Sequence record: NC_041884.1
DNA length: 64,000 nucleotides
Reading direction: 5' to 3' (one strand)
Shown here: positions 1 through 64,000 of the stretch, piece after piece
How positions within the stretch are numbered: position 1 is the stretch's first letter
Layout: the number at the start of each line of letters is the position of its first letter
Notes under the pieces: model-generated
What the model was told of the DNA's origin: nothing
What the model saw: the letters and a program-made list of their open reading frames with translations, nothing else
Databases searched by the model: none
Position numbers and translations under genes: made by a program

Positions 1-500
1 AATGACAATTAGATAATACACCTCTACCTAAATCTACATTCTCTTGAAAAGACTTTCCAGATAAAGGGATAAAACGAGGATCCCAAGCAGTCATACAAAT
101 ACGTCTTGAGTAAGGATCATTCTTTAGGAGATCAATAACATATTGCATTTGATCTACACCATCAGGGACATTACCTCTAAGAACAGGACCATATAAATTA
201 CCAATAGTAGGTTTACCTGTATTCTTATCAGTAACCGTCCATTCTTTCCAAATGGATACGCCCTTTTCATCTAAATAAGTAGTGTCACTAGAACCTTTAC
301 AGAACATCCAAATAGTTTCTATAAGAGCCCATTTCCAACCAACTTGTTTAGTATTTAAAATAGGTAATCCATCTGATAAATCAAAAGTTAATGATTCACC
401 AAATAATCCTATAGTACCTGTTCCAGTTCTATCAGATCTCTCTTGACCTTCATTTAGAATTTTAAGTCCGAAGATCAATATACTGTTGATCAATATTCAT
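1..500 (-). CDS. thyA: thymidylate synthase, 5' part (runs off the window), with a +1 frameshift at codon 11
   Basis: ATG at 500 gives MNIDQQYIDL-R-T-stop. The +1 frame from 469 reads GLKILNEGQERSDRTGTGTIGLFG...MTAWDP...LSNCH, which carries the ThyA motifs DRTGTG and AWxP and the active-site CH. Confidence 0.9.
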
Positions 501-687
501 TATCATGATAGTCCTCATAAAAGTCATCTAATACAGATGTTTGGTTATCTTGAATAGGCAATGGAGTACTACGTCTATTATTACTTCTATTTGGTTTATT
601 TTTCTTTTTGTTAGGTAATTCATCATCGTCATACATACCACGATTCTTACTTACTTTTTGAAATCCACCAATATAACTTTTAGGCAT
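490..687 (-). CDS. small basic/acidic hypothetical protein
   Basis: ORF coupled to both neighbours by overlaps. Confidence 0.6.
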   Translation of the reverse strand: MPKSYIGGFQKVSKNRGMYDDDELPNKKKNKPNRSNNRRSTPLPIQDNQTSVLDDFYEDYHDNEY

Positions 688-1276
688 CAGTTTTTAACAA
701 CCCTTTTACTTGTTCTAGTAGGTCTTGAGTATTTGACCAATCTTCATTAAATACAAATTGTAGATCACATTTAGTTCTATCAATTTGACCTTCAAAACTT
801 TCAGTTGCAGCAGTACCTTTATAAGGGTCTACATCAACTTTATCTAAATAAATTGTTTTACAATTAAAATGAGAAGCTAAACAATCATGTTCAATCTTAC
901 GTCTCCAGTCATCAATAATAACAGTTTCAGCACCAATGTCTAAATTACTAATATTATATTGAGCTAAATCACCCCATACTGTATCTGTAGTTAGGGAGGA
1001 TAAAAATAAACTAGCATCACAATACTGATGTCTAGGAGTAGTTTTAAAGACATCAGTTAAATTAAGTTCTTTCTTTGTTTGTGCATATTCTAAAAAAGAA
1101 ACTTCTGGTTCTTTACCAAATTTTTCCATTACATCTTTATAGAGATTATAAGTAATTTCTTTAATAGGATAAGCGAAAGAGTATTTAACACTATTTGGGA
1201 TTGTTCTTAAGAGTGTATCAGCGAAGGTGGACTTCCCAACTTGGGGAGCAGAGCTTGCAAGTAAAATAATATTCAT
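680..1276 (-). CDS. deoxynucleoside monophosphate kinase (P-loop)
   Basis: N-terminal SSAPQVGKST P-loop, IIDDWR motif, next to thyA. Confidence 0.75.
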   Translation of the reverse strand: MNIILLASSAPQVGKSTFADTLLRTIPNSVKYSFAYPIKEITYNLYKDVMEKFGKEPEVSFLEYAQTKKELNLTDVFKTTPRHQYCDASLFLSSLTTDTVWGDLAQYNISNLDIGAETVIIDDWRRKIEHDCLASHFNCKTIYLDKVDVDPYKGTAATESFEGQIDRTKCDLQFVFNEDWSNTQDLLEQVKGLLKTDA

Positions 1277-1279
1277 ATT

Positions 1280-1642
1280 TTATTCAACAAATCTAAAAGC
1301 ACTTAATAATAGAATTTGGCATAAAGGATCTCCTTTACGAACAATTTCATTATTTCTACCATGATATGTTAAATTCAATGTCAATTCACTACTAAACTCT
1401 GGATGAATAATTTGTCCAGGACTTACTGAGAAATGATATGGCGAGGACTCTTTAGGAGTAAATAATCCTACCATTCCTTGAGGAAGTTTTAAACCAAAGC
1501 CTGAGTCAATCTTAATATGACATCCTGGTCTAAGTTCAAAACTAATAGGTGAGTAAACATCCAACGACCAACCATTATTTCCGATTGTAGGATGTTTAAT
1601 ATCTTGATTAAAAATATGCAAATTTTCTTTTAAGGATAACAT
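1280..1642 (-). CDS. trimeric dUTPase-like protein with degenerate motifs
   Basis: LDVYSP..FELRPG..IDSGFGLKLPQG.VGLF fold pattern; motifs 2 and 3 are altered and C-terminal motif 5 is absent. Confidence 0.65.
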   Translation of the reverse strand: MLSLKENLHIFNQDIKHPTIGNNGWSLDVYSPISFELRPGCHIKIDSGFGLKLPQGMVGLFTPKESSPYHFSVSPGQIIHPEFSSELTLNLTYHGRNNEIVRKGDPLCQILLLSAFRFVE

Positions 1643-1663
1643 TATTATACCAAATTTATATTA

Positions 1664-2440
1664 TTATTCTGCTTTAAACGTTTTTAATTTTTGTTCTTTT
1701 TGAATAGTAGGTTTAGATTCTTCTACAGGAAGAAAAATAAACTCTTCTTTATCTTTAGAAAATACATCAGGAACTTCGTCTTCTGCTACTTTCACATCAA
1801 TACCAGCCTCTTTAAGAGTACTAATAACTGATGAAAGAGAATCAGCAGCTAATTTAGCTTTAGCTTCTTCAACTTCTGCACTATCAAATACAGGATCTTC
1901 TCCAAATTGTAAAGTCTTAACTTCACCACCACAGAAGATATCTACTTTAATAACAGATTGAATTACTTCAACTAAAGGAGCAGTCTTATCGTAAGTTAAA
2001 ATAGCTTGAGCGATAAGACCACCAGAACCAACAGTATGTATAGAATCTTCTTTTGGAAGGTCTACAAATAAGTCACGAGTATATTCACTATCATATAGTC
2101 TAACAATGTCATGATTTTTAAAGATAACCATAATTTCAATAGGATCATCTACTTCTTCAATGTCTTCAACAGTAAAGTTTTCATTATGATCAATGCCAGC
2201 ATGATCAACACTGACAAACCATCTTAAAAATCTAGAAAAGTACTTAACAGACCCTGCTAGTGCATACATTGCAAACTCAGTTGGAAAATCTAAATCTTCT
2301 TTATTAAGGGAACGCTCTCCACTTACGAGATCTTCATAAACCATTCCAATTTTAACAACATGTTCATTTCCAACAGTACCACCCATTGTAGCTAACGAAT
2401 CCGCTGCTAAAACACCATTATGGTAAACACATACTGTCAT
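1664..2440 (-). CDS. Ntn-hydrolase peptidase (HslV/proteasome-beta-like) with acidic C-terminal tail
   Basis: N-terminal Thr (MTVCVYHNGVLAADS) and GSGG motif. Confidence 0.7.
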   Translation of the reverse strand: MTVCVYHNGVLAADSLATMGGTVGNEHVVKIGMVYEDLVSGERSLNKEDLDFPTEFAMYALAGSVKYFSRFLRWFVSVDHAGIDHNENFTVEDIEEVDDPIEIMVIFKNHDIVRLYDSEYTRDLFVDLPKEDSIHTVGSGGLIAQAILTYDKTAPLVEVIQSVIKVDIFCGGEVKTLQFGEDPVFDSAEVEEAKAKLAADSLSSVISTLKEAGIDVKVAEDEVPDVFSKDKEEFIFLPVEESKPTIQKEQKLKTFKAE

Positions 2441-2453
2441 ATTATATCCTTAT

Positions 2454-2909
2454 TTAGGTTCTATAATATCTATGTAATGTATCATTGACAGACACTTTTC
2501 TATATTTCCAACCAGGATTAATTGATCTTGCATGGAAGAATACAGCTCCATTTACAGTATCAATTCTTTTACCTTGTTTCTCAGATAAGTATAAAGATTC
2601 AGCTAATTCTTTAATTCTATTAAAAGTTGACTGATCTTTAACACTTAAACCTCTACAATACCAAGGGAATTGACAAGCATGTTTTCGATCTGCTATCACT
2701 CCACATACAGTTTTAGGAAAGGCTTTATGTTGTGTTCTGTTAATAATCGCATTACCGATATTAATCATTTCATTAGAATCTCCACCTCTAGCTTCAAAAT
2801 ACATTGCTTTAGCTAGACATGAGATTTGTGCATTCTCAGCTTTTGCTTTAGTAGATAACACTACAAATGCAATAGTAAGAACTAAAAATGTGATTAACTT
2901 TTTAATCAT
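2454..2909 (-). CDS. SleB-like cell wall hydrolase (Hydrolase_2) with signal peptide
   Basis: CLAKAMYFEARG, NR..H..FP.TVCGVI, QF.W, GAVFFHA motifs. Confidence 0.9.
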   Translation of the reverse strand: MIKKLITFLVLTIAFVVLSTKAKAENAQISCLAKAMYFEARGGDSNEMINIGNAIINRTQHKAFPKTVCGVIADRKHACQFPWYCRGLSVKDQSTFNRIKELAESLYLSEKQGKRIDTVNGAVFFHARSINPGWKYRKVSVNDTLHRYYRT

Positions 2910-3009
2910 TTGGGGTTTCCTTAATAATCTTTTTGGGGTTATTTTAGAAACTCATTTGATATAGAAGTATTTATTATTATAATTATTAATCTAACTCATA
3001 TTAAATGAA

Positions 3010-3411
3010 TTAAAGTGTAGTTACTTCTGAAGTAATATCGTCAGACTGTGAGTTGAGAGCCTCAGCATAAATATCATTAGCTTCTTCTACAGCAGCTAAA
3101 GCAGTCTTATGAGCTTCTTCTACTGCACGTTGCATTAACTCTTGAGGAATGATTTTTAATTCTTCAATTAAGATTTTACATAATGCATCAAGTACAGCAT
3201 TCGCATACATACCTTGAACATTCAATTCATCAATATCGTTTGAATTGTGATACGCTTTTATAGCAAGGTTAGCAATTAACTTCTCTTGCTCTGGGTTTCC
3301 TTTAAAAGCTGCTTCAACATCAGCAATCATCATTTCTACAGCTCGTTCATCAGCTTCTAATTTAGCTTGGATTAAGTCTTGAATTGATGATTGGTGCTTT
3401 TGTTCAGTCAT
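3010..3411 (-). CDS. helical hypothetical protein
   Basis: ORF with strong codon bias and an SD sequence. Confidence 0.6.
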   Translation of the reverse strand: MTEQKHQSSIQDLIQAKLEADERAVEMMIADVEAAFKGNPEQEKLIANLAIKAYHNSNDIDELNVQGMYANAVLDALCKILIEELKIIPQELMQRAVEEAHKTALAAVEEANDIYAEALNSQSDDITSEVTTL

Positions 3412-3486
3412 AATATTTCCATAATAGGATATTTTATTATTGTAAATGTACGAGGAGAGATAAAACTAAACGTCTTTTCTTCTCTC

Positions 3487-3786
3487 TTAATGTATTACAA
3501 AGTAGGCACCTAAAGATATAAGCATATATCCAATAGAAGCTACTAAGAATGTAAGCCCTGAACTAGAATAATAGTATTCTTTTAGTACAGAGATTAAACA
3601 TCCAAGCAATAACGCTTGGAATAAAGTAATGTCTTTCCAAATAAAAGGAGAGATCATATATAAAAAATAGGATAAAGCAAATAATGCTAAAATAGCATAA
3701 CCAATTCGATTTGTAATAGATTTAAATCTATCGCTTAAGGATGGTTTAATTACATTTCCATCTTTATCAATGTAAATCAATTTCAT
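3487..3786 (-). CDS. membrane protein
   Basis: three hydrophobic segments. Confidence 0.6.
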   Translation of the reverse strand: MKLIYIDKDGNVIKPSLSDRFKSITNRIGYAILALFALSYFLYMISPFIWKDITLFQALLLGCLISVLKEYYYSSSGLTFLVASIGYMLISLGAYFVIH

Positions 3787-3808
3787 TTAATACTCAATTA
3801 ATAGGAAA

Positions 3809-3890
3809 GTCAGACTAGGTATCGAAACCTTAGAGGTTGCCCTCTAGCCACAATTATATTTGTGTTTAGTGCCTTTACATGCAATCTGAC
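3809..3890 (-). ncRNA. tRNA-like structured RNA without a canonical anticodon loop
   Basis: GTCAGA/TCTGAC closing stem, TGC/GCA D-like arm, CACAA/TTGTG arm, TAGAGG-GCAA-CCTCTA arm and a TTCGAT T-loop. Confidence 0.45.
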
Positions 3891-3922
3891 ATAATAGAAT
3901 CAAAGTTGGAGGTAAGGAAGTT

Positions 3923-4096
3923 TTAATTAGTCTTAGATAACAATGTTTCTTTGTAAATTATACTAATTTCCTTGGCACAAGATTTACAACCTTTACAAAT
4001 GTTTAGTTTATTTTTAAGTTCATTTAAAGTTTGAACTGTATTACAAGCTCTTTTAATTTCTTTATCTGTAGTTGGATTACATAAGCATACATACAT
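3923..4096 (-). CDS. BFD-like [2Fe-2S] ferredoxin (57 aa, below the ORF-track cut-off)
   Basis: MYVCLCNPTTDKEI...ICKGCKSC matches the BFD CxC...CxxC pattern. Confidence 0.8.
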   Translation of the reverse strand: MYVCLCNPTTDKEIKRACNTVQTLNELKNKLNICKGCKSCAKEISIIYKETLLSKTN

Positions 4097-4102
4097 AAGC
4101 AA

Positions 4103-4901
4103 TTACCAATTTAATTCAAAGCCTGATACTTTATGCTTAATAGCATAATACCAAATTGATCTAAGGGCTTCTTGACGAGCTTTTTCTACATCAGTCGTCC
4201 AATGATAATGACTATCTTCCAAATCATTAATACGTTCACAAAGATCTACAAATTTAACTGTTTCATATTTGCTATATCCAAAATCCCAAATATCTAGTTG
4301 ACACGTAACAAACAGGTGAGTTTTAAAAGATTGAGGTAACCAATTATCTGAAGGTAAATGTGGCATTAAAGTTAAAAACAATTCTTCAGTAATAATTAAA
4401 TTTTTAAGATCTATGGAGTTAACATAAGTGATTAAATCGCTTTTAGATTTATCAACCTTACTAACTAATTCTTTTACTTTTTCTAAAACCATAATAAAAT
4501 TACCAATCTAGTTTAAAACCTAATAATTTATTTTTTAAAGACCATTGAATAACTGTATCAACAGCTTTGTTAAGAGCATCTTCTTCATCTTTGGTTTTAA
4601 ACCAGGTACAGAGAGATTCCAAATCTTCTTCATAATCGCAATCTAAAATACGAGAACAAATATCTGTAAAATATACAGTTTCGTATTTATAATAACCAAT
4701 ATCCCAAATATCTTTTCCAATCATGTTTTCTAACAGATCTAAAAACTCATTATCTATACTTGACGCAATTGGAAATACGCTTACAATTTTCTTAAATTCT
4801 TCATACGAACAACTTTTAAATTCAGTATTTTTTATATAATCTTGTAAAGCCTTTTCAGCTTGCTTAATATCGTTATGAAGTTTTAATAATTTTTCATCCA
4901 T
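4103..4901 (-). CDS. two tandem paralogous hypothetical proteins (4103-4492 and 4500-4901)
   Basis: both share DIWD(F/I)GYxKYETVxFxD(L/I)CxRI and end in L(N/D)W. Confidence 0.7.
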
Positions 4902-6141
4902 ATTCTTTTTCTACCTCTTCTGAAAGCTCTCTAAATCGTTTATCAGCCTTTCTTGTAATAGGGTATAGAGTAAAAGCTAAATCATTAATTCCAATCACTC
5001 TAAGCTTCTCTAGGCTTGATACACGAGATAAAGCTACATATCCTTGTCCTGGTTCAAAAGCTTTAGACAAATCAATTTCTGCTGATTCTAAAGTTAATCC
5101 TTGACTCTTATTAACAGTGAGAGCCCAAGCTAGTTTTAAAGGAACTTGATGATAAGATGCAACAACATTGCCTTGATCATCTACTTTTTCCCATAACATT
5201 CTTCCAACATCAATACTCAATCCAGAAGATAGTCTAACTCTTAAACCTCCATCAAGTCTTGTAACTATTCCCAAAGTACCATTAACAAAATTACCTTGAG
5301 GATCATTCTTAGTAAATAATACTTTAGCTCCAACTTTTAATGTTAGTACAGGAGGAGATAAAACATTCTCACATAAGAATTTAACATTAGCTTCAGATCC
5401 CGATGTTATAGCTTTGTATATTCTAGCTTTCCCTTCAATAAGATTAAGTTCTCGTTCATTAATATAGTCTACACTTGCATTATGTGTATAGAGTTGAGAG
5501 GGAAGATCATCTAAATCATTGTCTACTGTATTGATAATTTTATTCTTATGTTCTTGAGTAATAGTACCTTCTCGAATAGCATTAAGAATTTCTAATAGTT
5601 CCCCATTTTCTTGTCTATAAGTAGTAGTAAGATAACAAATCTTAAATTCTGCACTTACCCAAGCACTAGACATAAAACAAAGTCTTGCATTTATATCTTC
5701 AGGACCTACGGGAGGTAGTTGATTAAAATCACCAACTACTATAATTTGTACTCCTCCAAAAGGTCTAGGATCTCTTCTTAAGGATCTTAAGATAAAATCA
5801 ACAGATGATAATTGATCTTTATGAAGCATGGAGATTTCATCAATAATAAGGACTTCCAAAGCTTTAAGCTTAGCTGTCATCCCTCTTCGTTTTCTAATAT
5901 CCATTAAATCTGCATTAGAGATTCTAGATTTAATGCCCATACCAATATAGGAATGGATAGTAGAACCTCCTACAACAGTAGCAGCAATTCCAGAAGAAGC
6001 TGTAATAGCAACATTAGTTTCTTTTTGTCTGTGATATTCTAAAAATTGACGAATAGTATGAGATTTGCCACTACCAGCTTTTCCTGTTAGAAAAACATTA
6101 GCCCCACTCTTCATTACTTTAAGTGCTGTGTCTTGGTTCAT
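4894..6141 (-). CDS. PIF1/RecD-like superfamily 1B helicase
   Basis: GKAGSGKS, IIDEISM, GDFNQLPPV, QVPLKLAWALTVNKSQGLT, GQGYVALSRV. Confidence 0.92.
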   Translation of the reverse strand: MNQDTALKVMKSGANVFLTGKAGSGKSHTIRQFLEYHRQKETNVAITASSGIAATVVGGSTIHSYIGMGIKSRISNADLMDIRKRRGMTAKLKALEVLIIDEISMLHKDQLSSVDFILRSLRRDPRPFGGVQIIVVGDFNQLPPVGPEDINARLCFMSSAWVSAEFKICYLTTTYRQENGELLEILNAIREGTITQEHKNKIINTVDNDLDDLPSQLYTHNASVDYINERELNLIEGKARIYKAITSGSEANVKFLCENVLSPPVLTLKVGAKVLFTKNDPQGNFVNGTLGIVTRLDGGLRVRLSSGLSIDVGRMLWEKVDDQGNVVASYHQVPLKLAWALTVNKSQGLTLESAEIDLSKAFEPGQGYVALSRVSSLEKLRVIGINDLAFTLYPITRKADKRFRELSEEVEKEYG

Positions 6142-6986
6142 ACCTTTCCTCTAACCTTCTTTTAGATATAACATCTGCTAATTCTTCAACATATCTGAGC
6201 ATTTTTTCAGGGTCTTGAATATGTTCAAAATCTAATTGAAGCCCATCTATGCCTTGTTCGTTTCTTTTTATCGTATCTTCTAATTCGTTATAAATTTGTT
6301 CAGCTTCTTTTTTATTATTTACATTTTTAAAGAAATAACTAATAGCAACATAGATAGGAGATGTAATCATACTAATTTCCACATTAGCTTATATTCATGT
6401 TCAGGAGATAAACGAGGGTCTAAGTAAGGGATACTTTGAATATTGAAATAATACTCCGATGTTTCTTTTCCAAATTCAAAAAGTACATACACTAAACGAG
6501 GAGTTTTATCAGTTAGTACAATAAGATCAGGATCAGTTTTTCTTACAATATGTTTAGAATTTCCACCAGAAGTAAAATAATAATCATCTTCTGTTTCTCT
6601 AGTAACTGGATATTCTGTAGTATTATCAAGAATACACATATGGAAAGGATTATTTAAATCAGTGTATCTTGGGCAAGAGTTTTTAAATTTTAAACGTACC
6701 ATTATTTAGTCTCTTCTTGTTTGCTATAATTTTTCTCAAAAATAGCTTTAGATCTAATATAAAAAATATCATCTACTTTAACTAAATAATCCCCTTCTTC
6801 CATTAATACTTTTTGATTAGGAAGATGAATACATAATTTAGGTGTAGAGAAAGTATCAACTGCTTTACTAATATGTCCAATAACAGGACCAGCAAAATCT
6901 CGTAAAGCTATTACATGTTCTGGATCACAAATAAATTGCATAGCCAAAACTTCTTTAGGGTTTTTAATATATTTTGTAGGGGTCAT
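6119..6986 (-). CDS. three small hypothetical phage proteins (6119-6382, 6367-6702, 6702-6986)
   Basis: translationally coupled ORFs; the last has a K.P..V.AMQ...EGDYLV pattern common in phage proteins. Confidence 0.55.
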
Positions 6987-7567
6987 AGTTCACAATCAAA
7001 AGAAGAACAATTCGATGTAAAATGTGGAATGCGACTCATATGATCAATATCTGTGTTTCCTTCAATGATACATCTAAGCATTGATAGAAAAACACAATGA
7101 GAGATAATGATAACTTGATCATATTTTTGACTTTGTTTAATGCTATTTAACTCTTGTTTAAATAATAAAGCTCTTTGATAAACATCATTATAAGATTCAA
7201 CTCCACCATCTTTATACCACCACAATCCAAAAGACTTCTCTCTATAGTAATGTTTATTAACTTCTGCTAATTCATCATAATTAGATGCTAATAGTCTTTC
7301 ATGCAATAAGGGTTCAATGCGAGAAGTAATATTGTAAGAATCTTTTAAAGGTTCAATAATAATGTCTCTAGTTTTAATTGTTCTTTTATAAGGACTACAT
7401 AGTACAAGAATACGATCATAAGATTTAAGACTGTAGTCTAAACAAAAATCATTAGCTTGTTCTACACCTTTAGGTGTTATATCTATTTCATGATCTGGTA
7501 CTTGACTGTATAAGTCATTATTGATATTAGCATAAGATTCAGCATGTCTAATTAACATTACTTTCAT
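6983..7567 (-). CDS. histidine phosphatase (phosphoglycerate mutase family)
   Basis: LIRHAES motif, SPYKRT, SH motif. Confidence 0.9.
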   Translation of the reverse strand: MKVMLIRHAESYANINNDLYSQVPDHEIDITPKGVEQANDFCLDYSLKSYDRILVLCSPYKRTIKTRDIIIEPLKDSYNITSRIEPLLHERLLASNYDELAEVNKHYYREKSFGLWWYKDGGVESYNDVYQRALLFKQELNSIKQSQKYDQVIIISHCVFLSMLRCIIEGNTDIDHMSRIPHFTSNCSSFDCEL

Positions 7568-7572
7568 AAATA

Positions 7573-8204
7573 TTATTCCAAATTAGTAAACCAGATATTA
7601 TCTAACTCTGGATTAGTGTCTAGTATACACACTTCTATATTAGTTTTATTTTCAGGATAAAATAATTGATATTCAGGAATAGATAAACATTCTCTATGTA
7701 ATGTACGCAAAGAAGACTCTAACCAAGAAAAATATGGCATGATATATTTATGAGTATAAGTACGATTAGTTAATGAGAAAAGATGAGGTTTACTTCCATT
7801 ATAAGACTTTAAAAAACAACCTCTAGCTTTCATTACATTAAAGCATTCAATAGGTAATTCAATATGTGTTTCTAAATATTGAAGTTTCATTGAATCTAAA
7901 TTCGCTTCATACCATTTCCAAGTAGTTTCAATTTTCTTTCTAATAACTTTTAAACCAACTGAAGCTAAAGCTGCACACACTCTCAACATTTTATCAGAAA
8001 CATCTTCTGATTTATCAATATACGTAACCATGTATTGAGAAGGTGTACTTATATTGAAAAACTTAATTGGGGTTAACTTCACACCTAGTTTATCAAAAAA
8101 GGAAGATTCTTTAAGTAACGCTAGTCCTAGAGGATATTCTTCAATAGTTATATGAACTTCATATAGAGGTGTTAGTTCACCATTGAATGGATTTAACAAA
8201 TGCA
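7573..8204 (-). CDS. hypothetical protein (start probably MHLLNP near 8204)
   Basis: the upstream in-frame extension overlaps the DHH gene. Confidence 0.55.
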
Positions 8205-9085
8205 TTATCTTGACACTCTGAGTAAAGAAGATTAGCACCAGCAGCACTAAAGTGACCACCACCTTTAACACTAATTTCTTTAGCAATTAAAGAAACATCC
8301 ACAAGATTTAAATCTTTTCTAGAACGTAAACTGAAACCTAAAACATCTTTATAGTAATTAAAGCATACAGCAAATCCTTTTTCATATTCAGGATTCTCTA
8401 ATACTTTACTAGCTACATCAGAAGCATATTGATAAGGGGCATTGATGATAGGAACATTCTTGTAAGGACCAAAATCGATCACTCTTAAATTAGAAGAAAT
8501 AATATGATCAACTATAGACTCATGCTGTTTTAATAAATGCGTACCATGTTGACACTTCATTAAGAAATGATCTTCGTCTTCAATACTATCTTTTAGTTCA
8601 AAGAAATAAGCTTCTTTAGTTTTAGGTATTGTGCTCAGATACATAGTATAAGCTTTAGTATTAGTGAAGTTAAAATTCCAAAGATCTCTATCTTCTACAT
8701 ATCTTACACATACAGGCATTCGTCTAGAAGGGAAAAAATGATTCCAAGTTAATCCTGCCCCACTATTAGTATTTTCAAAAGATACAGTACTTTCAATAAC
8801 ACCATCTTCAATTAAATCTTTAATTCCGTTTAACTGAGAAATATGATGGTCAATTAAAAGAATTTTATTTCCTCTAGAAAGAAGACTAAGCATTTCATCA
8901 CGTTTATAACAAAAATCTAAAAAGATAATTTCACTATTTTCTACGTCTAAAACAGGATCAGTATAATTACAAGCAAGATATTTATATGTAATTGTGTTGT
9001 TATTTACAACAGTATGATACATATGAATAGCAGCAGCCATTAAACCATCCATACAATTAGCATGGTATAACACAAAATTTTTCAT
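8177..9085 (-). CDS. DHH/DHHA1 phosphoesterase
   Basis: YHANCMDG, IDHH, DRDLW, FSLRS, GGGHFSAAG. Confidence 0.9.
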   Translation of the reverse strand: MKNFVLYHANCMDGLMAAAIHMYHTVVNNNTITYKYLACNYTDPVLDVENSEIIFLDFCYKRDEMLSLLSRGNKILLIDHHISQLNGIKDLIEDGVIESTVSFENTNSGAGLTWNHFFPSRRMPVCVRYVEDRDLWNFNFTNTKAYTMYLSTIPKTKEAYFFELKDSIEDEDHFLMKCQHGTHLLKQHESIVDHIISSNLRVIDFGPYKNVPIINAPYQYASDVASKVLENPEYEKGFAVCFNYYKDVLGFSLRSRKDLNLVDVSLIAKEISVKGGGHFSAAGANLLYSECQDNAFVKSIQW

Positions 9086-9405
9086 TGTATATCACTATAA
9101 TAATTTAGATTTTCTTCAAGTCTATCTAAAACTTTAGTTAAGAATTCAGAACAATCTAAGTTTAAATAAAAAGTAGAACGAGACTCCAAAGAAATAGCAT
9201 TAAAGATTAAGTCATCATAAAAGATATCCTTACCTCTTAAACTTTGAAAGTATACTAAAGCTTGTTCTAAGTCTTCATCATTGTATTGGGAAGTATTTTT
9301 AAAAAAGGTATTGAATGTAGAACGGAGAATTATAGAAGAGAGATTATTTGTCTGCATTAGGATACACCTCAATAAGTAGATTTGGTTTGTAAGCTTCATC
9401 TCCAA
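9082..9405 (-). CDS. hypothetical protein
   Basis: ORF between two enzyme genes; the start is probably internal. Confidence 0.5.
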   Translation of the reverse strand: MEMKLTNQIYLLRCILMQTNNLSSIILRSTFNTFFKNTSQYNDEDLEQALVYFQSLRGKDIFYDDLIFNAISLESRSTFYLNLDCSEFLTKVLDRLEENLNYYSDIQ

Positions 9406-10090
9406 TTAGTTCCCTATGGTACCCATAAGCATTAGAAATAAGTTGACAATTGTCTACAGTGATATGTGTATTATAATGAGTATGAGACCAGAACCAATAA
9501 TTAAACCCATCTAGGTTTAAATCATTAGTAAAGTATCCTGAATGTTTAGGATCTTTTAAATATGCGGGGTGACTACAGAGGGGAGAAGGAGGAAAGTGTG
9601 TAACGACTACAACATTGTCTTGATGACGATATTGATTGATATAATTATATTGTTTATTAAATAAAGTAATATAATCTTCAGGAGTTATAGTTTTCCCTTC
9701 ATTAGCTATGAAACGGAAATCAGGGAATCTACGGAAGGAGTCTTTTACAACATCTACTTCCCAATCTTCTAGTACATTACTTCTAAAATTAGTAAATAAC
9801 GTACCACCAACAAATGTAACACCTTTATAAATAAAAGGCTTATCTTCTTTTAAATAATTAATACCATGATCATCTAGTCGTTTGTAAACTAAACTGATAT
9901 CTTGATACCAGAGATCATGGTTTCCAGGAATAATAAGAACTTCTTTGTCTAAACTCTTACATAAGTTAACAAATACAATTAACTCTTCCATCCCATCACT
10001 AGCATCTCCACCATGAATAATTAAATCAGCTTCAGGATTAATATGATAGTACATACAATCATGAGTATCTGACATAAATTGAATTTTCAT
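9344..10090 (-). CDS. calcineurin-like metallophosphoesterase
   Basis: SDTH, HGGD, PGNHD, THFPP, SHTH. Confidence 0.9.
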   Translation of the reverse strand: MKIQFMSDTHDCMYYHINPEADLIIHGGDASDGMEELIVFVNLCKSLDKEVLIIPGNHDLWYQDISLVYKRLDDHGINYLKEDKPFIYKGVTFVGGTLFTNFRSNVLEDWEVDVVKDSFRRFPDFRFIANEGKTITPEDYITLFNKQYNYINQYRHQDNVVVVTHFPPSPLCSHPAYLKDPKHSGYFTNDLNLDGFNYWFWSHTHYNTHITVDNCQLISNAYGYHRELIGDEAYKPNLLIEVYPNADK

Positions 10091-11739
10091 TAGAAAGGTA
10101 TATCTCTTGGATAAGGAGCAATATCATAATGGCTAGTTGTTAATTGTTTTAAAGACAACCACTCTTTAGTAACTTCTAAAAGTTCTTCATTAGATCTTAA
10201 AGGATGGTTATAAGCAAGTTTAGCTTGAATAACATCATTGCCTTTAGTAACTTCAATACAAGCTATAGGTTCATTAGATGTTTTATCATATACGCCTACG
10301 ATTGAAATCTCACCTGATACAGCTTTAGTATCATAAACAGCTACACAGATATGAAGTTTAGTTCCAAGATCTAATAACATTTGTGTATGCGTTGCAGGAA
10401 CAAATGAATAGTTTTCTGTCTCGTAAGCTAAAGCAAGTCTATCTTCTGTAAGAGGAATTTCTCTTAAATAATTAGCATCTCTAATGTTACGTTGCAATTG
10501 AGATAAACCATCATGTATTTCAGGAATAGATCTTTTTGGATTCATTACTTCTAAAAGAAGATGCTGTTGATCTTCTCTAAGAAGACTTGTTACTCTAAAA
10601 TAAAGAGAACTGATATCATTAAATATATAAGATCGCTTAAAATTAACAATCTTTTTTAGACTATATCCATATGATAGAAGAATCTGAATAACATCTACAC
10701 AACGAATGTCTATATTATGATTTGTTAATAATAATTCTAAATTATTGGGATCAAACAAGGAATCAATCTTTGCTTTCTTAAGTAAATGAAAAGCTTTAAT
10801 TCGATTATAATCTTGACTTAAGAATCGTTGTATTTGTTTATTAGAGGATCCAATAAATTTTTCTCTTAAAGCTCTAGTACCATATTTATCATAATGATAT
10901 TTAAGAGTAGAGTATTTAATATGAAGACTTTTAACAGGATTACCATTACCAATAACGACATTTAAATCCATCCAGAGAGGATTTCGTAAAGCTCTCATTC
11001 CAGGTCTAAACCCAGATTTTCTTAAAATAGGATAATTATATCTTACATTATTCTCTTCTAAAACATCTAAGAACGTATGGTATAGAGTAGTATCATGTCT
11101 AATTTCATTAGGTACTGCAAATAACTTAATATTATTTCTAGAAATTTTAATATTCCCATCTTCGAAGAAATAGAATAAATGGTAAGATTTACTCTTATTC
11201 GTTCTAATACCTATAGATCCAGTTTTCTTATTTAACCAACATTTCTCTAAAAACCTACTAACTCTAATATAGGTATCAGTTACTTTAACTTTATAATTAA
11301 AATAACTAGAGAAACACTTAACTATAGTTTTATACCGTTGACTTTCTATTACAGGTTGTCTTTCTTCAAGTTTATTAATACCATAACCAGTACTATTAGT
11401 TGTCATTGTAAACCGTTCAGTTATATCAGCAACAACATTAGATATAGAAGTTGAAACACCTATTTCACCATGACTATAACCAAGTAAGAGAAGCAAGTCA
11501 GTTTTTAAAATAGGCACAACATGAGAAGGAATTCCAGTTCTAGTAAATGGATTATGTTTCTCTGAATATTCAGCAAGTACAGAAATCCAATACTTTTCTG
11601 GTATATCTTCTAACAACTTTCTAGAATTAGAAGATAACAAATGTTTTGTATAAGGCTCGATTGGTCGTGCTTTTTCATAACCCTTTAAGGCAGCACGATT
11701 ATGATCTAATTTATTAGGCACTTGAAAGAGTCTACTCAT
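10090..11739 (-). CDS. PcfJ-like domain protein
   Basis: C-terminal HDxL...LGTKLHICVAVY...IACIEV...IQAKLAYN pattern. Confidence 0.7.
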   Translation of the reverse strand: MSRLFQVPNKLDHNRAALKGYEKARPIEPYTKHLLSSNSRKLLEDIPEKYWISVLAEYSEKHNPFTRTGIPSHVVPILKTDLLLLLGYSHGEIGVSTSISNVVADITERFTMTTNSTGYGINKLEERQPVIESQRYKTIVKCFSSYFNYKVKVTDTYIRVSRFLEKCWLNKKTGSIGIRTNKSKSYHLFYFFEDGNIKISRNNIKLFAVPNEIRHDTTLYHTFLDVLEENNVRYNYPILRKSGFRPGMRALRNPLWMDLNVVIGNGNPVKSLHIKYSTLKYHYDKYGTRALREKFIGSSNKQIQRFLSQDYNRIKAFHLLKKAKIDSLFDPNNLELLLTNHNIDIRCVDVIQILLSYGYSLKKIVNFKRSYIFNDISSLYFRVTSLLREDQQHLLLEVMNPKRSIPEIHDGLSQLQRNIRDANYLREIPLTEDRLALAYETENYSFVPATHTQMLLDLGTKLHICVAVYDTKAVSGEISIVGVYDKTSNEPIACIEVTKGNDVIQAKLAYNHPLRSNEELLEVTKEWLSLKQLTTSHYDIAPYPRDIPF

Positions 11740-11745
11740 TAATGA

Positions 11746-11964
11746 TTACCCTAATACAATTATTTTAGTTAATCCTTCTTCATCTGGAATTTCTTTTATA
11801 GTTAAAATAGAACTAGACTTAGAAGGAAAGTCATCTTTATAAAAACCAATACCTAATTGAGATATTGGTTCTACTGTATCACTTTCAGTAACAAAACATA
11901 CTTCTGCTTGAGGAGTATGCTTTTTAATTTTATTTAATTGACGAATTAAATCACTTACATTCAT
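11746..11964 (-). CDS. small hypothetical protein
   Basis: MNVSDLIRQL N-terminus, coupled to the ThiF gene. Confidence 0.55.
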   Translation of the reverse strand: MNVSDLIRQLNKIKKHTPQAEVCFVTESDTVEPISQLGIGFYKDDFPSKSSSILTIKEIPDEEGLTKIIVLG

Positions 11965-13016
11965 TACTTAACCAAGTTACTAATATGAGCAGCTTTACTT
12001 AATTCAAATAATTTCTGATGACTTTCACAGATATCATCAGGGAACTCACTACGAGATAAATCCCCAGCGAATAATACAGAAGCATGAGTTGGAAGTTCCT
12101 TCTCAATACTAACATTAATACCACAAGTAAATTTAATTTTACGATGAGTAATACAGTCAGCAATAGAAGTTTGATATAAGTTAGCTAAAATAGAAGCTGC
12201 CATATCATTACCATTAAACATTTGTTCTGGATTGTCAGCAGTACCTTCTGCATCAGCATCAGCACAAGAATGTACTTTTACTTCTTCCACATCATCAATA
12301 AACGATGGGTGATCCAAGGTATATAAATTTGTAAACACTGGATAAGATACATAACATTGACCGTTAAATAAGTTGATTCCTGCATTGAAATAAATCAAAC
12401 AAGTTTTCTTATAAATAACATAATCAATTTTACGTTTAAATACTTCATTATCTACAAGATTTACAATGATATCAGAAGATTGAATATAGTCATCAATATT
12501 AAAGAAAACATCCTGATCAAGAGGTTGCTCTAACTTAGATACTTTTTGATCATACTCTACAGAAGTACCATATAAAGGAATAGATACTACAGAGATACGA
12601 GGATAAAGATTATTATAACGTTCAGCAAGTACGTCAGATTTTTTCTGACCTACATCTTCATTAATGAAGTTTTGACGAATAATGTTTTTAGTTTCAACCT
12701 CATCATGATCCATGATAACAATTTCAAGATCATAAGCTTGTTCAGGACATTTAGTAAAAGCATCGTTATAAATCTTTAAAAGCTTAGGTAAGAACCAACT
12801 AGCAGTTCCTCCAGCTCCGAACATAACGACACGTGATTTACGATTTAATACATCCTTTAAAAGGTTTTTAGATACAGCTGAACGTAATTGAATCATTTCA
12901 ACAAAACCAACTGAAGCTGTTGCATCAGCTTGTAATTTGGTTTCGTCTTCATAACGATATTTAGTACGAATATCTAAGCTGTCATACCAGTTAAGAACAT
13001 TTTGATTGATTGACAT
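11964..13016 (-). CDS. ThiF/E1-family adenylating enzyme of a ubiquitin-like system
   Basis: GAGGTAS nucleotide-binding loop, DHDEVETKNIIRQNF, VHSCAD candidate catalytic Cys; start MSINQ at 13016 (track start 13046). Confidence 0.88.
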   Translation of the reverse strand: MSINQNVLNWYDSLDIRTKYRYEDETKLQADATASVGFVEMIQLRSAVSKNLLKDVLNRKSRVVMFGAGGTASWFLPKLLKIYNDAFTKCPEQAYDLEIVIMDHDEVETKNIIRQNFINEDVGQKKSDVLAERYNNLYPRISVVSIPLYGTSVEYDQKVSKLEQPLDQDVFFNIDDYIQSSDIIVNLVDNEVFKRKIDYVIYKKTCLIYFNAGINLFNGQCYVSYPVFTNLYTLDHPSFIDDVEEVKVHSCADADAEGTADNPEQMFNGNDMAASILANLYQTSIADCITHRKIKFTCGINVSIEKELPTHASVLFAGDLSRSEFPDDICESHQKLFELSKAAHISNLVK

Positions 13017-16000
13017 TTGTTGTCTCGATAGTTGTATTGTCTTCACTTAATTTGACAATAGTTTTTGCAAATTCATCAGCGACTAGACGTTCTAGTTTTT
13101 CTGATAACTCATACATTTCTGGAACTTCTGCTCCTGACTCGTCTGCATATTTAATTACACAAGCAATAGCTTTGTCTACAAACTCAAGAGCAAGAGATTC
13201 TGAATACTTAACACCATAACGTACTTTATTGATTAAACCATAAATATCGTTAAATGGATTTTTTACTGAATAAAAGTTCGAAGAGTTGCTAGTAGTTGTT
13301 TTAGCTTTATTATTGGGATGTACCTTCCAGCCTTGAGCACTATAGTAGTCCTCATAATCACCTTCAGTCCAACCTGCATACCCACCAGTAGTTCCTGTTT
13401 TACCTGCACCATACATACCTGTGTACATAGGAGCAAACTCAGTGATATTAGCATAATCACTTTCTGGAACAGTGTAATCACTAGTAGCTGTAACACCTAG
13501 TTCATTTGAAAAAATATCTTCGATCTTAAGTTTAATTTCTTTACCATTAGATGCTGCCCGTACAACCATTTCAGGGAGTTCATTGTCAATTTTACCAATT
13601 ACCCCAAAGTAACGAGTTGCCGTTTCATCTTTAAGATCCATTATCTTTTAAGTAGTTCGTTAGACTACTTAGAGTAATCATTAATATTAACCTTATTATA
13701 ATAAATTTCAGTATAACCTCCAAAAATATTACCATTAAAATCTACTGATTTGTTAGATTTTTTAATATTTTGTTCGATTAAAAATAAATCAGGCAATAAT
13801 CCGTTCAATAGTATCTCTTAAGTTTATTTCAACATCAGGATAAAATTTTCTCATTTCTTGTCTTAATTTATATAATCGTCTTTTTGGATTAATACTTAAA
13901 CCATATTTATAATAAATACTATTATTAATTTTTATTTCAAATTCGTATAAAAAGATAGTTTCTAAAGGTCTACGTTGAACTGTAGTTTTATTTAAAAATC
14001 CACTTTGGTTATTTCTAGAGCATGTAGGACAATTACTTCTAGATTGTAAATAGTCATTAGTGCGTGGTGTCCATGTGTTAGAACATTTTTTGCATTCTAA
14101 TTTTATAAATTTAGCATACTCTTGATAACTTCTAGTTAATAAAATGTATAAATCATCTTGGATAACTTTAGAAAGAATTGTAGAATATTTTAATAAATTA
14201 TAAAAATTAGATTTTTGAACTAATGCGTACATGAACTAACTCCCTTAACAAAATCATGAAATAAGGGAAAATAAATATTACCACATGTCTTATGAACTAG
14301 AGCTAATGATATTTTAGTAGTAATTTTAGATAAATCTTGATAGATATATTCATACTCTGAAAAAGTTGTATCAATATAAAGTTTTAAATCCTTTTCTGAT
14401 TTAAAACGTCTTGATTTTTCATTACAAACGCCTGACGTAAGTTTACAATCATTACAGAATTTAGGCTTATTATAAATCAAATTAAACCAATTACTTATAA
14501 CTTCTTTTTGACAAGTATTACAAATTACTAGTATTTTAGATTTGACATTTTTATAAGGTTCTACTTCTCTAATAAATGAAAAACAATTTTCACTTTGAAT
14601 AATCATTTTATATTTTTGAATTTGAAACAAATCTACTCCTCTATATTTCTATAGATGTTGAGACTATATCTTCATCCTATTAAATAGGAGTTTTATGTTT
14701 CCCTTTAATCCGTTCGGAACCACTTGGCGGTAGACCTAAATTTAATTTAGGAATTACTAGTCGTTGAACCTTCCTCTATATTACTAGAGGCTTGGCTGCT
14801 GATTGTCCATTACAAAGAATATATTAATATATTCATCTTCTTTATTTTCAAACATTCACGCTCATCTTTACAGATCACGTTGTAGTTAAAGAAGCTTTAG
14901 GAGTTTCCAGCAATTAATAAAATTTTGTCGACTACATTACTGTAGAAGGTGTCAATCTATTATTTAACACTACTGAAGAAAGCGCTCATATTGACGTGTG
15001 ACACCGTCATAATTGTTAACAAGAGTTTCTTTAATTATCTCTTTTCATTTCCTATCTAAAGTTTGGAAATAGTTCAGACTATCTAATCACCTTCAACAAC
15101 AAATATTTGCTTTGTTAAGGTGTTGGGCGCTCGTGGAGAGGTTATTGTTATCTTACTCACTCTCTAGTCGTTTAACGTTCTTGTCTCTTAATTAAGATAA
15201 GACAAGCTTCGCACAGTGTCGCCTACTAAGCTTCCACTGTTAGCTACAATATATAAATATAATAATGATACAGACTATTGGAATCTAACCAATTCATCCT
15301 AAGTTTACAAAGATGTTTCCCAACATTCTAAGCTCTTGGGGCGTTCACCTTTCACCAAGTCTGCATTACGAATTATCTCGGATTGGTAGGCCTTATGGGA
15401 TTCTAACCCATGATCTCACAAGTTATGAGCTTGGTGCTTTAGAACGCTAAGCTAAAGGCCTGTAATACCGAAAGAATTGGCATCGCCTGGAGGAATCGAA
15501 CCTCTCACGTCCTTCCTGCTTTTTACGTACCAGCTTAGAAGGCTGGTGCAGGGGCAAGCGACACAGATGATTAATTTCATTTTGTAAATTTATATAAGTA
15601 ACACCCTCTTTTGATCGAGGTTCACCCAATTATTCGATTACCATTTCTGATAAAAGCCACTCACATTTAATGGATATCCATAACTACAACTAAATCTGGA
15701 CTTGAATAAATCTCAGGAGTATTAGTATAGTTAATGGTTGCTGCGCTTACTTCTTGTTTAGGTACATGAATGAAGAAATCTTTTTTAATTTTATCCCAAA
15801 CAATAGCACAATAGACTTCAGATTTAATTGTCTTACTAATATTACGATAAAGAACAATTACTTGTTGTAATAATCCAGTAGGAATTTTTGGAATTTCAGA
15901 ATGATCAGGAGTAAAAGAAGTTTCACATTCTTTTGTCAAACCTAAAGCTTTGAAATCTTTTAATTCAGTAGGGATTACAAATGTACCAATAGGAGACTTA

Positions 16001-16101
16001 CGTTGCTGAAAAATACCATTAGCAAAGATTGCATTATGGATATTCTTACCTGATTCTGTATCAAATTTTTCAACAGCAAAAGAGTTAAATAAATCAAACA
16101 T
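12991..16101 (-). CDS. JAB/MPN+ metalloprotease, spliced: join(16101..15670, 15001..14966, 13638..12991), 371 aa
   Basis: joining the exons restores VMDIH|SHVNMSAFFSSV|DLKDETATRYFGVIG, the HxH...SxxD JAB motif; both junctions have a P1 U-G pair and a terminal G. Confidence 0.92.
13665..14232 (-). CDS. intron-encoded GIY-YIG/T5orf172-like endonuclease; the C-terminus lies in the +1 frame after CGG at 13801-13803
   Basis: CKKC..CPTC zinc ribbon, LYEF...YKYGLS...RRL; the +1 frame adds 45 aa ending FGGYTEIYY...; own SD AAGGGAG. Confidence 0.7.
14220..14630 (-). CDS. intron-encoded zinc-ribbon protein (endonuclease-associated part)
   Basis: CNTC...CNDC and HKTC...SCTH motifs; GAGGAG SD upstream of a TTG start. 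Confidence 0.65.
   Translation of the reverse strand: MFQIQKYKMIIQSENCFSFIREVEPYKNVKSKILVICNTCQKEVISNWFNLIYNKPKFCNDCKLTSGVCNEKSRRFKSEKDLKLYIDTTFSEYEYIYQDLSKITTKISLALVHKTCGNIYFPLFHDFVKGVSSCTH
15269..15364 (-). tRNA. tRNA-Leu(UAG)-like RNA with irregular anticodon stem, inside intron 1
   Basis: GCAGACT/AGTCTGT acceptor + A73, GG in the D-loop, CTTAGAA loop, long variable arm, ATTGG/CCAAT T-stem; CCA not encoded. Confidence 0.55.
15384..15461 (-). tRNA. tRNA with CAU anticodon (Ile2 or elongator Met) inside intron 1
   Basis: AGGCCTT/AAGGCCT acceptor, A73-CCA, CTCATAA loop, ATGGG/CCCAT T-stem; C4-G69 suggests Ile2. Confidence 0.88.
15478..15562 (-). tRNA. atypical tRNA-Arg(UCU)-like RNA inside intron 1
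   Basis: acceptor GTCGCTT/AGGCGAT + G + CCA, anticodon arm CCAGC-CTTCTAA-GCTGG, TTCGATT T-loop, no normal D-arm. Confidence 0.65.
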
Positions 16102-16985
16102 TAGAAGTGTCTCCCAATATTAATAGCACCATCGCCACCATTAGGTTCAAAAATATCATCAAATTTGTAACCTAATACTGAACAGAAATAGTAAAGAGTA
16201 AAGATATTATGATACCAATCATGTTCACGCTCTGTAATAGAACGAATAAAGTAATTGATTGAATCTTCACTTTCTGCTAATACTTCTGTTAAAAATTCTT
16301 TAAAACCTTCACGATTTGAATTAACAAAAGAAGTTTTAACTTGATTACGAATACGTAAATCAGAGTTAAAATTAGAATTTAAGTAAGCATGAATAGTAGA
16401 TACTTGTTTATAACTATCTTTTGCTTTTAATAAATCACGATCAAAACTTCCATGCCAACAAACATTGTGATCAAAGTGATTACACAACATAGAAAGAAGT
16501 TGAGAATCATTACTTGGCATATTAATAATGTTAGTAGTAATAATTCCGTAGTTATGAGTTACATTACTAAATTCTGAATTATTTGTATTAACGATTAAGG
16601 CGCCATAATTTTTTAATTTAAAATTAGGGAAACGTACAAAATGATTTTCATCGCCATCTTCATCTTCTTCAGTAATATGGCAGATTCCGTATTTATTGCC
16701 TTCTTTGATATTTACACTACCACCAAATTGGAAAGTACCTGTAAAGGTTACTTCAGGAATCATGTATAAACGTTTTACTTGTCCATTCGCTACACATTCA
16801 CGAATTAAATAAGGACTAATAAAACCAGTATCAGCTTCTTTTAAACCATTAACAGAAGCTTTAGTAAAGAGTTCAGGAACAGATGCTACAGGAACACGTT
16901 TAATAACAGATTGACGTCGATCATTAGTTACACTAACCCGTGCATGTGGTTGTGAACTGTCTAACGTTACATTAATAATAGTCAT
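16101..16985 (-). CDS. prokaryotic E2-like protein (PRTRC protein B / Prok-E2 type)
   Basis: LCNHFDHNVCWHG resembles the P.N....ICWG motif; lies between the Ubl and JAB genes. Confidence 0.6.
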   Translation of the reverse strand: MTIINVTLDSSQPHARVSVTNDRRQSVIKRVPVASVPELFTKASVNGLKEADTGFISPYLIRECVANGQVKRLYMIPEVTFTGTFQFGGSVNIKEGNKYGICHITEEDEDGDENHFVRFPNFKLKNYGALIVNTNNSEFSNVTHNYGIITTNIINMPSNDSQLLSMLCNHFDHNVCWHGSFDRDLLKAKDSYKQVSTIHAYLNSNFNSDLRIRNQVKTSFVNSNREGFKEFLTEVLAESEDSINYFIRSITEREHDWYHNIFTLYYFCSVLGYKFDDIFEPNGGDGAINIGRHF

Positions 16986-17717
16986 AGATATTTCGATTTA
17001 ATTGTAGGAGTAGAACTTAAGACCATAGTGAATTTACTGATGTAAGCATCCATCATTGATGTATCAGGAGCTTGTCGTCTAGTACGAGAAGATGGAAAAC
17101 GATCAACAATATTTCGAATAGTTCGTTCATCAACATCTGCATATCCATTAAGAATGCTTTCAACAAATTCAGGAATATTTAAATCTGGTCTACGTAATAA
17201 GGAGAGAACGTCAGTAGGAAGTTCTTGTGGGACTGTCCCATCAACTTCATTAGGAAACGTTTCAAATAAGGCTTCATTAATTAACAATTGTATGTACCTC
17301 ACGTCTGCTGAAGTAATCATTTTCTCTTACAATACGACTTAAACGTTCTAGAGAATTTCCACGTCTTAATGATACAGGAACACGAGAATCAGAGATGTCT
17401 TTAGTAAGAAGATCTTTAATAACATTAAGTGTCATTGTTAAATGAGATTTCACTGTCAGTTTATTAGGAGGAGAACAATCATACAGATCTTTCATCACGC
17501 TATAAATAAAAGGACTATATGATAGATACATATACATAGTAGCTACAGTATCAATATCAGAATAAGGGATATCAAAAGCAGCTAAGGTTTCTTGAAGGGG
17601 ATTTTCACTAGTTCTATGTGTATTTAAATGATGTTCAAAAGTAGAAGCTTGTCTACTATTAAAACGAGTAAATATTGTAGCTAGTAAATATTTTTCAAAC
17701 GATTTATCAATAATCAT
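16982..17717 (-). CDS. two hypothetical proteins inside the ubiquitin-like operon (16982-17320 and 17277-17717)
   Basis: coupled ORFs; no motif recognised. Confidence 0.6.
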
Positions 17718-17758
17718 TTTATGTATAACCAGAGAGAAGAAAAAACAAAATAGAAAAA

Positions 17759-17787
17759 GGAATATATACTAATTTAGTATATATTCC
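17759..17787 (-). terminator. intrinsic terminator after the Ubl gene
   Basis: 13-bp perfect stem GGAATATATACTA/TAGTATATATTCC followed by a U-rich tract on the minus strand. Confidence 0.75.
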
Positions 17788-17811
17788 TTAAATACTTAAA
17801 CCTTAATAGGC

Positions 17812-18009
17812 TTACGCAGCTTTGTTACCATCTTTCAATTGGAAAGTAACTTCATCACCAGTCACAACAACTTCAGCTTTATCAAGCTCGTTGTACATTT
17901 GACGGAAGATCGCTAAGATCTCTTGTGGAGTTTTGTTTGGAACAGGTTGACGAGTGATACCAGCAGAAGCGTAAGTTACATAATAAGTAGTTGAAGTAGT
18001 CATGGACAT
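17812..18009 (-). CDS. ubiquitin-like (beta-grasp) protein, PRTRC protein C type
   Basis: 65 aa, TPQEIL...MYNELDKA...VTFQ...GNKAA resembles TPEQV...YPEL..A...F...GTKG; strong codon bias. Confidence 0.75.
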   Translation of the reverse strand: MSMTTSTTYYVTYASAGITRQPVPNKTPQEILAIFRQMYNELDKAEVVVTGDEVTFQLKDGNKAA

Positions 18010-18019
18010 TTCCTTTTAA

Positions 18020-19042
18020 TTAATTAAATAGAGAAAACTCATCTAACACAAGTTGATTAATTTGAGAAGGTGTTAGAGAGTATAAAGTTTTAGTTTCGTA
18101 TTTTTCTTTCAAAGCTTTCATAAATAAACCAAGTTCTTTAGTTTCAAGTTTAGTAATTTCTTGTACCACACGACCATTAAACTTTTGTTTAACAGCTTGG
18201 CTAATTCTAAACTCTTCTCTTAAGATATTTACTTTGTCTTCTAAGAAAGGAAATACAGTTTTTAAATGATCAAAATGATCATAGGGAAGTTTTAATGAGT
18301 CTTTCGATAAATCAGGACGGGAATCAATATACTCTAAGAACATATTATAAACCTTTCTCTTTTTATCTCGAACTCTATTAACATTATTCAAGTTTTCAAA
18401 TTTATACAAACCTGTATAAAAATAAGGACTAGATGTTAACCAATCGAACATCTGTATATAAGTGTCAAACCCTTTATTAAATTGTTTAACATCTAATTCT
18501 AATAAATTTAAAACATCTAAATAATTAGTTGATAACTCTACTTCACCAAGTAAGTTATCTTGTTGATCTAAAGGTCGTACTTCATATGTTAAACCATACA
18601 TACCATGTTTAACCTTAAAGACGCCTTTAGATAGCCTTCCAATTAGATTACCTAAATCATTCCAACTAAGATAATTCTGTGTGTACTCAATGTACTGATT
18701 TTGAACGAATATTAAATCTATTTGAAAGGTACCTAATAAGAAAGATATTACTGGTCCGTTACGGAGAGCAATAATATTTTGACTACGTAAGTGTAAAAGA
18801 GTTTCAGTGATGGTGTTATTATTTTCTAATTCTACGAGGATGTCTAAATCGCCATGTGATTCTTTTTCTCTTACTGAGTCTATACATCTATACTTCAAAC
18901 CATTAGCTTCTAACATACATTTAACTGCATATAAGACACTAGGGTAATCAGTAACATGTAATCTTTTTAAAACATTTTCAGGATCTTTACTCTGAATGTA
19001 GGACTTAAAAGCATTTCCACCCATAGTAAGGGCTCCTTTCAT
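18020..19042 (-). CDS. Pol-beta superfamily nucleotidyltransferase-like protein
   Basis: KESHGDLDIL and QIDLI motifs. Confidence 0.65.
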   Translation of the reverse strand: MKGALTMGGNAFKSYIQSKDPENVLKRLHVTDYPSVLYAVKCMLEANGLKYRCIDSVREKESHGDLDILVELENNNTITETLLHLRSQNIIALRNGPVISFLLGTFQIDLIFVQNQYIEYTQNYLSWNDLGNLIGRLSKGVFKVKHGMYGLTYEVRPLDQQDNLLGEVELSTNYLDVLNLLELDVKQFNKGFDTYIQMFDWLTSSPYFYTGLYKFENLNNVNRVRDKKRKVYNMFLEYIDSRPDLSKDSLKLPYDHFDHLKTVFPFLEDKVNILREEFRISQAVKQKFNGRVVQEITKLETKELGLFMKALKEKYETKTLYSLTPSQINQLVLDEFSLFN

Positions 19043-19064
19043 ATTTCTTATTAAATTCTATATC

Positions 19065-19832
19065 TTACATGATTTCGTGCTTAACAAAAGCTTTAACCCA
19101 GAGTTTACAATCTTCTGATCTAACAATATCTTCAAAGTCATCAAAATCAATAACTCCTACTTTACGTTGTAGTTCAGGACTCTTACTAATAACATTTAAT
19201 AAAAGAGGAAGACCAGATTCTCTGTTTAACACTTTTTGACGTAAATCACCACAAAGTACCATCTTACCACCACCTTGACGGGTTACAGTAGAGATAGCAA
19301 TAGTTGTAGACATATCTTCAGCTTCATCAAAGATTACAAAATCTCGATTAGTAAATGACATGCCTTTAATAAATTCAGGTGCAAAACATAATATCTGTTC
19401 ACGTTTAATCAGGTATTCAACTAGTGTTGGAGTTAACTGTTTATTGAGAGTATCAATAATAGGCATCAACCAATACTTAGTTTTTTCAACTACATCACCA
19501 GGAAGTAATCCAATAGATTCTTCATCTGAAGTAGGTGTTCTAATTAAGATGATACGATCTATTTGCTTAGCACGTAACATCATTGCAGCCATCATAGTAG
19601 GAATATAAGTTTTACTTGTACCAGCTAAACCTGTAGCAATAGTTAAATTGCAATTTTCAATCATATGCATATATTGACGTTGTTTAGGATTACGTGGTGT
19701 TAGAGTGATCTTACGTTCTTGTAAAAACTTCTCAGAAATTACAGGATCATATTCTTTCTCTTCTAAAACTTTTCTACTATATTGGCTACTGCCACGTTCT
19801 GAATTTTTACCTTTAGAGTATCTTTTACTCAT
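19065..19832 (-). CDS. phoH: PhoH-family ATPase
   Basis: GLAGTSKT, LLPGDVVEK, DEAEDM, LCGDLRQ. Confidence 0.9.
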   Translation of the reverse strand: MSKRYSKGKNSERGSSQYSRKVLEEKEYDPVISEKFLQERKITLTPRNPKQRQYMHMIENCNLTIATGLAGTSKTYIPTMMAAMMLRAKQIDRIILIRTPTSDEESIGLLPGDVVEKTKYWLMPIIDTLNKQLTPTLVEYLIKREQILCFAPEFIKGMSFTNRDFVIFDEAEDMSTTIAISTVTRQGGGKMVLCGDLRQKVLNRESGLPLLLNVISKSPELQRKVGVIDFDDFEDIVRSEDCKLWVKAFVKHEIM

Positions 19833-20144
19833 TATTTAAACCTCGTGATTAGATTTAATTTTAGTTGTTGTAAACACACTGTTAATATGTATAGAGTACT
19901 AACACACCATACATAACTCTTGAGGCTATATAGAATTTGATAAGGAATAATAAAATAAAGACAGACTACCATAAGGTTACTTAATCAATAGTATATAATA
20001 AGGGTTTGCTGAGGTAGTCTTTAAAAGAAGGGTCATACTACAATTTTTTCAAAAGGTTTTAAAATATATAAACTTAGAGTATATATGAGTTTTTCTAAAA
20101 TAAATTGAAATTTTTTGCTGTGTGTAGTATTTAAAATTTGATAA

Positions 20145-21107
20145 CTAATCTTCTTTATTCAAATTAGACTTAATAAAATCTAAGAATTCAGAAGGAGTAG
20201 TAATAAGAAGTAAATGTTCGCAAAGAAGTTTTAATGAGTCTTTGCGAAAAGCTTCAACAGATTGATCAGATCTTCTATTATATACTAATCCAGTCTTCTT
20301 AGACTCTAAAGGTCGTACTTCATAAGATGTATATGTAAGTTTAATCTGATCTTCTGTTATATCAATATTGATATTTTCGTAAAGCATTTTATTCAGCTGA
20401 GAAATGAGACGTCACTTGAGAACGAATTAAGTCTGCTAATTCATTTTGAGCAGGAGCTTTACGTACTTTAAGATCTGTTCCTAAAGCTCCTAAACGGATT
20501 TCAACTGCACGAGGACTACGTTTAACTTTTAAAGCCACATTACGGAAGATTAATTTCCGTTCATCAGGAGTACTTAAATTAAAAGCTCCTGAAGGGGCTA
20601 AAGCAACAGCTGCATTGAAAGCTGCTACAACTTCTGCATCTTCAGCAGCAGTCCAACGACGACTAGAACGGTTATGAACTAAACGTGAGATAGCATTTGA
20701 TGATGCTGATACATTCCGTAGATCAGTCCAAAGTTGACGAGCAACTGCTGAAGAAGGACGTTCATTTTCTAAGATTTGTAAATACATAATTAATAGATTT
20801 CCAATTTTGATGGGGAATAATTTTCTTCAACATAAGATAAACTAGAGGTTTTAATTCTTAACCTACATTTAGTTTCTTTATCAAAGATCCAGACAAAGCG
20901 AGTCCAACTATGAGTCTTTAATACTCGTAGAGTTAAAGAGGATTCATAAACAAATAATATATATCTTTCAGGGTAATCAATAATTGTTTCTTTTAAAGAA
21001 TAGTCTCTAGAAAAATAATCAATGATTTGTGGTTCAATAGTTGAACTTGAATATAATATATTAGAAGAGGTTAAGCTTCGTTTAAAGTTTGCTAATTGTT
21101 TCTGCAT
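20145..21107 (-). CDS. three hypothetical proteins; 20389-20787 has a SANT/Myb-like HTH pattern
   Basis: RRWTAAEDAEV...KRSPRAVEIRL in the middle ORF. Confidence 0.5.
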
Positions 21108-21588
21108 TTATTTCAGGTTCAATTTGTGCACATAAAAGAGTTTTATAGGACAGATTCAATTCTTCTGTTAAATACTTAAATAAAGTAGAACCGATAGGTC
21201 TAAGTTTTAATAAGTCATTTAAATCATAACCTAATAAAACTAATACATTAGTTATTACATCAAAGCAATGTAATCTTTCATTTGTATTGATTCCCCACAA
21301 CCATGAAATATAAGCTAATAAATCATAAGGTTTATTTAATGATTTCTGTATAAAATTTTCAATCAACTGAACATCATAATCAATTAAATCTAGTTTGAAT
21401 AAATAACATTTCCTATTAGGATTTTCTTCTAGTACAGAGGAAATATTAAATCCATTTCGATATAAGTTAGTATCATAATTCAAACCATTAAAATGAATAG
21501 ATGCATGTGTTATATTTGATTGTGTTAAGAAAGCAACTGATTGGCTTGCTAAGCTACTTTCTTCTAATTGATAGAGAATTATATACAT
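21082..21588 (-). CDS. permuted papain-like (YiiX/YebB-type NlpC/P60) enzyme
   Basis: THASI (His) precedes PYDL...HCF (Cys). Confidence 0.6.
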   Translation of the reverse strand: MYIILYQLEESSLASQSVAFLTQSNITHASIHFNGLNYDTNLYRNGFNISSVLEENPNRKCYLFKLDLIDYDVQLIENFIQKSLNKPYDLLAYISWLWGINTNERLHCFDVITNVLVLLGYDLNDLLKLRPIGSTLFKYLTEELNLSYKTLLCAQIEPEINAETISKL

Positions 21589-21650
21589 TAATAAGATTAA
21601 CCACTGATAGTTAATTTATGAGGTTTTATTTAAACCATCAGAATTGTTTT

Positions 21651-21851
21651 TTAAAATTCACTGAATGGTTCAGGATCTTCTTCATCTGTTGAAACTTGTT
21701 TAAAGTACTTACCATTGTACCAGCCTTCAACGTCTTTTAACTTATAAAAAGTTTCAAATACTTTTATATCTTTTGCAATAACTTCATATTCAACATTCTC
21801 TTTTATTTGAGAACATTCAAGTGAAACTCCAGCTTTAAGGATTACAATCAT
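21651..21851 (-). CDS. small hypothetical protein
   Basis: ORF coupled to the channel gene. Confidence 0.5.
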   Translation of the reverse strand: MIVILKAGVSLECSQIKENVEYEVIAKDIKVFETFYKLKDVEGWYNGKYFKQVSTDEEDPEPFSEF

Positions 21852-22222
21852 TTTAAATCATCCTGATTCTTTAATAGGTGGCATTTAATTTGAGATAGGC
21901 TTTCTTTAATATCTTCTTGTTCCTCATGAGTAAATTCATTTCTATTCTTAATTAAAGCAGCTAGGATATGACTAATGACAGAAGGTATGATAAAGAAAAT
22001 CCAAAAATGACCACAGACAATAGCTAAAATCTTTCCTGCGATAGTGTGAGGAGAGTAGTCACCATAACCAATAGTAAGAGATGTAACACAAGCCCAATAT
22101 AAAGAGTCTAGATATGAAACACCTTCCAATAAAGAAAACAGTAAAGATGCTATAACTAAACTTAATAGATAAGCAAGAAATACATATCTAATATTATTTG
22201 CAATTAATAGAAAATAAGCCAT
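21848..22222 (-). CDS. KcsA-like two-TM potassium channel
   Basis: SLYWACVTSLTIGYGDYSP selectivity filter with flanking TM helices. Confidence 0.92.
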   Translation of the reverse strand: MAYFLLIANNIRYVFLAYLLSLVIASLLFSLLEGVSYLDSLYWACVTSLTIGYGDYSPHTIAGKILAIVCGHFWIFFIIPSVISHILAALIKNRNEFTHEEQEDIKESLSQIKCHLLKNQDDLK

Positions 22223-22238
22223 GAAATTCTCAAATATA

Positions 22239-22360
22239 AATAATTAAGAAGATATATGTAGTCCCTAAGGCACGACATCCACTTGTTTAAATTAGAGAGA
22301 TCGTCACCTCTCCCAAGCCGCTCTACTACATTGGCGTATACATATATCTTATTAATTATT
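22239..22360 (-). repeat. 22-bp inverted repeat (1 mismatch) enclosing a 78-nt structured loop
   Basis: arms 22239-22260 and 22339-22360. Confidence 0.8.
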
Positions 22361-22362
22361 CA

Positions 22363-22794
22363 CTAAACAATAATATAAACACAGTCTTCATTTACATAAG
22401 GATGTAATAATCTAATTGTACGTTTAACTAATTTAGCATAGTTATCTTTTAACAACCCACCAGCACCAATATCAATAAAGACTCTAGTGATATTTGAAAC
22501 TCCAGGTTTTCCTCTAATAGAAGAGGAATCAGTACAATTAATAGAAAAGAAATATCCACCTGTACTTTTAGTAAACTCTCTAGCAGCTGGAATCTTATTA
22601 GCTACATATAAGTCTGTTGACGGATTAAAAATTTCTTTAACTTCAGTTGTAGTTCCAAAGCCACGAGGAACAGAATGAATTAACACTCGATGCTCTAATG
22701 CTTGATAAACATCTTTTGTATCAATATTATGTTGTAAATTATATTGATGTATTCTTGGAATTTGAATTCCTAGGAATTCTTTTAAGTGGTTCAT
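22363..22794 (-). CDS. hypothetical protein with a degenerate P-loop-like PRGFGTTT
   Basis: ORF track. Confidence 0.5.
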   Translation of the reverse strand: MNHLKEFLGIQIPRIHQYNLQHNIDTKDVYQALEHRVLIHSVPRGFGTTTEVKEIFNPSTDLYVANKIPAAREFTKSTGGYFFSINCTDSSSIRGKPGVSNITRVFIDIGAGGLLKDNYAKLVKRTIRLLHPYVNEDCVYIIV

Positions 22795-22825
22795 TAGTAT
22801 CTCCTAATGTACAGCTCTTCAGCAA

Positions 22826-23041
22826 TATTTTAAAATTGGATCCTAGATCATTCACCTTACAATATAGACAAATCTAGGAAAATCTATATCAGGGTGCTAA
22901 TGAGAGGGCTTGCAAGCAGTGGTCACATCTCTAGCTGCTTATACTCCGCAGAATATAAGTACCGCGACTCAACTGGTGATCAATGCGAGAAATTTATTAC
23001 ATTGTCATTATTCCAGGAGTAATCTTTTAAATTTTAAAATA
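22826..23041 (-). ncRNA. putative structured ncRNA closed by a 12-bp stem
   Basis: GC-richer ORF-free interval with TATTTTAAAATT/AATTTTAAAATA arms and internal hairpins. Confidence 0.45.
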
Positions 23042-23337
23042 ATTCAATAATATTCTCAGATAAGAGTTTACTAAGATCTTCATCTAATGGTTTGATTGTT
23101 TTAGCTCTTTCTTTAAGTGATTTTAAAATTTCTGGATAAAGAGCAAATGAATCATTATAAATAGAGAAGAAATCAAAAGTTGGTTTAGATATTGTTTGAG
23201 TAGAATCTGGATAACATTTAATATAAGGAACTCTATACATAATTACCAATTCCAGCACCAAGGCTTATGCATTGTTGTAGGTCCATGACAAACAGGACAA
23301 TATTTTATTTCTTCTGTTGTAAAGCCTAAAATCTTTT

Positions 23338-23709
23338 TCATGTTTGTAGAGTTTCCTCTAAAACCACTCTAATATATTTTTGTCTATAATGAGATTCTAT
23401 ACGAAATTCTAAAGGAACTGATACTTTAAATCCTTGAGGTATCACAACTGAGTCTTTAACAAAATTTAAGAAATCTACATCACTAGGAAATATTTGTCTA
23501 TATTTTAACTTAAGAGGAACAGATACAATCCAATAATTATGATTAGGATGTAATTTAATTTCATCAATTAGTTTCTGATTAATATAATCCTCTAATTCAT
23601 TCTTAAGCTTATTAAAATATTGTTTTTTATAGTCATCATAGGTTACATAACTAGTGTTTTCTATGACTTTAGATCTTAGTTCTTTAAGAGTTTCTAATGC
23701 AGTTTTCAT
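23338..23709 (-). CDS. hypothetical protein (true start MKTALE at 23709), paralogue of 38621-38956
   Basis: the track's upstream extension is a tRNA-Ser gene; both ORFs begin MKTALE.LKE.R. Confidence 0.65.
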   Translation of the reverse strand: MKTALETLKELRSKVIENTSYVTYDDYKKQYFNKLKNELEDYINQKLIDEIKLHPNHNYWIVSVPLKLKYRQIFPSDVDFLNFVKDSVVIPQGFKVSVPLEFRIESHYRQKYIRVVLEETLQT

Positions 23710-23726
23710 AGTATACTCGGAGAATA

Positions 23727-23819
23727 TGGCGGAAAAGGAGGAAGTCGAATCCTCAAGGCACTTATTCAGTACTCGACGCATTTCAAGTGCGCTGCCATCG
23801 CCAGTTGGCTTGCTTTTCC
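23727..23819 (-). tRNA. tRNA-Ser(UGA)
   Basis: GGAAAAG/CTTTTCC acceptor, G73-CCA, GCGCA-CTTGAAA-TGCGT, long variable arm, TTCGACT T-loop. Confidence 0.92.
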
Positions 23820-23824
23820 ATGTA

Positions 23825-23962
23825 TTATTTTTTCTTTTCGTTATCATTATTACAAGCTGCGTTGCTTAAAGAACTGCACTTACTTTTAGGACCATCGAAA
23901 AACAAAGCATTTGTAATAGTAGGAGTAATAGAAAGAATAATTATAAATATAACATTTTTCAT
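23825..23962 (-). CDS. 45-aa secreted peptide with two Cys
   Basis: MKNVIFIIILSITPTITNA signal-like N-terminus and an SD sequence. Confidence 0.45.
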   Translation of the reverse strand: MKNVIFIIILSITPTITNALFFDGPKSKCSSLSNAACNNDNEKKK

Positions 23963-26349
23963 GATATACCTTAATATGGTGTAATCAATAGTTACCTTAC
24001 ATACATAATTTATTGCTTCTTAGGATCAAATTCAATACCATGTTCGATCCAAGCAGTATTCATAGTTTCGATTTGAACATCAGCATAATACTTATCTAAG
24101 TCATCTGTTTTCAATGTAACACATTGGACACCAGGTTTATATGTATCTGTATAATACATCTTATTGGTAACTGCAAAAATTCTAATCCAAGCATACCTTA
24201 TAGTTCTTCCATCTTTTGTTGGAGGAGCAGGTGGGTCAACTTGAATATCAGCTTTACTTTTCTTTATTTTAAAAAGAACAACTATAAGTAAAATATTAAG
24301 AGCAACAAGAAAACCAATAATATGATAAGGAGTCATAGTAAAACCTTTAAGGAGTGTTCTTAGATTTTAATTCTTTAGATAATATTTTTGCTTTCTCTAA
24401 AGCTTCATGCAAACGTTTTCTAATATCTTCTCTAGTAAGATTTTCATTTACATTAAACAAGGTAGTACCAGAATTAGGAAAAGCTTGATTCCACTTATTT
24501 CCTAATTCAACTAAATCAATAATTTCAGGATTAAGGGTTTCTTCATTAAGATTATTTGAACTCAATTTTAAAATTTCCTAATAACTTAGAAATTATTTTA
24601 CTTATTTCTGGAGTAATCCTTGTAGTTAAAACTCCAGATGCCAATGATCTAATAGTAACCATATTATCATTTTTAGCATTAATGGTAATATTTAGAAGTC
24701 TTGTATTACTAATTGATATGACTTTATAAGGAATAGCTTCTTGCATATCATATGGAAGTTCAGGGACTTCACATAGATATGAAGTTTTAATTGAGACATC
24801 ATAGTTATTAATATCAATTTTATTTAAATAATCAATTACATCTTGATTCATTTCTGTTTATCCTACAATAAAGTCTAATTTATAATGCACTTAAAGTGAT
24901 ATTAAACTCTGGTAAAGGTACAATTATTCTATAATGAATATAAACTATATATACATAATTTTTAATATCTGTATAAATCGCTGTAATTTCAATTCCTTTT
25001 GACTCTTCAAGCCAATCATTTAGCTCTGTTTCTAATAATGCTTTACAAGATGCTTCAAATATTTTAATTCGATCATTCATTATCTAAGCCTTTATGTATA
25101 GCAGGGTTAGTTTTTCTTGAGTTATTATATCTCTATCTTATAATGAAGAGTTATATACAATCTGCCTGATTCGCAACTTTGCGACATATTTATAATATAA
25201 AATGTAGGATTAGCGATTAACCAACTATTTACATATTTTTCTAAATCCATTGCGTTTAAAGCAGAAAACATTTTTATTTGATTAATCATTACTAGAATTT
25301 TTAATTATCTCAGGATTTAGTTTAGTTCTAATAAACTCAACAAGACGTGCATCTTGAGAATCAGAACATACATTACAAATATTATCTACTACAGCATAAC
25401 ATCCAGTTTTATTTTCTCTCTCATTATACTCTTCAACTGTTAATTCTTTAACACCAGTTGTTCTTCTTTTACTTATATCAACATATTTTAATATTGTATA
25501 TAAGTATTCACCTGTGCAATTTTCTACTTGACATTTCATTTAGGACTTACACCAATAATAGTTTTAGTTGTAGGATTAACATATTTGTATTTAATACTAA
25601 ACAAGAAAGAATCACCTACAGATCTGCAACCACGATAACAAGCCCAAAAATCATTTGAATAGATTTTAAATGTACCTAATGAAGTTCCATAAGAGTCTAC
25701 TAAATCTACATTGTGAGTAGTACGATCTAATTTAGCAATAGTTAGATATTGATTTTTATAACAAATGGGATTAGTTTGAGAGCATTCAGGAGAATTTTCT
25801 TTATAAACACAAGCTGAACTAATTAATAAAAAGAAAGAGCATAAGAGAAGTTTAAAAAGATTCATATCTTATCTAACTCTATTAAAGAAAGTAATAGAGC
25901 CTTCATGAGGTATTGCAACTATTTCTAAAATTGAATGAATAGGATAATCAAAAGTACCAGGAACAAATTCATTCAATTCTTCTTTTAAACTATCAATATC
26001 TAATACATCAGAAATATTTAAAAGTTCTAAAGTATACTGTAATACTTCATTTTTATATGAGTAATATTCATCATCTTGCCAATTATATCTAAGGTTAGAA
26101 TTTTTATATTTAGTTCCTAATTCTTGTAAGGCTTTTCCAAATGCTTCGAAGAGTTCTCTATAAGTTGTCTGAAGTTTATTATAGGGCTCTCCCCAACCTT
26201 CGAAAACTTTTTTATTAAAATCAATAATATTGGTTTCAGTTACATAGTCAGCATCATTTTGATCAGCTTTAATTGAAACTACATATTTAGTCATTGAAGA
26301 ATACCTATTAATTATTATAATTATAAAATCTGGGACATGGAGCAACCAT

Positions 26350-26592
26350 TTTTATATAACTTATGCATCTGCATTTGATATCTAAATCAAAGTTATATAC
26401 AGCATGTCAGAACTGGCTGTTATTTTAAGAGGCACAACTATCTCTAATAATCTCACGTTATTATCACCGACCTTCTTTATGGTAAGATTATCCACTTAGC
26501 ACAGGCTTGCTAAGAAGCAGTAATACTTCAGGTCTATTACTCAACCCTGATACGTCTAGTGTATCACTCTATTCTCTTTTGCGACAGAGAAA
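26350..26592 (-). ncRNA. putative multi-hairpin ncRNA
   Basis: ORF-free gap with consecutive hairpins (TATATAACTT/AAGTTATATA, CTTAGCA/TGCTAAG, TGATAC/GTATCA, TTCTCT/AGAGAA). Confidence 0.4.
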
Positions 26593-27683
26593 TTTAGTTT
26601 GAAGTTTTCACTTCTAATTCTTTTTGATATGTTTCAACAGTCTTTTTAAAATTATCTTTACGAAGAACATCTTCTTTATTATTATAATCTGTATCTATAA
26701 ATGAACATAATTTTGTTGTTTTAATAACTGTATGATATCGTCTAGGTTCTTCTTCTCTTTTAATCTCTTTACAGATAACATCATCTGCATGTAAATTATA
26801 ATCATACTCTTTAGGATCAGAGGTACATGCAATTAAAAGAGAAGATAAACTTAAAATATAAATATACTTCATAATATTTACTCTAAAAAGAGATGGGATA
26901 GTTGTCAAATTTAAAAAATTGCCTATCCCATCTATTAATTGAAAATTAGTTAGTATTTACTACAGGTGTTTCAACAATATACCTGCCAACTCTTTCTTCT
27001 ATTTGAGTAATACTCTTATTGGGGCAAGTCCAAAAATTATCATTGTAGTAATTATACTTAACACAACCTATGCTATTTGTTGTTATTTTAATAGGCCCAT
27101 TTTTATATTTATTATAAAGTTTTTGTTTTTCTTCTTGTATTCTTTTTGGTTCATAATATTTCTTATCAATTTTAATTTCAATAGGAACTAATATGAGGAA
27201 ACTTAAACTTATAATGAAAGTCTTTTTAGCATTTTTTGAATCATTATCTATAATAAACAACAGTGAGAAGAACAATAATAAAAGAAATGTAAACAATGTT
27301 AAACAAACAATAAGTATCACAGTAGCAAACCTTCTTTATCAGGAAACAATTTTAGTATTAACCAACGAAAGAAATTTTGCATAATACTTCTCTATTGACG
27401 TTTAGTAGCTATGTAATCAACACCATCAATAGTAACAACAGTTTGGAGACGAGTTGTCTTACCTTCTGTTACAGATTGATTTGTAGATACTGTTGAATTA
27501 GGACATCGAATAATATTTAATTCGTGATCCATAGTGTCAGCTTGAAATTTATAAAGTTTACAATCTTCTAGCCCTTTAGTCATTGCAAGAGCTTTGCCCG
27601 CTACATATTCTTGACCTGGAGTTGTTGTATTGGGTTTATTACAAGCAGTTAATAATAAAGCTGTTACAGTAATAATAAATAGT

Positions 27684-28214
27684 TTATTCATAAGATAAAA
27701 ATTCTTTTAAGGTTTTAGCGACATTTAAAGAAAGATGAGTACCAACTAGCTGTAAAGGACATACTTTATCTTCAATTATAATTTGACGGATATCAGTTGC
27801 ATTTAAAGTATAATGACTGTGATCAATTATTACTTGAGTTGAATTATAAAGATTTTGTAGTAAGTTATTACTTTGAGTAGTAGCCGAATCTTTATTAAAG
27901 CAAACATTACAAAGTGTTGAAGACCCTACAATAGATTTTAATTCATTTTCAATAAATACTTTCCAATCTAAGTCCTTTACAAAATCAGGCAAAGCAACAA
28001 AAGTGAATCGATGTATATCATCTTTAAATGCTTGATAAAACAAATACTTCCTTTGATCTACAGAAAAAGGATTCTTTTGTGTTTTTGATTCTTGAGAAGA
28101 TCCAAGAAATACAATTACATTTTCTGCTTGATTTAAAGCTTCTTTTATTAGTTGTTCATGAGCTAAATGTAATGGTTGGAATCTTCCTACAACAAAAGCA
28201 TACTTAAACATCAT
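27684..28214 (-). CDS. NMN adenylyltransferase (NadM-like cytidylyltransferase family)
   Basis: VVGRFQPLHLAH HxGH-type motif, GSSQ...KNPFS, NATDIR. Confidence 0.85.
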   Translation of the reverse strand: MMFKYAFVVGRFQPLHLAHEQLIKEALNQAENVIVFLGSSQESKTQKNPFSVDQRKYLFYQAFKDDIHRFTFVALPDFVKDLDWKVFIENELKSIVGSSTLCNVCFNKDSATTQSNNLLQNLYNSTQVIIDHSHYTLNATDIRQIIIEDKVCPLQLVGTHLSLNVAKTLKEFLSYE

Positions 28215-29783
28215 TAAATCTCTTTTTCAAAGATAGGTATAATTCGTAATCTTCTTTTTTCTTTTGTTCAAGCCTTTCACGAATTTTATCTTCTTCTTCA
28301 TAAATGAATTGAACTAGATCTACACTTCCACGCACAGAATCAAATGTAGTTTCAGATAAAGGAATATTATTTGAATTACAAAAATTAAATACATCTATGA
28401 CAGACATATTTGTTATAGAATGACGTTTTGTATCTATAACACGAGATGTAGTTACAACATTACTTCCATCTTTTAACTTAATAGTTACATGTTTGTAAAT
28501 ACCATAAAGCATAGATTAAGAACCATTAAGAAATTGTCTAGTTAACTCTCGCTCTTGCAAGACAGTTATATAATTTTTAGCAATCATTACACCTTGAACA
28601 TATCCTAACCAACGATGTTTCTTCGTTATAGATTGTTCTTGATTTAATAGTAATTCCTTTAACATCCATAAGAGATGAACATCATTTGTTTCATCACCCT
28701 CTAAAGGACGAATAACTAACGAAGGTGACTCAGTTTTATAAACTTCTAAATTAAGAATAGTTATATAACGATTAATAATGTTTTCACATTGAAGTTTAAA
28801 TTCTTCTATTACACTTATTGACATTATTTAATTACCTTTCTTAGCACTGTTTTACATTCATCACTTTTAGTAAGAATAGAATATGAACAAACTTTCTCTT
28901 CTATATAAGAGATAGATGCATCATCACATTTCCAATAAAAATCATCATAGTATTGATATCGGTAACAATTCTGTCTGTGTTCTATAACTATTGGACCATC
29001 TTTGTATTTAATATCTTGTTTCTTTCTATATTCTTCTTTAGAAGGTATCATATAAATAAAGAAACTAATTAATAAAATATTAAGTAGAACAAATCCACAA
29101 ATAATTTGAGTAAGAGAGTATTTAGAAGTCATCAGGAGTTACAATACTTATTTAGTTTTTTCGACAAGTTCATAATCAGAAGAGGAATCTTCAATTAAAT
29201 TCAAGTCATTTAAATGTTCATACAATGCAGCTTGAAATGCTGAAATAAATATGGAGTTTTTACTTTGAGAATGCTTACTCGCATCTTCAAACTCTTCCCA
29301 AAATTTATCAATAGTTGCTTGAGATGGTTTAATCTGATGCCAATTAGTTAACTTTATTAAAGACTCTTGTACATCTCTTAAATAAGGTAAAGCGAATTGC
29401 TTAATTAGATAATTATCACCTAATTGTTTTTGAGATAATTCTAAGTTTGCAATAATAGTTTTTATTCTAGACTTTATAGATGGTTTTTTAGAATCATCTA
29501 ATATAAATAAACCCATATTAATAGTCACTTAAATTAATAATTACACCAGTATTGTATTGATTACAAAATTCCTTAACTACATTTGATACTTCATCAGACC
29601 ATCCATAATCTTTTCCAATACTTGGGTATAATTCTAGTAAAGAATTTTCATAATAAGGAATAACTTTATCTTTTTCTAATAACGTAATAAAACCATTCCA
29701 AGAATGATTGCATTCTTTCTCTGCAAATGATATGAAATCACCTAAAGAAACTATCATTTAATAATCCTTATTGAAATTATAGT

Positions 29784-30074
29784 TTACTCAAAACAAGATT
29801 TAATTTTATTTTGTATACTATTAGCAATTACAGATCGAGCACTTAAATAAGCTTTTAAAATACGATTACCTTGTTCTTCTGAAAACACTACATGTGCTGT
29901 AACACCATCCCATAATTCTCTAATAGGTGTAATGTCTGTAGCACACCAATACTTAACATCAGGATGTTCTTTTAAATGAAATGTTACCGTATCGAAATGC
30001 CAATCATGAGGCTTAGTATATAAACTAGTACAAATTTTCTCTACAGTATTTTCCATTGTGTCAAATTGACTCAT
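29784..30074 (-). CDS. hypothetical protein
   Basis: ORF track. Confidence 0.5.
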   Translation of the reverse strand: MSQFDTMENTVEKICTSLYTKPHDWHFDTVTFHLKEHPDVKYWCATDITPIRELWDGVTAHVVFSEEQGNRILKAYLSARSVIANSIQNKIKSCFE

Positions 30075-30085
30075 TTTAACTCTCT

Positions 30086-30796
30086 TTATCCGATATGGAG
30101 TATTCCTATACCACCATTAGCAATCCAAGGATCAACAGATTTCTCTCTATCATCAATTAAAATGTGATTTTGATAATCTGGATATAACTTAGTGACTTCA
30201 AATTTATTTTCAGTTTTATTTACAAAATGGGCATCAATCTTTCCAACATGCTCTTCTAACCAATCACGTTTAGCTTGTTCAATGTCTTTTGTATGACTAG
30301 TAGTACCAACAGCAGATAAAATTACAACATGATCGTACTTAGCTCTACAATACTTTAAAAGTTCAATACCTTTTGAAAGTGGCCACATATGCCTAAAGAA
30401 ATCATAAGTAAACAAATCTTCTTTAATTTGATCTTTTTCTTCTTTTGGTAATTTAGAGAAGTCATGAAGAGAAGGATAACTACCTTTAATATAAGACTGT
30501 TTTATATAACGAGTATTGAAGTCTGCAAGAACTCCATCCATATCAAAGTATATAATTGTCTTAGGTTTTAATGGATCAATATGAATAGGAACAATAGTAA
30601 ATCGAATATTGATATCTAAATCAAGGGAAGTATTAACTTCACAAATATAGAAACCTGAACTTACTATTAAATCTGTAATTAACTTTCGACTTGGTAGAAC
30701 GCCTTTTCTAAAACGACCACACCATGTATCATGATACCAAACACAAACTTGTTCAGTAGATTTAATAGGAGTTCTAATTAGTTCACTATATTTCAT
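30086..30796 (-). CDS. HAD-family 5'(3')-deoxyribonucleotidase with N-terminal extension
   Basis: YFDMDGVLADF, ILS, LIDDREK...W...GGIGI. Confidence 0.85.
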   Translation of the reverse strand: MKYSELIRTPIKSTEQVCVWYHDTWCGRFRKGVLPSRKLITDLIVSSGFYICEVNTSLDLDINIRFTIVPIHIDPLKPKTIIYFDMDGVLADFNTRYIKQSYIKGSYPSLHDFSKLPKEEKDQIKEDLFTYDFFRHMWPLSKGIELLKYCRAKYDHVVILSAVGTTSHTKDIEQAKRDWLEEHVGKIDAHFVNKTENKFEVTKLYPDYQNHILIDDREKSVDPWIANGGIGILHIG

Positions 30797-30802
30797 TTAA
30801 TA

Positions 30803-31873
30803 TTATCCATATTTCTTTTTAAGTCTTTCGTATTCTTGTTTTTCACGATCAGCTACTGATAGTCTATAAGCTTGTTCTTCTTTAATACGTTTTTCGTATT
30901 CTTCATCGGTTTCAAGTTCTAAGTATTCAGCTACAGCTATTTTATATTCTTCGAAATATTCAGATACTGCTTTTGTTGTAATATTAACATCATTAACAGA
31001 TAAGCCTAAACTCTCCACATGATTTATAATGCGAGCTAGAGACCAATCTTCAACATCAATAGTACGAGTTACACGTTGTTTAGTCATTAATTTATCCAAC
31101 ATTGATTCTTTTCAAAATATTCTAATACATCATAAAAATCATCTGTATCTTCAAATAGATTTTGAGATGAAGCTTCAATAAGTTCACATAGGAATTCATT
31201 ACACTCAGTAAGCGAAGAGAATCTCCAAACTTTTGAACCATCATCACAACCCTTAGTTTCTATAATATAAGGGTACTTAATGATATTATTTATGTCTGCA
31301 TAATCTTCTTCGACAAAGAACATATTATCTGGAGATCTATGAATAAAGATAAAAGGAGTACAAGCAATATAGCTATCCGAAGGCTCTTTAATATCTAATA
31401 GGTAATAGTTTCTTACAGATGAATACAACCAAAATAAAAGTTTACCATTATTTCTAATAAATGAATCTTTAATACAATCTTGAAAATAATCACTAACTTT
31501 ATCTATAGCACATTCATCAATAGCTATTTTTAATTGCACATTAATTACCAATATATTCTAGGTGAGTAGTAGATTCAATATATCTTTCTAAAAGAAGATT
31601 ATGAAATTCTTCATTAGAAGGAGTTACAAATCTTCCAAAAGAATTATTAATCCACGATTTAATTACTCTATCATTCTTCACTTTAAATGCGTAACAAGGA
31701 ATATGATAATGAAACCCATGATAATCTTCTTCACTCATCGTAGCAAAGTTTTTACCTTGCTCTACAATTAAATAAAATAATTTCTTCTTTCCTAATGGAA
31801 TACCTAAAAACTTTCTTTCTTTACTAAGCTTGTATAAGCCATTAGGCAATGTTAGTAATTTACTTACATTCAT
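30803..31873 (-). CDS. three hypothetical proteins
   Basis: coupled ORFs 30803-31102, 31087-31551 and 31541-31873. Confidence 0.55.
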
Positions 31874-31886
31874 CTTTTGAGTCTCG

Positions 31887-31986
31887 TAAATTATTTAAGA
31901 TTGTAATCATACAATATTCTAATACAGATATTTTCAAGGCTAAGAGTTTTTTAAAACAGAATATGATTACAATCTTAAATAATTTA
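31887..31986 (-). repeat. perfect 25-bp inverted repeat with a 50-nt loop
   Basis: TAAATTATTTAAGATTGTAATCATA at 31887-31911 and its complement at 31962-31986. Confidence 0.9.
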
Positions 31987-32268
31987 TAGCTTTTAAGAGA
32001 GGTACTTAAATATACCTCTCATGGTAGCTCACACCTACATCACATTCTAGAATAATTATATAATTGCCTAGGTAATATAATTATCAGCCTTGATGATTTT
32101 TAAGGCTCAGTACCAACTTCTATAGTCTATCCGAAGAGGGATATATAAAATTATTAGTACCCGAATTCTTTATTTCCAGATTGGCATTACAAAATACCAC
32201 AATACATACAAGGATAATTTAAGATTCTAGAATTACAATCTTCACAATCCTCATAAAAATAAAAAGTT

Positions 32269-35200
32269 CTAACACGATTCATAATTAAATTCTAAGAAAT
32301 AAGGAGAAACGTCATATTTTAAATGAGTTAATTTGAAACCTTCTTTATTTAAAGCTTTATCGAAAATATCAAAAAAGTGTTCTTTCCAAAACTCTACATC
32401 AATGTGCTGTGAGTTACTTTCATCCTTACCGAAAGTGAAAGTAGAAACTTGATTAAGATTTCGTTTAGGATGACCACTAATTAACCACTTAGCTATTTGT
32501 TCTAGGTAAGGAATACTATTGATATTTTCAGACATAATATTTTATTTACGAAGTAGAAGATTGAGCACCAGTAATAAGGTCTAATGATCCTTTAGGAATA
32601 CCAGACAAAGCACTTTCAATAATTTCTTGGAAATTAAATGTACGAATAGTTTCTGCAAATGCTACAGTTAACATAGCATCATTAATAGCTGTAATACGAG
32701 GATCTGATACACTTAATTGGCTTACTACTACATTAGCTAAATTAGCAACAGCAATTTTAACTAAAGGGCTTTGACCAACAAGTACTTGCATAGGTTCAGG
32801 AAGAGCTTTTACTAATTGCTTAGTTACTAAATCAAGAGCGATATTACCAACTTCTAATTTAGTTGCCGTAATTAAAGCTTCTTTATTTTTATCAAGAGTA
32901 GTAGATACAATAGAAGACATAAGAGTATTCTCTTTAGATGGATTAGAGGAGTTAATAGGTTCAACATGAATTAAATTGTGTATAGGATCATACACACCTT
33001 TATATTCAATAGGATTAGTGATTTTATCATAAAGATCACTTACATCATTAACTAGATCTAGTGATGTAAAAGGATAAGCTTCAGACTGAGCTCTAAAGAC
33101 TTTAAGCATGATACCAGTATCCTTCTTAAAGTCTAAATCTCTTGAAGATTTAGCTGTTTGAACACTGATTATATCGTCTTTAATAGTTAGACTAGCTCTA
33201 TCAGTATTAGAACGAGAATAACGATGTGAAAAACTTTTAACAGGATCAAATAAAGCAAGATCAATAAAACATAGGTCTCTAATATCTGTTTCAGACATAC
33301 GAGACCTATCAGTATCGTTAGGTCTTGAGTCAGTCATATCATAACAAAAATATTCGCTGTCACGTCTATAAATAACTCGACCATACTCTGTTATAACAGG
33401 AAATGGAACAGTAGAGAGATTAAAATACTGCTCTAAACTAATATTAAAAAATTTTAAAAAAATAGAGACTCTAATAATCTCACTACGATTAATTGCCATT
33501 TAGATTACCTTCTAACAATTAAACTCTTGAAGTAATTGCTTAAATTCAGGATTAATAGAATAAGTACTAGTTTTAGAATTCCAACTAGTTACTAACGACC
33601 ACATCATATTACTATTTAATGAAGGATGTTTAATCATTATTTGATACAGTTTTAAAACTTCTAAATGCTCAGGAAGATTTCCATCACGTTTAATTTGATA
33701 ATTGATACTATCTAATACTTTACTCATGAGATTCACTCTATAAATTAAAATGTGATATAACTACTACATTTAGTTTTCAGAATAAAAGTAATGTAGATAA
33801 AGATGAAAACGATATGTATACGTAAGATGTCTTAATTGACAATAACATAAACTACAACCTTTCGGACCACCCATACAACCACACGGTGAAGAATAGGGTT
33901 GATCACAGGATAAGTTATGTTGGGCTTCTGAAGCTGTTTTTACACTAAATTCAATTAGTTCTTTTAAAACTTTATCTTTGTTTTCATAACGTTCAGGATT
34001 AAGTAACTCAACAGCATCTAACCAAGAAGTAACTTGTTCTTTTGAATATAGAGGAACTAAGGACATACAGGACTCCATAATTTAGCAAATTTTAAAACAT
34101 TAGGAACATTATCAGAACTTACAGGGTGAACAACAGCACATGATTTTTCACCATTTAATGTTTTATTTTCATGCCCTAAATATACTTGCATAGGGAGTTT
34201 AATAATCTTATCAAATTCTCTACGATTTACACGTATTACACATTTACGAAAAGAGTGTTCTAACCATTCATTATAAGTAACTTTAGATTTAAAATTACCA
34301 ACACCTAGTTCTTCAAATTTTAAATGAGCTCCTAATACACTATGAGCTACTAAAGTAGGTACAATAAAATCAGGGACATCGTCAAGAACAGCAATGTACA
34401 TTTTTAAATATGAAGTTGGTTTTGTTTCAATAGGTGTAGTTTTATACTGAGGATCTTCTACAAATTCACGAACAATATCAATAACTTCTTGAGGGATGTT
34501 TTTATGAATTGTTGCTCCACCATATTTATTAAATTTCAAAGTATGATTATCACAGTTAAACTCAATTACTGGTATTCGATCATAGTCTTGAGCTGCATCT
34601 AAATCAGATTGTTTATAAAGAATATAATCTGATGTATCACTTGGACGTGTATGGAAATAACGAAGTACCCAACCATTCTTACAAATGAATATTGGTTTAT
34701 CTGAAGGATTATGCTTGAAATGGATAGCTGTTCGAGAATGACCAAATATTGAATCAATTTCTTTTTCAGCTTCTCGTAATTGAGCTATTTGTTCTAGAGC
34801 TGCCTTAGCAGAAGGAATTGTTCTTTTAAGCATTATGGGACGCTACCATTTTATTTACAATACTCTCTAATGATATTATCTAATTTATATTTAAACTTAA
34901 TATAATTAGGTTGAGTAACTCTTTGATAATATTTCATTAAAATTTTTCTATCACGAATAATAGAGATTCGTACATCAACATATCTTGAAAATACTATAAA
35001 TTCATCTTCAGAAGATGCCTCTACATCAATAACACATTTACTAGTATTTGAATACATAATAGCTTCATTATAGATAGATTCTATAATAGCTCTTTGCTGT
35101 CTAGCATTATTATAATGATATTGAGGGGTATTAGCATAAACTGTAAATGCAATTAAGCTTAAAAGAAAGGCTAAGAAAGTCTTTTTAACAAATATAAGCA

Positions 35201-36808
35201 TTAGTTTTTCCATTCAGCATAAATAATAGGTATCTTCTTAATTGAATACTCAGGATACACTTTTTCTTGAAACCTTCTAGCAAGTTCTTTATTACTATTA
35301 CATTGCCAAGTTCGATCTAAATATTTCAATACATTATTTTCATTATCAACAACCCAATAATGATCAATATATATTTGGAACAATCCATTCTTAGGTTTAA
35401 CTAAATCATCAATTTTATATCTAGTAACCTGGTCTGCTCGAAAAGACATAACTATTCCTTATTATGTTTAAATGGTACTAAAGTAACAGGAACGAGTCTT
35501 TCTACATATTTACCTAATGGTTCTTTATTAGCCTTGATGATTTTACTTGCAAATTGGCCAGCAAGAGTATTTAAACCATAAACTTCAATAACTCTTTCAG
35601 CTTCTTCAATTAATTTACTATTGACAACCATATTCTTAAACCTTGGAGAAAGGGTCTCCATAACGTGTATCAATCCATTTGATATGATTACAAGTAGAGC
35701 ATTGATACTTACGTTTACTATACATTAAATTTCTATGTTCATCATAACATGCTCTATAATCACGATAGATCATTACATGCTGGCAAGATTTTACTTTTAA
35801 TAAAATAATAAAGAGTATAATAAAAGCAAATATTGCCATTACCACCACCAATGTATCATTACACGCTCACCTTCTTTAACACCTTTGTGTTCTAACCAAA
35901 GATAAATACGAGGGTAGCGTTCATACAACTCGGAATTAAGAGTAGACTTATAGAAGTAGTTATCATTTCCTAACTCATAATCAGCCCACAATTGTCTAAC
36001 TTCATCTTCAATAAAGGTAGGACAATCAGACCACTGAGCATCGAAAAACCAAACCTTTTCTACAGATTCTTGTTCAGTAACATTACAGCTACTACCAGTT
36101 GTAGAAGTGGAGTCATTAAGGCATTTATAGAATGTATCCTTCCCTTCTTCAATTGTTGTATATTTATCTTCAATTGGAGGAGCATCTCGAAGCTCTTCTA
36201 ATAAGTGAATATTATCTTTCCAAGATTTAATGTTTTCAATTTCATCTGAAGTAATAAGAATACAATCTATTAAATATTGAACTGCTTCTTTAAATCCTTT
36301 ATTAACACATCCTGCTAGTGTCATATGAGCATTAATATGATTAACAGGATAAATCCAAACTAAAGGTTCTACATTTTCAGGTATAATAAATTCAGCATCT
36401 TTATACCCTTCGATATAACCTTTAAGATTTAAATGAATGCCATTACCTAGAGTACAAAATAAATAACTAAGAAAAGCTTTCTTTGTTTTAAAAGAAGAAC
36501 TAAACATCAGTTTATAATCTAAATAGTCCATCATGAATACCTTAAGGGTTATAGTAAGGACTCGTAATAATATGTGCTAAGACTCTATTATGTTGGTCTA
36601 CATCTAAGAAAGTATTAAATTTTTGATAATCACTATTACAACGAATTTTAAAATGTTCAAATAATTTTGAACCAAATTCAGTTCCAAAGATTTCATCAAA
36701 AATCATAGGAGTTGCTTTATTTTGAAATTGAATAACACGTTTTTGAACTCTTGACCATATTTGAAGATCAAGCACTTCACTGTTTGTTAAACCATAATTA
36801 TTTGACAT
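32269..36808 (-). other. cluster of about 11 hypothetical genes
   Basis: coupled ORFs; 33512-33736 is a paralogue of 42979-43197 (MSKVL..I..QIK.DG.LPEH.EVLKLY). Confidence 0.6.
34057..34833 (-). CDS. protein with a C-terminal PTH2-like (peptidyl-tRNA hydrolase) domain
   Basis: LKMYIAVLDDVP...LVAHSVLGAH...W...FRKCVIRV. Confidence 0.6.
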   Translation of the reverse strand: MLKRTIPSAKAALEQIAQLREAEKEIDSIFGHSRTAIHFKHNPSDKPIFICKNGWVLRYFHTRPSDTSDYILYKQSDLDAAQDYDRIPVIEFNCDNHTLKFNKYGGATIHKNIPQEVIDIVREFVEDPQYKTTPIETKPTSYLKMYIAVLDDVPDFIVPTLVAHSVLGAHLKFEELGVGNFKSKVTYNEWLEHSFRKCVIRVNRREFDKIIKLPMQVYLGHENKTLNGEKSCAVVHPVSSDNVPNVLKFAKLWSPVCP

Positions 36809-36914
36809 CTGGAATTTCCTTTATATTCAATTTCAAAATAAAACTGAATAACTAACTAAGAGCCACGCTTAAATACAGAGTTAAAGATAACTCAAAAACG
36901 GACTACGTGGATTT

Positions 36915-36988
36915 TATAAACTATAAACTATCAACTGTAAACTATATTTAAACTGTGAACTTTGAACTGTAATCTATAAACTGTAAAT
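36915..36988 (-). repeat. ten tandem heptamers, consensus GTTTAHA on the minus strand
   Basis: ATTTACA GTTTATA GATTACA GTTCAAA GTTCACA GTTTAAA (TATA) GTTTACA GTTGATA GTTTATA GTTTATA. Confidence 0.85.
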
Positions 36989-36994
36989 GCAAGA

Positions 36995-37066
36995 TTGAGA
37001 AAATCAGATTCGAACTGATCACGGCCAGAAATTATTCTAGTGCTCTACCAACTGAGCTATTTCACA
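36995..37066 (-). tRNA. pseudo-tRNA with a collapsed anticodon loop
   Basis: TAGCTCAGTTGGTAGAGC D-arm, ATCAG-TTCGAAT-CTGAT T-arm, anticodon arm CTAGA-ATAATT-TCTGG, no CCA. Confidence 0.7.
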
Positions 37067-37191
37067 TGTGCAATGTTTTATCTATTTAGATACCAATATT
37101 CATTCATCATTTTTAAATACGTTGATGGTCGTATATCTTTATTAAGTATTTGCCTTAGTTAATTATTCAATCATAATGACTACCTAAGTAA

Positions 37192-37797
37192 TCAGTATTC
37201 GATCATTGTACTTAAATTGATTTCACTTAATGTAATATCAATTTCATTTTCTAAAAAGTCGATACGCTCTTGTAAGTTTTTAACAGTTTCTGTGATAGTC
37301 TTGGAGCTACCTGTTACAATACTTACGCCTAAAGTGTCTTGAAGTTGCTTATATACTTCTTCTTTTTGAGTAGCTTCAACATTAGATAGCTGACCTACAA
37401 TTGCTTGTTCTTGACGTTCTACTTCATTTTGAGCAGTAGATTGTTGACTTTTTAGAACACGCACATATTTCTTTTGAAGACTTAATGTTGATTTAATAGC
37501 TAGTAATTCAGTAATACTTACTTTACTTCCATTGAAATCAACTAAAGTTTCTAAATTCTTTTGAGCAATCTTAGTTTTAAGAGTACTAATTAATTTTAAG
37601 TTGCTTTCAACTGTATCAGTATCTGACTGGATATTAGTTAAAAGTTCTTGTTCGGTTTTGAAAGAACGATCTAAAGGACGTTTAGTTAAACCTTGAATAG
37701 TACTAACAAATTTACCATTAGAAAGTTTTTCATTAATAACGTTCTCAGCTTTTTTAATTAAAGTAAGAGCACGATGAATTGAAATTGTTTGAGTCAT
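37192..37797 (-). CDS. long coiled-coil protein (ISIHRAL...K N-terminus)
   Basis: heptad-rich sequence ending ID..LSE.N, strong codon bias. Confidence 0.7.
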   Translation of the reverse strand: MTQTISIHRALTLIKKAENVINEKLSNGKFVSTIQGLTKRPLDRSFKTEQELLTNIQSDTDTVESNLKLISTLKTKIAQKNLETLVDFNGSKVSITELLAIKSTLSLQKKYVRVLKSQQSTAQNEVERQEQAIVGQLSNVEATQKEEVYKQLQDTLGVSIVTGSSKTITETVKNLQERIDFLENEIDITLSEINLSTMIEY

Positions 37798-37830
37798 TTT
37801 AATATCTCATTAAAGTGTAATAATTAAAAA

Positions 37831-37949
37831 TAAATCACATAAGGATGCTAATAGAAATCAGGAACGGTACAATCTAAGAACAACATTACATATAAGGACA
37901 AAATAATGAATTTTTTTTTGAAATTCTATTAGCATCCTTATGTGATTTA
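37831..37949 (-). repeat. perfect 26-bp inverted repeat with a 67-nt loop
   Basis: TAAATCACATAAGGATGCTAATAGAA at 37831-37856 and its complement at 37924-37949. Confidence 0.9.
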
Positions 37950-37963
37950 AAAAGGTTAAAAAT

Positions 37964-38310
37964 ATATGGAAGACAGATAGTGTGTTGTTACACCAAATGC
38001 TCTAAGGGTCTGTATATGCGTCTCTAGATACTTTATTTCCACGTTGTTTCTCTAGATTAAGTGTAAGGCTTCGCCCATCATACACGTTGCTCCAGCATAA
38101 CTTCTAGAGGTGTCGGGAGCGCAATCTAACATTCATGCCTTTACCTAACCGCCCATATTACTTTCTGCATTACATATACAACTGTACTGGTCCTTCCCCT
38201 GAGTTTCTACGTTTAGACATCTTTTGGAATTAGATACTTATTACGGATCACTCTTGCAACTCTTTAAAAGATGGCTACCTTCAGGCCAACTTCCTAACTG
38301 CCTTTCATAT
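37964..38310 (-). ncRNA. about 350-nt ncRNA whose 5' part resembles 23S rRNA helices 42-44 (uL11-binding site)
   Basis: GTTAGGAAGTTGGCCTGAAGGTAGCCATCTTTTAAAGAG...CGTAATA...CTAAT...AAGATGT-CTAAAC; closed by ATATGAAAGGCAG/CTGTCTTCCATAT. Confidence 0.75.
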
Positions 38311-38326
38311 ATTTTCAATCACACTG

Positions 38327-39201
38327 TTATTGAGTTTGTTGCCAAGAAACTACTTTAGGGTAAGTTTTTAAATCATCAAGAGCTTCATCGATAGTATTAA
38401 ATCTACATGGACATATATGACCTTTAGTAAGATTTATATACGAGTAAGTATTATCATTTTTATTTCGTAATATCATTACTTCAACAATACCATCTGTTCG
38501 TGTAATTTCTAATTTCAAAAGAATCCACCTTGATGTAATGTAACTAAGAAACAAACTATTGCAACAACAATAAGTATTATGAAGATAACTCCTAATACCA
38601 TTAAAATAGTTGAAATCATATTAAACTATTTCCTTAAAACGGATCCCAATTTCATTGTAGGCTTCTATATACGTTACAGCACCATCAATTTCAAAACCAA
38701 CTGGTTTTTCTACAATTTCAGTAATGAATCGAAGAAGCGTTCTAACATCAGTAATAGTAGTTAAATAAAAACCTTTTAATGGTAAACGAACTATCCATGT
38801 ATCAATAGAAGGGCATTTTTTGATACCTTGAATTAAGGTAACATTAATATCTTCTTCAATCATATTTTTTAAATTTACTAAACTAGCATTCATAGTAAAA
38901 GGTCTAGAAACTAATTGTTCTCTACATTCTTTTAAAACTTCTAAAGCTGTTTTCATAGTTACTCTTCAATATCTTGATATGGATGTAATACGTAATCTTC
39001 TAAAAAAGAATCTATTGAGTCCCATTCAAAGAAACAACATTGGTCACCTTCAGGACAAGTTGCAAAGATTTGATTTTTATACATACGAGCAATTAAAGAT
39101 GCATTAGCTACATCAAAATCCTCATCAGGGTATTTTAAAATAATCTCTTTACATTTAGATTTAATTATTTCTTTAGAATCAGATTCTTCATATATTTTCA
39201 T
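38327..39201 (-). CDS. three small hypothetical proteins
   Basis: ORFs 38327-38554 (start probably internal), 38621-38956 and 38959-39201. Confidence 0.55.
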
Positions 39202-39220
39202 AATTAAATCTCAATTAATT

Positions 39221-40880
39221 TATAAAATTACATTTACTGTTGGTTCTTTCGACAACACTTTTCGGATTTTATATGAAGATCGTATCAAAGGTTCTAGCTT
39301 CGATCCTCTGTTGTCATGCACCTCTAAACATTTGTGTGGTAACCCACTCACTGAACCTTATCAGCTTGAACTCAATGTGCCACCCAGAGATTACTCTGAC
39401 CTCATTTATGTTGTAAATGTAATTTTATATTTAAATAATAAGAGCCAAGTCTTCACAAGAGGATGGATTCGAACCACCGACAACAGTAGGGATTTTACTG
39501 CCTACAATACTCTACCGACTGAGCTACTCTGCAATTTCCACTCTCTTATTATTTAGATGGTAAGAATATAAGTTAGTGTTAAGACGTTGATACATTAGGT
39601 ATTACCCTAACGCCAAGAGTTGAACTTGTTAAAAACCTTCTGTAACCCAACAACTATCTTTATTACTGGACAGTAATCATCTGAGATTATTAACCTATAC
39701 CGTATTCTTACCTCTAAATAATAATTAAAAGACATCTAATAACCTAACTTCAGATAAGGGTACTTACTCGATTATCATGAGACTCTACTAAATGTCTTTT
39801 AATTATTATTTAAAAGGTGTGAGGTACAACTCTCACAATGAACCATGTAGCCATTTTGGTTAGCGTCAAGCTGTATACAGCTTAGTTTCTCTAGTCAGCC
39901 CGCTTTAGGTTGTCCCTAATTGTGTGATATCAACACTACCATTTTTCTATCTTACGATAACACCAATGATCAAGTGCTTGTGGTACTAGAAGTCATTAAG
40001 GTGAATATGCCTTTATAGATCATACCAAATCTACAGGCCCATCACTCCCTTCAAATTTTATTACGCCACATCCTGTTTGGACTTACACCGTGTTGGATGT
40101 TATTTATCGGTAGAATTTGAGCCATTAACCAGAGCGCATTTATTAACTTATACTTTCATATAAGATTAGACCTTTTAGAGTGTCCTGATTTCTCAAGCTG
40201 AACTCTATTACCATCTCATATAAGTTGTCAGACTTATACTAACTACTTTTAGAATTACTCCTAATTTCGAGTGTCTCTACTATACAAAGGATAAATCCTT
40301 CTTAGCTATTATAACCATATGAAATAGAACCTCACTTAGAATTATAATATTTAGGTAATTGAGGAAAAACATGAGAATATAAAAGCATACTGCCATAATA
40401 TACGAGCCGTTAAGCCATCAGAATCGAACTGAGTCCTCTTTTATACCTCGATGCCCTTCATTATCGAAAAAGGGCTTTGGCACAATTGTGTTGTGCATCT
40501 CGTATCACTTGAGGTAATAACTCTTGGAATCTAGCAGAGGAGCGACCTCTCTTATTTTATATACCGATTGGATTCTTGTCTCGGTTTGTGGGTCTATTAC
40601 ATGTCATCGTTTCTCAGTTGACAGTGAGGGATCTACAAAAATTGGAATAGACTGACAATGGAGGTAATCATTAATCCCCTATTACAGAGATTAATCCTAT
40701 AGAATGCCTAAGAATTTCAGTTGCAATCTTACATTCAAAAGGACTTATATCAATTAGTATATTGGACAATATGTTCTGGAGACGGATTAGGCGTCTCACT
40801 CTTTTACTAAAAATTAGTAAACGCTTTTAGCCTCGGATTAAGAGACATTCCACTACATTTTAAGCTACAGACCTCAATAC
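39221..40880 (-). ncRNA. 1.7-kb non-coding cluster of stem-closed structured RNAs
   Basis: no credible ORF; abutting inverted repeats 39221/39429, 39432/39555, 39552/39718, 39715/39812; several T-loop-like hairpins. Confidence 0.7.
39454..39533 (-). tRNA. pseudo-tRNA with an expanded or alternative anticodon arm
   Basis: TAGCTCAGTCGGTAGAGT D-arm, GGTGG-TTCGAAT-CCATC T-arm, GTAGG-CAGTAAAATC-CCTAC (10-nt loop), bulged acceptor, no CCA. Confidence 0.65.
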
Positions 40881-40905
40881 TTCCAATCATACTAAATTCT
40901 ATACA

Positions 40906-41346
40906 TTATATAGAAACTGTTTTACAAACTTTTGATAAAATAACATCATCAAAAGAATTCTTTGTTATTTGTTGCCACTTAATAGAAGAGGAATTTGCAT
41001 CTCTTACATATTTAGCATCTTTTGTAAATTGTACATACCTGACTATAGCAGATTTTCTTAAAACACAACTATAAATATTATAGATCAGTAATACATCACC
41101 ATCACTAGCAAAGTCATTAGTTGATGATTGTATATGCACAATAGCAGGAACTGAGTAAACTAAAGGACGAATTTCAACAATAGCTTTAGGATTTACATAG
41201 TACTTATCTGTACTTGTTTCTCCAACTTTATACCATGACTTTTCAGCTGTCATTAATTCGATATCACTTTGTACTAATTCTGCATTAGCTTGGATTGTTG
41301 TAAATAAGGAACAAGCCATTAAAGCTAAAATATAAAAATATTTCAT
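40906..41346 (-). CDS. secreted protein (surface-adhesin-E-like pattern)
   Basis: signal peptide; WYKVG...YYVN...YSC...W..I...S.D...L..VC. Confidence 0.5.
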   Translation of the reverse strand: MKYFYILALMACSLFTTIQANAELVQSDIELMTAEKSWYKVGETSTDKYYVNPKAIVEIRPLVYSVPAIVHIQSSTNDFASDGDVLLIYNIYSCVLRKSAIVRYVQFTKDAKYVRDANSSSIKWQQITKNSFDDVILSKVCKTVSI

Positions 41347-41843
41347 TATTTTAAATCCTTCTCTTCTATTAAGGTTATTCGTCTACATAATCCTTGAGAT
41401 TTATCTTTAGCATAAGTTTTAACTAATTTAAAATAAGATTTATTAGGAATCTTTGTAACTATAAATTCAAAGATTTTATTAAACCATATAGCTAAATATG
41501 CACATAAGATAAATATAAATATAATAGCTGAAAGAGTACCTACTACAAATTTAAATAAAAAACCCATTAATAAAAATGGATTAAAACTAGTTAATTCTCT
41601 TGTATCAAAGATTGTTATTGTTTTAACAGCATAAACTAAGATTACACTACATAAGAATAAATAAAGAATAGCTTTCAGTAGTGTAGAAAATAATGTACAA
41701 ACTGATCTTAAGCAACAAAGAGGAGACTTTGGGTTTTCTGGATCAAAACGAGTAACAATCCAACTTGTTAAGAAAAAGTTAGAACAAAAACAAAGAAATT
41801 TGTATGTCTTGCTATTAGCACTTAATTCAAAATTATCATTCAT
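41346..41843 (-). CDS. membrane protein
   Basis: hydrophobic segments; start probably MNDNF. Confidence 0.55.
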   Translation of the reverse strand: MNDNFELSANSKTYKFLCFCSNFFLTSWIVTRFDPENPKSPLCCLRSVCTLFSTLLKAILYLFLCSVILVYAVKTITIFDTRELTSFNPFLLMGFLFKFVVGTLSAIIFIFILCAYLAIWFNKIFEFIVTKIPNKSYFKLVKTYAKDKSQGLCRRITLIEEKDLK

Positions 41844-41988
41844 TATGGATGACCTCTTCCTACGATAGTTAAGAGAATCCATGCAAAGAAGCCTAAAGCA
41901 CCACTTAGTACAAAACTTGCTATAATGATAAATTTGATAACACCTAACACATCTGATTTTGTCATGGAGTTTATCCTTAAAGGGAATA

Positions 41989-42046
41989 TATGTTTAAAGG
42001 ATAGAAAGGAAACTGGAGCGAGAATCCTTTCTATCCTTTAAACATA
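41989..42046 (-). repeat. perfect 22-bp inverted repeat with a 14-nt loop
   Basis: TATGTTTAAAGGATAGAAAGGA and its complement. Confidence 0.85.
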
Positions 42047-42049
42047 CAC

Positions 42050-42613
42050 TTAAAAATATTTAATAAATTTACTTAAGTGTTTCTTTTTTATTTTAAAAGA
42101 AGTACTTTCAATTCCACCAAACATTTGACAATTAGCTAGTATCTCTGCCCAAGCAGTTAAATACAAACTAAATCCTATCTCTGATTGAATTAGTTCTTGT
42201 GCTTTTTCATCACTTGCTTTTAATATATGGAAATCCATATCATGTTTAACAAGATCATGACCTATTAAGAGATGAGGAAAGAGTTGTTTATATATCTCAT
42301 ATGACACTTGTGCATGATTGGGAAACTGTTGTTTACCTTCTTCATTTACAATTCTACAATAAGGCTTTCCTAAATCATGATAGATTTGATAATGCTTCAT
42401 TGTTTCATAATCTAAGAGAGTAATCCAATTCTTTTTATATACTTCTATAAGGGATTCAGGAACACCTTCAGGTACTACTCCTTTTTCTAAAGAAAGTAAT
42501 AGCTTTAAATATTCATTATTAACCATTAAACCATGTTGATACATATTGACATTTTCAAACTGATAACAGTTCTTCATATCTTTAAGTACCTTATCAAAAG
42601 TTAAGATCTCCAT
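42050..42613 (-). CDS. HD-domain phosphohydrolase
   Basis: QHG...YHDLGKP...FPNHA...HDMDFH...D-type motifs. Confidence 0.75.
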   Translation of the reverse strand: MEILTFDKVLKDMKNCYQFENVNMYQHGLMVNNEYLKLLLSLEKGVVPEGVPESLIEVYKKNWITLLDYETMKHYQIYHDLGKPYCRIVNEEGKQQFPNHAQVSYEIYKQLFPHLLIGHDLVKHDMDFHILKASDEKAQELIQSEIGFSLYLTAWAEILANCQMFGGIESTSFKIKKKHLSKFIKYF

Positions 42614-42936
42614 AACTGATATCTCCTCAATAATATTCTTTGGTCTTGAGTAAGAGGTTCAGTTCCGAACGCTGTGAGACCATAGTCCCAAGAAGGTTCG
42701 AAGAAAGATATAGTTTTGATACCTTTAGTTTCTAAATCTTTTATAGCTTTCTCTAATTGATATTGATTTTTAACACCAATCACTACTAAAGAACTAGGTT
42801 CAGATTGATCTCTGTCACCTAAATATATTCCTGCTTCTAAAGCAGCATGGCCAGCTTGAACTATTTGTTGTTCAACTGGAATATCTCTTCTAACAAACAC
42901 ATAAGTATGTTTTTTATTTTCATGAATCTAAGTCAT
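42601..42936 (-). CDS. PTH2-like peptidyl-tRNA hydrolase with an in-frame TAG at codon 3
   Basis: ATG ACT TAG ATT CAT GAA AAT AAA AAA CAT ACT TAT GTG TTT GTT AGA AGA GAT: the upstream codons are in frame with YVFVRRDI...QAGHAALEAG...F.EP...GLTAF.TEP. Confidence 0.8.
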
Positions 42937-42978
42937 TAATTTTTCTCTATAAGTTAATATAAATTTTTGTGAGTTTAA

Positions 42979-43197
42979 TTACTTATTCCAAGTCTTAAAC
43001 AGTTTCAACACTTGAGGTTTAACTGAGTAAACAAAAGTACCATTAACAAACTTAGCATTAGTTAATTCATTCCAAAGCATAGTACTACTAAGATTATTAT
43101 TAACCATAAAATTATATAATTTTAAAACTTCCATATGTTCAGGAAGTTCACCATCTTTTTTAATTTGAGCTTTAATTCTGTTTAATACTTTACTCAT
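42979..43197 (-). CDS. hypothetical protein, paralogue of 33512-33736
   Basis: shared DG.LPEH.EVLKLY; strong AGGAGG SD. Confidence 0.7.
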   Translation of the reverse strand: MSKVLNRIKAQIKKDGELPEHMEVLKLYNFMVNNNLSSTMLWNELTNAKFVNGTFVYSVKPQVLKLFKTWNK

Positions 43198-43218
43198 GGT
43201 ACCTCCTGTTTAAGATAC

Positions 43219-43343
43219 TGGCGTTGCCAACTGGGAGTCTAACCCTAATAGAACTTCAATATTATAACCATGTCTAGAATATTATAATATCGTCTACAGC
43301 CTTTCTCCTTCGAATGGAGCTGTGCTACGTACACTATGACAAC
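43219..43343 (-). tRNA. 125-nt atypical tRNA-Arg(UCG)-like RNA
   Basis: GTTGTCA/TGGCAAC acceptor + G + CCA, GTGT/GCAC D-stem, CTCC-ATTCGAA-GGAG arm extended by ACAGC/GCTGT, about 45-nt variable hairpin, TTAGACT T-loop. Confidence 0.6.
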
Positions 43344-43347
43344 ATTG

Positions 43348-43421
43348 TGGTCCAAAATCTGAGATTCGAACTCAGACGCAGGGTTTTAGGGACCCCTGTG
43401 CTACCATTACACCAATTCTGG
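43348..43421 (-). tRNA. tRNA with CUA anticodon (amber-suppressor type), C at position 33
   Basis: CCAGAAT/ATTTTGG + A + CCA; GGGGT-CCCTAAA-ACCCT anticodon arm; CTGAG-TTCGAAT-CTCAG. Confidence 0.8.
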
Positions 43422-43426
43422 AAAGG

Positions 43427-45167
43427 TTACTTCTCAGATGCAGCTAATATACCACAACAAAGAATTAAAGCTACAAACAAACTACCACCAAATTGGTAGA
43501 ATGGTGTAGCATAAGAAGGAGTAAAATAGTTCGTAAAAGCAATAGCAACAATAGCACTAATAACTACTAGTAAAACCATAGCTATGATTATGCCTACACC
43601 TATTAACATACCTTTAAGAAATTTCAATATGATTTTCATTTTGTTTTATCTGATCTAAAGTATCTTCTTCAGCTTGCATGTTTACAAATAATTTAATCTG
43701 TTTTTGAAATATATCTTTCATATCATTTGAAACATTTTTAAAGTTAGGAATTGCTACAGGTTCATCATTCCAAATAGAATTTTTATTTGACATAAGCTAA
43801 AGCCTTAGTGATTGTAGATAAATGCATCTCTTCTACTTTTAATTTTAATTGTTTAATATCTTTTATTTCGTTAAAGAATTTAGAACGAATACCAGTAAAA
43901 CTAAAAAGAGTTGTATCTTTAGTTGTTTTATCAATATGTACAAATCCAAAAGATGTTTGAGCTGTAAAACTTAAAGGAGATTCAATCCACTTTATTTTAA
44001 TAACTTGAGCCATATAACACCTAATTAACGATAGCTTATCATACCTAAAGATTTTAATTTTGAAATAATTGCACCTGAAGATCTTTTATGTAATCGAGCA
44101 ATTTCTTCGATACTAAGTTTTTTATTAACCCATTCATCTCTTAAGGCTTTAACTTCTATAGTAGTCCATTCTGAGTATCCTCTATAATCAAAGTAATGAT
44201 TATATTGAGTAACTTCTCTATCTCTTTTTCGAGTTTGCTCTGGACTAGAATACATAGTTGGATAGTAATGTATTTCAGTTTTAATTGGATCAGGTAATCT
44301 ATTTACTTTTCTATCTAATTCTTTTTTCAGCTCTTCTTTAAGTCTTTCTTCTGTTTCTAATAAGAGTTTTTTAAAGTTACATATAGTAATACTGAGGACT
44401 AGGAGGAAAATAGCTGTCATACCTACAACAGTAGCTATTAAATCATTCATACTTGATTCCAAAACAATAAGAAAGAAATATTAAAAAGACAAGGTAAAAA
44501 CCTATATTACATATAATTAATTGAATTATTAATGAGAAGTTAATCTTAGGAGCAGAATTAATCATACCTAGTGTACAAACACAACAACCTAGTAATGATA
44601 GATAATGAATTACTTCATACATATAAATTCTCTTTAAAGATGGATAGGACAGAAGGAAAGGTAAAACACGAAAAACAACAACACAGGAGATATGTAATCC
44701 TATCCATCTTTAAAGAGAACGTAAAGGAGTTTTAATGAGACTATTAATATTCTTCACCATCATCATTACTCTCCTTTAAATTTTCTTCTAATTCTTGAAT
44801 ACCTTCATTGATATGCTCTTCATCATCTAATTCATAATCTTTCTTAGAATTAGAATGAATCGAAGATTTATTAAAGGTATTCATATGCTTTGCTATAAAG
44901 TTATTTTTCATAAGGAATAAATTTCCAACGATCTAACTTTCCATAATATTGCAACTGATGATTCTCTAGAATATAGACAAAGCCAGAATCTTCTTTTTCA
45001 CATTTATTTAAAAAAGATTGAATAGTTTTTGAACTTATAACTTTAGAAGGAATCTTACAATAATGAGCATTGTCATAATAACGATAGAAATGTAATTGTG
45101 GTTTTGAATAAATAACTTCATCATAAACACAATCTAACATTTCACTAAATAAGACAAATTTAAACAT
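43427..45167 (-). other. cluster of small hypothetical and membrane genes
   Basis: ORFs 43427-43639, 43783-44013, 44025-44462 (C-terminal WT..E...L...H.RS.GAI..KL HTH-like), 44901-45167 and several peptides under 60 aa. Confidence 0.55.
44628..44719 (-). repeat. perfect 22-bp inverted repeat with a 48-nt loop
   Basis: TTCTCTTTAAAGATGGATAGGA at 44628-44649 and its complement at 44698-44719. Confidence 0.9.
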
Positions 45168-45822
45168 TTACATTACTCAGTTTTTCTATTTCATTCATAA
45201 CTCTACTAGGTGGAAGAGTTAGTACTAATTTAAAGTATTTTCTACAAGCTTTTAAAGTTTTAGGATGAATACTAAAATTCAATCTAGAAGCGAACCTATA
45301 GACTCTAAGAATTCTAAGATGATCTTCCAAAACCCTCTCTTCTGCTTTGCCATTAAAACGTATTACCTTATTGTTAAGATCATTCAACCCTTGTTTAGTT
45401 GGATCAAGTAATGTATTAGAAAATGGATCATAGTAGAGAGAATTAATAGTAATATCACGTCTAATAGAATCTGTTTCAATTGTTCCTATTGAAACAGTTT
45501 CAGGTCTTCTTCCGTCTGTATAAGTACCATCTTTACGGAACAAAGCAACTTCATATTGCTTTCCATGTTTAGAAGCAATTAACACTAAGAAAGACTTTCC
45601 AGCTTCATTAATATCCCAACCATTTTCTAGTAAAGATGATTCAATATTATCCAAGTTTCCATCTGTTACTAAATCAAAATCGTTAGGAATATCACCTAAT
45701 AATAAATCTCTAACACAACCACCAACTAAATATGTATTAGTGGAATGATTATTAATAATGAGAAAAAGTTGAAGAAGAGTTAAATCAGAGACAATAGGAC
45801 GAGTATTCATATTATTGACCAA
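45160..45822 (-). CDS. cca: tRNA nucleotidyltransferase (CCA-adding/poly(A) polymerase family), head domain only
   Basis: YLVGGCVRDLLLG..PNDFD, RRDITINSL, EDHLRILRVYRFASRL. Confidence 0.88.
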   Translation of the reverse strand: MVNNMNTRPIVSDLTLLQLFLIINNHSTNTYLVGGCVRDLLLGDIPNDFDLVTDGNLDNIESSLLENGWDINEAGKSFLVLIASKHGKQYEVALFRKDGTYTDGRRPETVSIGTIETDSIRRDITINSLYYDPFSNTLLDPTKQGLNDLNNKVIRFNGKAEERVLEDHLRILRVYRFASRLNFSIHPKTLKACRKYFKLVLTLPPSRVMNEIEKLSNVNV

Positions 45823-45891
45823 AAATTCCTAAGAGGGTATTACAAATACATAGTACTACTACAATAATACAGATATACTTTGCTGGCATTC

Positions 45892-46533
45892 TTAAACCTT
45901 TATGAAAAAACGTATAGTGCTATTACCTTGAGGATCTGGAGTCATCCAAAAATCTGCTTTTATATCAGGAAATAACTTAACAATTGCTTCTAAAATAGAT
46001 TTTGCTTTTTGATTACGAGCTTCAATATTTCTTATTTGAGAATCAGATGAAATACGTACATCCCACATGTTATATACATTATTCCAAACTAATTTAATCA
46101 GTCGTTCCGTATCTAAACCATAAAGATGAAATAGACTTACTAATTGATAACGAGTTACTTTTGCAAATTTATCTTCTTCTTGGTAAGTCCAAGGAGTAAC
46201 TGGAGAGAAAAATTGATAATGTTGTTTCTCACTAATACGATAATTACATTTAGATACATCTTTAACTAAAGTTAGTAGATTTTCAATGTCAATTGTATCG
46301 TAGTTAACTCTTTGTCGTAGTACTATTGGTTTAGACCGAACTTGTTCAATTTCAACAATTTTATAATAATTATCAAACATATGATAAAGTTTACATACAA
46401 ATTCAACATCGCCAATAGTAATAACATTAAGTTCAGATGTATTAATTACATATGAAGCTTTAATAATCCAAGTACCATCTTCACATTTAATTACACTTGA
46501 CATGCATTTAGAAGAGTATGAAAGACTACTCAT
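45892..46533 (-). CDS. hypothetical protein
   Basis: ORF track. Confidence 0.5.
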   Translation of the reverse strand: MSSLSYSSKCMSSVIKCEDGTWIIKASYVINTSELNVITIGDVEFVCKLYHMFDNYYKIVEIEQVRSKPIVLRQRVNYDTIDIENLLTLVKDVSKCNYRISEKQHYQFFSPVTPWTYQEEDKFAKVTRYQLVSLFHLYGLDTERLIKLVWNNVYNMWDVRISSDSQIRNIEARNQKAKSILEAIVKLFPDIKADFWMTPDPQGNSTIRFFIKV

Positions 46534-46852
46534 AAATTGATCCTGACTCTATTACAGTATAGAAGTTAATATACGTATATAAGTTAAAGTTTGGAGGGAA
46601 AGACTTGTAAGAATCAAAAAATTCAGATCCACCATTCCCCTCTACTTTAACTCTAAATTTATTTAACAAAGTATGTAATCTTTTTTCAATAATTGAAACT
46701 TCTTTACGTTTTGCATAAACCCACCAACCACCTGATATCACTTTTCCATGTATACGAGACAATTGTTTAACCCGTTTATCCAGATTCTTTGTAATACCAA
46801 TCTTAGTTAATTCTGGGTATTTTTCAAACATTAAGAAGTATAAAGTATACAT
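46526..46852 (-). CDS. GIY-YIG/T5orf172-domain nuclease
   Basis: LYF...TKIGITK...RV...IEKRLH...GGSEFF. Confidence 0.75.
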   Translation of the reverse strand: MYTLYFLMFEKYPELTKIGITKNLDKRVKQLSRIHGKVISGGWWVYAKRKEVSIIEKRLHTLLNKFRVKVEGNGGSEFFDSYKSFPPNFNLYTYINFYTVIESGSIYE

Positions 46853-46853
46853 A

Positions 46854-49069
46854 TTAATAACCTAAGTCTTTAAATATTTTTCCTGAATCATAATCTTGAG
46901 CATCAAAATATTGTTTGCACTCTTTATGAAACTCTTTAAAATTTTGAAGAGTAGTATGTATTGGATTAAGTACAGTAAGAAGAGAAAGAACTGTTTGAAA
47001 TTTAATTGTTTTAAAATTTAAAAGAGAGAGAAGTTGATTCACTTTCTTAAGGTCTTTCTCTTCACCATTCATTAAATCTTCAACAAACAGAATAATTAAA
47101 TATATTACTTGATCAGTTGTATATACTTCTTCTAATTGATTTAAAAGTGATGATCTTTTTCTTACAGATTTATTATCGTAATACAGTGAGTCCATATACA
47201 TAGCTTCACTGTACGTTAACTCTATAGGAATATGAGAAAATTTACTCATACAGTTACTCACTATCTGAAACAATACCTATTAAAAATTCTATAGGAATTT
47301 GTTCAATGGTTTTTGAACGATTTTTTAAAACTACTAAAGCTTTTTCTTGATTAGCTGTTATAAGCAAACCTTGTAAACCCTTATGTAAGCCATTATAAGG
47401 ACGAACTAAAGCAACTAATTGATGCCCATAAATATCTTTTAATTTCATTTAATAGATTGATACCACTTAGCTATTTTACCAGTGTGCCATAAATAATAAA
47501 TGATTAAAGATAGAATGCCTGCACCACATAAAGTACAAATCATTCCTACAGTAACAACACTATACAATAAATATGTATGTTCTTGAGATACTGGGGCTTT
47601 CTTATCAGCAAGAATAAATCCAATTGAAAGTAAGCTTACAACAAGAAGAAATAATATAAACATTATTCAACTCCTTTAAATATTTTAAAACTATCTAGAA
47701 TTAACAAAGATTCTGAAGGAATACTAAATTCAGTAAACTCAATTCGATTTTCTTTGAAATATTCATAAGTGGACATGAAATTGTTTAAGACAATCCAAGC
47801 AGAGTAAAAACTATCTGCACTTCCAAAATGATCAACATAATGCTGAAAGTAATGAAAGAAAAACTTATTATCATCAACAGTTAATGGAAGCTTTAAAGTA
47901 TTTAAAGGTACTTGAAGATTGTTTAAAGATTCGTATAAAGACGTATAGACATCAATAAGTTGTCTATACGTCTTATCTACGACTAATACACTTAAAGTGA
48001 CATTAATCATCTACAGCCTTTTTCTTTTTACACTTACCTGTAAAGTTATTAAGCTTACTATCATGAACATATTCAAGTGCAACTTCACCACCTTTATGTA
48101 CAAAGGTAGCAACTTTACGGAATGGAGCTACTTTTTCAAACTTCTTGATACGTGCGTAAGCTTTAGCAGCTGAACGAGTAACAGGAATTGGTTGAGAATA
48201 AGTATTAGCTACTTGTGAAAAATGTTCTACAGATTTAATAACAATTACTTGACCTTTACTATTTAAGTAAGGAACAAAAGTCATTGCATTACGTAACGAC
48301 TCTTTAACCCAGCCAAGTTTTGCTACAGGTTTAGTACGAATTTTACGAGAAGCAACACCAGCTAATGCTGTTACTGCTTGTTGATCGTTAGGGTGAGCCT
48401 TAAGATGCTTGGCTAATTTACGCTTAGCATTCTTAGAGAAATTACCTTTCATTGCATATGAAGTAAATTTTGCTTTACGGCCAGCACCAGGCTTAAGTTT
48501 AGACATTTCTTTAATCCTTTTTTGGAAATTAATTGAAATAAAAAGAGAAATACACAGAGAAGTTTTAATTAGTCTTCAGAATTATCAATCACAATTGAAG
48601 CATAGTAATCTAAGCGACTATTGATCTCACTAATACTTTGAGCTAATACAGTTAATTTAAACATTAGTTATCCTTTAATAACACTTGTCATTTTTACATT
48701 TAATTCTACTTCAACCACATCATGATTTTCATAATAATGTACTAGTTGACGTAGAACAGGTTCAGGGATTGTTTCAAATACTCGTTCCTTAAATGTAGGA
48801 ACTTGAGGAGTATATGTTTGATCTTTTGTTTTAGGAATTTCTTTAATAGGTGTCTTAGTTTTCTTAGCAAAAACATCTTTTGAAGAAAGCAACTCTTTAG
48901 TCAATGGAACAATTCCATTGATATGATCTTTATAACGTTCCCAGCGACCTTTATTATAAAGTTCATAACTATCTTTTTCTCTTTGACGAAAAATAGTTAC
49001 AGTGTTCTTCTTTTGATTAAAGCGAACATGTGTAGAAGTCTCAGGAATAAATGTGTTACTTAAATTCAT
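46854..49069 (-). other. six hypothetical genes including a very basic protein (48003-48506)
   Basis: coupled ORFs. Confidence 0.55.
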
Positions 49070-49076
49070 TTTAGAA

Positions 49077-50522
49077 TTACTCTTTAACTAATGCATAACG
49101 ATCTACTAATAGCGTTTCTTTCATAATAGCTTCAGGTGAAAACTCATCTAAAGTATTAGAACAAACTGCTTTTAATAGAGAAGGAGAAAAGCTAGATAAT
49201 AAACAAGCACCTGATTCATCATATTTAACAGGAAAGTTATTATTAGAAGGAGTGTTAAGAACCCAAAAGATTAATTTAGGACATTTTAATCCTGCTTCTT
49301 TAAACTTAACTTGAGCATCAACATATGCTGAGCTTTCACGAGAATTAAAATTAAACTGAGTGTCACTGAAGAAAACTAAATATTCAGGTAATTGATCTGA
49401 AGAAATATTATTAGAAACTACTAGATCTAATAGTAGTTTAAAGACACCTTCAACATTTGTACTATAACCAACTTGACTTTGAGCAATAAGATCATAACGC
49501 TCTTTTAAAGTTTTACAATCTTTGAGATCAACAAAAGAAGGATGATCTGCAAATGTAGTTACAAGGTTTTTAAATGGACCTTCAATACGTTCACTGATGT
49601 AAGCACCTAAAGTAATTGCAATATGTTTATATGTTGCATTACCTACAGCAGGAGCTTCCATTGAACCACTTAAATCAACTACAGGAAGAATCGATAAACC
49701 TTCTTTAATTAAATTAGGAAAGCTATTCCACTGAGCTTCTACAACAGGATTAGGTTCGAAATAAGGAGAATAACGAGACCCTAATATTGAATAAACTTCA
49801 GAAATTTCATGAAGAAATAATGTAGACGAATTTAAAGTTGCAGTTCCCTCACTCACTTTATTAATAAAATCATTAAAACGATCTGAGTCTTTAGACAAGA
49901 ATGTATTTTTATAACGATTAAAAGCTTTAGAAGGAACTGTACTATAATCTATTTCAGCGATACGATGCTCACACAATAAACGTTCAGTAACTTTAGCTCG
50001 TAAAGGGACAATTAACTGTCTTAATTCTTTAGGAGTGACCTTAAGATAAGAACGTAACATAGATGCAACATTGCCTTTCAAAGGTAACCACTTTGCAACT
50101 AATATCTGAGTTTCAGGATTTTTCAAATGTTCAGCTAATAGTCGAATAATCTTTTTCTTAATACGAAGATCAACATCACATTCTACTAAATTAAATAAAT
50201 CAGGATAATACCCTAACTCTACAATTTTAGATAAAAGATTAGTTTTTAAAAATACATCAATATCTATATGAGCTAAATGAATCATACAGAGATTAAATGA
50301 ATTACGAATACCTTTACCTTGTCTAATATCACGAGAATTCAAAAGATTACGAATTGCTAAATCTTTGTCTTCTAGATAAGCTTTTCGAAAATCTAAAATA
50401 GCTTCTTGAGAATAGTTAGGATCACCTAATTTAACAAAGAAATCTAAATTATGAGAAGCAGTACTAGAATAAGCTACTGCCCCATTAGTGGTTTGTGTTT
50501 TTAAAGCTGTTGCTGCAAACAT
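49077..50522 (-). CDS. DUF2828 / TROVE-like protein with a C-terminal vWA domain
   Basis: TTNGAVAYSST, RDIRQGKG.R, AKWLP, VDLSGSM (MIDAS), TNVEGVF, FSDTQFN, IFWVL. Confidence 0.85.
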   Translation of the reverse strand: MFAATALKTQTTNGAVAYSSTASHNLDFFVKLGDPNYSQEAILDFRKAYLEDKDLAIRNLLNSRDIRQGKGIRNSFNLCMIHLAHIDIDVFLKTNLLSKIVELGYYPDLFNLVECDVDLRIKKKIIRLLAEHLKNPETQILVAKWLPLKGNVASMLRSYLKVTPKELRQLIVPLRAKVTERLLCEHRIAEIDYSTVPSKAFNRYKNTFLSKDSDRFNDFINKVSEGTATLNSSTLFLHEISEVYSILGSRYSPYFEPNPVVEAQWNSFPNLIKEGLSILPVVDLSGSMEAPAVGNATYKHIAITLGAYISERIEGPFKNLVTTFADHPSFVDLKDCKTLKERYDLIAQSQVGYSTNVEGVFKLLLDLVVSNNISSDQLPEYLVFFSDTQFNFNSRESSAYVDAQVKFKEAGLKCPKLIFWVLNTPSNNNFPVKYDESGACLLSSFSPSLLKAVCSNTLDEFSPEAIMKETLLVDRYALVKE

Positions 50523-50537
50523 TATGTTATTACCTAA

Positions 50538-50978
50538 TTATCGAATACGTTTATGAAAAGATATAAAATCAGGATCATCTATAAAACGTTTAAACATTTT
50601 TAGATTATATTCTGAAAAAGGAGAAGAGGAAGGGTTGGTTAATTGTTCAGGAGTTACATACTCTACCTTAGCTCCTTCTTTATTCACAAAAGGAAGTTTT
50701 GGTAAGTCTTTAACAACACCATCATATACATAAGTTAATGTATCATACTCACCATCCCAATCTTGGAATAGAAACATTAATTTTGTAGGATCTAACTCAA
50801 TACCTACTTCTTCACGAACTTCACGAACAAGTCCTTGAATTAATGTTTCTTCTTCCTCTGCCTTACCACCTGGAAGTCCTAATAAATTATGATTGTCTTT
50901 ACGTGATACTGATAACACCTTAGAACCAGTTTCTGGATCAGGGTAGAGTAAGAGTATAGCTTGTTTTAAATCTTTCAT
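50538..50978 (-). CDS. NUDIX hydrolase
   Basis: GLPGGKAEEEETLIQGLVREVREEVG. Confidence 0.9.
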   Translation of the reverse strand: MKDLKQAILLLYPDPETGSKVLSVSRKDNHNLLGLPGGKAEEEETLIQGLVREVREEVGIELDPTKLMFLFQDWDGEYDTLTYVYDGVVKDLPKLPFVNKEGAKVEYVTPEQLTNPSSSPFSEYNLKMFKRFIDDPDFISFHKRIR

Positions 50979-50996
50979 TACGAGCTTCCTATAAGC

Positions 50997-52097
50997 TTAG
51001 AGAGCATATGCTGATTGGTTTGTTAAAAAACTTTTATACATTGGTTGAATAAGGAATTTAAGTCCTTGATGAATAATTGTAATTTCACGTGTCATTGGAT
51101 TTTGACTAATTTCACTATTCATGTGAGTAATATATACATCAAATGCTTGATCACCTAATTCTTCATCAGTTGAGTATGGGTTCCATTCATTACGATGTTT
51201 ATTTAAAAACTCTAATAAACATGAAGAATTAGCTACAAAATCAGCAGGATCATATTCAGAATTAGTATTAAGATTAAACGCTCGAATATTAAATTCAATA
51301 GTGTCATTATTCAATTGAGTTTTAATATTAAGAATTTCAGTTAAACTTGCAATTGACTCTTCAGGATACTGATTCATTTCTTTAATTAATACAGATAACA
51401 TATCAATATTAAATTTAGAGAACTTTCCTACAAATTCCAATACTTCACTAGTACGTGATTGATCTTCTAAGTTATCTTTCATGTACTCTTTAAGTAGTTC
51501 AATATCTAATGATTTGAACTCAATATTAAAATAAACACGACCAGGACGATTGCTAAAGTACTCTAAATGGTGACCATATAAAGTTGTATTAGCAGTCATT
51601 AAGAATAAAGTATGTTGAGGCCATGTACCATCTAATAAGCTTAACATAGAATTACGAGGTTCAGCTTCCATGTATACTTTTTCAAATTCATCAATCACTA
51701 CAATTTTATCTTGAGTAATACTTTGAAGGAATTGATTAAATGTAGAACCAGCATAAGGTTGATCAACAATTAAGACAATTCCTTGATGAGATTCTACAAA
51801 GTTAATACAAATACGTTTAAGTAATAAGCTCTTACCACTTCCTTTTTCACCTACAAAGGCAGCAGATGTAGCTTTGTCTTGACGTTCAAAGTATGTATCT
51901 AAGATACGACCAGCCCAACGATCTGATTTTCCATATACTTTATGGTAAATAGTAAAAGGATTTGTAGGGCTTAAGAAGAATTGTTTAACTTGGTCATCCC
52001 ATTGAACAGAATAATAACCAGCTGGAATAACAGGTACAATAAACTTTGCTAGATTTTCAGCAACATAATAACCATTAGGTTTATTTAAATAAGACAT
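50997..52097 (-). CDS. AAA+ ATPase
   Basis: GEKGSGKS, IDEFEK, LSLLDG, NRPGR. Confidence 0.88.
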   Translation of the reverse strand: MSYLNKPNGYYVAENLAKFIVPVIPAGYYSVQWDDQVKQFFLSPTNPFTIYHKVYGKSDRWAGRILDTYFERQDKATSAAFVGEKGSGKSLLLKRICINFVESHQGIVLIVDQPYAGSTFNQFLQSITQDKIVVIDEFEKVYMEAEPRNSMLSLLDGTWPQHTLFLMTANTTLYGHHLEYFSNRPGRVYFNIEFKSLDIELLKEYMKDNLEDQSRTSEVLEFVGKFSKFNIDMLSVLIKEMNQYPEESIASLTEILNIKTQLNNDTIEFNIRAFNLNTNSEYDPADFVANSSCLLEFLNKHRNEWNPYSTDEELGDQAFDVYITHMNSEISQNPMTREITIIHQGLKFLIQPMYKSFLTNQSAYAL

Positions 52098-52597
52098 TAT
52101 AAAAGTCCTTGTCTGATTTCATTTCGAATTTGCATTAATACTTCACCAAGAAGATTACGACCATTCCATTGAGAAGGATCTGTAGCTCTTGGATCATCTT
52201 CTTCTAAACCAACGCCCCAAATCTTATCATTAGGATTACATTCAACTAAGGTTAGTTCTTTAGTTGCTAATAAGTAGTCACGATACTTAGGAATAGTATA
52301 TTTTTGACGATTAATTTCTAGCATATAGTTATAACGAACTTGTTCCCAAGATGCATCATTATAATTAGATACTTTACGACCGAGTTGCTTAGCTTGGATT
52401 GGCTGTAACTGAGTATTTTCTAAAAGCTTCATTGTAGCTTTATCATTAAAATGAAGAGCTTTAGCATACATAAAAGCATTTTCTGTATATAAAAATGTAA
52501 CACCTTTATATTCAAAACCAGCAAAAGCAAAATTACTAAATGGGCCTCTTAAAAAGAGTAAGTAATTATCTTTAATTGTACATTGAGGAATATTCAT
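52097..52597 (-). CDS. NADAR (YbiA-like) family protein
   Basis: FSNF, E.AFMYAKA, AKQLGRKV, LVECNPNDKIWGVG, WNGRNLLGEVLM. Confidence 0.92.
   Translation of the reverse strand: MNIPQCTIKDNYLLFLRGPFSNFAFAGFEYKGVTFLYTENAFMYAKALHFNDKATMKLLENTQLQPIQAKQLGRKVSNYNDASWEQVRYNYMLEINRQKYTIPKYRDYLLATKELTLVECNPNDKIWGVGLEEDDPRATDPSQWNGRNLLGEVLMQIRNEIRQGLL

Positions 52598-64000: not shown

Follow-up and report, generated by a model that had tools for sequence, protein, structure and literature searches.

The window analysed here, a stretch of 64,000 nucleotides from record NC_041884.1, was 100% identical to the Acinetobacter jumbo phage vB_AbaM_ME3 (KU935715). Positions are those of the window (window position = record position - 124000). 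It contains a cassette of minus-strand genes, arranged as ubiquitin-like protein (Ubl), hairpin, X, Y, E2-like, JAB, E1, 72-aa ORF and PcfJ-like; this order, proposed earlier by a sequence-only reading, proved to be real in ME3. In GenBank, ME3_130 is already named ThiF and ME3_135 'PRTRC system protein A', and all the remaining cassette genes are annotated as hypothetical. Apart from these two product names, we found no published description of the cassette. The neighbouring genes encode enzymes of nucleotide or RNA type (PhoH, a Pol-beta-like NTase, DHH and a metallophosphoesterase; Thg1 in relatives). The features are as follows.

17812..18009, minus: Ubl candidate, 65 aa, PRTRC_C-like, C-terminus ..DGNKAA (hhalign, NCBIfam, AlphaFold2)
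17757..17789, minus: 15-bp stem-loop and T-run directly 3' of the Ubl gene, terminator- or attenuator-like (folding z-score -4.7)
17277..17717, minus: protein X, 146 aa (positional homologues)
16982..17320, minus: protein Y, 112 aa as listed, its stop overlapping the E2-like start (positional homologues)
16101..16985, minus: E2-like protein, 294 aa (alignment A1, similarity chain to Prok-E2_D)
15667-16101, minus: JAB N-terminal ORF, ending ..MDIH then TAA
15670..16101, minus: JAB exon 1, 144 codons, with the JAB-N domain, Glu95 and the first JAMM His, H144 (PRTRC_A match and alignment)
15002..15669, minus: group I intron 1, 668 nt (Rfam RF00028, P1/P10 pairing)
15267..15571, minus: cassette of three tRNAs inside intron 1 (ARAGORN, Rfam)
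15478-15571, minus: tRNA-Arg(UCU)-like (ARAGORN; in Rfam only tRNA-Sec, 30 bits)
15384-15461, minus: tRNA-Met(CAU) (ARAGORN; Rfam tRNA, 59.9 bits)
15267-15365, minus: tRNA-Leu(UAG) (ARAGORN)
14966..15001, minus: JAB exon 2, 36 nt, SHVNMSAFFSSV, with the second His and the Ser of JAMM (homologue alignment)
13639..14965, minus: group I intron 2, 1327 nt, ribozyme core 14975-14639 and ORFs toward the 3' end (Rfam)
13665..14630, minus: three ORFs of intron 2 (14220-14630, 13789-14232 and 13665-13808)
12991..13638, minus: JAB exon 3, 215 codons and stop, with the JAMM Asp, the remaining JAB core and a C-terminal extension
11964..13046, minus: E1, ThiF-type adenylating enzyme, 360 aa from a GTG start (Pfam, NCBIfam, alignment)
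11746..11964, minus: small ORF, 72 aa (homologue in related locus L002)
10090..11739, minus: PcfJ-like protein, 549 aa (Pfam PF14284, 1.1e-12)

Judged by sequence, the firmest of all the cassette assignments is that of E1 as a ThiF-type enzyme with ATP motifs and a conserved Cys261. E1 matched Pfam ThiF (4.8e-16), and its best NCBIfam match was PRTRC_ThiF (2.7e-15; 56 bits against a cut-off of 145). It has the motifs GAGGT (77-81), RQNF (124-127) and VD. Cys261, in HSC (residues 259-261), aligns with the conserved 'SC' of PRTRC ThiF proteins and is the cysteine that had been named earlier. Against the CBASS E1-E2 models of PADLOC, matches were weak and local, covering only the ATP-binding stretch. 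The E1 start in GenBank is 13016.

JAB is, by homology, a PRTRC_A-like protease, and the alignments indicate that its intact reading frame in ME3 arises only via removal of two group I introns. The earlier description of JAB as spliced was correct but understated, there being two such introns with a 36-nt exon between them. Exon 1 matched NCBIfam PRTRC_A (E 0.0039), the match stopping exactly at residue 144, and exon 2 has counterparts in the intron-free homologue L024 (HSHNVMNAFFSATD) and in L017 (HSHNVMGAFFSGTD). The JAMM motif, H-S-H-x7-S-x2-D, is formed only once both introns are removed; Glu95, H144, H146, S154 and D157, together with the Arg/Trp pair of JAB-N, align with PRTRC_A. The three exons are all open and in frame, and the spliced protein of 371 aa contains no stops and runs colinear with homologues that lack introns, encoded on contigs of related phages (373 aa in L024 and 375 aa in L017). 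The C-terminal extension encoded in exon 3, about 170 aa, is phage-specific.

Intron 1 matched Rfam RF00028 over 15271-15052 with 29.2 bits (E 6.8e-5), under the gathering score, and its 5' 69 nt and core are common to the same-site introns of L002 and L016. Its P1 is CCAU/GUGG, with U.G at the splice site, its P10 is UCAC/GUGA and its final base is G. The tRNA cassette stands where the L002 and L016 introns have a short hairpin loop. Intron 2 matched RF00028 with 81 bits (E 5e-19); its P1 is GUGUU/GACAC, also with U.G at the splice site, its P10 is GAUCU/AGAUU and its final base is G13639. The three ORFs of intron 2 are probably a broken homing-endonuclease gene; their Pfam matches were weak and of zinc-finger type only, and a GIY-YIG-like motif was noticed only on visual inspection. 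Among relatives, the active-site codons of JAB and E1 are an intron hotspot. Neither this hotspot nor the tRNA cassette had been mentioned in the sequence-only reading.

The cassette is conserved in ME3 and in the related loci L002, L016, L017 and L022-24, with the gene order kept in at least seven phage loci and the introns present or absent independently. Conservation of the cassette while introns come and go independently speaks for selection acting on the products of splicing. Protein X has positional homologues in every related locus (21-24% identity); it had no match in Pfam, NCBIfam or PHROG and no similarity to PRTRC_F or PRTRC_E. Those of protein Y, whose start in GenBank is 17287, have a conserved C-terminal ..YL, and Y showed no similarity to PRTRC_F. 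The idea that X and Y are candidate E3 or adaptor proteins was not supported: neither has a detectable relation to PRTRC E, PRTRC F or any E3. The 72-aa ORF is not a separate gene in L022-24. Linkage to the PcfJ-like gene, also proposed earlier, stood only for the ME3 clade (ME3, L002 and L022-24), where this gene lies next to E1. L016 and L017 have no PcfJ gene beside the cassette, and in four plasmid PRTRC loci none was present among the genes checked downstream of the cassette.

In the E2-like protein, N169, C176-W177, N207 and D209 are invariant, the first Asn lying 7 residues upstream of the Cys; C176 is the cysteine of the VCW (residues 175-177) singled out before. Only 26 relatives, aligned as A1, were present among 1.84 billion representative proteins. 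A three-step chain leads from A1 to Bacillus phage WH1 gp214 (hhalign 83%, E 8.7e-6), from gp214 to a Paenibacillus plasmid protein (BLASTP 9e-8), and from the latter to Pfam Prok-E2_D (2.3e-13) and PRTRC_B (hhalign 96%, E 2e-9). The direct match of A1 to PRTRC_B was weak (P 0.006), with the Asn and the Cys nevertheless aligned, and the gene occupies the operon slot of PRTRC_B. In Foldseek, the AlphaFold2 model (pLDDT 87.7) matched a 241-aa BFVD protein (E 4e-7); it had no PDB match and no match to an E2/UBC structure. The E2 fold is unproven, because a confident model matched no E2 in the PDB. The E2-like claim stood as to the invariant Cys and the chain to Prok-E2_D, but not as to the UBC fold, which the structure search left unconfirmed.

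The phage Ubl is related to PRTRC_C by profile alignment (hhalign probability 71.5%, E 3.6e-5), as the naming of this gene as Ubl had anticipated, but it lacks the C-terminal Gly, Ala or Asn standing at the aligned position. The NCBIfam PRTRC_C match (E 0.07) was under the cut-off. G61 and K63 are invariant, in an ending G-x-K-Ala/Asn with variable tails of 0-2 residues. Common relatives have genes for head-to-tail di-Ubl precursors, which imply proteolytic release. The AlphaFold2 model (pLDDT 82) has a beta-beta-alpha-beta-beta topology; Foldseek gave no significant beta-grasp match for it, and ubiquitin-like domains at non-significant E-values only. The hairpin after the Ubl gene, noted before, holds its position in ME3, L002, L022, L024 and L017 with differing stem-loop sequences; none was significant there in L016.

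We consider a working phage-borne cassette for Ubl activation and conjugation, having common ancestry with the PRTRC cassettes of plasmids and ICEs, to be the best explanation, with a probability of about 0.6. The alignments establish the homology of E1 and JAB and their conserved catalytic residues; the cassette chemistry and the E2 fold we infer. Speaking against this explanation are the PRTRC scores below cut-off, the Ala or Asn in place of the C-terminal Gly of Ubl, structure searches with no E2/UBC match for the E2-like protein and no significant beta-grasp match for Ubl, the weak direct match to PRTRC_B, the lack of E3, ParB, PRTRC_E and PRTRC_F, and the lack of a function for PRTRC itself in the literature found. 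Because the stem-loop lies 3' of the Ubl gene, Ubl may be produced in excess. The JAB metalloprotease would trim Ubl precursors, a step suggested by the variable tails and by the di-Ubl fusions in relatives. The ThiF-type E1 would adenylate the Ubl C-terminus and then load Ubl onto Cys261. The E2-like protein would next accept Ubl at Cys176 and pass it on to putative targets. JAB may additionally reverse conjugation.

Alternatively, Ubl could be activated by E1 without any protein conjugate, as a sulfur carrier (ThiS, MoaD, TtuB) or as an MccB-style C-terminally modified product, the E2-like protein then serving as a scaffold and not as a thioester carrier. The ThiF family includes the non-conjugating adenylases ThiF, MoeB and MccB, and MccB modifies a C-terminal Asn. 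The Ala/Asn ending of Ubl after the invariant G-x-K, the unconfirmed E2 fold and the adjoining nucleotide- or RNA-type enzymes would fit this explanation. We find it unlikely, however, given the invariant Cys of the 294-aa protein and its homology chain to Prok-E2_D, the conserved Cys of E1, and a cassette devoid of rhodanese, cysteine desulfurase or sulfur-acceptor enzyme; moreover, a JAB protease with di-Ubl precursors is the hallmark of conjugating systems.

Counter-immunity is about as improbable an explanation. JAB would strip host conjugates (cGAS in type II CBASS, the tail fibre in Bil), or E1 and E2 would mis-tag defence proteins. The host Ubl systems type II CBASS, Bil and Bub do serve in anti-phage defence (PMC10097602, PMC11601596). 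Plasmid PRTRC cassettes adjoin ParB, ssb, helicase and DNA polymerase III beta genes, which look like genes for element replication or establishment and would also fit. Yet no likeness of JAB to Cap3 or BilC was shown other than the common JAB fold, the PADLOC matches of E1 to CBASS models that speak for this role are confined to the ATP-binding stretch, and the cassette encodes its own Ubl, superfluous for a pure deconjugase. This explanation concerns purpose and is compatible with the chemistry of a conjugation cassette. Decay, with the ME3 JAB inactivated by mobile-element insertions (introns, tRNAs) and its product lost, is very unlikely: 2 kb are inserted within the JAMM motif, intron 1 falls under the gathering threshold, the intron-2 endonuclease ORFs appear fragmented and tRNA processing could cleave the precursor RNA, but the open, in-frame exons restore every JAMM residue, the P1 and P10 pairings are intact, exon sequences are conserved in relatives, and same-site introns occur in relatives whose cassettes are otherwise intact.

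The conjugation cassette that we favour has several known counterparts. Bil (types I and II), type II CBASS Cap2/Cap3 and Bub follow the same logic of E1, E2 and JAB-type peptidase, with a Ubl in Bil and Bub, and the Bub peptidase is described as processing the precursor (PMC11601596). They are, however, host defence systems, in which E1 has tandem adenylation domains or is fused to E2, and PADLOC gave only weak local matches to them for the phage cassette, with no family-level relation.

Group I introns likewise lie at codons of conserved active-site motifs in other phage genes with several introns (T4 td, nrdB and sunY, Twort orf142, and the DNA polymerase of SPO1-like phages and Bastillevirinae). 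Some of those introns carry homing-endonuclease genes, and relatives differ in having intron-plus or intron-minus alleles, as they do for the cassette. In contrast, the genes interrupted here are those of the JAB protease and E1, one ME3 intron has a tRNA cassette in place of an endonuclease gene, and only 36 nt separate the two ME3 introns.

Bacillus jumbo phages (vB_BceM_WH1 gp214-216, Edson) and Bacillales plasmids encode triads of E2_D-like protein, JAB (about 460 aa) and ThiF, in which the E2-like family is homologous to that of ME3 and JAB adjoins ThiF, as in ME3. Also as in ME3, the phage that carries the triad is a jumbo phage, and its structural genes are 0305phi8-36-like (PMC5000817). 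The triads differ in their much larger JAB, in having no annotated Ubl gene, in a PcfJ gene about 34 kb distant and in that no introns were noted.

The PRTRC-type cassette of plasmids and ICEs corresponds to operon type 6d, with Ubl, E2-like, JAB and E1 (Iyer, Burroughs and Aravind 2006, PMC1779556); the literature found described no function for PRTRC. With NCBIfam TIGR03735-03742 as reference, PRTRC models were the best or only NCBIfam matches for E1, JAB and Ubl. The likeness to PRTRC claimed by the sequence-only reading holds for these matches, the gene order and the catalytic motifs common in the alignments, but no PRTRC model reached its curated cut-off, all scores being far below, and the phage cassette has no ParB, PRTRC_E, PRTRC_F or E3, two small unrelated proteins occupying the place of F. 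The phage Ubl ends in Ala or Asn where PRTRC Ubl has Gly, 'FNxDL' replaces the 'FTH' with which PRTRC_B has a His after the Cys, JAB is about 170 aa longer C-terminally, E1 is extended at both termini, and group I introns interrupt the phage genes. Both cassettes nevertheless combine a small Ubl, a conserved-Cys E2-like protein (Prok-E2_D), a JAB with JAB-N and a ThiF-type E1 with S-C, in the same order, Ubl ... E2-JAB-E1 (canonical C...B-A-ThiF), and both are borne by mobile elements and adjoin replication-type genes.

The window showed 100% identity to the Acinetobacter jumbo phage vB_AbaM_ME3 (ME3; KU935715, 234.9 kb, genus Metrivirus) and carries a minus-strand cassette that most likely serves the processing, activation and conjugation of a ubiquitin-like protein (Ubl), a reading to which we assign a probability of about 0.6. 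The ORF positions bore out the gene order proposed in the sequence-only reading: Ubl candidate, hairpin, two unknown ORFs (X, 146 aa, and Y, 112 aa), a 294-aa E2-like ORF, a JAB fragment, a ThiF-type E1, a 72-aa ORF and a PcfJ-like gene. Within the cassette, GenBank gives product names only to ME3_130 ("ThiF") and ME3_135 ("PRTRC system protein A"), and the other genes are "hypothetical". A ubiquitin-like system is mentioned neither in the ME3 genome announcement (PMC5000817) nor in a comparative jumbo-phage review citing ME3 (PMC7824862). In full-text searches, no paper on a phage-encoded E1/E2/JAB/Ubl operon came up, and literature beyond their coverage may differ; no paper describing the function of a PRTRC-type cassette was found either.

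The E1 matched Pfam ThiF (4.8e-16). In an alignment with seven PRTRC ThiF proteins it kept the GAGGT loop, the D-x-D-x-V-x3-N-x2-RQ segment and the VD motif. Cys261, the Cys of "HSC" named earlier as a residue to mutate, lines up with the Cys of the "SC" conserved among PRTRC enzymes. Judged from its sequence, the protein has the features of an E1 of a Ubl conjugation pathway, an adenylation domain bearing nucleotide-binding motifs and a predicted catalytic Cys.

The JAB gene is interrupted. Its 144-codon ORF closes with ..VVVMDIH and then TAA, precisely where the match to PRTRC_A breaks off. Rfam (RF00028) detected a strong group I intron at 14975-14639 (intron 2, 81 bits, above the gathering score of 50 bits) and a weaker one at 15271-15052 (intron 1, E 6.8e-5), which at 29.2 bits is the only one of the two to fall below that score. 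In L002, a metagenomic phage contig in synteny with ME3, ..GACATCCAT runs directly into the same 5′ intron sequence, and the downstream exon starts with TCACAC.. and encodes SHNVMNAFFSATD. Rfam gave no intron match on the L002 locus, though its exon structure makes introns evident. The ME3 counterpart of the L002 downstream exon is the following:

15001-14966, minus strand, JAB exon 2 (36 nt, SHVNMSAFFSSV)

Intron 2 directly follows this exon, and exon 3 begins at GAT (13638). Joined in silico, the three exons encode 371 aa without stops, reading ..MDIH/SHVNMSAFFSSV/DLKDE.. (slashes, exon junctions). The JAMM motif (H-x-H-x7-S-x2-D; E95, H144, H146, S154, D157) is complete only in this spliced product. 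Removal of the two introns restores the reading frame, and each of them has a U.G pair in P1 at its 5′ splice site, ends in G and can form P10 with the 3′ exon (intron 1: P1 CCAU/GUGG, P10 UCAC/GUGA; intron 2: P1 GUGUU/GACAC, P10 GAUCU/AGAUU). A first model for intron 2, in which exon 2 ended with ..AGT and exon 3 started with ATAATG, was rejected because the chosen model has the U.G pair and a 5-bp P10. The junctions agree with two intron-free homologues from related phage loci, L017 (375 aa, ..HSHNVMGAFFSGTD..) and L024 (373 aa, ..MDIHSHNVMNAFFSATDLADE..). Aligned with four PRTRC_A proteins of plasmids, the joined protein keeps the Glu, the two His, the Ser and the Asp of the motif, and also the JAB-N Arg/Trp pair that Iyer et al. 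2006 (PMC1779556) described. The earlier suggestion of a spliced JAB is thus predicted to be correct, with frame and JAMM motif restored, but it had not stated that two group I introns are involved. Intron 2 also contains three overlapping or abutting ORFs (13665-14630, minus strand) in which CxxC zinc-finger-like motifs and a GIY-YIG-like stretch were noticed on visual inspection; together the ORFs resemble a single homing-endonuclease gene with frameshifts.

The 294-aa protein belongs to a rare family: a search of 1.84 billion representative proteins gave just 26 relatives, to none of which a Pfam domain is assigned. Its invariant residues are D52-T53-G54, N169, C176-W177, N207 and D209, Asn169 lying seven residues upstream of Cys176. 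The Cys of the "VCW" motif named earlier as a residue to mutate in the E2 is this invariant C176; the His of "VCWH" is not conserved. A confident AlphaFold2 model (pLDDT 87.7) placed a helix, a long beta-meander, the Cys loop and helices in an order that would be compatible with a UBC-like core. Foldseek of the model against the PDB returned no E2 and only meaningless matches (MHC class II, TM about 0.09), the family HMM had no match among PDB sequences, an HMM search for PRTRC_B and Prok-E2_D in the ME3 protein had none, and tblastn against plasmids found nothing. A Pfam scan of all 27 family members yielded one marginal Prok-E2_D match (E 0.049), and a profile of the family alignment run against 5.8 billion proteins recovered family members only, none with a Pfam domain. 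A direct hhalign comparison of the family with PRTRC_B was weak (P 0.006).

A chain of three similarity links leads from the family to Pfam Prok-E2_D. The family profile aligned with gp214 of Bacillus phage WH1, which adjoins JAB and ThiF genes (hhalign 83%, E 8.7e-6); gp214 matched a Paenibacillus plasmid protein (BLASTP 9e-8); and the latter matched Pfam Prok-E2_D (2.3e-13) and PRTRC_B (96%, E 2e-9). The Cys and the upstream Asn were aligned at every step to Prok-E2_D. In BFVD, Foldseek matched the model to one 241-aa protein (E 4e-7), which has the same length as gp214 and may be that protein. The 294-aa protein is likely an E2. The gp214 gene is part of a second lineage of triads, composed of E2_D-like, large JAB and ThiF genes and found in Bacillus jumbo phages and Bacillales plasmids; in the second locus below, a PAPS-reductase-family gene follows the triad:

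L005, 4707-7801, triad of Bacillus phage vB_BceM_WH1 (gp214-216)
L007, 4863-7840, triad of a Paenibacillus urinalis plasmid

Four phage Ubls could be aligned with PRTRC_C (hhalign profile-profile probability 71.5%, E 3.6e-5). The AlphaFold2 model of the Ubl (pLDDT 82) has a beta-beta-alpha-beta-beta topology, which fits a beta-grasp, and Foldseek placed ubiquitin-like domains among its top matches, none of them significant (best ubiquitin-like TM 0.49). PRTRC_C proteins end in ..G-x-K-G and phage Ubls in ..G-[NT]-K-[AN] with zero to two extra Ala, the G and K being invariant. Therefore, the usual terminal Gly is missing: the phage proteins have neither the conserved terminal Gly of PRTRC_C nor the C-terminal Gly(-Gly) of Ubls in general, and Ala or Asn occurs instead. 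In the metagenomic relatives that occur most often, two Ubls are encoded head to tail in one protein of 122-123 aa. Such di-Ubl proteins would require a processing protease, as with polyubiquitin; the di-Ubl protein is indexed in 333 blocks of the collection.

L022-L024, 10001-10372, di-Ubl genes (proteins P0028-P0030) of the most frequently sampled relatives

The cassette follows the order C ... B - A - ThiF of PRTRC loci, and the best or only NCBIfam matches of E1, JAB and Ubl were PRTRC models, each far under its curated cut-off. PRTRC_ThiF was the top NCBIfam match of the E1 (56.4 bits, E 2.7e-15; TIGR03736 cut-off 144.75 bits), the exon-1 piece of JAB, scored alone and not as the spliced protein, matched PRTRC_A (16.8 bits, E 0.0039; TIGR03735 cut-off 101.8 bits), and the Ubl matched PRTRC_C (13.3 bits, E 0.07; cut-off 45.95). 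Pfam and NCBIfam searches detected no ParB-family protein, PRTRC E or PRTRC F within the cassette. On these scores and this gene content, the ME3 cassette is best described as a divergent phage lineage of the PRTRC kind, not a PRTRC member. The earlier PRTRC-type assignment was therefore largely right as to gene order and best models, but the missed cut-offs and the absence of ParB, E and F set its limit. A metagenome scan with a narrower alignment yielded five loci; a plasmid of Clostridium argentinense (L008), taken from the ThiF match list, was left out of all comparisons.

X and Y have fast-diverging positional homologues in all relatives. Their proposed role as E3s or adaptors was guesswork, and hhalign found no relation to PRTRC_E or PRTRC_F. 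The PcfJ-like gene (Pfam PcfJ, 1.1e-12) follows E1 in ME3, L002 and L022-L024, so that the claimed link holds in the ME3 clade, but it is not next to the cassette in L016 and L017. In four PRTRC loci of plasmids, none of the genes examined on the downstream side of the cassette was a PcfJ gene, and in phage WH1 a PcfJ gene lies 34 kb from the E2/JAB/E1 triad. A stem-loop lies 3′ of the Ubl gene in ME3, L002, L022, L024 and L017, each with a different sequence, and is not significant in L016; a clear T-run follows it only in ME3. Differential expression of Ubl through this predicted structure is plausible. In the ME3 clade only, the Ubl gene is adjoined by another gene, which ends 10 nt before it and has PhoH upstream:

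18020-19042, minus strand, 340-aa protein with a Pol-beta-type nucleotidyltransferase-like motif (HGDLDILVE), PHROG 24943 "DNA polymerase", no Pfam match

The introns of ME3 and its relatives cluster in two active-site motifs. Introns have entered at three different sites within about 36 nt of the JAMM-motif codons, the third being that of L022, after HSHNVMG. LAGLIDADG-containing introns occupy the D-x-D-x-V/E ATP-site motif of E1 (slash, insertion site) in L002, L016, L017, L022 and L023. The hotspot coordinates are as follows:

Window, 13639-15669
L002, 12568-13986
L016, 13589-14895
L017, 11184-12536
L022, 12590-13760 and 14738-16163
L023, 13548-15510

E1 is intact in ME3 and L024, and JAB in L017, L023 and L024. 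This scattered, independent distribution is what mobile introns typically show, and it suggests that the exons are under selection. Intron 1 of ME3 is without an endonuclease gene. Its peripheral hairpin, short in L002 and L016, holds an insert of about 335 nt in ME3 with these features:

15267-15571, minus strand, cluster of three tRNA or tRNA-like genes in the peripheral loop of intron 1
Inside the insert, minus strand, tRNA-Met(CAU) (Rfam 59.9 bits; already annotated in the GenBank record)
Inside the insert, minus strand, tRNA-Leu(UAG) (ARAGORN, default settings)
Inside the insert, minus strand, atypical tRNA-Arg(UCU)-like gene (ARAGORN, relaxed settings; Rfam 30 bits)

In a limited literature search, no description of tRNA genes inside a group I intron of a phage came up. 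For intron biology, both this nested tRNA cassette and the recurrent insertion into two active-site motifs are of interest in their own right. Other tRNA calls in the window were the following:

43348-43421, minus strand, tRNA with anticodon CUA, of amber-suppressor type (ARAGORN "Pyl"; Rfam tRNA 54.7 bits)
36995-37066 and 39454-39532, minus strand, weak or odd calls, one with an undetermined anticodon in ARAGORN and the other at Rfam 30 bits, just over the gathering score

Because of the tRNA(CUA), stop-codon recoding was considered and rejected: TAG is the stop codon in only five of the 67 long reading frames, and in-frame TAG codons followed no pattern.

A more far-reaching proposal is that ME3 runs a complete Ubl pathway during infection, in which the non-glycine Ubl, E1, E2 and JAB would act on proteins of the host or the phage to serve takeover or counter-defence, and in which JAB production would be gated by RNA processing. 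Two ribozymes would have to splice, and the tRNA cassette would either not be excised first or leave a ribozyme able to work in two pieces. We consider this proposal rather unlikely as a whole. The non-glycine C-terminus of the Ubl and the di-Ubl precursors provide direct biochemical handles, and the intron-free alleles of the relatives are ready-made constructs. Plasmids and ICEs commonly carry PRTRC-type cassettes, for which a lytic phage is a tractable model.

The ME3 cassette differs from CBASS type II, Bil and Bub, whose family-specific E1-E2, BilD or BubE proteins were not found in it; PADLOC E1-E2 matches to the cassette were weak and mostly confined to about 50 residues of the ATP-binding region. 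Through these systems, bacterial Ubl conjugation has so far been studied as a host defence against phages. A complete phage-encoded pathway, if true, would present the same chemistry from the side of the virus.

Follow-up and report, generated by a model that had tools for sequence, protein, structure and literature searches.

A group I intron interrupting the active-site motif of a JAB-type gene in Acinetobacter phage vB_AbaM_ME3 holds three tRNA-type genes in an outer hairpin

Can a phage group I intron carry tRNA genes as cargo and, if so, how would splicing of the interrupted gene and maturation of the tRNAs share one RNA? The known cargo of bacterial and phage group I introns comprises homing endonucleases or, in IStrons (PMC4227781), transposases. 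The question was raised by a window of 64,000 nucleotides corresponding to positions 124001-188000 of the genome of the jumbo phage Acinetobacter phage vB_AbaM_ME3 (NC_041884.1), in which the genes described here are on the minus strand. The original prediction placed a group I intron within the HxH motif of a JAB-type (ubiquitin-like deconjugase) gene. This was confirmed by an intronless allele, by introns at the same site in other contigs and by thermodynamic folding: the intron splits the active-site motif, and three tRNA-type genes lie in one of its outer hairpins (Table 1).

Table 1. Features of the JAB locus of phage ME3, in the direction of transcription (window positions)
Feature	Positions	Strand	Evidence
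JAB exon 1 = ME3_135, 144 codons, C-terminal end ..VVVMDIH	15670..16101	-	ORF list
Group I intron 1, 668 nt, enclosing the tRNA cassette	15002..15669	-	P1/P10 guide, terminal G, partial Rfam match, same-site homologues, empty site in L132
Internal guide sequence UGUGA-GUGG (P10 part, then P1 part)	15657..15665	-	pairing with exons
P2 hairpin UUAUC/GGUAA	15638..15653	-	sequence differs yet is fully compensated in each of 5 relatives
P3 5' strand UUGGGUG	15623..15629	-	pairs with CGCCCAA 15123-15129, pair probability 0.65-1.0
Extra hairpin 1 (P3.1) CCUC/GAGG	15605..15620	-	compensatory changes, all same-site introns
Extra hairpin 2 (P3.2), closing stem 5' strand GUUAC-U-UAUAUAAAU	15588..15602	-	pairs with 15243-15258, pair probability 0.72-0.87
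tRNA-like gene 1, lacking a D arm, with a UCU anticodon loop and CCA encoded	15478..15562	-	homologues and covariation
tRNA gene 2, with CCA encoded and a CAU anticodon (for Met, or for Ile with C34 modified)	15384..15461	-	ARAGORN Met(cat), Rfam, GenBank tRNA-Met
tRNA-like gene 3, Leu(UAG)-like, with a long variable arm and an anticodon stem that is irregular	15269..15364	-	ARAGORN Leu(tag) 15267-15365
P3.2 closing stem 3' strand AUUUAUAUA-UU-GUAGC	15243..15258	-	fold, covariation, pair probability
P4-P5-P6 domain	15180..15239	-	Rfam alignment, covariation, pair probability 0.80-0.99
Catalytic core 3' part: P7, P7.1, P3 3' strand (15123-15129), P8, P9	15046..15169	-	Rfam alignment, covariation
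Exon 2, 36 nt, SHVNMSAFFSSV	14966..15001	-	same peptide, uninterrupted, in P0004 and P0002
Group I intron 2, 1327 nt, endonuclease-like ORFs ME3_134/133/132	13639..14965	-	Rfam 81 bits at 14639-14975, ORF family matches
Exon 3 = ME3_131, DLKDETATRYFGVIGK...	12991..13638	-	alignment to intronless homologues and L003

The exon boundaries were confirmed by an intronless metagenomic allele, on contig L132. It reads ATCCAT-TCACAC and ..GTA-GAT (hyphens mark the junctions), matching the predicted ligated exons exactly and bearing out the spliced junction CAT-TCACAC that had been foreseen. The protein encoded by L132 (P0004) is contiguous across both ME3 junctions, and its residues 1-144 are 99% identical to exon 1. 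Positions 73-141 of the NCBIfam PRTRC_A profile aligned with exon 1, and positions 142-190 with the downstream piece of the relative L003. Intron 1 lies between the His codon and the Ser-His codons of the JAMM motif (E..HxH..S..D). Since E95, H144, H146, S154 and D157 are invariant in 7/7 full-length homologues and PF14464 is recognized in two of the seven, a JAMM fold is likely for the product of the ME3 gene. Against TIGR03735 (PRTRC system protein A) the ME3 pieces, which were searched separately, scored 16.8 bits, below the cut-off of 101.8 for this equivalog. The ME3 record annotates the JAB gene as three unrelated ORFs, so its gene structure can now be corrected.

Between ME3 and L132, 38 codons of exon 1 differ synonymously and 2 non-synonymously; in exon 2 the counts are 5 and 0, and the JAB exons contain no stop codon. 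The exons are under purifying selection (38 vs 2), from which we infer that the gene is probably still spliced. The second intron of the gene is absent from L130 and L132.

The ends of intron 1 are those expected of a group I ribozyme. In P10, UGUGA pairs with UCACA of the 3' exon (15001-14997); in P1, GUGG pairs with CCAU of the 5' exon (15673-15670), with a U.G pair at the splice site. The last base of the intron is G15002. The guide covaries to GUGC in L135 and L139, whose exon ends in GCAU. P7 is formed by GACUA (15165-15169) and UAGUC (15077-15081). The P3 strands are about 500 nt apart in ME3. In canonical relatives, J3/4 and P4 come directly after the P3 5' strand; the identity of this strand was settled by blastn and Rfam screening, which yielded 10 canonical group I relatives at nine loci. 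P3 covaries to UGCGGUG/CGCCGCA in L133 and P9 is compensated in L131. Across the same-site introns, compensatory changes were found in P1, P2, P3, P3.1, P3.2, P4, P6, P7.1 and P8. When all 668 nt were folded without constraints, P3, P4-P6, P7.1 and P8 were recovered, together with the CCUC/GAGG hairpin, the AT-rich stem that closes the cassette and three domains resembling cloverleaves; pair probabilities were 0.65-1.0 wherever these were computed. The Rfam group I model (RF00028) matched the ME3 core (15052-15271) with 29.2 bits (E = 2.3e-5 in an 861-nt search), below its gathering score of 50, the 360-nt insert being too long for the model to span. Its placement of P1-P3 was rejected, as it forces P1 and P2 onto the AT-rich stem with mismatches marked. 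Also rejected was an alternative P3 using the second GGGUG (15604-15600), which has 5 bp only, clashes with P3.1 and is without covariation support from L133 and L140.

A search for related introns, as had been proposed, found a homologous intron at the same JAB site in seven other contig families. In every one, two extra hairpins lie between P3 and P4, and no tRNA was found in any of these same-site relatives. Their RF00028 scores include 47.5 (L003), 62 (L133), 45.7 (L140) and 44.9 bits (L135), and the 3' junction G-UCACA(C/U) is common to L003, L130, L131, L133, L135 and ME3. After removal of the cassette, the ME3 intron is 80% identical to L135; its core helices, guide sequence, terminal G and J-region sequences are intact. 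On these sequence comparisons, intron 1 is a member of an intron family that targets this JAB site. LAGLIDADG ORFs are carried by L003, L133 and L143; ME3 intron 1 is without an endonuclease gene. A 16-mer scan of metagenomes was set aside, the majority of its matches being unrelated to the intron.

The second extra hairpin of ME3 has a loop of about 330 nt, closed by a 14-bp stem and containing the three co-oriented tRNA-type genes. The distance between the starts of the two P3.2 strands is 11-13 nt in the relatives vs 355 nt in ME3. The outer 5 bp of the ME3 closing stem correspond by homology to a hairpin of 5-8 bp in the relatives, whose first two pairs (G-C, U.G) are kept, and the insert extends this native stem. 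As judged from the alignments, these data show that the ME3 intron gained its cassette in the terminal loop of P3.2, both intron halves being homologous to cassette-free introns. The order that had been predicted, P3 and then two extra hairpins of which the second encloses the cassette, agrees with the covarying helices of the seven cassette-free same-site introns and with the folding. Scans of IMG/VR for further copies of the cassette or of tRNA-like gene 3 gave ME3 alone, as did a tblastn search of isolated phages with exon 1.

A second candidate tRNA cassette, a lead only, was noticed in an insertion in the ThiF gene of L132, an ME3-like contig. No Rfam match to a group I intron was obtained for this insertion even at E<=10. 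Visual inspection shows a P1 that includes a U.G pair, and motifs in common with the L003 intron at the same site. The contig stops inside the second tRNA, and L141 extends no further.

As to the cassette, the claim of three tRNAs held for their coordinates and anatomy, but two of the three are not canonical. Neither ARAGORN nor the Rfam tRNA model (RF00005) detected the element at 15478-15562, which scored 30 bits against the Rfam tRNA-Sec model, whose cut-off is 47. We call it tRNA-like because it has no D arm and no RF00005 match, yet has acceptor, anticodon and T arms and an encoded CCA. Homologues were found in 342 phage records. In this family, 15/27 pairs have changed on both sides, and the observed covariation score was reached by 0/500 shuffles. 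Covariation backs an 8-bp acceptor stem, a stem X and a 6-bp anticodon stem; the T arm and the CUUCUAA loop are invariant. In contrast, gene 2 is a canonical tRNA (59.9 bits against RF00005, E = 1.9e-10, cut-off 29). The minimum free energy fold of tRNA-like gene 3 is a cloverleaf in which the acceptor, D, variable and T arms form and the anticodon stem, with a G/G mismatch, closes a loop of 8 nt; no Rfam tRNA match at E<=10 and no blastn homologue were found for it. In ME3, AGA accounts for 40% of the Arg codons, ATA for 16% of the Ile codons and CTA for 11% of the Leu codons.

The original prediction had also described tRNA cargo as an unrecognized, reversed arrangement. We found no report of it in a phage or bacterial group I intron in the literature that we searched, though organelles offer precedents (PMC6545197, PMC7902536). 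In the phage introns with homing endonuclease genes (T4 td, nrdB and nrdD, Twort, SPO1-like phages, Bastillevirinae; PMC3984707, PMC11878797), as in ME3, the ribozyme lies in a phage protein gene, a conserved catalytic motif is the site and the cargo sits in a peripheral loop; in ME3, however, the cargo is three tRNA-type genes and the loop belongs to an extra hairpin between P3 and P4. The hexacoral mitochondrial ND5-717 intron, which holds 2-16 host genes in P8 (PMC6545197), likewise has ordinary genome genes nested in a peripheral helix, whose processing conflicts with splicing. It differs in being organellar, in its mitochondrial protein genes (ND1, ND3 and COI are named) and in the P8 site, and its conflict is solved by back-splicing of a permuted transcript (PMC6545197). 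Fungal mitochondrial introns with putative intron-encoded tRNAs (Ophiostoma atp6-i1 and cox1-1281; PMC7902536) resemble ME3 in having a tRNA gene annotated within the intron, but these are single organellar genes, known by annotation only, without structural placement or comparative proof. Bacterial tRNA genes with group I introns (cyanobacterial tRNA-Leu, Azoarcus tRNA-Ile; PMC3984707, PMC13168695) also unite a ribozyme of this group and a tRNA in a single transcript, with the topology reversed, as the intron interrupts the anticodon loop. IStrons (PMC4227781) too have a passenger other than an endonuclease, but it is a transposase. Eukaryotic intronic snoRNAs and tRNAs (PMC10324135, PMC7722341, PMC2943599) share the principle of an excised intron as precursor of a stable non-coding RNA, but in spliceosomal introns.

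How would such an intron work? Most likely, the cassette is co-transcribed, the intron splices itself and host RNases release the tRNAs, and we favor self-splicing, tRNA release and tRNA function, together with the nested anatomy, as the best explanation for intron 1, with a probability of about 0.55. Transcription of the JAB pre-mRNA would include the cassette. The closing stem and the 7-bp P3 would join the two ribozyme halves, the core would fold and the exons would be ligated. Either the precursor or the excised intron would be the substrate from which host RNase P and 3'-end processing enzymes free the three RNAs. These would decode AGA, AUG or AUA, and CUA, codons heavily used by this AT-rich phage; as two of the three are structurally odd, they may also evade host tRNA-targeting nucleases. 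Against this explanation stand the sub-threshold Rfam score of the intron and, for tRNA function, the missing D arm of gene 1 and the irregular anticodon stem of gene 3. The cassette is seen in one genome; it could have been inserted recently and have impaired splicing, and purifying selection may pre-date it.

We considered the possibility that the intron works but that the tRNAs are made mainly from their own promoter in the P3.2 loop, the nesting being a safe landing place and maturation being uncoupled from JAB splicing. The AT-rich stem does contain TATATAAAT, and the leader ACAAAATGAAATT resembles that preceding the L132 cassette. Yet no sigma-70-like site was found on the minus strand of 15002-15669 (the sigma-70 consensus may not be the promoter type of ME3), and the leader motif AAAATGAAATT was rejected as a cassette promoter because its 13 matches in the window are about what chance alone would give (14.3 expected). 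Read-through from the JAB promoter would moreover still yield the nested precursor, and we regard this possibility as rather improbable. Less probable still is that the cassette killed the ribozyme and that ME3 JAB is a pseudogene, the region being a tRNA cluster with intron remnants on both sides. The Rfam score of only 29 bits, the uniqueness of the arrangement to ME3 and a possible dispensability of the JAB system in culture would fit. If so, however, one would not expect the ribozyme elements to be intact and 80% identical to L135, nor the exons to be stop-free with a 38:2 ratio of synonymous to non-synonymous differences; the second intron and exon 3 are intact as well.

It is also conceivable that RNase P and other enzymes cut out the tRNAs first and that the exon-bearing halves come together again by pairing in P3.2 (14 bp) and P3 (7 bp), for splicing in trans. 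The break would lie in a peripheral loop with a long closing stem, natural trans-splicing group I introns are known in organelles (PMC2731911, PMC3873408), and the same dilemma has been discussed for the coral ND5-717 intron (PMC6545197). Cis-splicing ahead of processing is simpler, though, and a 14-bp AT-rich stem may fail to hold the halves together at low concentration; we give this option slightly less credit than a dead ribozyme. A misjoining of the cassette into the intron during assembly of the ME3 genome could be suspected from the single genome record and from the inverted repeat that flanks the insert. Yet the insert lies exactly in a hairpin loop and extends the native stem with its first two pairs preserved, and both flanks are colinear with the intron. 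This is not expected of a chimera, and such an artefact is highly improbable.

Under the favored mechanism of self-splicing with tRNA release, the pre-mRNA carries the cassette and therefore tRNA processing and splicing would draw on one transcript; competition between tRNA maturation and JAB splicing would then be logical. Splicing could survive a cut inside the P3.2 loop, as pairing can keep the two halves together. The idea that host anticodon nucleases switch off the deconjugase is weak on anatomy, since the cassette lies beyond the 14-bp stem in a peripheral loop and a cut there need not disable the core. More speculatively, the nesting may be functional, with JAB and the tRNAs coupled via one RNA, either as a two-piece ribozyme after RNase P cleavage or with the rate of tRNA processing or damage setting the amount of deconjugase mRNA; cassettes may also move between group I introns as an alternative to endonuclease cargo. 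We consider this wider proposal doubtful.

Intron 1 of ME3 offers a natural test system in which a ribozyme shares its transcript with the RNase P/tRNA maturation machinery. Its cassette-free and intronless relatives are ready-made controls for the effects of insertion and excision on ribozyme folding, and it could be used to test whether split group I introns work in bacteria. Furthermore, tRNA-like gene 1 represents a widespread, unannotated family of D-arm-less tRNA-like RNAs in more than 340 phage genomes. The tRNA cassette itself would show that the peripheral loops of bacterial and phage group I introns can host ordinary phage genes.

Phage vB_AbaM_ME3 of Acinetobacter (KU935715) is a 234.9-kb jumbo phage, and the window (genome bases 124001-188000) has all of its 34 long ORFs on the minus strand. 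GenBank treats ME3_135 ('PRTRC system protein A', 144 aa), one tRNA-Met and the hypothetical proteins ME3_134 to ME3_131 as unrelated ORFs and annotates no intron in this region; the genome announcement counts four tRNAs and does not mention introns (PMC5000817). We read the region as one JAB-type gene split by two group I introns, the first of which carries a cassette of three tRNA-type elements (see the table).

Features of the split JAB gene of ME3, its intron cargo and related elements (window positions unless a contig is named)
Feature	Location	Strand	Basis
JAB exon 1	16101-15670	minus	reading of this analysis
Intron 1	15669-15002	minus	reading of this analysis
JAB exon 2	15001-14966	minus	reading of this analysis
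Intron 2	14965-13639	minus	reading of this analysis
JAB exon 3	13638-12991	minus	reading of this analysis
Element 1 family copies	window 15478-15562; L002:3001-3078; L126:1501-1598; L127:1501-1578; L128:1501-1557; L129:1501-1580		
Element 2, Met(cat)	15384-15461		ARAGORN
Element 3, Leu(tag)	15267-15365		ARAGORN
ThiF-inserted element	L132:3109-3549; also L141		

Evidence for this structure came from uninterrupted alleles. With the exon 3 piece alone as query, full-length JAB homologues of 357-371 aa were retrieved. One of them, P0004, is 99% identical to ME3 exon 1, which ends in ...GTT ATG GAT ATC CAT, and reads ...VVVMDIH-SHVNMSAFFSSV-DLKDETATRYFGVIGK..., so that the three ME3 pieces join with no residue gained or lost. 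The DNA of contig L132, which encodes P0004, reads ATGGATATCCAT/TCACACGTAAAT...AGTTCAGTA/GATTTAAAAGAT (slashes mark the joins). Protein and DNA thus both match the spliced junction proposed in the original prediction. E95, H144, H146, S154 and D157 are invariant among seven full-length homologues; intron 1 lies within the HxH motif and intron 2 immediately ahead of the Asp of SxxD. Positions 73-141 of the NCBIfam PRTRC_A profile align to ME3 exon 1; in the related contig L003, the downstream piece aligns to positions 142-190. In the ME3-like metagenome contig L130, the final 39 nt of ME3 intron 1 are unchanged and exon 2 is joined directly to exon 3, indicating that intron 2 is optional; in another contig, L131, the 3' end of intron 1 differs, with P9 fully compensated. 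Intron 2 itself scores 81 bits with the Rfam group I model, and its ORFs ME3_134, ME3_133 and ME3_132, with CapR/treble-clef zinc-finger and PHROG endonuclease matches, are probably a decayed homing endonuclease.

The gene has a PRTRC-like neighbourhood (11964-13046 and 16101-18009), a ThiF/E1-like gene directly following it (PRTRC_ThiF 56 bits, below cut-off); a ubiquitin-like partner may be encoded among the small ORFs upstream. NCBIfam Shiga-toxin A 'exception' models matched the C-terminal domain of the L003 homologue (L003:11594-12241, translated) very weakly (about 16 bits, cut-off 718), which we took as noise.

Intron 1 starts with UAAAUGUGAGUGGC and ends at G15002. Its guide sequence UGUGA/GUGG forms P10 with the exon 2 start UCACA, and P1, with the usual U.G pair, with the exon 1 end CCAU. 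Downstream of the tRNAs, the core scored 29.2 bits, short of the gathering score, in a focused search with the Rfam group I model (E = 2.3e-5). Unconstrained folding of the 668 nt recovered P2, P4-P6, P7.1, P8, the CCUC/GAGG hairpin (hairpin A) and three cloverleaf-like domains, together with a long-range P3 (UUGGGUG 15629-15623 with CGCCCAA 15129-15123) and an AT-rich closing stem (hairpin B; 15602-15588 with 15258-15243), the pair probabilities being 0.65-1.0 in the helices checked. The coordinates and anatomy first proposed were correct by guide sequence, terminal G, ARAGORN, Rfam and folding.

Through proteins ending at ...DIH, we reached contigs with a group I intron starting at the same point of the JAB gene (L003/L004, L133/L134, L135-L137, L138, L139, L140 and the 229-kb IMG/VR phage L143). 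Rfam scores were 44.9-62 bits for four uncut matches and 26.2 for the end-cut match in L139; L138 and L143 gave no Rfam result. All have their parts in the order P1, P2, P3, 'AA', hairpin A, 'GU', hairpin B, 'UAAC', P4-P6, P7, P7.1, P3', P8, P7', P9, with compensatory changes in P1, P2, P3, both hairpins, P4, P6, P7.1 and P8. In canonical relatives from a metagenome scan, UUGGGUG is directly followed by AAUU and P4. UUGGGUG is therefore a P3 strand and the two hairpins are a J3/4 insertion, which bears out their predicted placing between P3 and P4. Hairpin B has 5-10 bp and a small loop in seven relatives, and its strands start 11-13 nt apart in the six relatives measured versus 355 nt in ME3, where the outer G-C and U.G pairs are kept, a 9-bp AT stem is added and 329 nt are enclosed. 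Without the cassette, ME3 intron 1 and the intron of L135, which has no ORF, share 80% identity. The suggested search for related introns with and without cargo yielded same-site relatives, all of them free of tRNAs within the intron and close to it; in L003, L133 and L143, the P9 region instead contains a LAGLIDADG ORF in antisense, and the cassette is known from the ME3 genome only. Introns are concentrated around the JAMM motif, a hot spot for them: L135:4426-5981 holds three Rfam group I matches between the exon-1 ORF and the downstream JAB ORF, and the ending of other homologues (P0017, P0019, P0053) a few codons past HSH hints at additional insertion sites.

Element 2 is a normal tRNA (Rfam 59.9 bits) with anticodon CAU and an encoded CCA. 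It is not initiator-like, because A1-U72 is paired and the three G-C pairs are missing from its anticodon stem; its sequence is compatible both with Met and with Ile bearing a modified C34. Element 1 is no cloverleaf: a 5-bp stem (CCNNC/GNNGG) around the anticodon arm replaces the D arm. Its acceptor stem is 8 bp long and its CCA is encoded; the T stem has 4 bp and a UUCGAUU loop, and the 6-bp anticodon stem bears the invariant loop CUUCUAA (UCU). Its homologues occur in 342 phage records, almost always unannotated, including T4-like Acinetobacter phages, 114-kb Vibrio phages (with Demerecviridae phage PG07) and Salicola SCTP-2; in KARL-1, the homologue lies directly 3' of tRNA-Thr, amid other tRNA genes. 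Six diverse copies show 96% paired cells, and 15 of 27 pairs have changed on both sides, shuffles and slid registers all falling far short of this; a weakly supported fourth short helix would form a pseudoknot. No Rfam family matches element 1. Element 3 combines acceptor, D, long variable and T arms and the sequence CUUAGAA with an anticodon stem that is irregular (G/G mismatch, 8-nt loop); neither an Rfam match nor a homologue of it was found in our searches.

By their anticodons, the three elements would decode AGA, AUG or AUA, and CUA. The ORFs of the window use AGA for 40% of Arg codons, ATA for 16% of Ile codons and CTA for 11% of Leu codons, which fits a codon-supply role for the cargo, short of proof. 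Non-canonical phage tRNAs have been linked to evasion of host tRNA nucleases (PMC10264068, PMC11555353). Other tRNA genes of the window lie at 43348-43421, 36995-37066, 39454-39532 and 23727-23819; one has the anticodon CUA (amber-suppressor-like; 'Pyl' in ARAGORN) and one an aberrant anticodon loop. The ME3-related contig L003 encodes a Thg1-family, tRNA-His guanylyltransferase-like protein (17331-18116), a further hint of this phage group's investment in tRNA biology.

We considered how the JAB gene and its cargo could both be expressed. Purifying selection acts on the exons: codon differences from the intronless allele are 38 synonymous and 2 non-synonymous in exon 1, and 5 and 0 in exon 2, without stops. 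With the guide sequence, the terminal G and the core also intact, the JAB gene is probably still expressed, and hence spliced; an intron that is dead appears unlikely. The three elements are co-oriented with the JAB gene. An internal promoter serving the tRNAs is a possible, though clearly less probable, source: a scan found no sigma-70-like site on the JAB-gene strand inside intron 1, a consensus that may not fit ME3's own promoters.

The best explanation, to which we give a probability of about 0.55 for its three steps jointly, is that the cassette would be transcribed as part of the JAB pre-mRNA, that the closing stem and P3 would assemble the core for exon ligation, and that RNase P and 3'-end enzymes would cut the RNAs out of the precursor or out of the excised intron. 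That RNase P cleavage comes first and splicing is obligatorily in two pieces is slightly less likely still than a dead intron, and an assembly artefact is very improbable. The idea that host anticodon nucleases switch the deconjugase off by cutting the precursor is not favoured by the anatomy, because a cut in an anticodon loop falls outside the closing stem.

The cargo described for phage and bacterial group I introns consists of homing endonuclease genes, or of transposases in IStrons (PMC3984707, PMC4227781, PMC11878797), and full-text literature searches brought up no case of tRNA cargo in a phage or bacterial intron. The original view that the arrangement was not a recognised one agrees with those searches for phages and bacteria, but there are two organelle precedents: P8 of the hexacoral ND5-717 intron houses 2-16 mitochondrial genes, and that intron shares with ME3 intron 1 the conflict between processing and splicing (PMC6545197); Ophiostoma mitogenomes have annotated putative intron-encoded tRNAs (PMC7902536).

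A second case may exist in the ME3-like contig L132. Next to its intronless JAB allele, the ThiF/E1-like gene, uninterrupted in ME3, is broken after ...IMDHDEV, at the site of a LAGLIDADG-bearing insertion in L003 (L003:12569-13985); ThiF is truncated at the same site in L143, after L143:7726. The inserted group-I-like element contains a P1-like pairing that includes a U.G pair; after the element come a canonical tRNA-Arg(UCU) and the beginning of a further tRNA, inside which the contig stops. Rfam recognised no intron here. The tRNAs may form a second cassette that lies within an intron; if this is confirmed, introns in the phage group of ME3 would carry tRNA cassettes recurrently.

What the first reader, a model, noticed from the sequence alone, without database searches (positions are those of the whole stretch)
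22239..44719. Dispersed family of long perfect hairpins with unrelated loops; several loops are antisense to SD-ATG-like sequences
Seen in the sequence: 20-26 bp near-perfect AT-rich inverted repeats at 22239-22360, 31887-31986, 37831-37949, 39716-39811, 41989-42046 and 44628-44719, with unrelated 14-78 nt loops. They are longer than terminators and not homologous to each other. On the non-coding plus strand the loops read like translation-initiation regions: TAAGGACAAAATAATGAATTTTTTTTTGAAA (37.9 kb), ACAACAACACAGGAGATATG (44.7 kb) and CTGGAG (42.0 kb). The minus-strand transcript would therefore display anti-SD/anti-AUG loops. Inference: these are stem-protected, possibly RNase III-released antisense RNAs against host mRNAs, or decoys.
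Basis: partly seen in the sequence, partly recalled or inferred. Interest (0 to 1): 0.7.

Follow-up and report, generated by a model that had tools for sequence, protein, structure and literature searches.

The report
Long RNA closing stems, phage ME3
The six long hairpins are real, selected RNA stems on the coding strand of Acinetobacter jumbo phage ME3. They most likely mark and process the boundaries between genes, tRNA-like RNAs and abundant non-coding RNAs, and do not act as antisense RNAs against the host.

Summary
The window is Acinetobacter phage vB_AbaM_ME3 (genome 124001-188000). All six inverted repeats exist as described and far exceed chance: 9 hairpins with at least 22 paired bases genome-wide against 0.07 expected. 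All 9 are intergenic.

They act as RNA on the gene (minus) strand.
- Stem mismatches are G.U on that strand 14:2.
- Relatives keep pairing through compensatory changes. Hairpin E has 6 double changes and no single ones. Hairpin G has four different stems at one locus.

Loops evolve fast and take indels. Whole hairpins come and go: F is missing in two relatives.

The hairpins belong to a chain of stem-closed RNA modules. These include a tRNA-like RNA, a 377-nt and a 175-nt non-coding RNA, and a ~1.06-kb non-coding RNA that is abundant in lake metatranscriptomes.

Best reading: the stems are double-stranded RNA "punctuation", probably cut by host RNase III. This is inferred, not shown.

Antisense or decoy action on host mRNAs is not supported. 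However, loops E, G and H are pyrimidine-rich with conserved anti-Shine-Dalgarno-like motifs.

ME3 also encodes a Ro60-fold protein (gp248) 4.4 kb upstream, so a Y-RNA-like role stays open.

The parts
22237..22362 (-). Hairpin B. The stem has 23 of 27 paired bases and extends imperfectly to about 45 bp. It closes a 72-nt G+C-richer structured insert. It starts directly after the stop codon of gp313 and ends 14 nt before the start of gp314.
   Evidence: One search gives a fold of -40.1 kcal/mol with z = -4.9. It is identical in relative L021, so there is no covariation information.
31887..31986 (-). Hairpin C. It has 25 perfect pairs plus an inner helix and ends 13 nt before the start of gp287. 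It follows a conserved structured non-coding module of about 190 nt (31987-32175), which ends in a small G+C hairpin.
   Evidence: folds 31880-32180 at -84.8 kcal/mol with z = -6.1.
37831..37949 (-). Hairpin E. It has a 26-28 bp stem, a 63-67 nt pyrimidine-rich loop and a U5 run after the stem. It ends 33 nt before the start of gp275.
   Evidence: Covariation: 25 pairs, 98.4% paired, 6 pairs changed on both sides and 0 changed on one side across 5 distinct sequences.
39711..39816 (-). Hairpin F. The stem has 31 pairs (27 Watson-Crick and 4 G.U) and the loop is 44 nt and structured. It is inserted in the U-rich tail of the small terminator-like hairpin at 39818-39837. It is absent in relatives L023 and L024.
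   Evidence: An RNA contig of run X17 ends at 39815.
41985..42050 (-). Hairpin G. It has a 22-26 bp stem and a 6-14 nt CU-rich loop. It starts 3 nt after the stop codon of gp267 and ends 19 nt before the start of gp268.
   Evidence: There are four different stem versions at the same locus in relatives, each 18-22 bp, with loops of 14-45 nt. The X1 variant 42009 G>A gives G.U on the minus-strand RNA.
44624..44723 (-). Hairpin H. It has a 22-24 bp stem and a 48-nt pyrimidine-rich loop. Its 3' arm holds the likely Shine-Dalgarno sequence of an unannotated 59-aa ORF that starts 1 nt after the stem.
   Evidence: Relatives show G-C to A-U in L013, matched 1-nt deletions in both arms in L033, and diverged loops with indels.
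39429..39558 (-). A 16-bp closing stem around the annotated 'tRNA-Tyr' (39454-39532). This is a tRNA-like RNA whose anticodon arm is swapped in relative L023, while the acceptor, D and T arms and the closing stem are kept.
   Evidence: Rfam tRNA 30 bits, gathering score 29; ARAGORN silent.
37950..38326 (-). Non-coding RNA 2. It is closed by a terminal stem of about 20 bp (about 38294-38314 with 37958-37978) and lies directly upstream of hairpin E.
   Evidence: closing stem with 2 compensatory changes and 1 G.U to A-U change.. RNA contigs of run X15 cover 38014-38294.
39214..39436 (-). A 20-24 bp stem that closes a 175-nt non-coding stretch, directly after the tRNA-like module.
   Evidence: (I8), (-55.9 kcal/mol, z = -4.0).
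39815..40872 (-). Non-coding RNA 1, about 1.06 kb and structured. It is the only part of the region recovered from lake and aquatic metatranscriptomes. It ends at the small hairpin 39818-39837, just before hairpin F.
   Evidence: Modular conservation with inserts. 15 compensatory pairs in three cores. No Rfam family.
49080..50522 (-). gp248, a Ro60-fold RNA-binding protein (Pfam DUF2828 plus a vWA-type DUF7788 domain). It lies on the same strand, 4.4 kb upstream of hairpin H in transcription order.
   Evidence: AlphaFold model pLDDT 86, pTM 0.86. The 13 best PDB matches are all Ro60/Rsr/TROVE, E 8e-9 to 2e-7, TM 0.47-0.60.

Best explanation
The hairpins are cis-acting RNA closing stems inside the sense (minus-strand) transcripts of ME3's early-gene and tRNA/non-coding-RNA region.

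Each stem pairs a 5' and a 3' flank over 22-31 mostly A-U pairs and encloses a variable insert. The insert can be almost nothing (G), a pyrimidine-rich loop (E, H), or a small structured RNA (B, F). The same architecture encloses a tRNA-like RNA and non-coding RNAs of 175 and about 335 nt.

The stems sit exactly at unit boundaries. They come right after a stop codon or after a non-coding RNA's own small terminator, and 1-33 nt before the next start codon.

The proposed mechanism is inferred, not shown. Duplexes of two or more helical turns are cut by a double-strand-specific nuclease, most simply host RNase III. This would separate neighbouring cistrons, release or trim the enclosed RNAs, and uncouple downstream ribosome-binding sites; in H the site lies inside the stem.

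Selection acts on pairing and not on stem sequence. The modules are gained, lost and swapped between related phages.
For: Shown:
- Excess over chance, and all hairpins intergenic.
- RNA on the coding strand: G.U versus A.C mismatches 14:2, and the coding-strand fold is more stable in 12 of 13 stems.
- Three independent single changes in relatives all give G.U on that strand.
- Pairing is selected. E has 6 double changes, 0 single changes and 98.4% paired cells. G has four alternative 18-22 bp stems at one locus, including a G-C to C-G swap. H has G-C to A-U and matched 1-nt deletions in both arms.
- Loops diverge with indels while stems stay.
- The same stem architecture closes the tRNA-like RNA, non-coding RNA 2 with covariation and a 175-nt stretch.
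- In other phages that carry the same Ro60-like gene, long stems enclose genuine tRNAs inside tRNA arrays. Examples are L168 4948-5045 and L202 2142-2241. Such stems can hardly be terminators or antisense RNAs.
- The abundant 1.06-kb RNA ends at the base of F and does not include F. Where F is absent, the small hairpin plus U-rich tail is a plain terminator. So F is not that RNA's terminator or 3' protector.

From established knowledge:
- RNase III cuts duplexes of about 20 bp or more.
- It processes the T7 early polycistronic mRNA and the long stems that flank rRNAs.
Against: - There is no RNA end mapping for ME3, so cleavage is untested.
- A perfect stem cut on both strands leaves no protective 3' hairpin, unlike the T7 sites.
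- The RNA contig end at 39815 rests on one run. It could reflect the small terminator, or poor cDNA synthesis through a 31-bp stem.
- F is dispensable and E is replaceable, so any single stem is not essential.
- The conserved pyrimidine-rich motifs in loops E, G and H are not explained by a pure processing role.
Confidence: 0.45

Rival explanations
1. Y-RNA-like ligands. The stem-closed small RNAs are excised and bound by the phage's Ro60-fold protein gp248. This applies above all to the tRNA-like module and B, and possibly to E, G and H with their pyrimidine-rich loops. They would gate or tether the protein, as Y RNAs and YrlA do for Ro60/Rsr.
For: - gp248 has a Ro60 fold over its full length (weaker support).
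- It lies on the same strand, 4.4 kb upstream of H, next to a CCA-adding enzyme.
- Y RNAs are defined by a long stem of the 5' and 3' ends plus a variable module. That module is tRNA-like in bacteria and phages (PMC4201824) and pyrimidine-rich in animals (own knowledge).
- In 69 IMG/VR loci with this gene, long same-strand hairpins cluster beside it, 61 upstream against 6 downstream. They sit in tRNA arrays, and several share a conserved stem start CACUUUAU.
Against: - The YrlA motif GNCGAA(N)G near the 5' end (PMC4201824) is absent from the ME3 stems (read against that motif).
- The stem motif of the other phages is not enriched in ME3.
- ME3 stems share no sequence long enough for one specific binding site.
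- Most hairpins lie more than 4 kb from gp248.
- No discrete small RNA has been observed.
- G has only a 6-14 nt loop.
Confidence: 0.17
2. Unusual intrinsic terminators or attenuators. An A-rich 5' flank, a stem and a U-rich 3' flank would stop or pause host RNA polymerase between transcription units.
For: - They sit right after stop codons or non-coding RNAs.
- E is followed by U5, and the hairpin at genome 217502-217569 by a T-rich run.
- The outer arms are A-rich on the 5' side and U-rich on the 3' side.
Against: - Loops of 44-72 nt and stems of 22-31 A-U pairs are unlike known intrinsic terminators.
- Most have no U run after the stem, and the consensus scan did not call them.
- F follows a canonical small terminator, and the RNA ends before F.
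- The next start codon follows within 1-33 nt with no recognisable promoter between.
Confidence: 0.12
3. Translational control elements. Pyrimidine-rich loops or arms placed just upstream of a ribosome-binding site would act in one of two ways. They could be platforms for protein S1 or ribosome standby. Or they could be anti-SD partners that mask the next gene's start until the stem is opened.
For: - Every hairpin ends 1-33 nt before a start codon.
- In H the SD-like AAGAGAA lies in the 3' arm.
- The 5' arms of E, G and H carry SD-like AAGGA/GGAU. Their 3' arms and loops carry the complement, and this is conserved across relatives.
Against: - B, C and F lack such motifs.
- The alternative pairing of G's 3' arm with the gp268 ribosome-binding site is weakened in L032.
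- F precedes a tRNA-like RNA and not a coding gene.
Confidence: 0.1
4. Selfish or neutral fold-back DNA. These would be MITE-like insertions or template-switch inverted duplications, kept perfect by palindrome correction, with no function for the phage.
For: - Presence/absence and replacement polymorphisms at F, E and G.
- Similarity between relatives breaks inside G, and two metagenome contigs end at its edge.
- F looks like an insertion that includes an inverted copy of its flank.
Against: - The strong G.U-over-A.C asymmetry points to selection on one RNA strand.
- There are no shared terminal repeats or target duplications, and no extra copies of the stem motif in the genome.
- All copies lie in the gene-strand non-coding gaps of one gene block.
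Confidence: 0.08
5. The loops would be trans-acting antisense or anti-SD decoy RNAs aimed at host mRNAs, displayed on protective stems.
For: - CU-rich anti-SD-like loops in E, G and H.
- CAU-N7-UCCUU is kept in four variants of loop E.
Against: - The spacer and the rest of the loop vary.
- There are no long complements in ME3.
- An exact 18-mer search gave no Acinetobacter hit among those listed.
- Three of the six loops lack the motif.
- Hairpins are dispensable or replaceable.
- A general SD sponge would also hit phage genes.
Confidence: 0.05

Closest known systems
RNase III processing stems of phage T7/T3 early polycistronic mRNA, and of bacterial rRNA (and T4 tRNA) precursors. This comparison rests on my own knowledge and was not tested here.
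   Same: They are intercistronic or flanking duplexes of about two helical turns on the sense transcript. They lie at unit boundaries and enclose or separate RNAs that are matured from a longer precursor.
   Different: T7 sites carry internal loops and are nicked once, leaving a protective 3' hairpin. ME3 stems are near-perfect and very A-U rich, with inserts of 6 to about 335 nt. Cleavage has not been demonstrated for ME3.
PeSL promoter/terminator stem-loop cassettes of T4-like phages (PMC2839356, PMC4122927)
   Same: They are intergenic stem-loops concentrated in plastic early-gene regions. They are linked to insertions, deletions and module swaps between close relatives.
   Different: PeSLs are short G/C-clamped stems joined to a sigma-70-type promoter and are homologous to each other. 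The ME3 stems are 22-31 bp and mostly unique in sequence, and no promoter consensus was found.
Correia repeat-enclosed elements (nemis) of Neisseria (PMC2649163)
   Same: They are elements of about 100-150 bp with roughly 26-bp inverted ends. They are transcribed into mRNAs as hairpins that RNase III binds or cuts, and they vary in presence between strains.
   Different: Correia elements are a high-copy family with conserved ends and a TA target duplication. ME3 hairpins are single-copy sequences without shared ends or duplications.
Y RNAs / YrlA with Ro60 (PMC4201824; phage Ro60: PMC12135203)
   Same: A long stem made of the 5' and 3' ends closes a variable module, either tRNA-like or pyrimidine-rich. 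The RNA is encoded on the same strand near a Ro60 homologue, and ME3 has one.
   Different: The Ro-binding GNCGAA(N)G motif is absent. The distance to the gene is 4.4-28 kb, compared with under 4 kb for YrlA. No discrete RNA or binding has been shown. There is no Rfam match.

Membership tests
RNase III processing site | A duplex of about 20 bp or more on the transcribed strand | tested here: met
   Stems have 22-31 pairs on the coding strand and are kept at 18-24 bp in relatives.
RNase III processing site | Staggered cleavage inside the stem that depends on rnc | not testable with these tools
   No RNA-end data exist for ME3 infection. Only assembled metatranscriptome contigs were available.
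Intrinsic (Rho-independent) terminator | A short G+C-rich stem with a 3-8 nt loop, followed directly by a U run | tested here: not met
   The consensus scan calls none of the six. Loops are 14-72 nt, and only E has a U5 tail. F lies downstream of a separate canonical small hairpin where the RNA ends.
PeSL cassette | A stem-loop joined to a conserved sigma-70-type early promoter, repeated as a homologous family | tested here: not met
   There is no promoter consensus in or beside the hairpins. Stem sequences are not repeated in the genome.
MITE / Correia-like element | A multi-copy family with conserved terminal inverted repeats and target-site duplication | tested here: not met
   Each stem is unique, and the motif scan shows no excess over shuffles. 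The F insertion shows an inverted flank copy and no direct duplication.
MITE / Correia-like element | Presence/absence polymorphism between strains | tested here: met
   F is absent in L023 and L024. E is replaced in a strain of run X1. The top of G is replaced in L013 and L032.
Y RNA / YrlA | Encoded near (within 4 kb of) a Ro60 homologue, on the same strand | tested here: inconclusive
   A Ro60-fold gp248 is present on the same strand. The nearest hairpin, H, is 4.36 kb away, and the tRNA-like module is about 9.5 kb away.
Y RNA / YrlA | The conserved Ro-binding motif GNCGAA(N)G in the stem near the 5' end (PMC4201824) | tested here: not met
   The motif is not present in any 5' arm or linker read. 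The closest is GUGGAA in the tRNA-like module.
Y RNA / YrlA | A long stem of the 5' and 3' ends closing a tRNA-like domain with T and D arms | tested here: met
   This holds for one element only. 39429-39558 has a 16-bp stem around a tRNA-like RNA with conserved acceptor, D and T arms and a swappable anticodon arm.
Trans-acting antisense sRNA | A conserved single-stranded seed complementary to a target mRNA | tested here: inconclusive
   Loop E keeps CAU-N7-UCCUU. But no extended complement exists in ME3, and an exact 18-mer search gave no Acinetobacter hit among those listed. Short seeds cannot be tested with the tools at hand.

The most novel reading that the evidence does not exclude
ME3 and its relatives carry an 'RNA island' with four kinds of component:
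- a Ro60-fold protein (gp248), a CCA-adding enzyme and RNA-repair genes;
- a chain of stem-closed RNAs;
- tRNA-like decoys;
- a ~1-kb, highly abundant ornate non-coding RNA.

In this reading the long hairpins are phage Y-RNA analogues. Their closing stems dock the Ro60-like ring, and their pyrimidine-rich or tRNA-like inserts recruit partners. This would be a phage-run RNA quality-control or counter-defence system, distinct from the known YrlA family.
Probability: 0.15. Interest if true: 0.8.

Novelty: new variant of a known kind. Interest (0 to 1): 0.58.

Why it matters
Jumbo-phage early regions are annotated as strings of hypothetical genes, and their RNA-level organisation is almost unknown. 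Here a set of long, covarying closing stems shows that part of ME3's "gene desert" is a chain of RNA modules. It includes a kilobase-size non-coding RNA that outnumbers all nearby phage mRNAs in environmental transcriptomes, next to a Ro60-fold protein.

If the stems are processing signals, they give a simple, testable grammar for how such phages cut long transcripts into mRNAs, tRNA-like RNAs and stable RNAs. If they are Ro60 ligands, they would extend Y-RNA biology to a new phage protein family (DUF2828) found in hundreds of viral contigs.

Tried and rejected
- **Rfam.** Searches at gathering and relaxed thresholds over 21.5-45.5 kb and over the 1.1-kb RNA found only tRNAs and a group I intron elsewhere.
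- **Promoters.** The sigma-70 promoter scan gave fewer hits than shuffles. Word enrichment in non-coding gaps gave no promoter consensus tied to the hairpins.
- **Dispersed repeat family.** The shared stem motif is not enriched in the genome: 35 against about 26, 195 against about 190, and 42 against about 45.
- **Loop complements inside ME3.** Only chance-level matches of 15 nt or less.
- **Host target of loop E.** There were 95 exact 18-mer hits in scattered taxa. None of those listed is in Acinetobacter.
- **Plus-strand small ORF from the SD-ATG in loop E.** Lengths of 8, 41, 39, 6 and 2 codons in five variants, so it is not conserved (read).
- **Hairpin D (36714-36844).** It encloses the gp276 start, but shows no covariation and has one broken pair in L023. 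I left it out.
- **The 160-nt gap just downstream of gp248 (48507-48667).** I tested it as a Y-RNA candidate. It reads as a conserved 31-aa ORF.
- **The CACUUUAU stem motif of other DUF2828 phages.** Not enriched in ME3.
- **Recovering the strain that replaces hairpin E.** Two metagenome scans found nothing.
- **Distant IMG/VR relatives of gp267 (37-48% identity).** No syntenic hairpin, so they are too far for this test.
- **Alignment-based pair counts for G and H.** These under-count, because variants with different upper stems misalign. Single-sequence folds are the better evidence.

Full report
**Identity and setting.** The window is 100% identical to Acinetobacter phage vB_AbaM_ME3 (NC_041884/KU935715, 234,900 bp). 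Window position plus 124,000 gives the genome position. All annotated genes between 20 and 47 kb are on the minus strand. They are mostly small hypothetical genes, with tRNAs and long non-coding gaps among them. The genome announcement mentions no hairpins, terminators or promoters (PMC5000817).

**Observation.** My own scan of the assembled genome found 9 hairpins with at least 22 paired bases and loops up to 130 nt. Thirty locally composition-matched shuffles gave 0.07. All nine lie in non-coding gaps of the minus-strand gene block, which make up about 6% of that block. Four of them lie outside the finding.

**Strand and level of action.** I folded each hairpin as RNA. The minus (coding) strand version is more stable than the plus version in 12 of 13 cases, by up to 10 kcal/mol. 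Among the 30 non-Watson-Crick positions in 12 stems, 14 are G.U on the minus strand and only 2 are G.U on the plus strand. The stems are therefore shaped by selection on the RNA made from the gene strand. They sit inside sense transcripts and are not separate antisense genes.

**Relatives.** No close relative is in the phage isolate collection. Public assemblies hold several at 73-99% identity: L013, L017/L021, L018, L019, L023-L026, L032 and L033.

- **Hairpin E.** Five distinct sequences give 25 pairs with 98.4% of cells paired. Six pairs changed on both sides, including A-U to U-A swaps, and none changed on one side only. This beats all 500 shuffles on the covariation score and beats every slid register.
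- **Hairpin G.** Four different stems occupy the same place after the gp267 stop codon. All fold as perfect 18-22 bp helices, with loops of 14, 20 and 45 nt. One variant carries a G-C to C-G swap, and two carry a C to U change that leaves G.U.
- **Hairpin H.** It shows one G-C to A-U change, and in L033 matched one-base deletions in both arms. Its loop is rebuilt by indels.
- **Hairpins B and C.** They are identical in the one relative that covers them, so they give no information.
- **Hairpin F.** It is missing in L023 and L024. There the small G+C hairpin at 39818-39837 is followed directly by a U-rich tail, which is an ordinary terminator. In ME3 the 91-nt F element sits inside that tail.
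- **Replacement of E.** A wastewater strain replaces hairpin E by other sequence (loose ends at 37834 and 37975).
- **Breakpoints at G.** Similarity between ME3 and L013 stops inside G, and two short metagenome contigs end at its edge.

Pairing is therefore conserved, while stem sequence, loop sequence and even presence are not.

**Position.** On the coding strand, B, G and H begin 0-20 nt after a stop codon. C, E and F follow structured non-coding RNAs. B, C, E, G and H end 14, 13, 33, 19 and 1 nt before the next start codon. The ORF after H (44443-44622) is unannotated. It keeps its frame with mostly synonymous changes in L013. Its SD-like AAGAGAA lies in the 3' arm of H.

**A wider architecture.** The annotated 'tRNA-Tyr' at 39454-39532 scores only 30 bits in Rfam, where the gathering score is 29, and ARAGORN does not call it. 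It is closed by a 16-bp stem. In L023 its anticodon arm is replaced while the other arms and the closing stem stay. So it is a tRNA-like RNA and may not be a working tRNA.

The 377-nt gap upstream of E folds with a terminal stem of about 20 bp. That stem shows two compensatory changes and one G.U to A-U change. A further 20-24 bp stem closes the 175-nt gap after the tRNA-like RNA. The six hairpins are therefore the short-insert end of a series of stem-closed RNA modules.

In 69 IMG/VR loci that encode relatives of ME3 gp248, long same-strand hairpins lie beside the gene, inside large tRNA arrays. Some enclose genuine tRNAs, and others enclose 50-93 nt non-tRNA inserts.

**RNA evidence.** Twenty RNA runs, mostly lake-water metatranscriptomes, hold 15-45% of the words of 39202-40905 (two wastewater runs hold 84% but are probably DNA). 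I laid three metatranscriptomes on 37800-43799. Essentially only the non-coding stretch 39815-40872 is covered, plus 38014-38294 in one run; the one exception is a single 151-nt X15 contig at 41360-41510, inside gp269. The contigs show natural variation of up to 23 differences in 640 nt.

- The 5' edge (40870-40872) is seen in two runs.
- The 3' edge (39815) is seen in one run. It falls one base into the T run after the small hairpin, at the 5' base of F.
- A DNA-like wastewater run crosses F without a break, so the edge is not an assembly effect of the repeat.

This RNA has no Rfam family. It is modular, with conserved cores and variable inserts. It shows 15 compensatory pairs in three cores.

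**Mechanism.** The shown facts are these: RNA-level stems on the sense strand, selection for pairing, boundary position, module turnover, and the same design around a tRNA-like RNA and non-coding RNAs.

The inferred step is cleavage. Near-perfect duplexes of two to three helical turns are the classic substrate of RNase III. That enzyme processes the T7 early mRNA and the stems flanking rRNAs (established knowledge). I rate this processing or 'punctuation' reading at 0.45.

It explains several things:
- why stem length and pairing are kept while sequence is free;
- why inserts can be anything from 6 to about 335 nt;
- why F lies beyond the real 3' end of the abundant RNA;
- why stems flank true tRNAs in related systems.

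It does not explain the pyrimidine-rich loops.

Loops E, G and H are 60-79% pyrimidine against 49% background, and they hold 1-6 anti-SD-like words against 0.2-0.8 expected (3-6 in the longer loops). This holds in all variants. Loop E keeps CAU-N7-UCCUU, which reads AAGGA-N7-ATG on the plus strand, in four diverged versions. The plus-strand ORF from that ATG is not conserved. Loops B, C and F lack such content. No long complement exists in ME3. The exact 18-mer gave no Acinetobacter hit among those listed. So the compositional observation is right for half the set. A specific antisense or decoy role is unsupported. A local role in translation, or in protein binding, remains possible.

**Ro60 link.** gp248 (49080-50522) carries DUF2828 plus a vWA-type domain. 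A profile search of solved structures put Ro60/TROVE proteins on top, but only weakly. Language-model neighbours are TROVE plus vWA_Ro60 clusters. An AlphaFold model (pLDDT 86, pTM 0.86) matches Ro60 from frog, human, Deinococcus and Thermus phage phiLo as its 13 best hits, with E 8e-9 to 2e-7 and TM 0.47-0.60.

Ro60 partners are Y RNAs. These have a long stem of the two ends closing a variable module, which is tRNA-like in bacteria and phages (PMC4201824). The stem-closed tRNA-like RNA fits that picture. But the defining GNCGAA(N)G motif is absent, distances exceed 4 kb, and no discrete RNA is known. I give this reading 0.17 for the set of hairpins.

**Comparison and novelty.** The closest known systems are these:
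- RNase III processing stems: a functional analogy, with membership untested.
- PeSL cassettes: not met, because there is no promoter and no homologous family.
- Correia-type elements: not met on copy number and ends, met on polymorphism.
- Y RNAs: partly met.

I file the hairpins as a new variant of a known kind. They are real and selected, with an unusual length and insert range, in an RNA-rich island of a jumbo phage. The ~1-kb abundant RNA and the DUF2828 = Ro60-fold assignment are the most surprising by-products.

Noticed in passing
window 39815-40872 (minus strand): A non-coding RNA of about 1.06 kb. Essentially only it, plus 38014-38294 in one run, was recovered from the three lake/aquatic metatranscriptomes laid on the region (one extra 151-nt contig at 41360-41510). 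Twenty RNA runs hold part of 39202-40905, most of them lake or aquatic metatranscriptomes. It has no Rfam family, is modular with variable inserts, shows 15 compensatory pairs, and contains a T-arm-like UCAGUUCGAUUCUGA. It is comparable in size and tRNA neighbourhood to GOLLD/ROOL-type phage RNAs (10.1101/2024.12.08.627333) but does not match them.
   Followed up: partly
window 49080-50522 (minus strand): gp248 is annotated only as 'RNA-binding protein' (Pfam DUF2828 + DUF7788). Its predicted fold is Ro60. The family is common in viral contigs, with more than 540 IMG/VR matches, usually next to large tRNA arrays.
   Followed up: yes
window 40063-40139 (minus strand); L022 1501-1577: A 74-77 nt element inside the 1.06-kb RNA is 87% identical to an unannotated, tRNA-sized slot between tRNA-Arg and tRNA-Phe in Klebsiella phages KP13-26, FKP3 and KP2025. 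It has two compensatory pairs in a 6-bp helix. It also occurs in other genomes of run X1 (loose ends at 40062/40063 and 40136).
   Followed up: partly
window 39454-39532: The annotated tRNA-Tyr is atypical, with an oversized anticodon loop and an Rfam score of 30 bits. Its anticodon arm is replaced by an unrelated stem-loop in relative L023.
   Followed up: partly
window 37950-38326 and 31987-32175: Two further structured non-coding RNAs lie directly upstream of hairpins E and C. The first has a covarying terminal stem and RNA coverage in run X15. The second is a conserved module whose upstream gene differs between ME3 and L021.
   Followed up: partly
window 44443-44622 (minus strand): An unannotated 59-aa ORF with a lipobox-like LLGC. 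It is kept in L013 with mostly synonymous changes and starts 1 nt after hairpin H.
   Followed up: partly
window 36714-36844: A 21-of-24 inverted repeat (hairpin D) whose loop holds the Shine-Dalgarno sequence, start codon and first ~20 codons of gp276. It is conserved in relatives but shows no covariation and has one broken pair.
   Followed up: partly
window 14639-14975 and 15267-15461: A group I intron (Rfam 81 bits) lies in an 816-nt non-coding gap next to tRNA-Met and an ARAGORN-only tRNA-Leu(TAG).
   Followed up: no
window 23727-23819: ARAGORN calls a tRNA-Ser(TGA) with a good T arm in the gap between gp310 and gp309. It is not annotated and not found by Rfam.
   Followed up: no
window 37903-37911: The homopolymer in loop E varies: A9 in ME3 and L018, A13 in L017, and 2 shorter in run X1. 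ME3 was sequenced by 454, so the run length in the record may be unreliable.
   Followed up: no
window 20147-20174 with 21383-21410: A 24-of-28 inverted repeat 1.2 kb apart, with both arms inside coding genes (gp319 and gp316). This is unexplained.
   Followed up: no
L133 6916-7047, L141 1224-1355, L143 13765-13897: In other DUF2828 phages a conserved ~132-nt RNA is closed by a CACUUUAUA...UAUAAAGUG stem and sits in tRNA arrays. No Rfam family was reported at L141 (the only one of the three loci scanned). It is a candidate partner RNA of the Ro60-like protein.
   Followed up: partly
whole genome: The measured G+C content of ME3 is 30.8%, and 27-33% across the window. The genome announcement states 40%.
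   Followed up: yes
L028 3080-3231; L027 15114-15267: A related clade, with gp275 about 50% identical, carries similar coding-strand long stems. One is a 31-bp stem closing a three-hairpin insert, at -61.8 kcal/mol against -41.4 on the other strand.
   Followed up: partly

Follow-up and report, generated by a model that had tools for sequence, protein, structure and literature searches.

Does an intergenic stretch of a jumbo phage copy one of the functional centres of the ribosome? The question is raised by a CDS-free gap in the 64,000 nucleotides of NC_041884.1 analysed here (the window), which belong to the Acinetobacter jumbo phage vB_AbaM_ME3. A first-pass annotation had seen in this gap a likeness to the GTPase-associated centre (GAC) of 23S rRNA and placed it in the 5' domain of a stem-closed RNA of 350 nt. 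Our analysis indicates that the mimicry of the GAC was rightly recognised and that its position has to be corrected. The local H42, H44 and echo elements assigned at that time are not conserved and the true H44 is found near the 3' end, so the mimic is the frame that encloses the whole RNA.

By comparison with its homologues, the interval 38315-37959 of the minus strand encodes a stand-alone structured RNA (Table 1). The GC content is 41-44% in the RNA and 25-30% in its flanks, and the molecule is closed, as had been proposed, by a long stem in which 20 of the 22 positions are paired (38315-38294 with 37980-37959). The predicted free energy did not stand out from that of shuffled sequences (z = -0.11), and a search for a consensus promoter or terminator at the ME3 RNA found none. 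The RSP15 homologue, which shares with ME3 the conserved blocks and the covarying closing stem, has a perfect TTGACA-17-TATAAT promoter 17 nt upstream. The flanking proteins gave no informative match to Pfam or PHROG.

The similarity to 23S rRNA was exposed only by narrow Rfam searches. No rRNA gene was detected with Rfam in the window, and nothing appeared at the RNA site when the whole window was searched at gathering threshold, or 1 kb at E <= 10. In a search of 366 nt, the LSU_rRNA_bacteria model aligned 38231-38311 (minus strand) to its positions 1079-1158, which correspond to the GAC, with 13.9 bits and E = 0.031. The LSU-model search that had been put forward as a check therefore does align the GAC, with a score that is marginal alone and becomes decisive through the family evidence given below. 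The same model matched another member (L009) at positions 1092-1152 with 23.6 bits and E = 8e-6, along an alignment that spans H42, H43, the junction and H44. Unlike 23S genes, these members stay far below the RF02541 gathering threshold (13.9-23.6 against 50 bits). In the opposite direction, the family model R1 matched E. coli 23S nt 1043-1115 in a global alignment with 55.5 bits and E = 4e-14, the next best match reaching 10 bits. Three helices, H42, H43 and H44, are arranged round one junction in the order of the rRNA, the 5' strand of H44 being broken by an insert. As judged from these comparisons, the frame conserved throughout the family has the same secondary structure as the 23S L11-binding domain (nt ~1044-1115), together with the two tertiary signatures that could be tested.

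Against the real rrlB sequence, the ungapped match of 29/40 between the minus strand GUUAGGAAGUUGGCCUGAAGGUAGCCAUCUUUUAAAGAGU and E. coli 1051-1090 was reproduced, and so were the change of U1058-A1080 to A-U and the G (38282) at the position of A1067. The other assignments did not hold. GUUAG (38298-38294), read as one strand of H42, is not paired with CUAAU (38233-38229), and the homologues, RSP15 included, do not conserve this pairing. CGUAAUA (38245-38239), read as the H44 loop, is absent from RSP15, the true equivalent being GGUGUAACAACACA at 37994-37981, outside the 38200-38310 segment first annotated. The motif AAGAUGU..CUAAAC, read as an echo of the H41 side, belongs to a hairpin that is variable and not conserved in homologues. 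By the evidence of the homologues, the three are coincidences specific to ME3.

Table 1. Features of the ME3 RNA (window positions; nt, E. coli 23S numbering)
Feature	Position	Strand	Details
Stem-closed ncRNA	38315-37959	minus	~357 nt; within CDS-free gap
Closing stem, 5' strand (H42 equivalent)	38294..38315	minus	g38294 = G1055
H43-like hairpin (nt 1057-1081) AAGUUGGC-CUGAAGGUA-GCCAUCUU	38268..38292	minus	aligned to H43 by Rfam LSU model
H43 9-nt loop	38284-38276	minus	A1067 equivalent, G38282; 1072 equivalent, U38277
Junction UUAAAGAGU (nt 1082-1090)	38259..38267	minus	U1082/A1086 pair, G1087, A1088; Rfam consensus match
Inserted domain after U1090	37998..38258	minus	multi-helix; specific to ME3/RSP15 subclass; alignment A3 and consensus fold
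Conserved insert block CAGGGGAAGGAC	38190..38201	minus	invariant in 9 subclass members
10-bp long-range helix in insert	38172..38181 (5' strand) + 38019-38010	minus	compensatory changes at 8 of 10 pairs
Small hairpin GGGCGAAGCC in insert	38067..38076	minus	conserved in subclass
Conserved block AGACCCUUAGAG, 3' side of insert	38000..38011	minus	as search pattern recovered more subclass members (viral contigs)
UUU linker before H44-like hairpin	37997-37995	minus	
H44-like hairpin GGU-GUAACA-ACACA (nt 1090-1103)	37981..37994	minus	one copy in every complete family member
Closing stem, 3' strand	37959..37980	minus	c37980 = C1104

The family, its frame and its niche

The ME3-type RNAs have no Rfam family of their own (Rfam 15), and searching the full texts of an open-access library brought up no earlier description; they may have been described elsewhere. 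We analysed 98 distinct members drawn from two scans of viral contigs, one anchored on H43 (36 distinct members) and one on H44 (more than 120 loci among the matches listed). Unannotated members are present in cultured phages of Aeromonas, Pseudomonas, Cronobacter, Pectobacterium, Vibrio, Xanthomonas, Paenibacillus and Ralstonia, one carrier being pf16, a phage that grows on Pseudomonas putida PpG1. The minimal members measure ~90-110 nt, those of the L009 type ~105 nt. If the reading proposed below holds, they would constitute a very large unannotated class of viral ncRNA.

Every helix of the frame covaries in the family. The covariation scores were 0.51 and 0.54 against 0.16 for shuffles, values reached by none of 500 shuffles, and double changes were found at 18 of the 22 pairs in an independent set. 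Compensatory changes affected 12/12 pairs of the closing stem in alignment A2 and 11/12 in A4, and double changes 5 of the 6 pairs of H43. The 1058-1080 pair alone appeared as UA (26), AU (21), GC (15), UG (2) and CG (1). Within H43, U1060 and A1077 are invariant, 1061 may be U, A, G or C as in natural rRNA (U1061A is a known stabilising variant of the rRNA domain; PMC1802607) and the loop always has 9 nt; the non-Watson-Crick 1060-1078 and 1061-1077 are thus preserved together with the loop size. The junction agrees with the Rfam bacterial consensus UuuAAaGAgu at all the conserved (upper-case) positions. Its internal 1082/1086 pair covaries (U-A 35, C-G 15, A-U 8, other 7; n = 65), for which reason we discarded an alternative in which A1084-A1086 would pair with the UUU linker. 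G1087, A1088, G1089 and U1090 were invariant in the set retrieved via H44.

The second tertiary signature involves position 1072 and the 1092-1099 pair (U37992 and A37985 in ME3), which Conn, Gutell and Draper in 1998 and Conn in 1999 reportedly saw as a triple in the crystal structure. The three positions change in coordination in 96 of the 98 members, being C/C-G in 71 and U/U-A in 25, with two exceptions, and both states are present within the ME3 subclass. As a control we took 84 genuine 23S genes from one scan of genome contigs, in which U/U-A was found in 80, G/G-C in 2 and U/U-G in 2, through a pattern that admitted 23S genes with the U/U-A triple; the 23S of E. coli and Acinetobacter has C/C-G. 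Genuine 23S genes are thus coordinated in the same states as the family; with a pattern that did not exclude them, they made up most of the matches of the scan. The picture is different at the face used by factors and thiopeptides, whose universally conserved A1067 and A1095 are not retained throughout the family. A1067 is A in 44 of 65 members (68%) against 84/84 genuine 23S genes, A1095 is kept in ME3 and replaced by C or U in 4 of 33 members, and positions 1095-1097 vary.

The reciprocal covariance-model matches, the covariation of all the helices and of two tertiary interactions and the large size of the family strongly support selection for the GAC fold, as the first-pass annotation had argued against a decaying rRNA fragment. 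Hence the ME3 RNA is very probably a functional mimic of that fold.

The genomic niche of the family is the tRNA array. A tRNA was located within 2 kb in 71 of 103 loci and within 30 nt of the stem in 34, and all the nearby tRNAs (278/278) are encoded on the same strand as the RNA. No conserved neighbouring protein gene was found, the largest cluster being present in 8 of the 103 loci. tRNAs and unrelated hypothetical proteins make up the neighbourhood, and the RNA does not occupy the 5' UTR of a ribosomal-protein gene. The Rfam models of GOLLD, ROOL, tmRNA and group I introns had no match at the RNA in the window and 14 family loci.

What the frame may bind

The niche fits a function as a decoy, which we propose from sequence comparison. 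The best explanation as a whole would be a trans-acting decoy of the GAC that probably diverts a host factor from the ribosomes, to which we give a probability of roughly 0.45. The RNA would be transcribed with, or like, the phage tRNAs, released through tRNA processing and folded into the compact tertiary structure of the GAC, to act in trans as a molecular decoy of the ribosomal site. That it would act by binding some protein that recognises the GAC is likely; that this target would be a defence or toxin effector, and not only uL11, is a tentative proposal with slightly less than even chances. We think that the most likely selected role would be to draw away from ribosomes a host factor for which the L11 stalk is a target or a docking site, the candidate being a translation-targeting toxin or immune effector similar to Tre23. 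The latter is a toxin that ADP-ribosylates H44 of the GAC and provides a precedent for toxins directed to this site (PMC8661411). Translation of the phage would go on, in parallel to the role in counter-defence that has been proposed for the tRNA arrays of phages. The family departs from rRNA in H44 by the G at 1090', the A at 1101, the UUU linker and the insert, and these changes could alter or block protein binding. Besides, since A1067 and 1095-1097 are variable, an enzyme that requires these bases would find them in some members only, and the relaxed A1067 argues against a version of the decoy based on the EF-G/thiostrepton face.

The C-terminal domain of uL11 contacts nt 1058-1060, 1062-1065, 1075-1083 and 1088 (PMC1802607). 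These nucleotides are conserved in the family or changed only in compensated pairs, so the RNA probably binds free uL11. This could be the selected function by itself, possibly extended to uL10/bL12 and with no defence effector involved, and it would lead to new ribosomes without L11, blunted RelA-dependent (p)ppGpp synthesis or altered feedback of ribosomal proteins. All the contacts fall where the mimic is most conserved, the 58-nt minimal domain of rRNA binds L11 unaided (PMC1802607), and the relaxed tips (A1067 and 1095-1097) would be expected if the L11 face alone mattered. However, titration of uL11 would leave unexplained why cyanobacterial relatives are fused to a hairpin of the sarcin-ricin loop, where L11 does not bind, and would not remove the L11 of assembled ribosomes, while the closing stem has neither a conserved sequence nor a kink-turn to recruit uL10. 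We consider it an unlikely alternative, with about one chance in five.

The inserted domain and the sarcin-ricin-loop relatives

The insert that interrupts H44 varies from 27 to 367 nt in the family (median 151), and in ME3 it amounts to 264 nt, the distance at which the H44 hairpin is found downstream. At its base, UGC (38258-38256) pairs with GCA (38000-37998), a helix that covaries as UGC/GCA, UCC/GGA and UUC/GAA. A pairing of AGGG (38200-38197) with CCCU (38008-38005) is predicted between strands that are both invariant, so that no covariation signal is available, and the long-range helix has compensatory changes at 8 of 10 pairs (n = 9 sequences). A reading of the block GGGGAAGGACCAGUACAG as a permuted sarcin-ricin loop (SRL) or an H42-like GGGAAGGCCCAGAC was rejected, since its AGUA positions vary (GUGC, GCGC, GCAC, GUAA) and one member has a 30-nt insertion there; the LSU model, too, gave no second match. 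We also rejected a group I intron, together with its exon flanks, as the origin of the insert, since no intron model matched and the boundaries are those of H42. A weak match to whalefall-1 (E = 7.8) was disregarded.

Could the insert be the functional part, and the GAC fold merely a stable clamp that holds the ends together or resists nucleases? In the ME3 subclass the insert is large, with conserved blocks and covarying helices of its own, and inserts differ from one subclass to another, as this would predict. Yet the GAC frame is the sole element common to all members, the inserts of some are only ~27-60 nt and the cyanobacterial relatives have none, and the close likeness to rRNA of the tertiary triple, the 1082/1086 pair and the L11 face would be superfluous in a clamp. 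We regard this possibility as quite unlikely.

These relatives came from the same scan of genome contigs as the 23S controls. They are insert-free GAC mimics fused to an SRL mimic within cyanobacterial tRNA arrays (e.g. L248 3100-3290; L229), and the composite scores 55 bits, above the LSU gathering threshold. Like the phage family, they are stand-alone GAC mimics with the U/U-A variant of the triple. Unlike it, they are chromosomal or plasmid-borne, their H44 has no insert, more of H42 is retained, and they carry the AGUACGAGAGGAA SRL hairpin, ~75 nt upstream. An Anabaena tRNA array of this kind is induced by translational stress (PMC8421152). The fusion points to mimicry of the site on the 50S subunit where factors and toxins bind.

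The SRL and the GAC are the two rRNA contacts of all translational GTPases, and Munishkin and Wool reportedly found in 1997 that EF-G binds oligonucleotides of either element. The RNA might accordingly be a natural ribosome in pieces, that would directly bind translational GTPases (EF-G, IF2, RF3, BipA, HflX-like) or RelA and modulate them off the ribosome. The cyanobacterial composites, which join both elements, would fit, and so would the SRL-like hairpins in the inserts of two phage members (L121, GCAU-AGUACGGGAGGAA-AUGC, and L143). However, SRL-like motifs are absent from ME3 and from most phage members, such hairpins are not enriched in inserts (5 observed, 5.1 expected from shuffles), the A1067 important for EF-G is not conserved, and sequestering elongation factors would hurt the translation of the phage itself. 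All this makes it improbable. Finally, a cis-acting leader of gp275 (37797-37192), downstream on the same strand, or a functionless, decaying fragment of a captured 23S gene, as the marginal likeness of ME3 on its own statistics might suggest, is highly improbable and already contradicted by the family data: the downstream neighbours differ at every locus, are often tRNAs and never a ribosomal-protein gene, well over 100 divergent copies keep all the pairs by compensatory changes, the boundaries of the RNA coincide exactly with H42, and the ME3 copy, which differs from the GAC of its own host at more than 10 positions, does not derive from the host 23S.

Relation to known systems

If the trans-acting decoy holds, viruses would have an ncRNA class whose conserved core copies the structure of one functional ribosomal centre almost exactly. 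A testable function would be gained for the non-tRNA cargo that has long been puzzling in the tRNA arrays of phages, and host factors, immune or regulatory, acting on the L11 stalk would be predicted. A wider generalisation, in which phage and mobile cyanobacterial tRNA arrays encode decoys of ribosome parts, free copies of the L11-stalk domain joined in cyanobacteria to an SRL copy, that would protect ribosomes by titrating GAC-directed immune effectors, toxins or antibiotics, is doubtful at present; if true, it would mean a new class of RNA-based counter-defence, and GAC-targeting antiphage systems that are common and still undiscovered. The natural covariation of the family at 1072/1092/1099 and 1082/1086 provides, by way of evolution, an independent replicate of the GAC fold. 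Few RNA tertiary folds have been studied as well as the 58-nt rRNA domain, for which L11, thiostrepton and folding assays are established.

The logic proposed here is that of the phage pseudo-ToxI antitoxin mimic (PMC3475682) and of 6S RNA, a promoter mimic, abundant RNAs that copy the natural ligand of a protein and titrate it. Different from them, the family copies a domain of ribosomal RNA, and its target protein is putative. With GOLLD and ROOL the family shares the tRNA arrays of large phages as a niche, and GOLLD is even present in one of the family loci (L054). There is no relation in sequence or structure and no Rfam match between them, and GOLLD and ROOL form RNA-only cages without resemblance to rRNA (PMC12286853).

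The closest model is the 23S GAC itself (E. coli nt 1051-1108), with which the family has in common the closing helix, the 8-position H43 stem with U1060-U1078 and N1061-A1077, the 9-nt loop, the UUAAAGAGU junction with the 1082/1086 pair, G1087-C1102, the H44 loop GUAAYA and the coordinated 1072/(1092-1099) triple. It differs in being a free-standing gene of phage tRNA arrays and not a part of a 2.9-kb rRNA, and in the 27-367-nt insert after U1090, the UUU linker, G1090', A1101 and the unconserved A1067. A copy of an rRNA protein-binding site outside the ribosome is also found in the leaders of ribosomal-protein mRNAs (the L10 leader RF00557 and the L1, S8 and S15 operators), and no L11-binding leader in Rfam matched the RNA. 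Those leaders are cis-regulatory segments of mRNA that copy a local motif, whereas the family is encoded in trans and copies a whole tertiary domain. If our reading is correct, rRNA mimicry would no longer be confined to short operator motifs in ribosomal-protein mRNAs and would extend to an entire tertiary domain that viruses encode in trans.

The ME3 RNA and its homologues

The genome of the Acinetobacter jumbo phage vB_AbaM_ME3 (ME3; 234.9 kb) carries, within a 530-nt gap free of coding sequences between gp274 (ending at 38327) and gp275 (starting at 37797), an RNA of about 357 nt on the minus strand, the one that also encodes every gene around it. The GC content of the site is 41-44% versus 25-30% in the flanks, the core motif is present as a single copy in the whole window, and the RNA is predicted to be of no unusual stability (z=-0.11). 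No consensus promoter or terminator was found at the ME3 copy. Directly 3' of the RNA there is a long inverted repeat (37838-37946), foldable on both strands, with perfect arms of ~21-23 bp (AUCACAUAAGGAUGCUAAUAGAA / UUCUAUUAGCAUCCUUAUGUGAU), a loop of ~63 nt and then a U-rich run. This repeat is not conserved in the Ralstonia phage RSP15 and could serve as a terminator or for RNA processing, or else be a small RNA of its own.

A distant BLAST search detected a homologue of the ME3 RNA in RSP15, in an unannotated 630-nt gap inside a tRNA cluster. Both RNAs have common blocks over ~340 nt, and their terminal stems are complementary throughout in each phage with sequences that are unlike between the two (ME3 AUAUAUGAAAGGCAGUUAG / CUAUCUGUCUUCCAUAUAU; RSP15 AUUCUGUAUAUCCCCUUCG / CUAAGGGGAUAUACAGAAU). 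Searching IMG/VR with the 16-mer GCCATCTTTTAAAGAG (H43-anchored scan) returned 90 stretches, 50 of them with the full H43-like hairpin (36 distinct), and an H44-anchored scan of viral contigs gave at least 120 loci, with at least 70 new distinct members. Among cultured phages, unannotated members were found in Aeromonas 4_4572, Pseudomonas pf16, UNO-G1W1, Milchi and Astolliot, Cronobacter GAP32, Pectobacterium CBB, Vibrio 2.275.O, Xanthomonas XacN1 and Paenibacillus Pd_22F. The order is that of the 5' strand of the closing stem, GGAAGU[U/A]GGC-UUAGAAGCA-GCCAUCUUUUAAAGAGU, a variable insert, the H44 block and the 3' strand of the closing stem. This second conserved block, (C)UUUGG[C/U]GUAA[N]A[G/A]CACAC, is H44 (GCGUAAUAGC in E. 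coli), and therefore the true H44 of ME3 is the distal hairpin listed in the table. No family of Rfam 15 covers these RNAs, and we found no earlier description in the open full-text literature (GOLLD/ROOL, tRNA-array, jumbo-phage and ncRNA-discovery papers), subscription journals being thinly covered.

Anatomy of the ME3 RNA (window positions) and examples of the cyanobacterial composite (positions in loci L248 and L229)
Feature	Position	Strand	Remark
Closing stem, 5' strand	38315-38294	-	paired at 20/22 positions
G1056 equivalent	38293	-	
H43 hairpin	38292-38268	-	
Junction	38267-38259	-	
Insert	38258-37998	-	
UUU linker	37997-37995	-	
H44 hairpin GGUGUAACAACACA	37994-37981	-	264 nt downstream of junction
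Closing stem, 3' strand	37980-37959	-	
Composite example, L248	3100-3290	+	
Composite example, L229	~2400-2600	-	

Resemblance to the GTPase-associated centre

We compared the ME3 RNA with the genuine E. coli rrlB sequence. The ungapped identity of 29/40 to nt 1051-1090 of the GTPase-associated centre (GAC; H42-H43-H44, E. coli numbering), the exchange of U1058-A1080 for A-U and the G in place of A1067, all reported in the first-pass annotation, are exact. The local H42 (GUUAG/CUAAU), the H44 (CGUAAUA after a 12-nt insert) and the H41 'echo' that it also proposed turned out to be coincidences specific to ME3, absent from RSP15 and the other homologues. When the 366-nt RNA alone was searched, the bacterial LSU model did align 38231-38311 (-) to model positions 1079-1158, which are the GAC, with a match that is marginal taken alone (13.9 bits, E=0.031). 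Rfam gave no match at the site, either at the gathering threshold or at E<=10 over 1 kb. The suggested selection on the fold is borne out by compensatory changes in every helix across homologues, taking the H43-anchored (A2) and the H44-anchored (A4) alignments together. Relative to the Acinetobacter GAC the ME3 copy has changes at more than 10 positions, those of the 1058-1080 pair, of the loop and of the triple among them, so it is no recent capture from the host.

The GAC resemblance of the family is more than chance, on four independent lines. First, the Rfam LSU model matches the shortest member (L009) at positions 1092-1152 (23.6 bits, E=8e-6), in an alignment that spans the three helices H42, H43 and H44 with their junction and contains a 55-nt insertion. 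Second, a covariance model built from 33 family cores of A2 with the insert removed (R1) matches E. coli 23S nt 1043-1115 globally, with 55.5 bits (E=4e-14); its next best match in the rrn operon has 10 bits. Third, every helix is supported by covariation. In the H43-anchored set the closing stem has compensatory changes in 12/12 pairs, and the covariation score is 0.51 versus 0.17 for shuffles (0/500 as high). The invariance of H43 in this set is an ascertainment artefact, and for this reason the independent H44-anchored scan was made. In A4 (n=65, among the matches listed), double changes affect 18 of 22 pairs, the score is 0.54 versus 0.16 for shuffles (again 0/500 as high), and H43 is 98.7% paired, with double changes in five of its six pairs. 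Among the same listed matches the 1058-1080 pair is UA in 26, AU in 21, GC in 15, UG in 2 and CG in 1, and the intra-junction pair 1082/1086 is U-A in 35, C-G in 15 and A-U in 8. Fourth, position 1072 (H43 loop) and the H44 pair 1092-1099, which reportedly form a base triple in the L11-RNA crystal structures from the Draper laboratory, switch as one unit: C/C-G in 71 members, U/U-A in 25 and other combinations in 2, among the matches listed. Both states are present within the ME3 subclass, indicating that the switch happened repeatedly. The genuine 23S genes recovered obey the same rule (U/U-A 80, G/G-C 2, U/U-G 2), and C/C-G is the state of the 23S of E. coli and Acinetobacter. A third state, G1072 with G1092-C1099, appears in genuine Latescibacterota 23S genes (L260, L270).

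tRNA arrays, cyanobacterial relatives and possible targets

Among the matches listed, 71 of 103 distinct loci have a tRNA within 2 kb (42 of them three or more), in 34 of the 103 a tRNA starts or ends at most 30 nt from the closing stem, and the nearby tRNAs are co-oriented with the RNA in 278/278 cases. Some arrays also hold tmRNA and GOLLD; tmRNA adjoins the mimic in L014 and is near it in L253, and GOLLD is found in L054. A perfect TTGACA-17-TATAAT promoter lies 17 nt ahead of the RSP15 copy. No protein family is common to the neighbourhoods (largest cluster, 8/103 loci among the matches listed), and the neighbour proteins of ME3 and RSP15 were uninformative.

Other RNA features were apparent in these regions. 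Immediately 3' of the RSP15 copy (L002, ~3575-3800, -) lies an element of ~225 nt with a T-arm and with ends that pair as an acceptor-like stem (GUAGUGGAU...AUCCACUAC); its 3' part matches the tmRNA model weakly (20.6 bits), with no ARAGORN call. In the window, a relatively GC-rich unannotated gap of 1.37 kb (39533-40905) adjoins a tRNA and may hold further non-coding RNAs; a 77-nt stretch (~40063-40139, -) has 87% identity to sequence that is unannotated in the Klebsiella phages KP13-26, FKP3 and KP2025. A group I intron (14639-14975, -; Rfam 81 bits) is near tRNA-Leu(TAG) and tRNA-Met (15267-15461). Three tRNA genes are unusual (43348-43421, 36995-37066 and 39454-39532, all -): one, with the anticodon CUA, could be an amber suppressor and is called tRNA-Pyl by ARAGORN, another is listed as 'tRNA-OTHER' in RefSeq, its anticodon loop being aberrant, and there is a tRNA-Tyr with ~20 nt extra in the anticodon region.

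A genome scan recovered mostly genuine 23S genes, plus 29 cyanobacterial loci (Microcoleus, Nostoc, Moorena, Oscillatoria and others; between L217 and L335) with a GAC element outside rRNA genes and within dense tRNA arrays. The same element is found on Dolichospermum and Kovacikia plasmids (NZ_CP051207.1, NZ_CP083583.1). It is above the LSU gathering score (55 bits, model positions 1077-1160). The sarcin-ricin loop (SRL) sequence AGUACGAGAGGAA lies 5' of it with a constant spacing of 72-84 nt (73-76 nt except in two loci), and a closing stem of its own surrounds the whole composite of ~200 nt. To judge from its sequence, this composite mimics the ribosomal factor-binding site in both its halves. 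In Anabaena, translation inhibitors induce a long tRNA array of this type, which helps the cells to survive, as described in a paper with no mention of an rRNA-like element (PMC8421152). Near-canonical SRL-like hairpins are also found in the H44 insert of two phage members, viral contigs L121 (GCAU-AGUACGGGAGGAA-AUGC) and L143 (AGUACAGAAGGAA); family inserts have no general enrichment of them, and ME3 has none.

Sequence comparison thus makes the family a selected mimic of the GAC fold, encoded in tRNA-array contexts; what goes beyond this we infer. As no free copy can stand in for a site that is built into ribosomes, titration is the simplest mode, and the mimic would titrate something that recognises the ribosomal GAC. 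The tRNAs of phage arrays are widely regarded as counter-defence cargo. The SRL fusion in the cyanobacterial relatives, together with the residence among tRNAs, suggests a selected target beyond uL11 that would act at the 50S factor-binding site. There are precedents: the bacterial toxin Tre23 ADP-ribosylates H44 at nt 1095-1098, in the same domain (PMC8661411), and SRL-cleaving VapC toxins are known from work cited there. Considering these toxins, the SRL fusion and the tRNA niche, we favour an anti-toxin or anti-defence decoy, with a probability of roughly 0.4-0.45.

The obvious ligand is uL11, which probably binds the mimic, but a pure uL11 sponge is unlikely, as the SRL fusion and the tRNA residence point elsewhere. 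Somewhat less probable still is that the GAC frame acts as a scaffold holding the insert. A subclass defined by its insert comprises ME3 and RSP15, together with at least seven metagenomic members, and has conserved blocks (CAGGGGAAGGAC, GGGCGAAGCC, AGACCCUUAGAG), a 10-bp long-range helix (38181-38172 with 38019-38010) showing compensatory changes in 8/10 pairs, and further covarying hairpins; an LSU model search of the ME3 RNA found no rRNA counterpart of this domain. Direct GTPase binding by the mimic is improbable, and the relaxation of A1067 speaks against a constraint imposed by EF-G or thiopeptide recognition: the base is A in 44/65 members (among the matches listed; G in ME3) versus 84/84 genuine 23S genes. 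The readings as a cis-acting leader or as a dead rRNA fragment can in effect be dismissed.

Comparison with the rRNA domain

Within the H44-retrieved set, G1055, U1060, G1063, U1066, G1071, A1077, A1084, A1085, G1087, A1088, G1089 and U1090 are invariant among the matches listed. The nucleotides contacted by the uL11 C-terminal domain (1058-1060, 1062-1065, 1075-1083 and 1088; PMC1802607) are all within the conserved or compensated part of the family. Any of the four bases (U/A/G/C) occurs at position 1061, which is variable in natural rRNA too; there U1061A is the known stabilising variant (PMC1802607). Unlike the GAC of 23S rRNA, the family RNAs are free-standing and have an insert, always after U1090 (27-367 nt, median 151, among the matches listed), with a covarying helix at its base (e.g. 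GAGG/CCUC, GGCC/GGCC, GCGG/CCGC). Besides, they have a UUU linker and a G ahead of G1091, and an A at position 1101 where rRNA has U. Both the insert and the changed H44 might affect binding. The cyanobacterial GAC element, in contrast to the phage family, is contiguous and lacks the insert, and its SRL is located upstream, whereas in true 23S genes the SRL is ~1,540-4,080 nt downstream of the GAC.

Follow-up and report, generated by a model that had tools for sequence, protein, structure and literature searches.

We analyzed a 64-kb stretch of DNA (the window) from the Acinetobacter jumbo phage vB_AbaM_ME3 (ME3), a giant Acinetobacter virus. All genes in the window lie on the minus strand, and positions 39202-40905, flanked by ME3_190 and ME3_191, are free of ORFs. 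The only GenBank annotation within this 1.7-kb gap is a tRNA-Tyr (GTA, 39454-39532), and an RNA of about 1 kb described below is unannotated there. A preliminary description of this DNA had interpreted 39221-40180 as an array of five noncoding RNA cassettes. Our analysis agrees that the region is noncoding RNA territory and places it on a single strand, the minus strand; the kilobase RNA lies mostly outside that interval. The features are collected in Table 1.

Table 1. Features in and next to the ORF-free stretch of ME3 (positions in the window)
Feature	Position	Strand	Basis
Kilobase RNA: structured, stable ncRNA, ~1,058 nt	39815-40872	-	Metatranscriptome contigs, fold, variant covariation
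Variable 5′ domain of the kilobase RNA	40288-40872	-	X10 variant contigs
Conserved 3′ domain of the kilobase RNA	39815-40287	-	X10, X3 and X6 contigs, ≤1-2 differences
Internal module: 7-bp closing stem, two hairpins, T-arm-like hairpin (loop UUCGAUU)	40397-40503	-	Fold, X10 changes
tRNA-sized element inside the kilobase RNA	40063-40139	-	83-87% identity to phage tRNA-array DNA
Terminator-like hairpin (39818-39837) and U-tract at the 3′ end of the kilobase RNA	39811-39837	-	Terminator scan
Module D: hairpin, 27-31-bp AU-rich stem, 44-nt top	39711-39816	-	Inverted repeat, fold
Module C: 155-nt insert with T-loop-like hairpin, closed by 39559-39568/39703-39712	39546-39724	-	Inverted repeat, fold
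Module B: tRNA-like gene 39454-39532 atop a 16-bp closing stem	39429-39558	-	Inverted repeat, Rfam
Module A: 175-nt insert, 20-24-bp closing stem	39214-39436	-	Inverted repeat, fold
16-bp hairpin masking the ribosome-binding site and start codon of ME3_190	39153-39215	-	Inverted repeat I4, 94% complementary; pair probability 0.83

The surroundings offered little guidance. Searches for relatives of the two flanking proteins returned none, and examination of the neighboring proteins as pointers to RNA partners gave no informative clue. Comparison of the region with the 16S, 23S, and 5S rRNA operon of Escherichia coli (blastn-short, nhmmer) revealed no similarity and hence no sign of an rRNA mimic, and a replication origin was dropped as a reading because a skew switch is absent from the window. 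In environmental strains, the divergence of 38968-40664 was about 10 times below that of the flanks (0.18% versus 2.05% in X1, P=6e-9; 0.15% versus 0.86% in X3, P=0.008). A recent recombination sweep, instead of selection, could be the source of this low divergence.

Extent and strand of the kilobase RNA

Nine RNA-labelled sequencing runs from eight study codes contain 25-43% of the sampled words of 39150-40950, compared with up to 84% in DNA-type holders. These RNA runs come from surveys of lakes and other waters. We examined contigs from two metatranscriptome (RNA) runs, X6 and X10, which have different study codes and differently built libraries, and from two DNA runs, X1 and X3. In X10, contigs cover 39815-40259 and 40230-40870, and in X6 four pieces cover 39858-40872; the 5′ limits at 40870 and 40872 agree to within 2 nt. 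While the DNA runs cover the whole examined stretch including the flanks, depth in X6 and X10 is zero at 37500-39800 and 40880-42500, and the flanking genes have no contigs. Positions 39815-40872 are the only part of the examined 5-kb stretch found in the RNA runs. The data are assembled contigs of low depth (2.6-16.5), with approximate ends, from which strand, true ends, and level cannot be read.

The 3′ border coincides with a terminator-like hairpin (39837-39818, −7.1 kcal/mol) that has three G-C pairs and is followed by CCUUUU. Consistent with an intrinsic terminator, the X10 RNA contig stops at 39815, inside the U-tract. At the 5′ border, a perfect TATAAT lies 33-38 nt upstream of the RNA end, without a good −35 element. 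We found no sigma-70 promoter at a fitting position, and the sole promoter-like site of the scan, which would start transcription inside the RNA, was rejected. A 13-nt complementarity between 40837-40849 and 39791-39803 was likewise rejected as a closing stem of the RNA, as it is not contained within the mature ends and many chance pairs match it in quality.

It is highly improbable that the signal in the RNA runs is an artefact of carry-over DNA, bleed between samples or a shared foreign element, with no abundant kilobase RNA behind it. The contigs are shallow, a single sequencing programme could lie behind the many lake samples among the RNA runs, and RNA libraries may also contain DNA. However, carry-over DNA would also cover the flanks, which are empty over 3.9 kb; in X6 the contigs break off at these same borders and do not continue into unlike sequence; a terminator sits at the 3′ border; two differently built libraries with different study codes agree; and sequence variants are present within a single run.

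These variants allowed us to compare the fold with natural changes. The minimum free energy of the kilobase RNA is −266.2 kcal/mol, against −244.3 ± 9.0 in shuffled sequences (z only −2.4) and −241.5 for the plus strand of the same stretch. Contig 10 of X10 (40230-40870) is 96% identical to ME3, with 23 substituted positions and three one-base indels. A second X10 contig agrees with it over 40230-40287 and is divergent beyond, the X10 variants merging at 40230-40259. Thirteen of the substitutions fall in base pairs of a fold computed from ME3 only, and the pair is kept in 11 of them, including two double compensatory changes (40290/40297 and 40457/40471). In a permutation test, the probability of two or more doubles was 0.0014 and that of two or fewer broken pairs was 0.03; this covariation comes from one 96%-identical variant. 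When the same variant was placed on the plus-strand fold, pairs were kept in only 4 of 15 cases. Since pairs are retained on the minus strand only, we assign the RNA to that strand. The internal module folds at −28.0 kcal/mol (z −2.15); its second hairpin holds the compensatory pair 40457/40471 as well as a wobble change at 40472, and the X10 changes at 40486 and 40490 occupy loop positions. Within the kilobase RNA there are no minus-strand ORFs longer than 42 aa, and the one-base indels of the variant disrupt its small ORFs.

Taken together, the RNA-only coverage, the 3′ end within the terminator U-tract, and the covariation of the variant indicate a discrete, stable, structured RNA of ∼1,058 nt. 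Searches of phage, plasmid, IMG/VR, metagenome, and GTDB sequences found no distant homologues of it, and exact 20-mers of its 3′ domain had no matches in IMG/VR.

A tRNA-sized element within the kilobase RNA

The conserved 3′ domain contains a 77-nt element made of a 4-bp and a 6-bp helix on one continuous 3′ strand, an invariant side hairpin, and a T-loop-like heptaloop. Copies with the identity given in Table 1 occur in unannotated DNA within tRNA arrays, both those of the Klebsiella phages FKP3, KP13-26, and KP2025 and those of contigs L003-L009 and L011. Besides ME3, we count seven distinct sequences with the element inside phage tRNA arrays, and our model R1 of the element scores all copies at 93-118 bits. 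Helix 3 covaries fully: both sides have changed in five of its six pairs, and 100% of cells are paired. Neither Rfam at E≤10, tRNA model included (ME3 and FKP3 copies), nor ARAGORN (every copy) reported a match or a tRNA. A degenerate two-anchor pattern recovered only two contigs already known, and at four loci related to the neighboring hydrolase gene the element was absent, with no match to any part of the ORF-free stretch. The preliminary description had proposed that the cassettes are mobile modules. This holds for one piece, the 77-nt element, which recurs in tRNA arrays of unrelated phages.

In those arrays the element is a free-standing, tRNA-sized gene with tRNA-like spacing, while in ME3 it is embedded in the kilobase RNA. 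This difference bears on the suggestion, made earlier for 39221-40180, of a polycistronic precursor. Applied to 39815-40872, it would mean that several small stable RNAs, among them the 77-nt element and the T-loop module, are cut from this span and that the kilobase form is a transient intermediate. The free-standing copies elsewhere and the internal module, with its own closing stem and T-arm-like hairpin, fit such a precursor, and standard RNA-seq would lose tRNA-sized products and leave the precursor alone visible. Nevertheless, contigs span both borders of the element (40035-40185 in X6, 39815-40259 in X10). Depth in X10 is also even along the RNA (16.5 for the 3′ contig versus 9.35 and 5.31 for the two 5′ variants), which is unexpected of a short-lived precursor that would be the only phage RNA detected. 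We therefore consider a transient precursor unlikely; the kilobase RNA reads as a stable end product.

The chain of stem-closed modules

Beyond the 3′ end of the kilobase RNA, four modules follow one another up to ME3_190. Their stems pair 39214-39237 with 39413-39436 (A; 24 nt, 88% complementary), 39429-39444 with 39543-39558 (B; 16 nt, 94%), 39546-39568 with 39703-39724 (C; a perfect 12-mer and 10 more pairs with one bulge), and 39711-39741 with 39786-39816 (D; 31 nt). Ungapped inverted repeats with arms of at least 16 nt number four in 39150-39850, against a mean of 0.05 in 300 dinucleotide shuffles; none of the shuffles reached four, which excludes chance. A single thermodynamic fold of 39140-39845 on the minus strand keeps all helices, with 0-5 nt between neighbors and mean pair probabilities of 0.99 (D), 0.89 (C, inner part), 0.84 (A), and 0.79 (B). 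The outer 12-mer pairing of stem C has a probability of only 0.02 in this fold owing to competition by modules B and D.

Four of the five stems proposed earlier are thus real, arranged head to tail, and far beyond chance, and the T-loop hairpin noted in the third module is present. The fifth, 39811-39818/40170-40177, is a perfect 8-mer of no special standing and does not mark a unit boundary, because the RNA contigs place 39815-40180 in a 1,058-nt unit reaching 40872. Moreover, the RNA, whose mature 3′ end is at 39815, excludes half of the 8-mer. What had been taken for a last cassette of ∼350 nt is the 3′ third of the kilobase RNA, which has its own terminator.

Module B carries the gene that GenBank labels a tRNA. 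Against the Rfam tRNA model (RF00005) it scores 30.0 bits with a cut-off of 29 (E 0.0011-0.032), which is above threshold and marginal, and in the alignment the acceptor stem is broken by a gap or bulge and 20 nt are inserted at the anticodon arm. Both the D-arm and the T-arm have canonical form. Folding yields an anticodon loop of 10 nt or, alternatively, one of 7 nt that lacks U33; the gene does not combine an unbroken 7-bp acceptor stem with a 7-nt, U33-containing anticodon loop. ARAGORN calls no tRNA here. The gene is best called tRNA-like, and its earlier designation as a pseudo-tRNA stands, if narrowly.

The arms of the stems share a 12-mer, TYTAAATAATAA, with four exact copies in alternating orientation at 39430, 39546, 39713, and 39803 and just one further exact copy in the rest of the 64 kb. 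We dropped the idea that it is a phage promoter, as its shorter forms are not enriched genome-wide in ORF-free DNA. This 12-mer raises the question of whether the inverted repeats are features of the DNA, such as MITE-like terminal repeats or recombination cores, with incidental RNA pairing. The alternating copies flanking neighboring modules would suit that explanation, as would the 5′ flank motif that module B shares with a pseudo-tRNA at 36995-37066, which is expected if a tRNA and its flanks were duplicated together, and the clear movement of the 77-nt element between unrelated phages. On the other hand, the stems continue well past the 12-mer in sequence peculiar to each module (C has 10 additional pairs, and the arms measure 24 nt in A and 31 nt in D), and two environmental strains show neither substitutions nor presence/absence polymorphism across 39202-39816. 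In addition, paralogous modules are absent elsewhere in the ME3 genome, and no transposase or endonuclease gene adjoins the array. A DNA-level origin of the repeats is thus rather improbable.

Modules A-D (39214-39816) had no RNA coverage in runs X6 and X10. The chain leads straight into the 16-bp hairpin in which the ME3_190 ribosome-binding site and AUG are buried. The modules might be a long structured leader for ME3_190 and later genes, acting by attenuation, termination or start-codon masking, rather than separate RNAs. Long hairpins between other minus-strand genes (e.g., 41985-42050 and 44622-44725) are comparable. A leader, however, has no need of a T-loop hairpin or a tRNA-like fold, the G+C-rich stem and U-run that mark intrinsic terminators are missing from these stems, and riboswitch and T-box families gave no match. 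We regard this explanation as quite improbable.

Our preferred reading is that the ORF-free stretch is a minus-strand RNA island in which the kilobase RNA (40872 to 39815) is followed by the module chain (39816 to 39214), whose modules are probably cut by host RNase III; we give it a probability of roughly 0.55. The kilobase RNA would be transcribed from 40872 to 39815, end at its own intrinsic-type terminator, and act as a scaffold or decoy on host translation or the tRNA machinery. Past this point, the ∼600 nt up to the next gene would fold as abutting modules D, C, B, and A, each closed by a 16-31-bp AU-rich helix, and the hairpin masking the ME3_190 start would come after module A. Read-through transcripts would be cut in the module stems. 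We invoke the host enzyme because a search for a phage-encoded RNase III in ME3 found none. Such cutting would free the modules, each capped by its stem and resistant to exonucleases, and separate them from the mRNA downstream. The long AU-rich helices proposed earlier as processing stems do have the length of RNase III targets (about two helical turns, ∼20 bp or more) in A (20-24 bp), C (up to 23 bp with one bulge), and D (27-31 bp); stem B, at 16 bp, is short.

Long stems that are formed by flanking sequences, join the ends of an RNA, and are cut by RNase III to leave stable, stem-capped ends are familiar from the rRNA operons (16S, 23S) and from phages T7 and lambda. As in those systems, stems A (24 bp), C (up to 23 bp), and D (31 bp) of ME3 are of the right length. 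Unlike them, the four ME3 units abut (0-5 nt), have arms with a common 12-mer, and enclose tRNA-like and other folds, and their cleavage is a prediction.

Relation to other phage RNAs

The preliminary description had raised the possibility of ROOL- or GOLLD-type RNAs. Both are large phage RNAs that lie beside tRNA genes, are very abundant, and have a two-domain layout (bioRxiv 10.1101/2024.12.08.627333). GOLLD (RF02032) is a large ncRNA of phages and prophages that is often found beside tRNA islands. The ME3 RNA is similar in that it is ∼1.06 kb long, lies in an island of tRNA and tRNA-like genes, combines a conserved 3′ with a variable 5′ domain, and embeds a tRNA-shaped element; judging from the contig data, it is also abundant in lake metatranscriptomes. 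ROOL (RF03087) is likewise a large ornate phage and prophage RNA near tRNA islands. The sequence models tell a different story. The GOLLD model (416 positions of the conserved 3′ region, cut-off 150 bits) had 25 candidates scored across the entire ME3 genome, none of which matched at E≤10. The ROOL model (574 positions, cut-off 99.1 bits), which is little more than half the length of the ME3 RNA, also gave none at E≤10, as was the case for control genomes. A search with RF01998 (group II intron domain) produced no match. When 38900-41100 was scanned with all of Rfam at E≤10, neither GOLLD nor ROOL appeared, only the marginal tRNA match and chance matches that we discarded: miRNA-type hairpins on stem D, icd-II (22.9 bits, cut-off 99), and AdoCbl (17.8 bits). 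Module A matched no family. The features shared with GOLLD (phage-borne, near tRNA genes, two halves) are a matter of lifestyle and not of homology; the kilobase RNA resembles GOLLD and ROOL in lifestyle and belongs to neither family.

We tentatively propose that 39815-40872 may found a new class of kilobase phage RNA, unrelated in sequence to GOLLD and ROOL, abundant, and in the same niche. It would be built on the 77-nt module, which is horizontally mobile, resembles a tRNA elbow, and has 29 invariant bases that might contact a universally conserved partner in translation or tRNA processing, and its stem-closed neighbors would belong to the same RNA toolkit. GOLLD and ROOL, which form cages, are among the least understood RNAs known. 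As a lytic phage in culture, with a host that is kept in the laboratory, ME3 offers a tractable system for the function of large phage RNAs.

The RNA of the 77-nt element, compact and under strong constraint, moves between tRNA arrays of unrelated phages and is overlooked by tRNA finders and Rfam, and it could explain part of the purpose of tRNA islands in phages. Phage T4 has small stable non-tRNA RNAs, species 1 and 2, among its tRNA genes, and the enzymes that mature the tRNAs presumably mature these RNAs as well. By its place in the tRNA arrays of other phages, the 77-nt element is like them, whereas its ME3 copy lies inside a kilobase RNA and not in an array.

Lastly, the head-to-tail chain suggests a general packaging rule for phage ncRNAs, with long AU-rich closing stems for processing and protection, and such a rule could guide the search for others. 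The preliminary description had seen the same design around the tRNAs of an intron, but this link is weak, as the 24-nt repeat there is 71% complementary and largely the acceptor stem itself. Elsewhere in ME3, the pseudo-tRNA at 36995-37066 has a weaker version of the closing-stem design, and a 357-nt RNA at 37956-38318 has the same one.

A kilobase RNA in public sequencing runs

The window corresponds to nucleotides 124001-188000 of the genome of the Acinetobacter jumbo phage vB_AbaM_ME3 (KU935715, 234.9 kb) at 100% identity. Since the minus strand carries every gene surrounding the RNA island, the island is read 5′ to 3′ on that strand. No ORF of at least 50 aa was found on the minus strand of 39202-40905, where the sole GenBank annotation is a "tRNA-Ser/Tyr-type" entry, tRNA-Tyr at 39454-39532. 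When we queried public runs with sampled words of 39150-40950, 20 runs contained part of it. Nine of these, under eight study codes, are labeled RNA and are mostly lake-water metatranscriptomes; each contains just 25-43% of the sampled words, compared with up to 84% in DNA-type runs.

Contigs of four runs were mapped over 37500-42500. Those of the DNA-type runs X1 (wastewater) and X3 ("money") covered the whole interval, and those of the metatranscriptomes X6 (four pieces, 39858 to 40872) and X10 (39815-40259 and 40230-40870) were confined to 39815-40872, with zero depth over the 2.3 kb left and the 1.6 kb right of this span. Between studies, the 5′ limits differ by at most 2 nt, and the 3′ limit, a contig end at 39815, lies inside a CCUUUU tract after a terminator-like hairpin (39837-39818). 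Depth in X10 is even, at 16.5 for the 3′ piece versus 9.35 + 5.31 for two 5′ variants. The simplest reading is that 39815-40872 is a discrete, stable RNA of ∼1,058 nt, its ends being approximate as contigs reveal neither exact ends nor strand, and that it far outlasts the phage mRNAs. It would likewise outlast the 357-nt RNA at 37956-38318, which X6 and X10 contigs do not cover; in the X1 strain, the latter RNA carries an ∼20-nt insertion and a 3-nt deletion (38268-38322). The preliminary description had proposed a head-to-tail array of RNA cassettes, the last closed by 39811-39818/40170-40177. According to the RNA-run contigs, that cassette belongs to the much larger RNA, and because the latter spans the interval, the pair, a perfect 8-mer, marks no unit.

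The minimum free energy of the minus strand was −266.2 kcal/mol (shuffles, −244.3 ± 9.0; z −2.4), and that of the plus strand was −241.5. Natural variation is provided by the X10 contig spanning 40230-40870, which differs from ME3 by 23 substitutions and three one-base indels. When the 21 listed substitutions were located in the fold predicted from the ME3 sequence alone, 13 struck base pairs and 11 of the 13 kept pairing, including double-sided changes at 40290/40297 (C-G to U-A) and 40457/40471 (A-U to G-C). By permutation, at least two double changes have P = 0.0014 and so few broken pairs P = 0.03. The one-sided changes are of the G-U type and thus compatible with the minus strand only; the plus-strand fold keeps pairing in 4/15. 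Frameshifts from the indels disrupt the two longest small ORFs containing them, from which we conclude that the RNA is non-coding. Over 40230-40287, a second X10 contig is the same, and it is divergent beyond, and the 3′ part is near-invariant in all runs, so that the 3′ domain is conserved and the 5′ domain variable. Within the 3′ domain, a perfect 16-nt palindrome (39868-39883) could fold into a hairpin or pair in an intermolecular duplex. Divergence across 38968-40664 is ∼10-fold below that of the flanks in both environmental strains (X1, 0.18% versus 2.05%, P = 6e-9; X3, 0.15% versus 0.86%, P = 0.008).

Relationship to known RNAs and the 77-nt element

GOLLD and ROOL are RNAs of phages and prophages, frequently close to tRNA islands (bioRxiv 10.1101/2024.12.08.627333). 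The kilobase RNA fits this description, and the preliminary description had suggested an Rfam search for large RNAs of this type; however, neither covariance model (GOLLD, RF02032; ROOL, RF03087) matched ME3 at E ≤ 10. It is therefore a large phage RNA beside tRNA genes, previously unnoticed, that is neither GOLLD nor ROOL. We found no rRNA similarity, no paralogues in the ME3 genome, and no relatives via flanking proteins, the neighboring hydrolase gene, exact words, or plasmids.

Relatives were found for one part alone of the ORF-free stretch, a 77-nt element that matches unannotated DNA at 83-87% identity; the matches lie in three Klebsiella phages, five metagenome contigs, one MAG contig, and two IMG/VR contigs, one of them 381 kb long. 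Six of these contexts place the element within a tRNA array, on the tRNA strand and with tRNA-gene-like spacing; the others are tRNA-bearing contigs with the element between ORFs or tRNA genes and no dense run. Extreme tRNA arrays occur on metagenome contigs (L006, 1312-2253 and 3417-4189; L011, 958-1545 and 4516-5796), with eight consecutive tRNA-Glu, six consecutive tRNA-Lys, and repeated Asp/Ile/Met units.

In a 6-bp helix compared across eight distinct sequences, five pairs show both-sided changes and every cell is paired; no shuffled or slid control comes close. The 29 consecutive bases 40102-40130 are invariant. This helix and a 4-bp terminal helix use one continuous 3′ strand, resembling the acceptor/T-arm stack of tRNA, and its 21-nt loop contains a G-C-closed heptaloop, UGNAAGN, suggestive of a T-loop pattern. 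Neither Rfam nor ARAGORN called the element a tRNA, and no Rfam family matched at E ≤ 10. Only the ME3 copy is embedded in a longer RNA, and RNA contigs span both of its borders. The element represents an unclassified RNA family among tRNA genes of unrelated phages, overlooked by tRNA finders and Rfam. As for the suggestion that the cassettes are mobile modules, this one module is truly mobile.

The kilobase RNA also contains a T-arm-like module, and its neighbors include a suppressor tRNA, a tRNA-end hydrolase, and a CCA-adding enzyme. Based on these neighbors, the T-arm-like module, and the embedded tRNA-array element, we infer a role aimed at translation or tRNA. A 21-nt inverted repeat (43159-43179/43461-43481, 81% complementary), its right arm inside ORF ME3_197, encloses the suppressor tRNA jointly with a tRNA-Arg-like neighbor. 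Directly upstream of the kilobase RNA, ME3_191 (40906-41346, minus strand) matches Pfam Adhesin_E (surface-adhesin protein E; 24.9 bits, cut-off 23.7).

Stem-closed modules and their possible processing

Four of the five proposed closing stems, A-D, were confirmed by inverted repeats, shuffles, and a joint fold. Four ungapped inverted repeats with arms of at least 16 nt occur in 39150-39850 versus a shuffle mean of 0.05, and 0/300 dinucleotide shuffles reach four. All four stems coexist in a single predicted fold of 39140-39845, with 0-5 nt between adjacent stems and mean pair probabilities of 0.79-0.99. The 12-mer TYTAAATAATAA has four exact copies at the modules, in alternating orientation, and one other in the 64 kb. 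Because it repeats in their arms, adjacent stems compete for 8-14 common bases, a competition settled for B and D in the predicted fold. The modules show zero changes in the two environmental strains.

Coordinates of closing stems, hairpins, and copies of the 77-nt element
Feature	Position	Strand	Description
Stem A	39214-39237/39413-39436	−	24 nt, 88% complementary
Stem B	39429-39444/39543-39558	−	16 nt, 94% complementary
Stem C	39546-39568/39703-39724	−	perfect 12-mer plus ten further pairs, one bulge
Stem D	39711-39741/39786-39816	−	31 nt
Hairpin over ME3_190 start	39153-39215	−	16 bp, 94% complementary, directly after module A; also in global fold
Long AU-rich hairpins	22237-22362, 31887-31986, 36714-36844, 37831-37949, 41985-42050, 44622-44725		26-30-bp stems, tRNA/ncRNA island
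77-nt element	40063-40139	−	ME3 copy
77-nt element	L002 3001-3077; L004 7841-7917; L006 4221-4297; L007 1738-1813; L008 3416-3492; L011 4838-4937		copies in comparison DNA records

The pseudo-tRNA that had been noticed inside stem B is present, if marginal: the gene (39454-39532) has canonical D- and T-arms, a bulged acceptor stem, and an abnormal anticodon loop, scoring 30.0 bits against the Rfam tRNA cut-off of 29 with no ARAGORN call. A second pseudo-tRNA (36995-37066, minus strand) has the 5′ flank motif AUCUAAAUA in common with module B and a weaker closing stem. The two share 76% identity over 50 nt (36995-37091, minus strand, compared with module B). It looks as if the tRNA-like gene had been duplicated together with its flanks.

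Long AU-rich helices with 24-31-nt arms are a habit of this genome region, as 8/13 such repeats in the genome fall in window 22-45 kb. These eight, with arms of at least 24 nt, comprise the six tabulated hairpins and two at the modules and the neighboring RNA; one closes the 357-nt RNA. Several of the hairpins start with UAAAU.

In this arrangement, a kilobase RNA ending at a terminator precedes a stem-closed module chain, which runs directly into the masked ME3_190 start codon. RNase III processes the flanking stems of 16S and 23S rRNA as well as T7 and lambda transcripts; ME3 has no RNase III gene of its own. From this established action, we infer that read-through transcripts would be cut by RNase III in stems A, C, and D and, with less certainty, in B, yielding stem-capped modules and freeing the downstream mRNA from the chain. 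The preliminary description of a polycistronic non-coding RNA with processing stems was partly right, holding for the modular RNA and its processing-type stems and failing for the last cassette. In the predicted fold, the ME3_190 ribosome-binding site and AUG are hidden in the hairpin after module A, an arrangement that could tie translational control to processing of the module chain.
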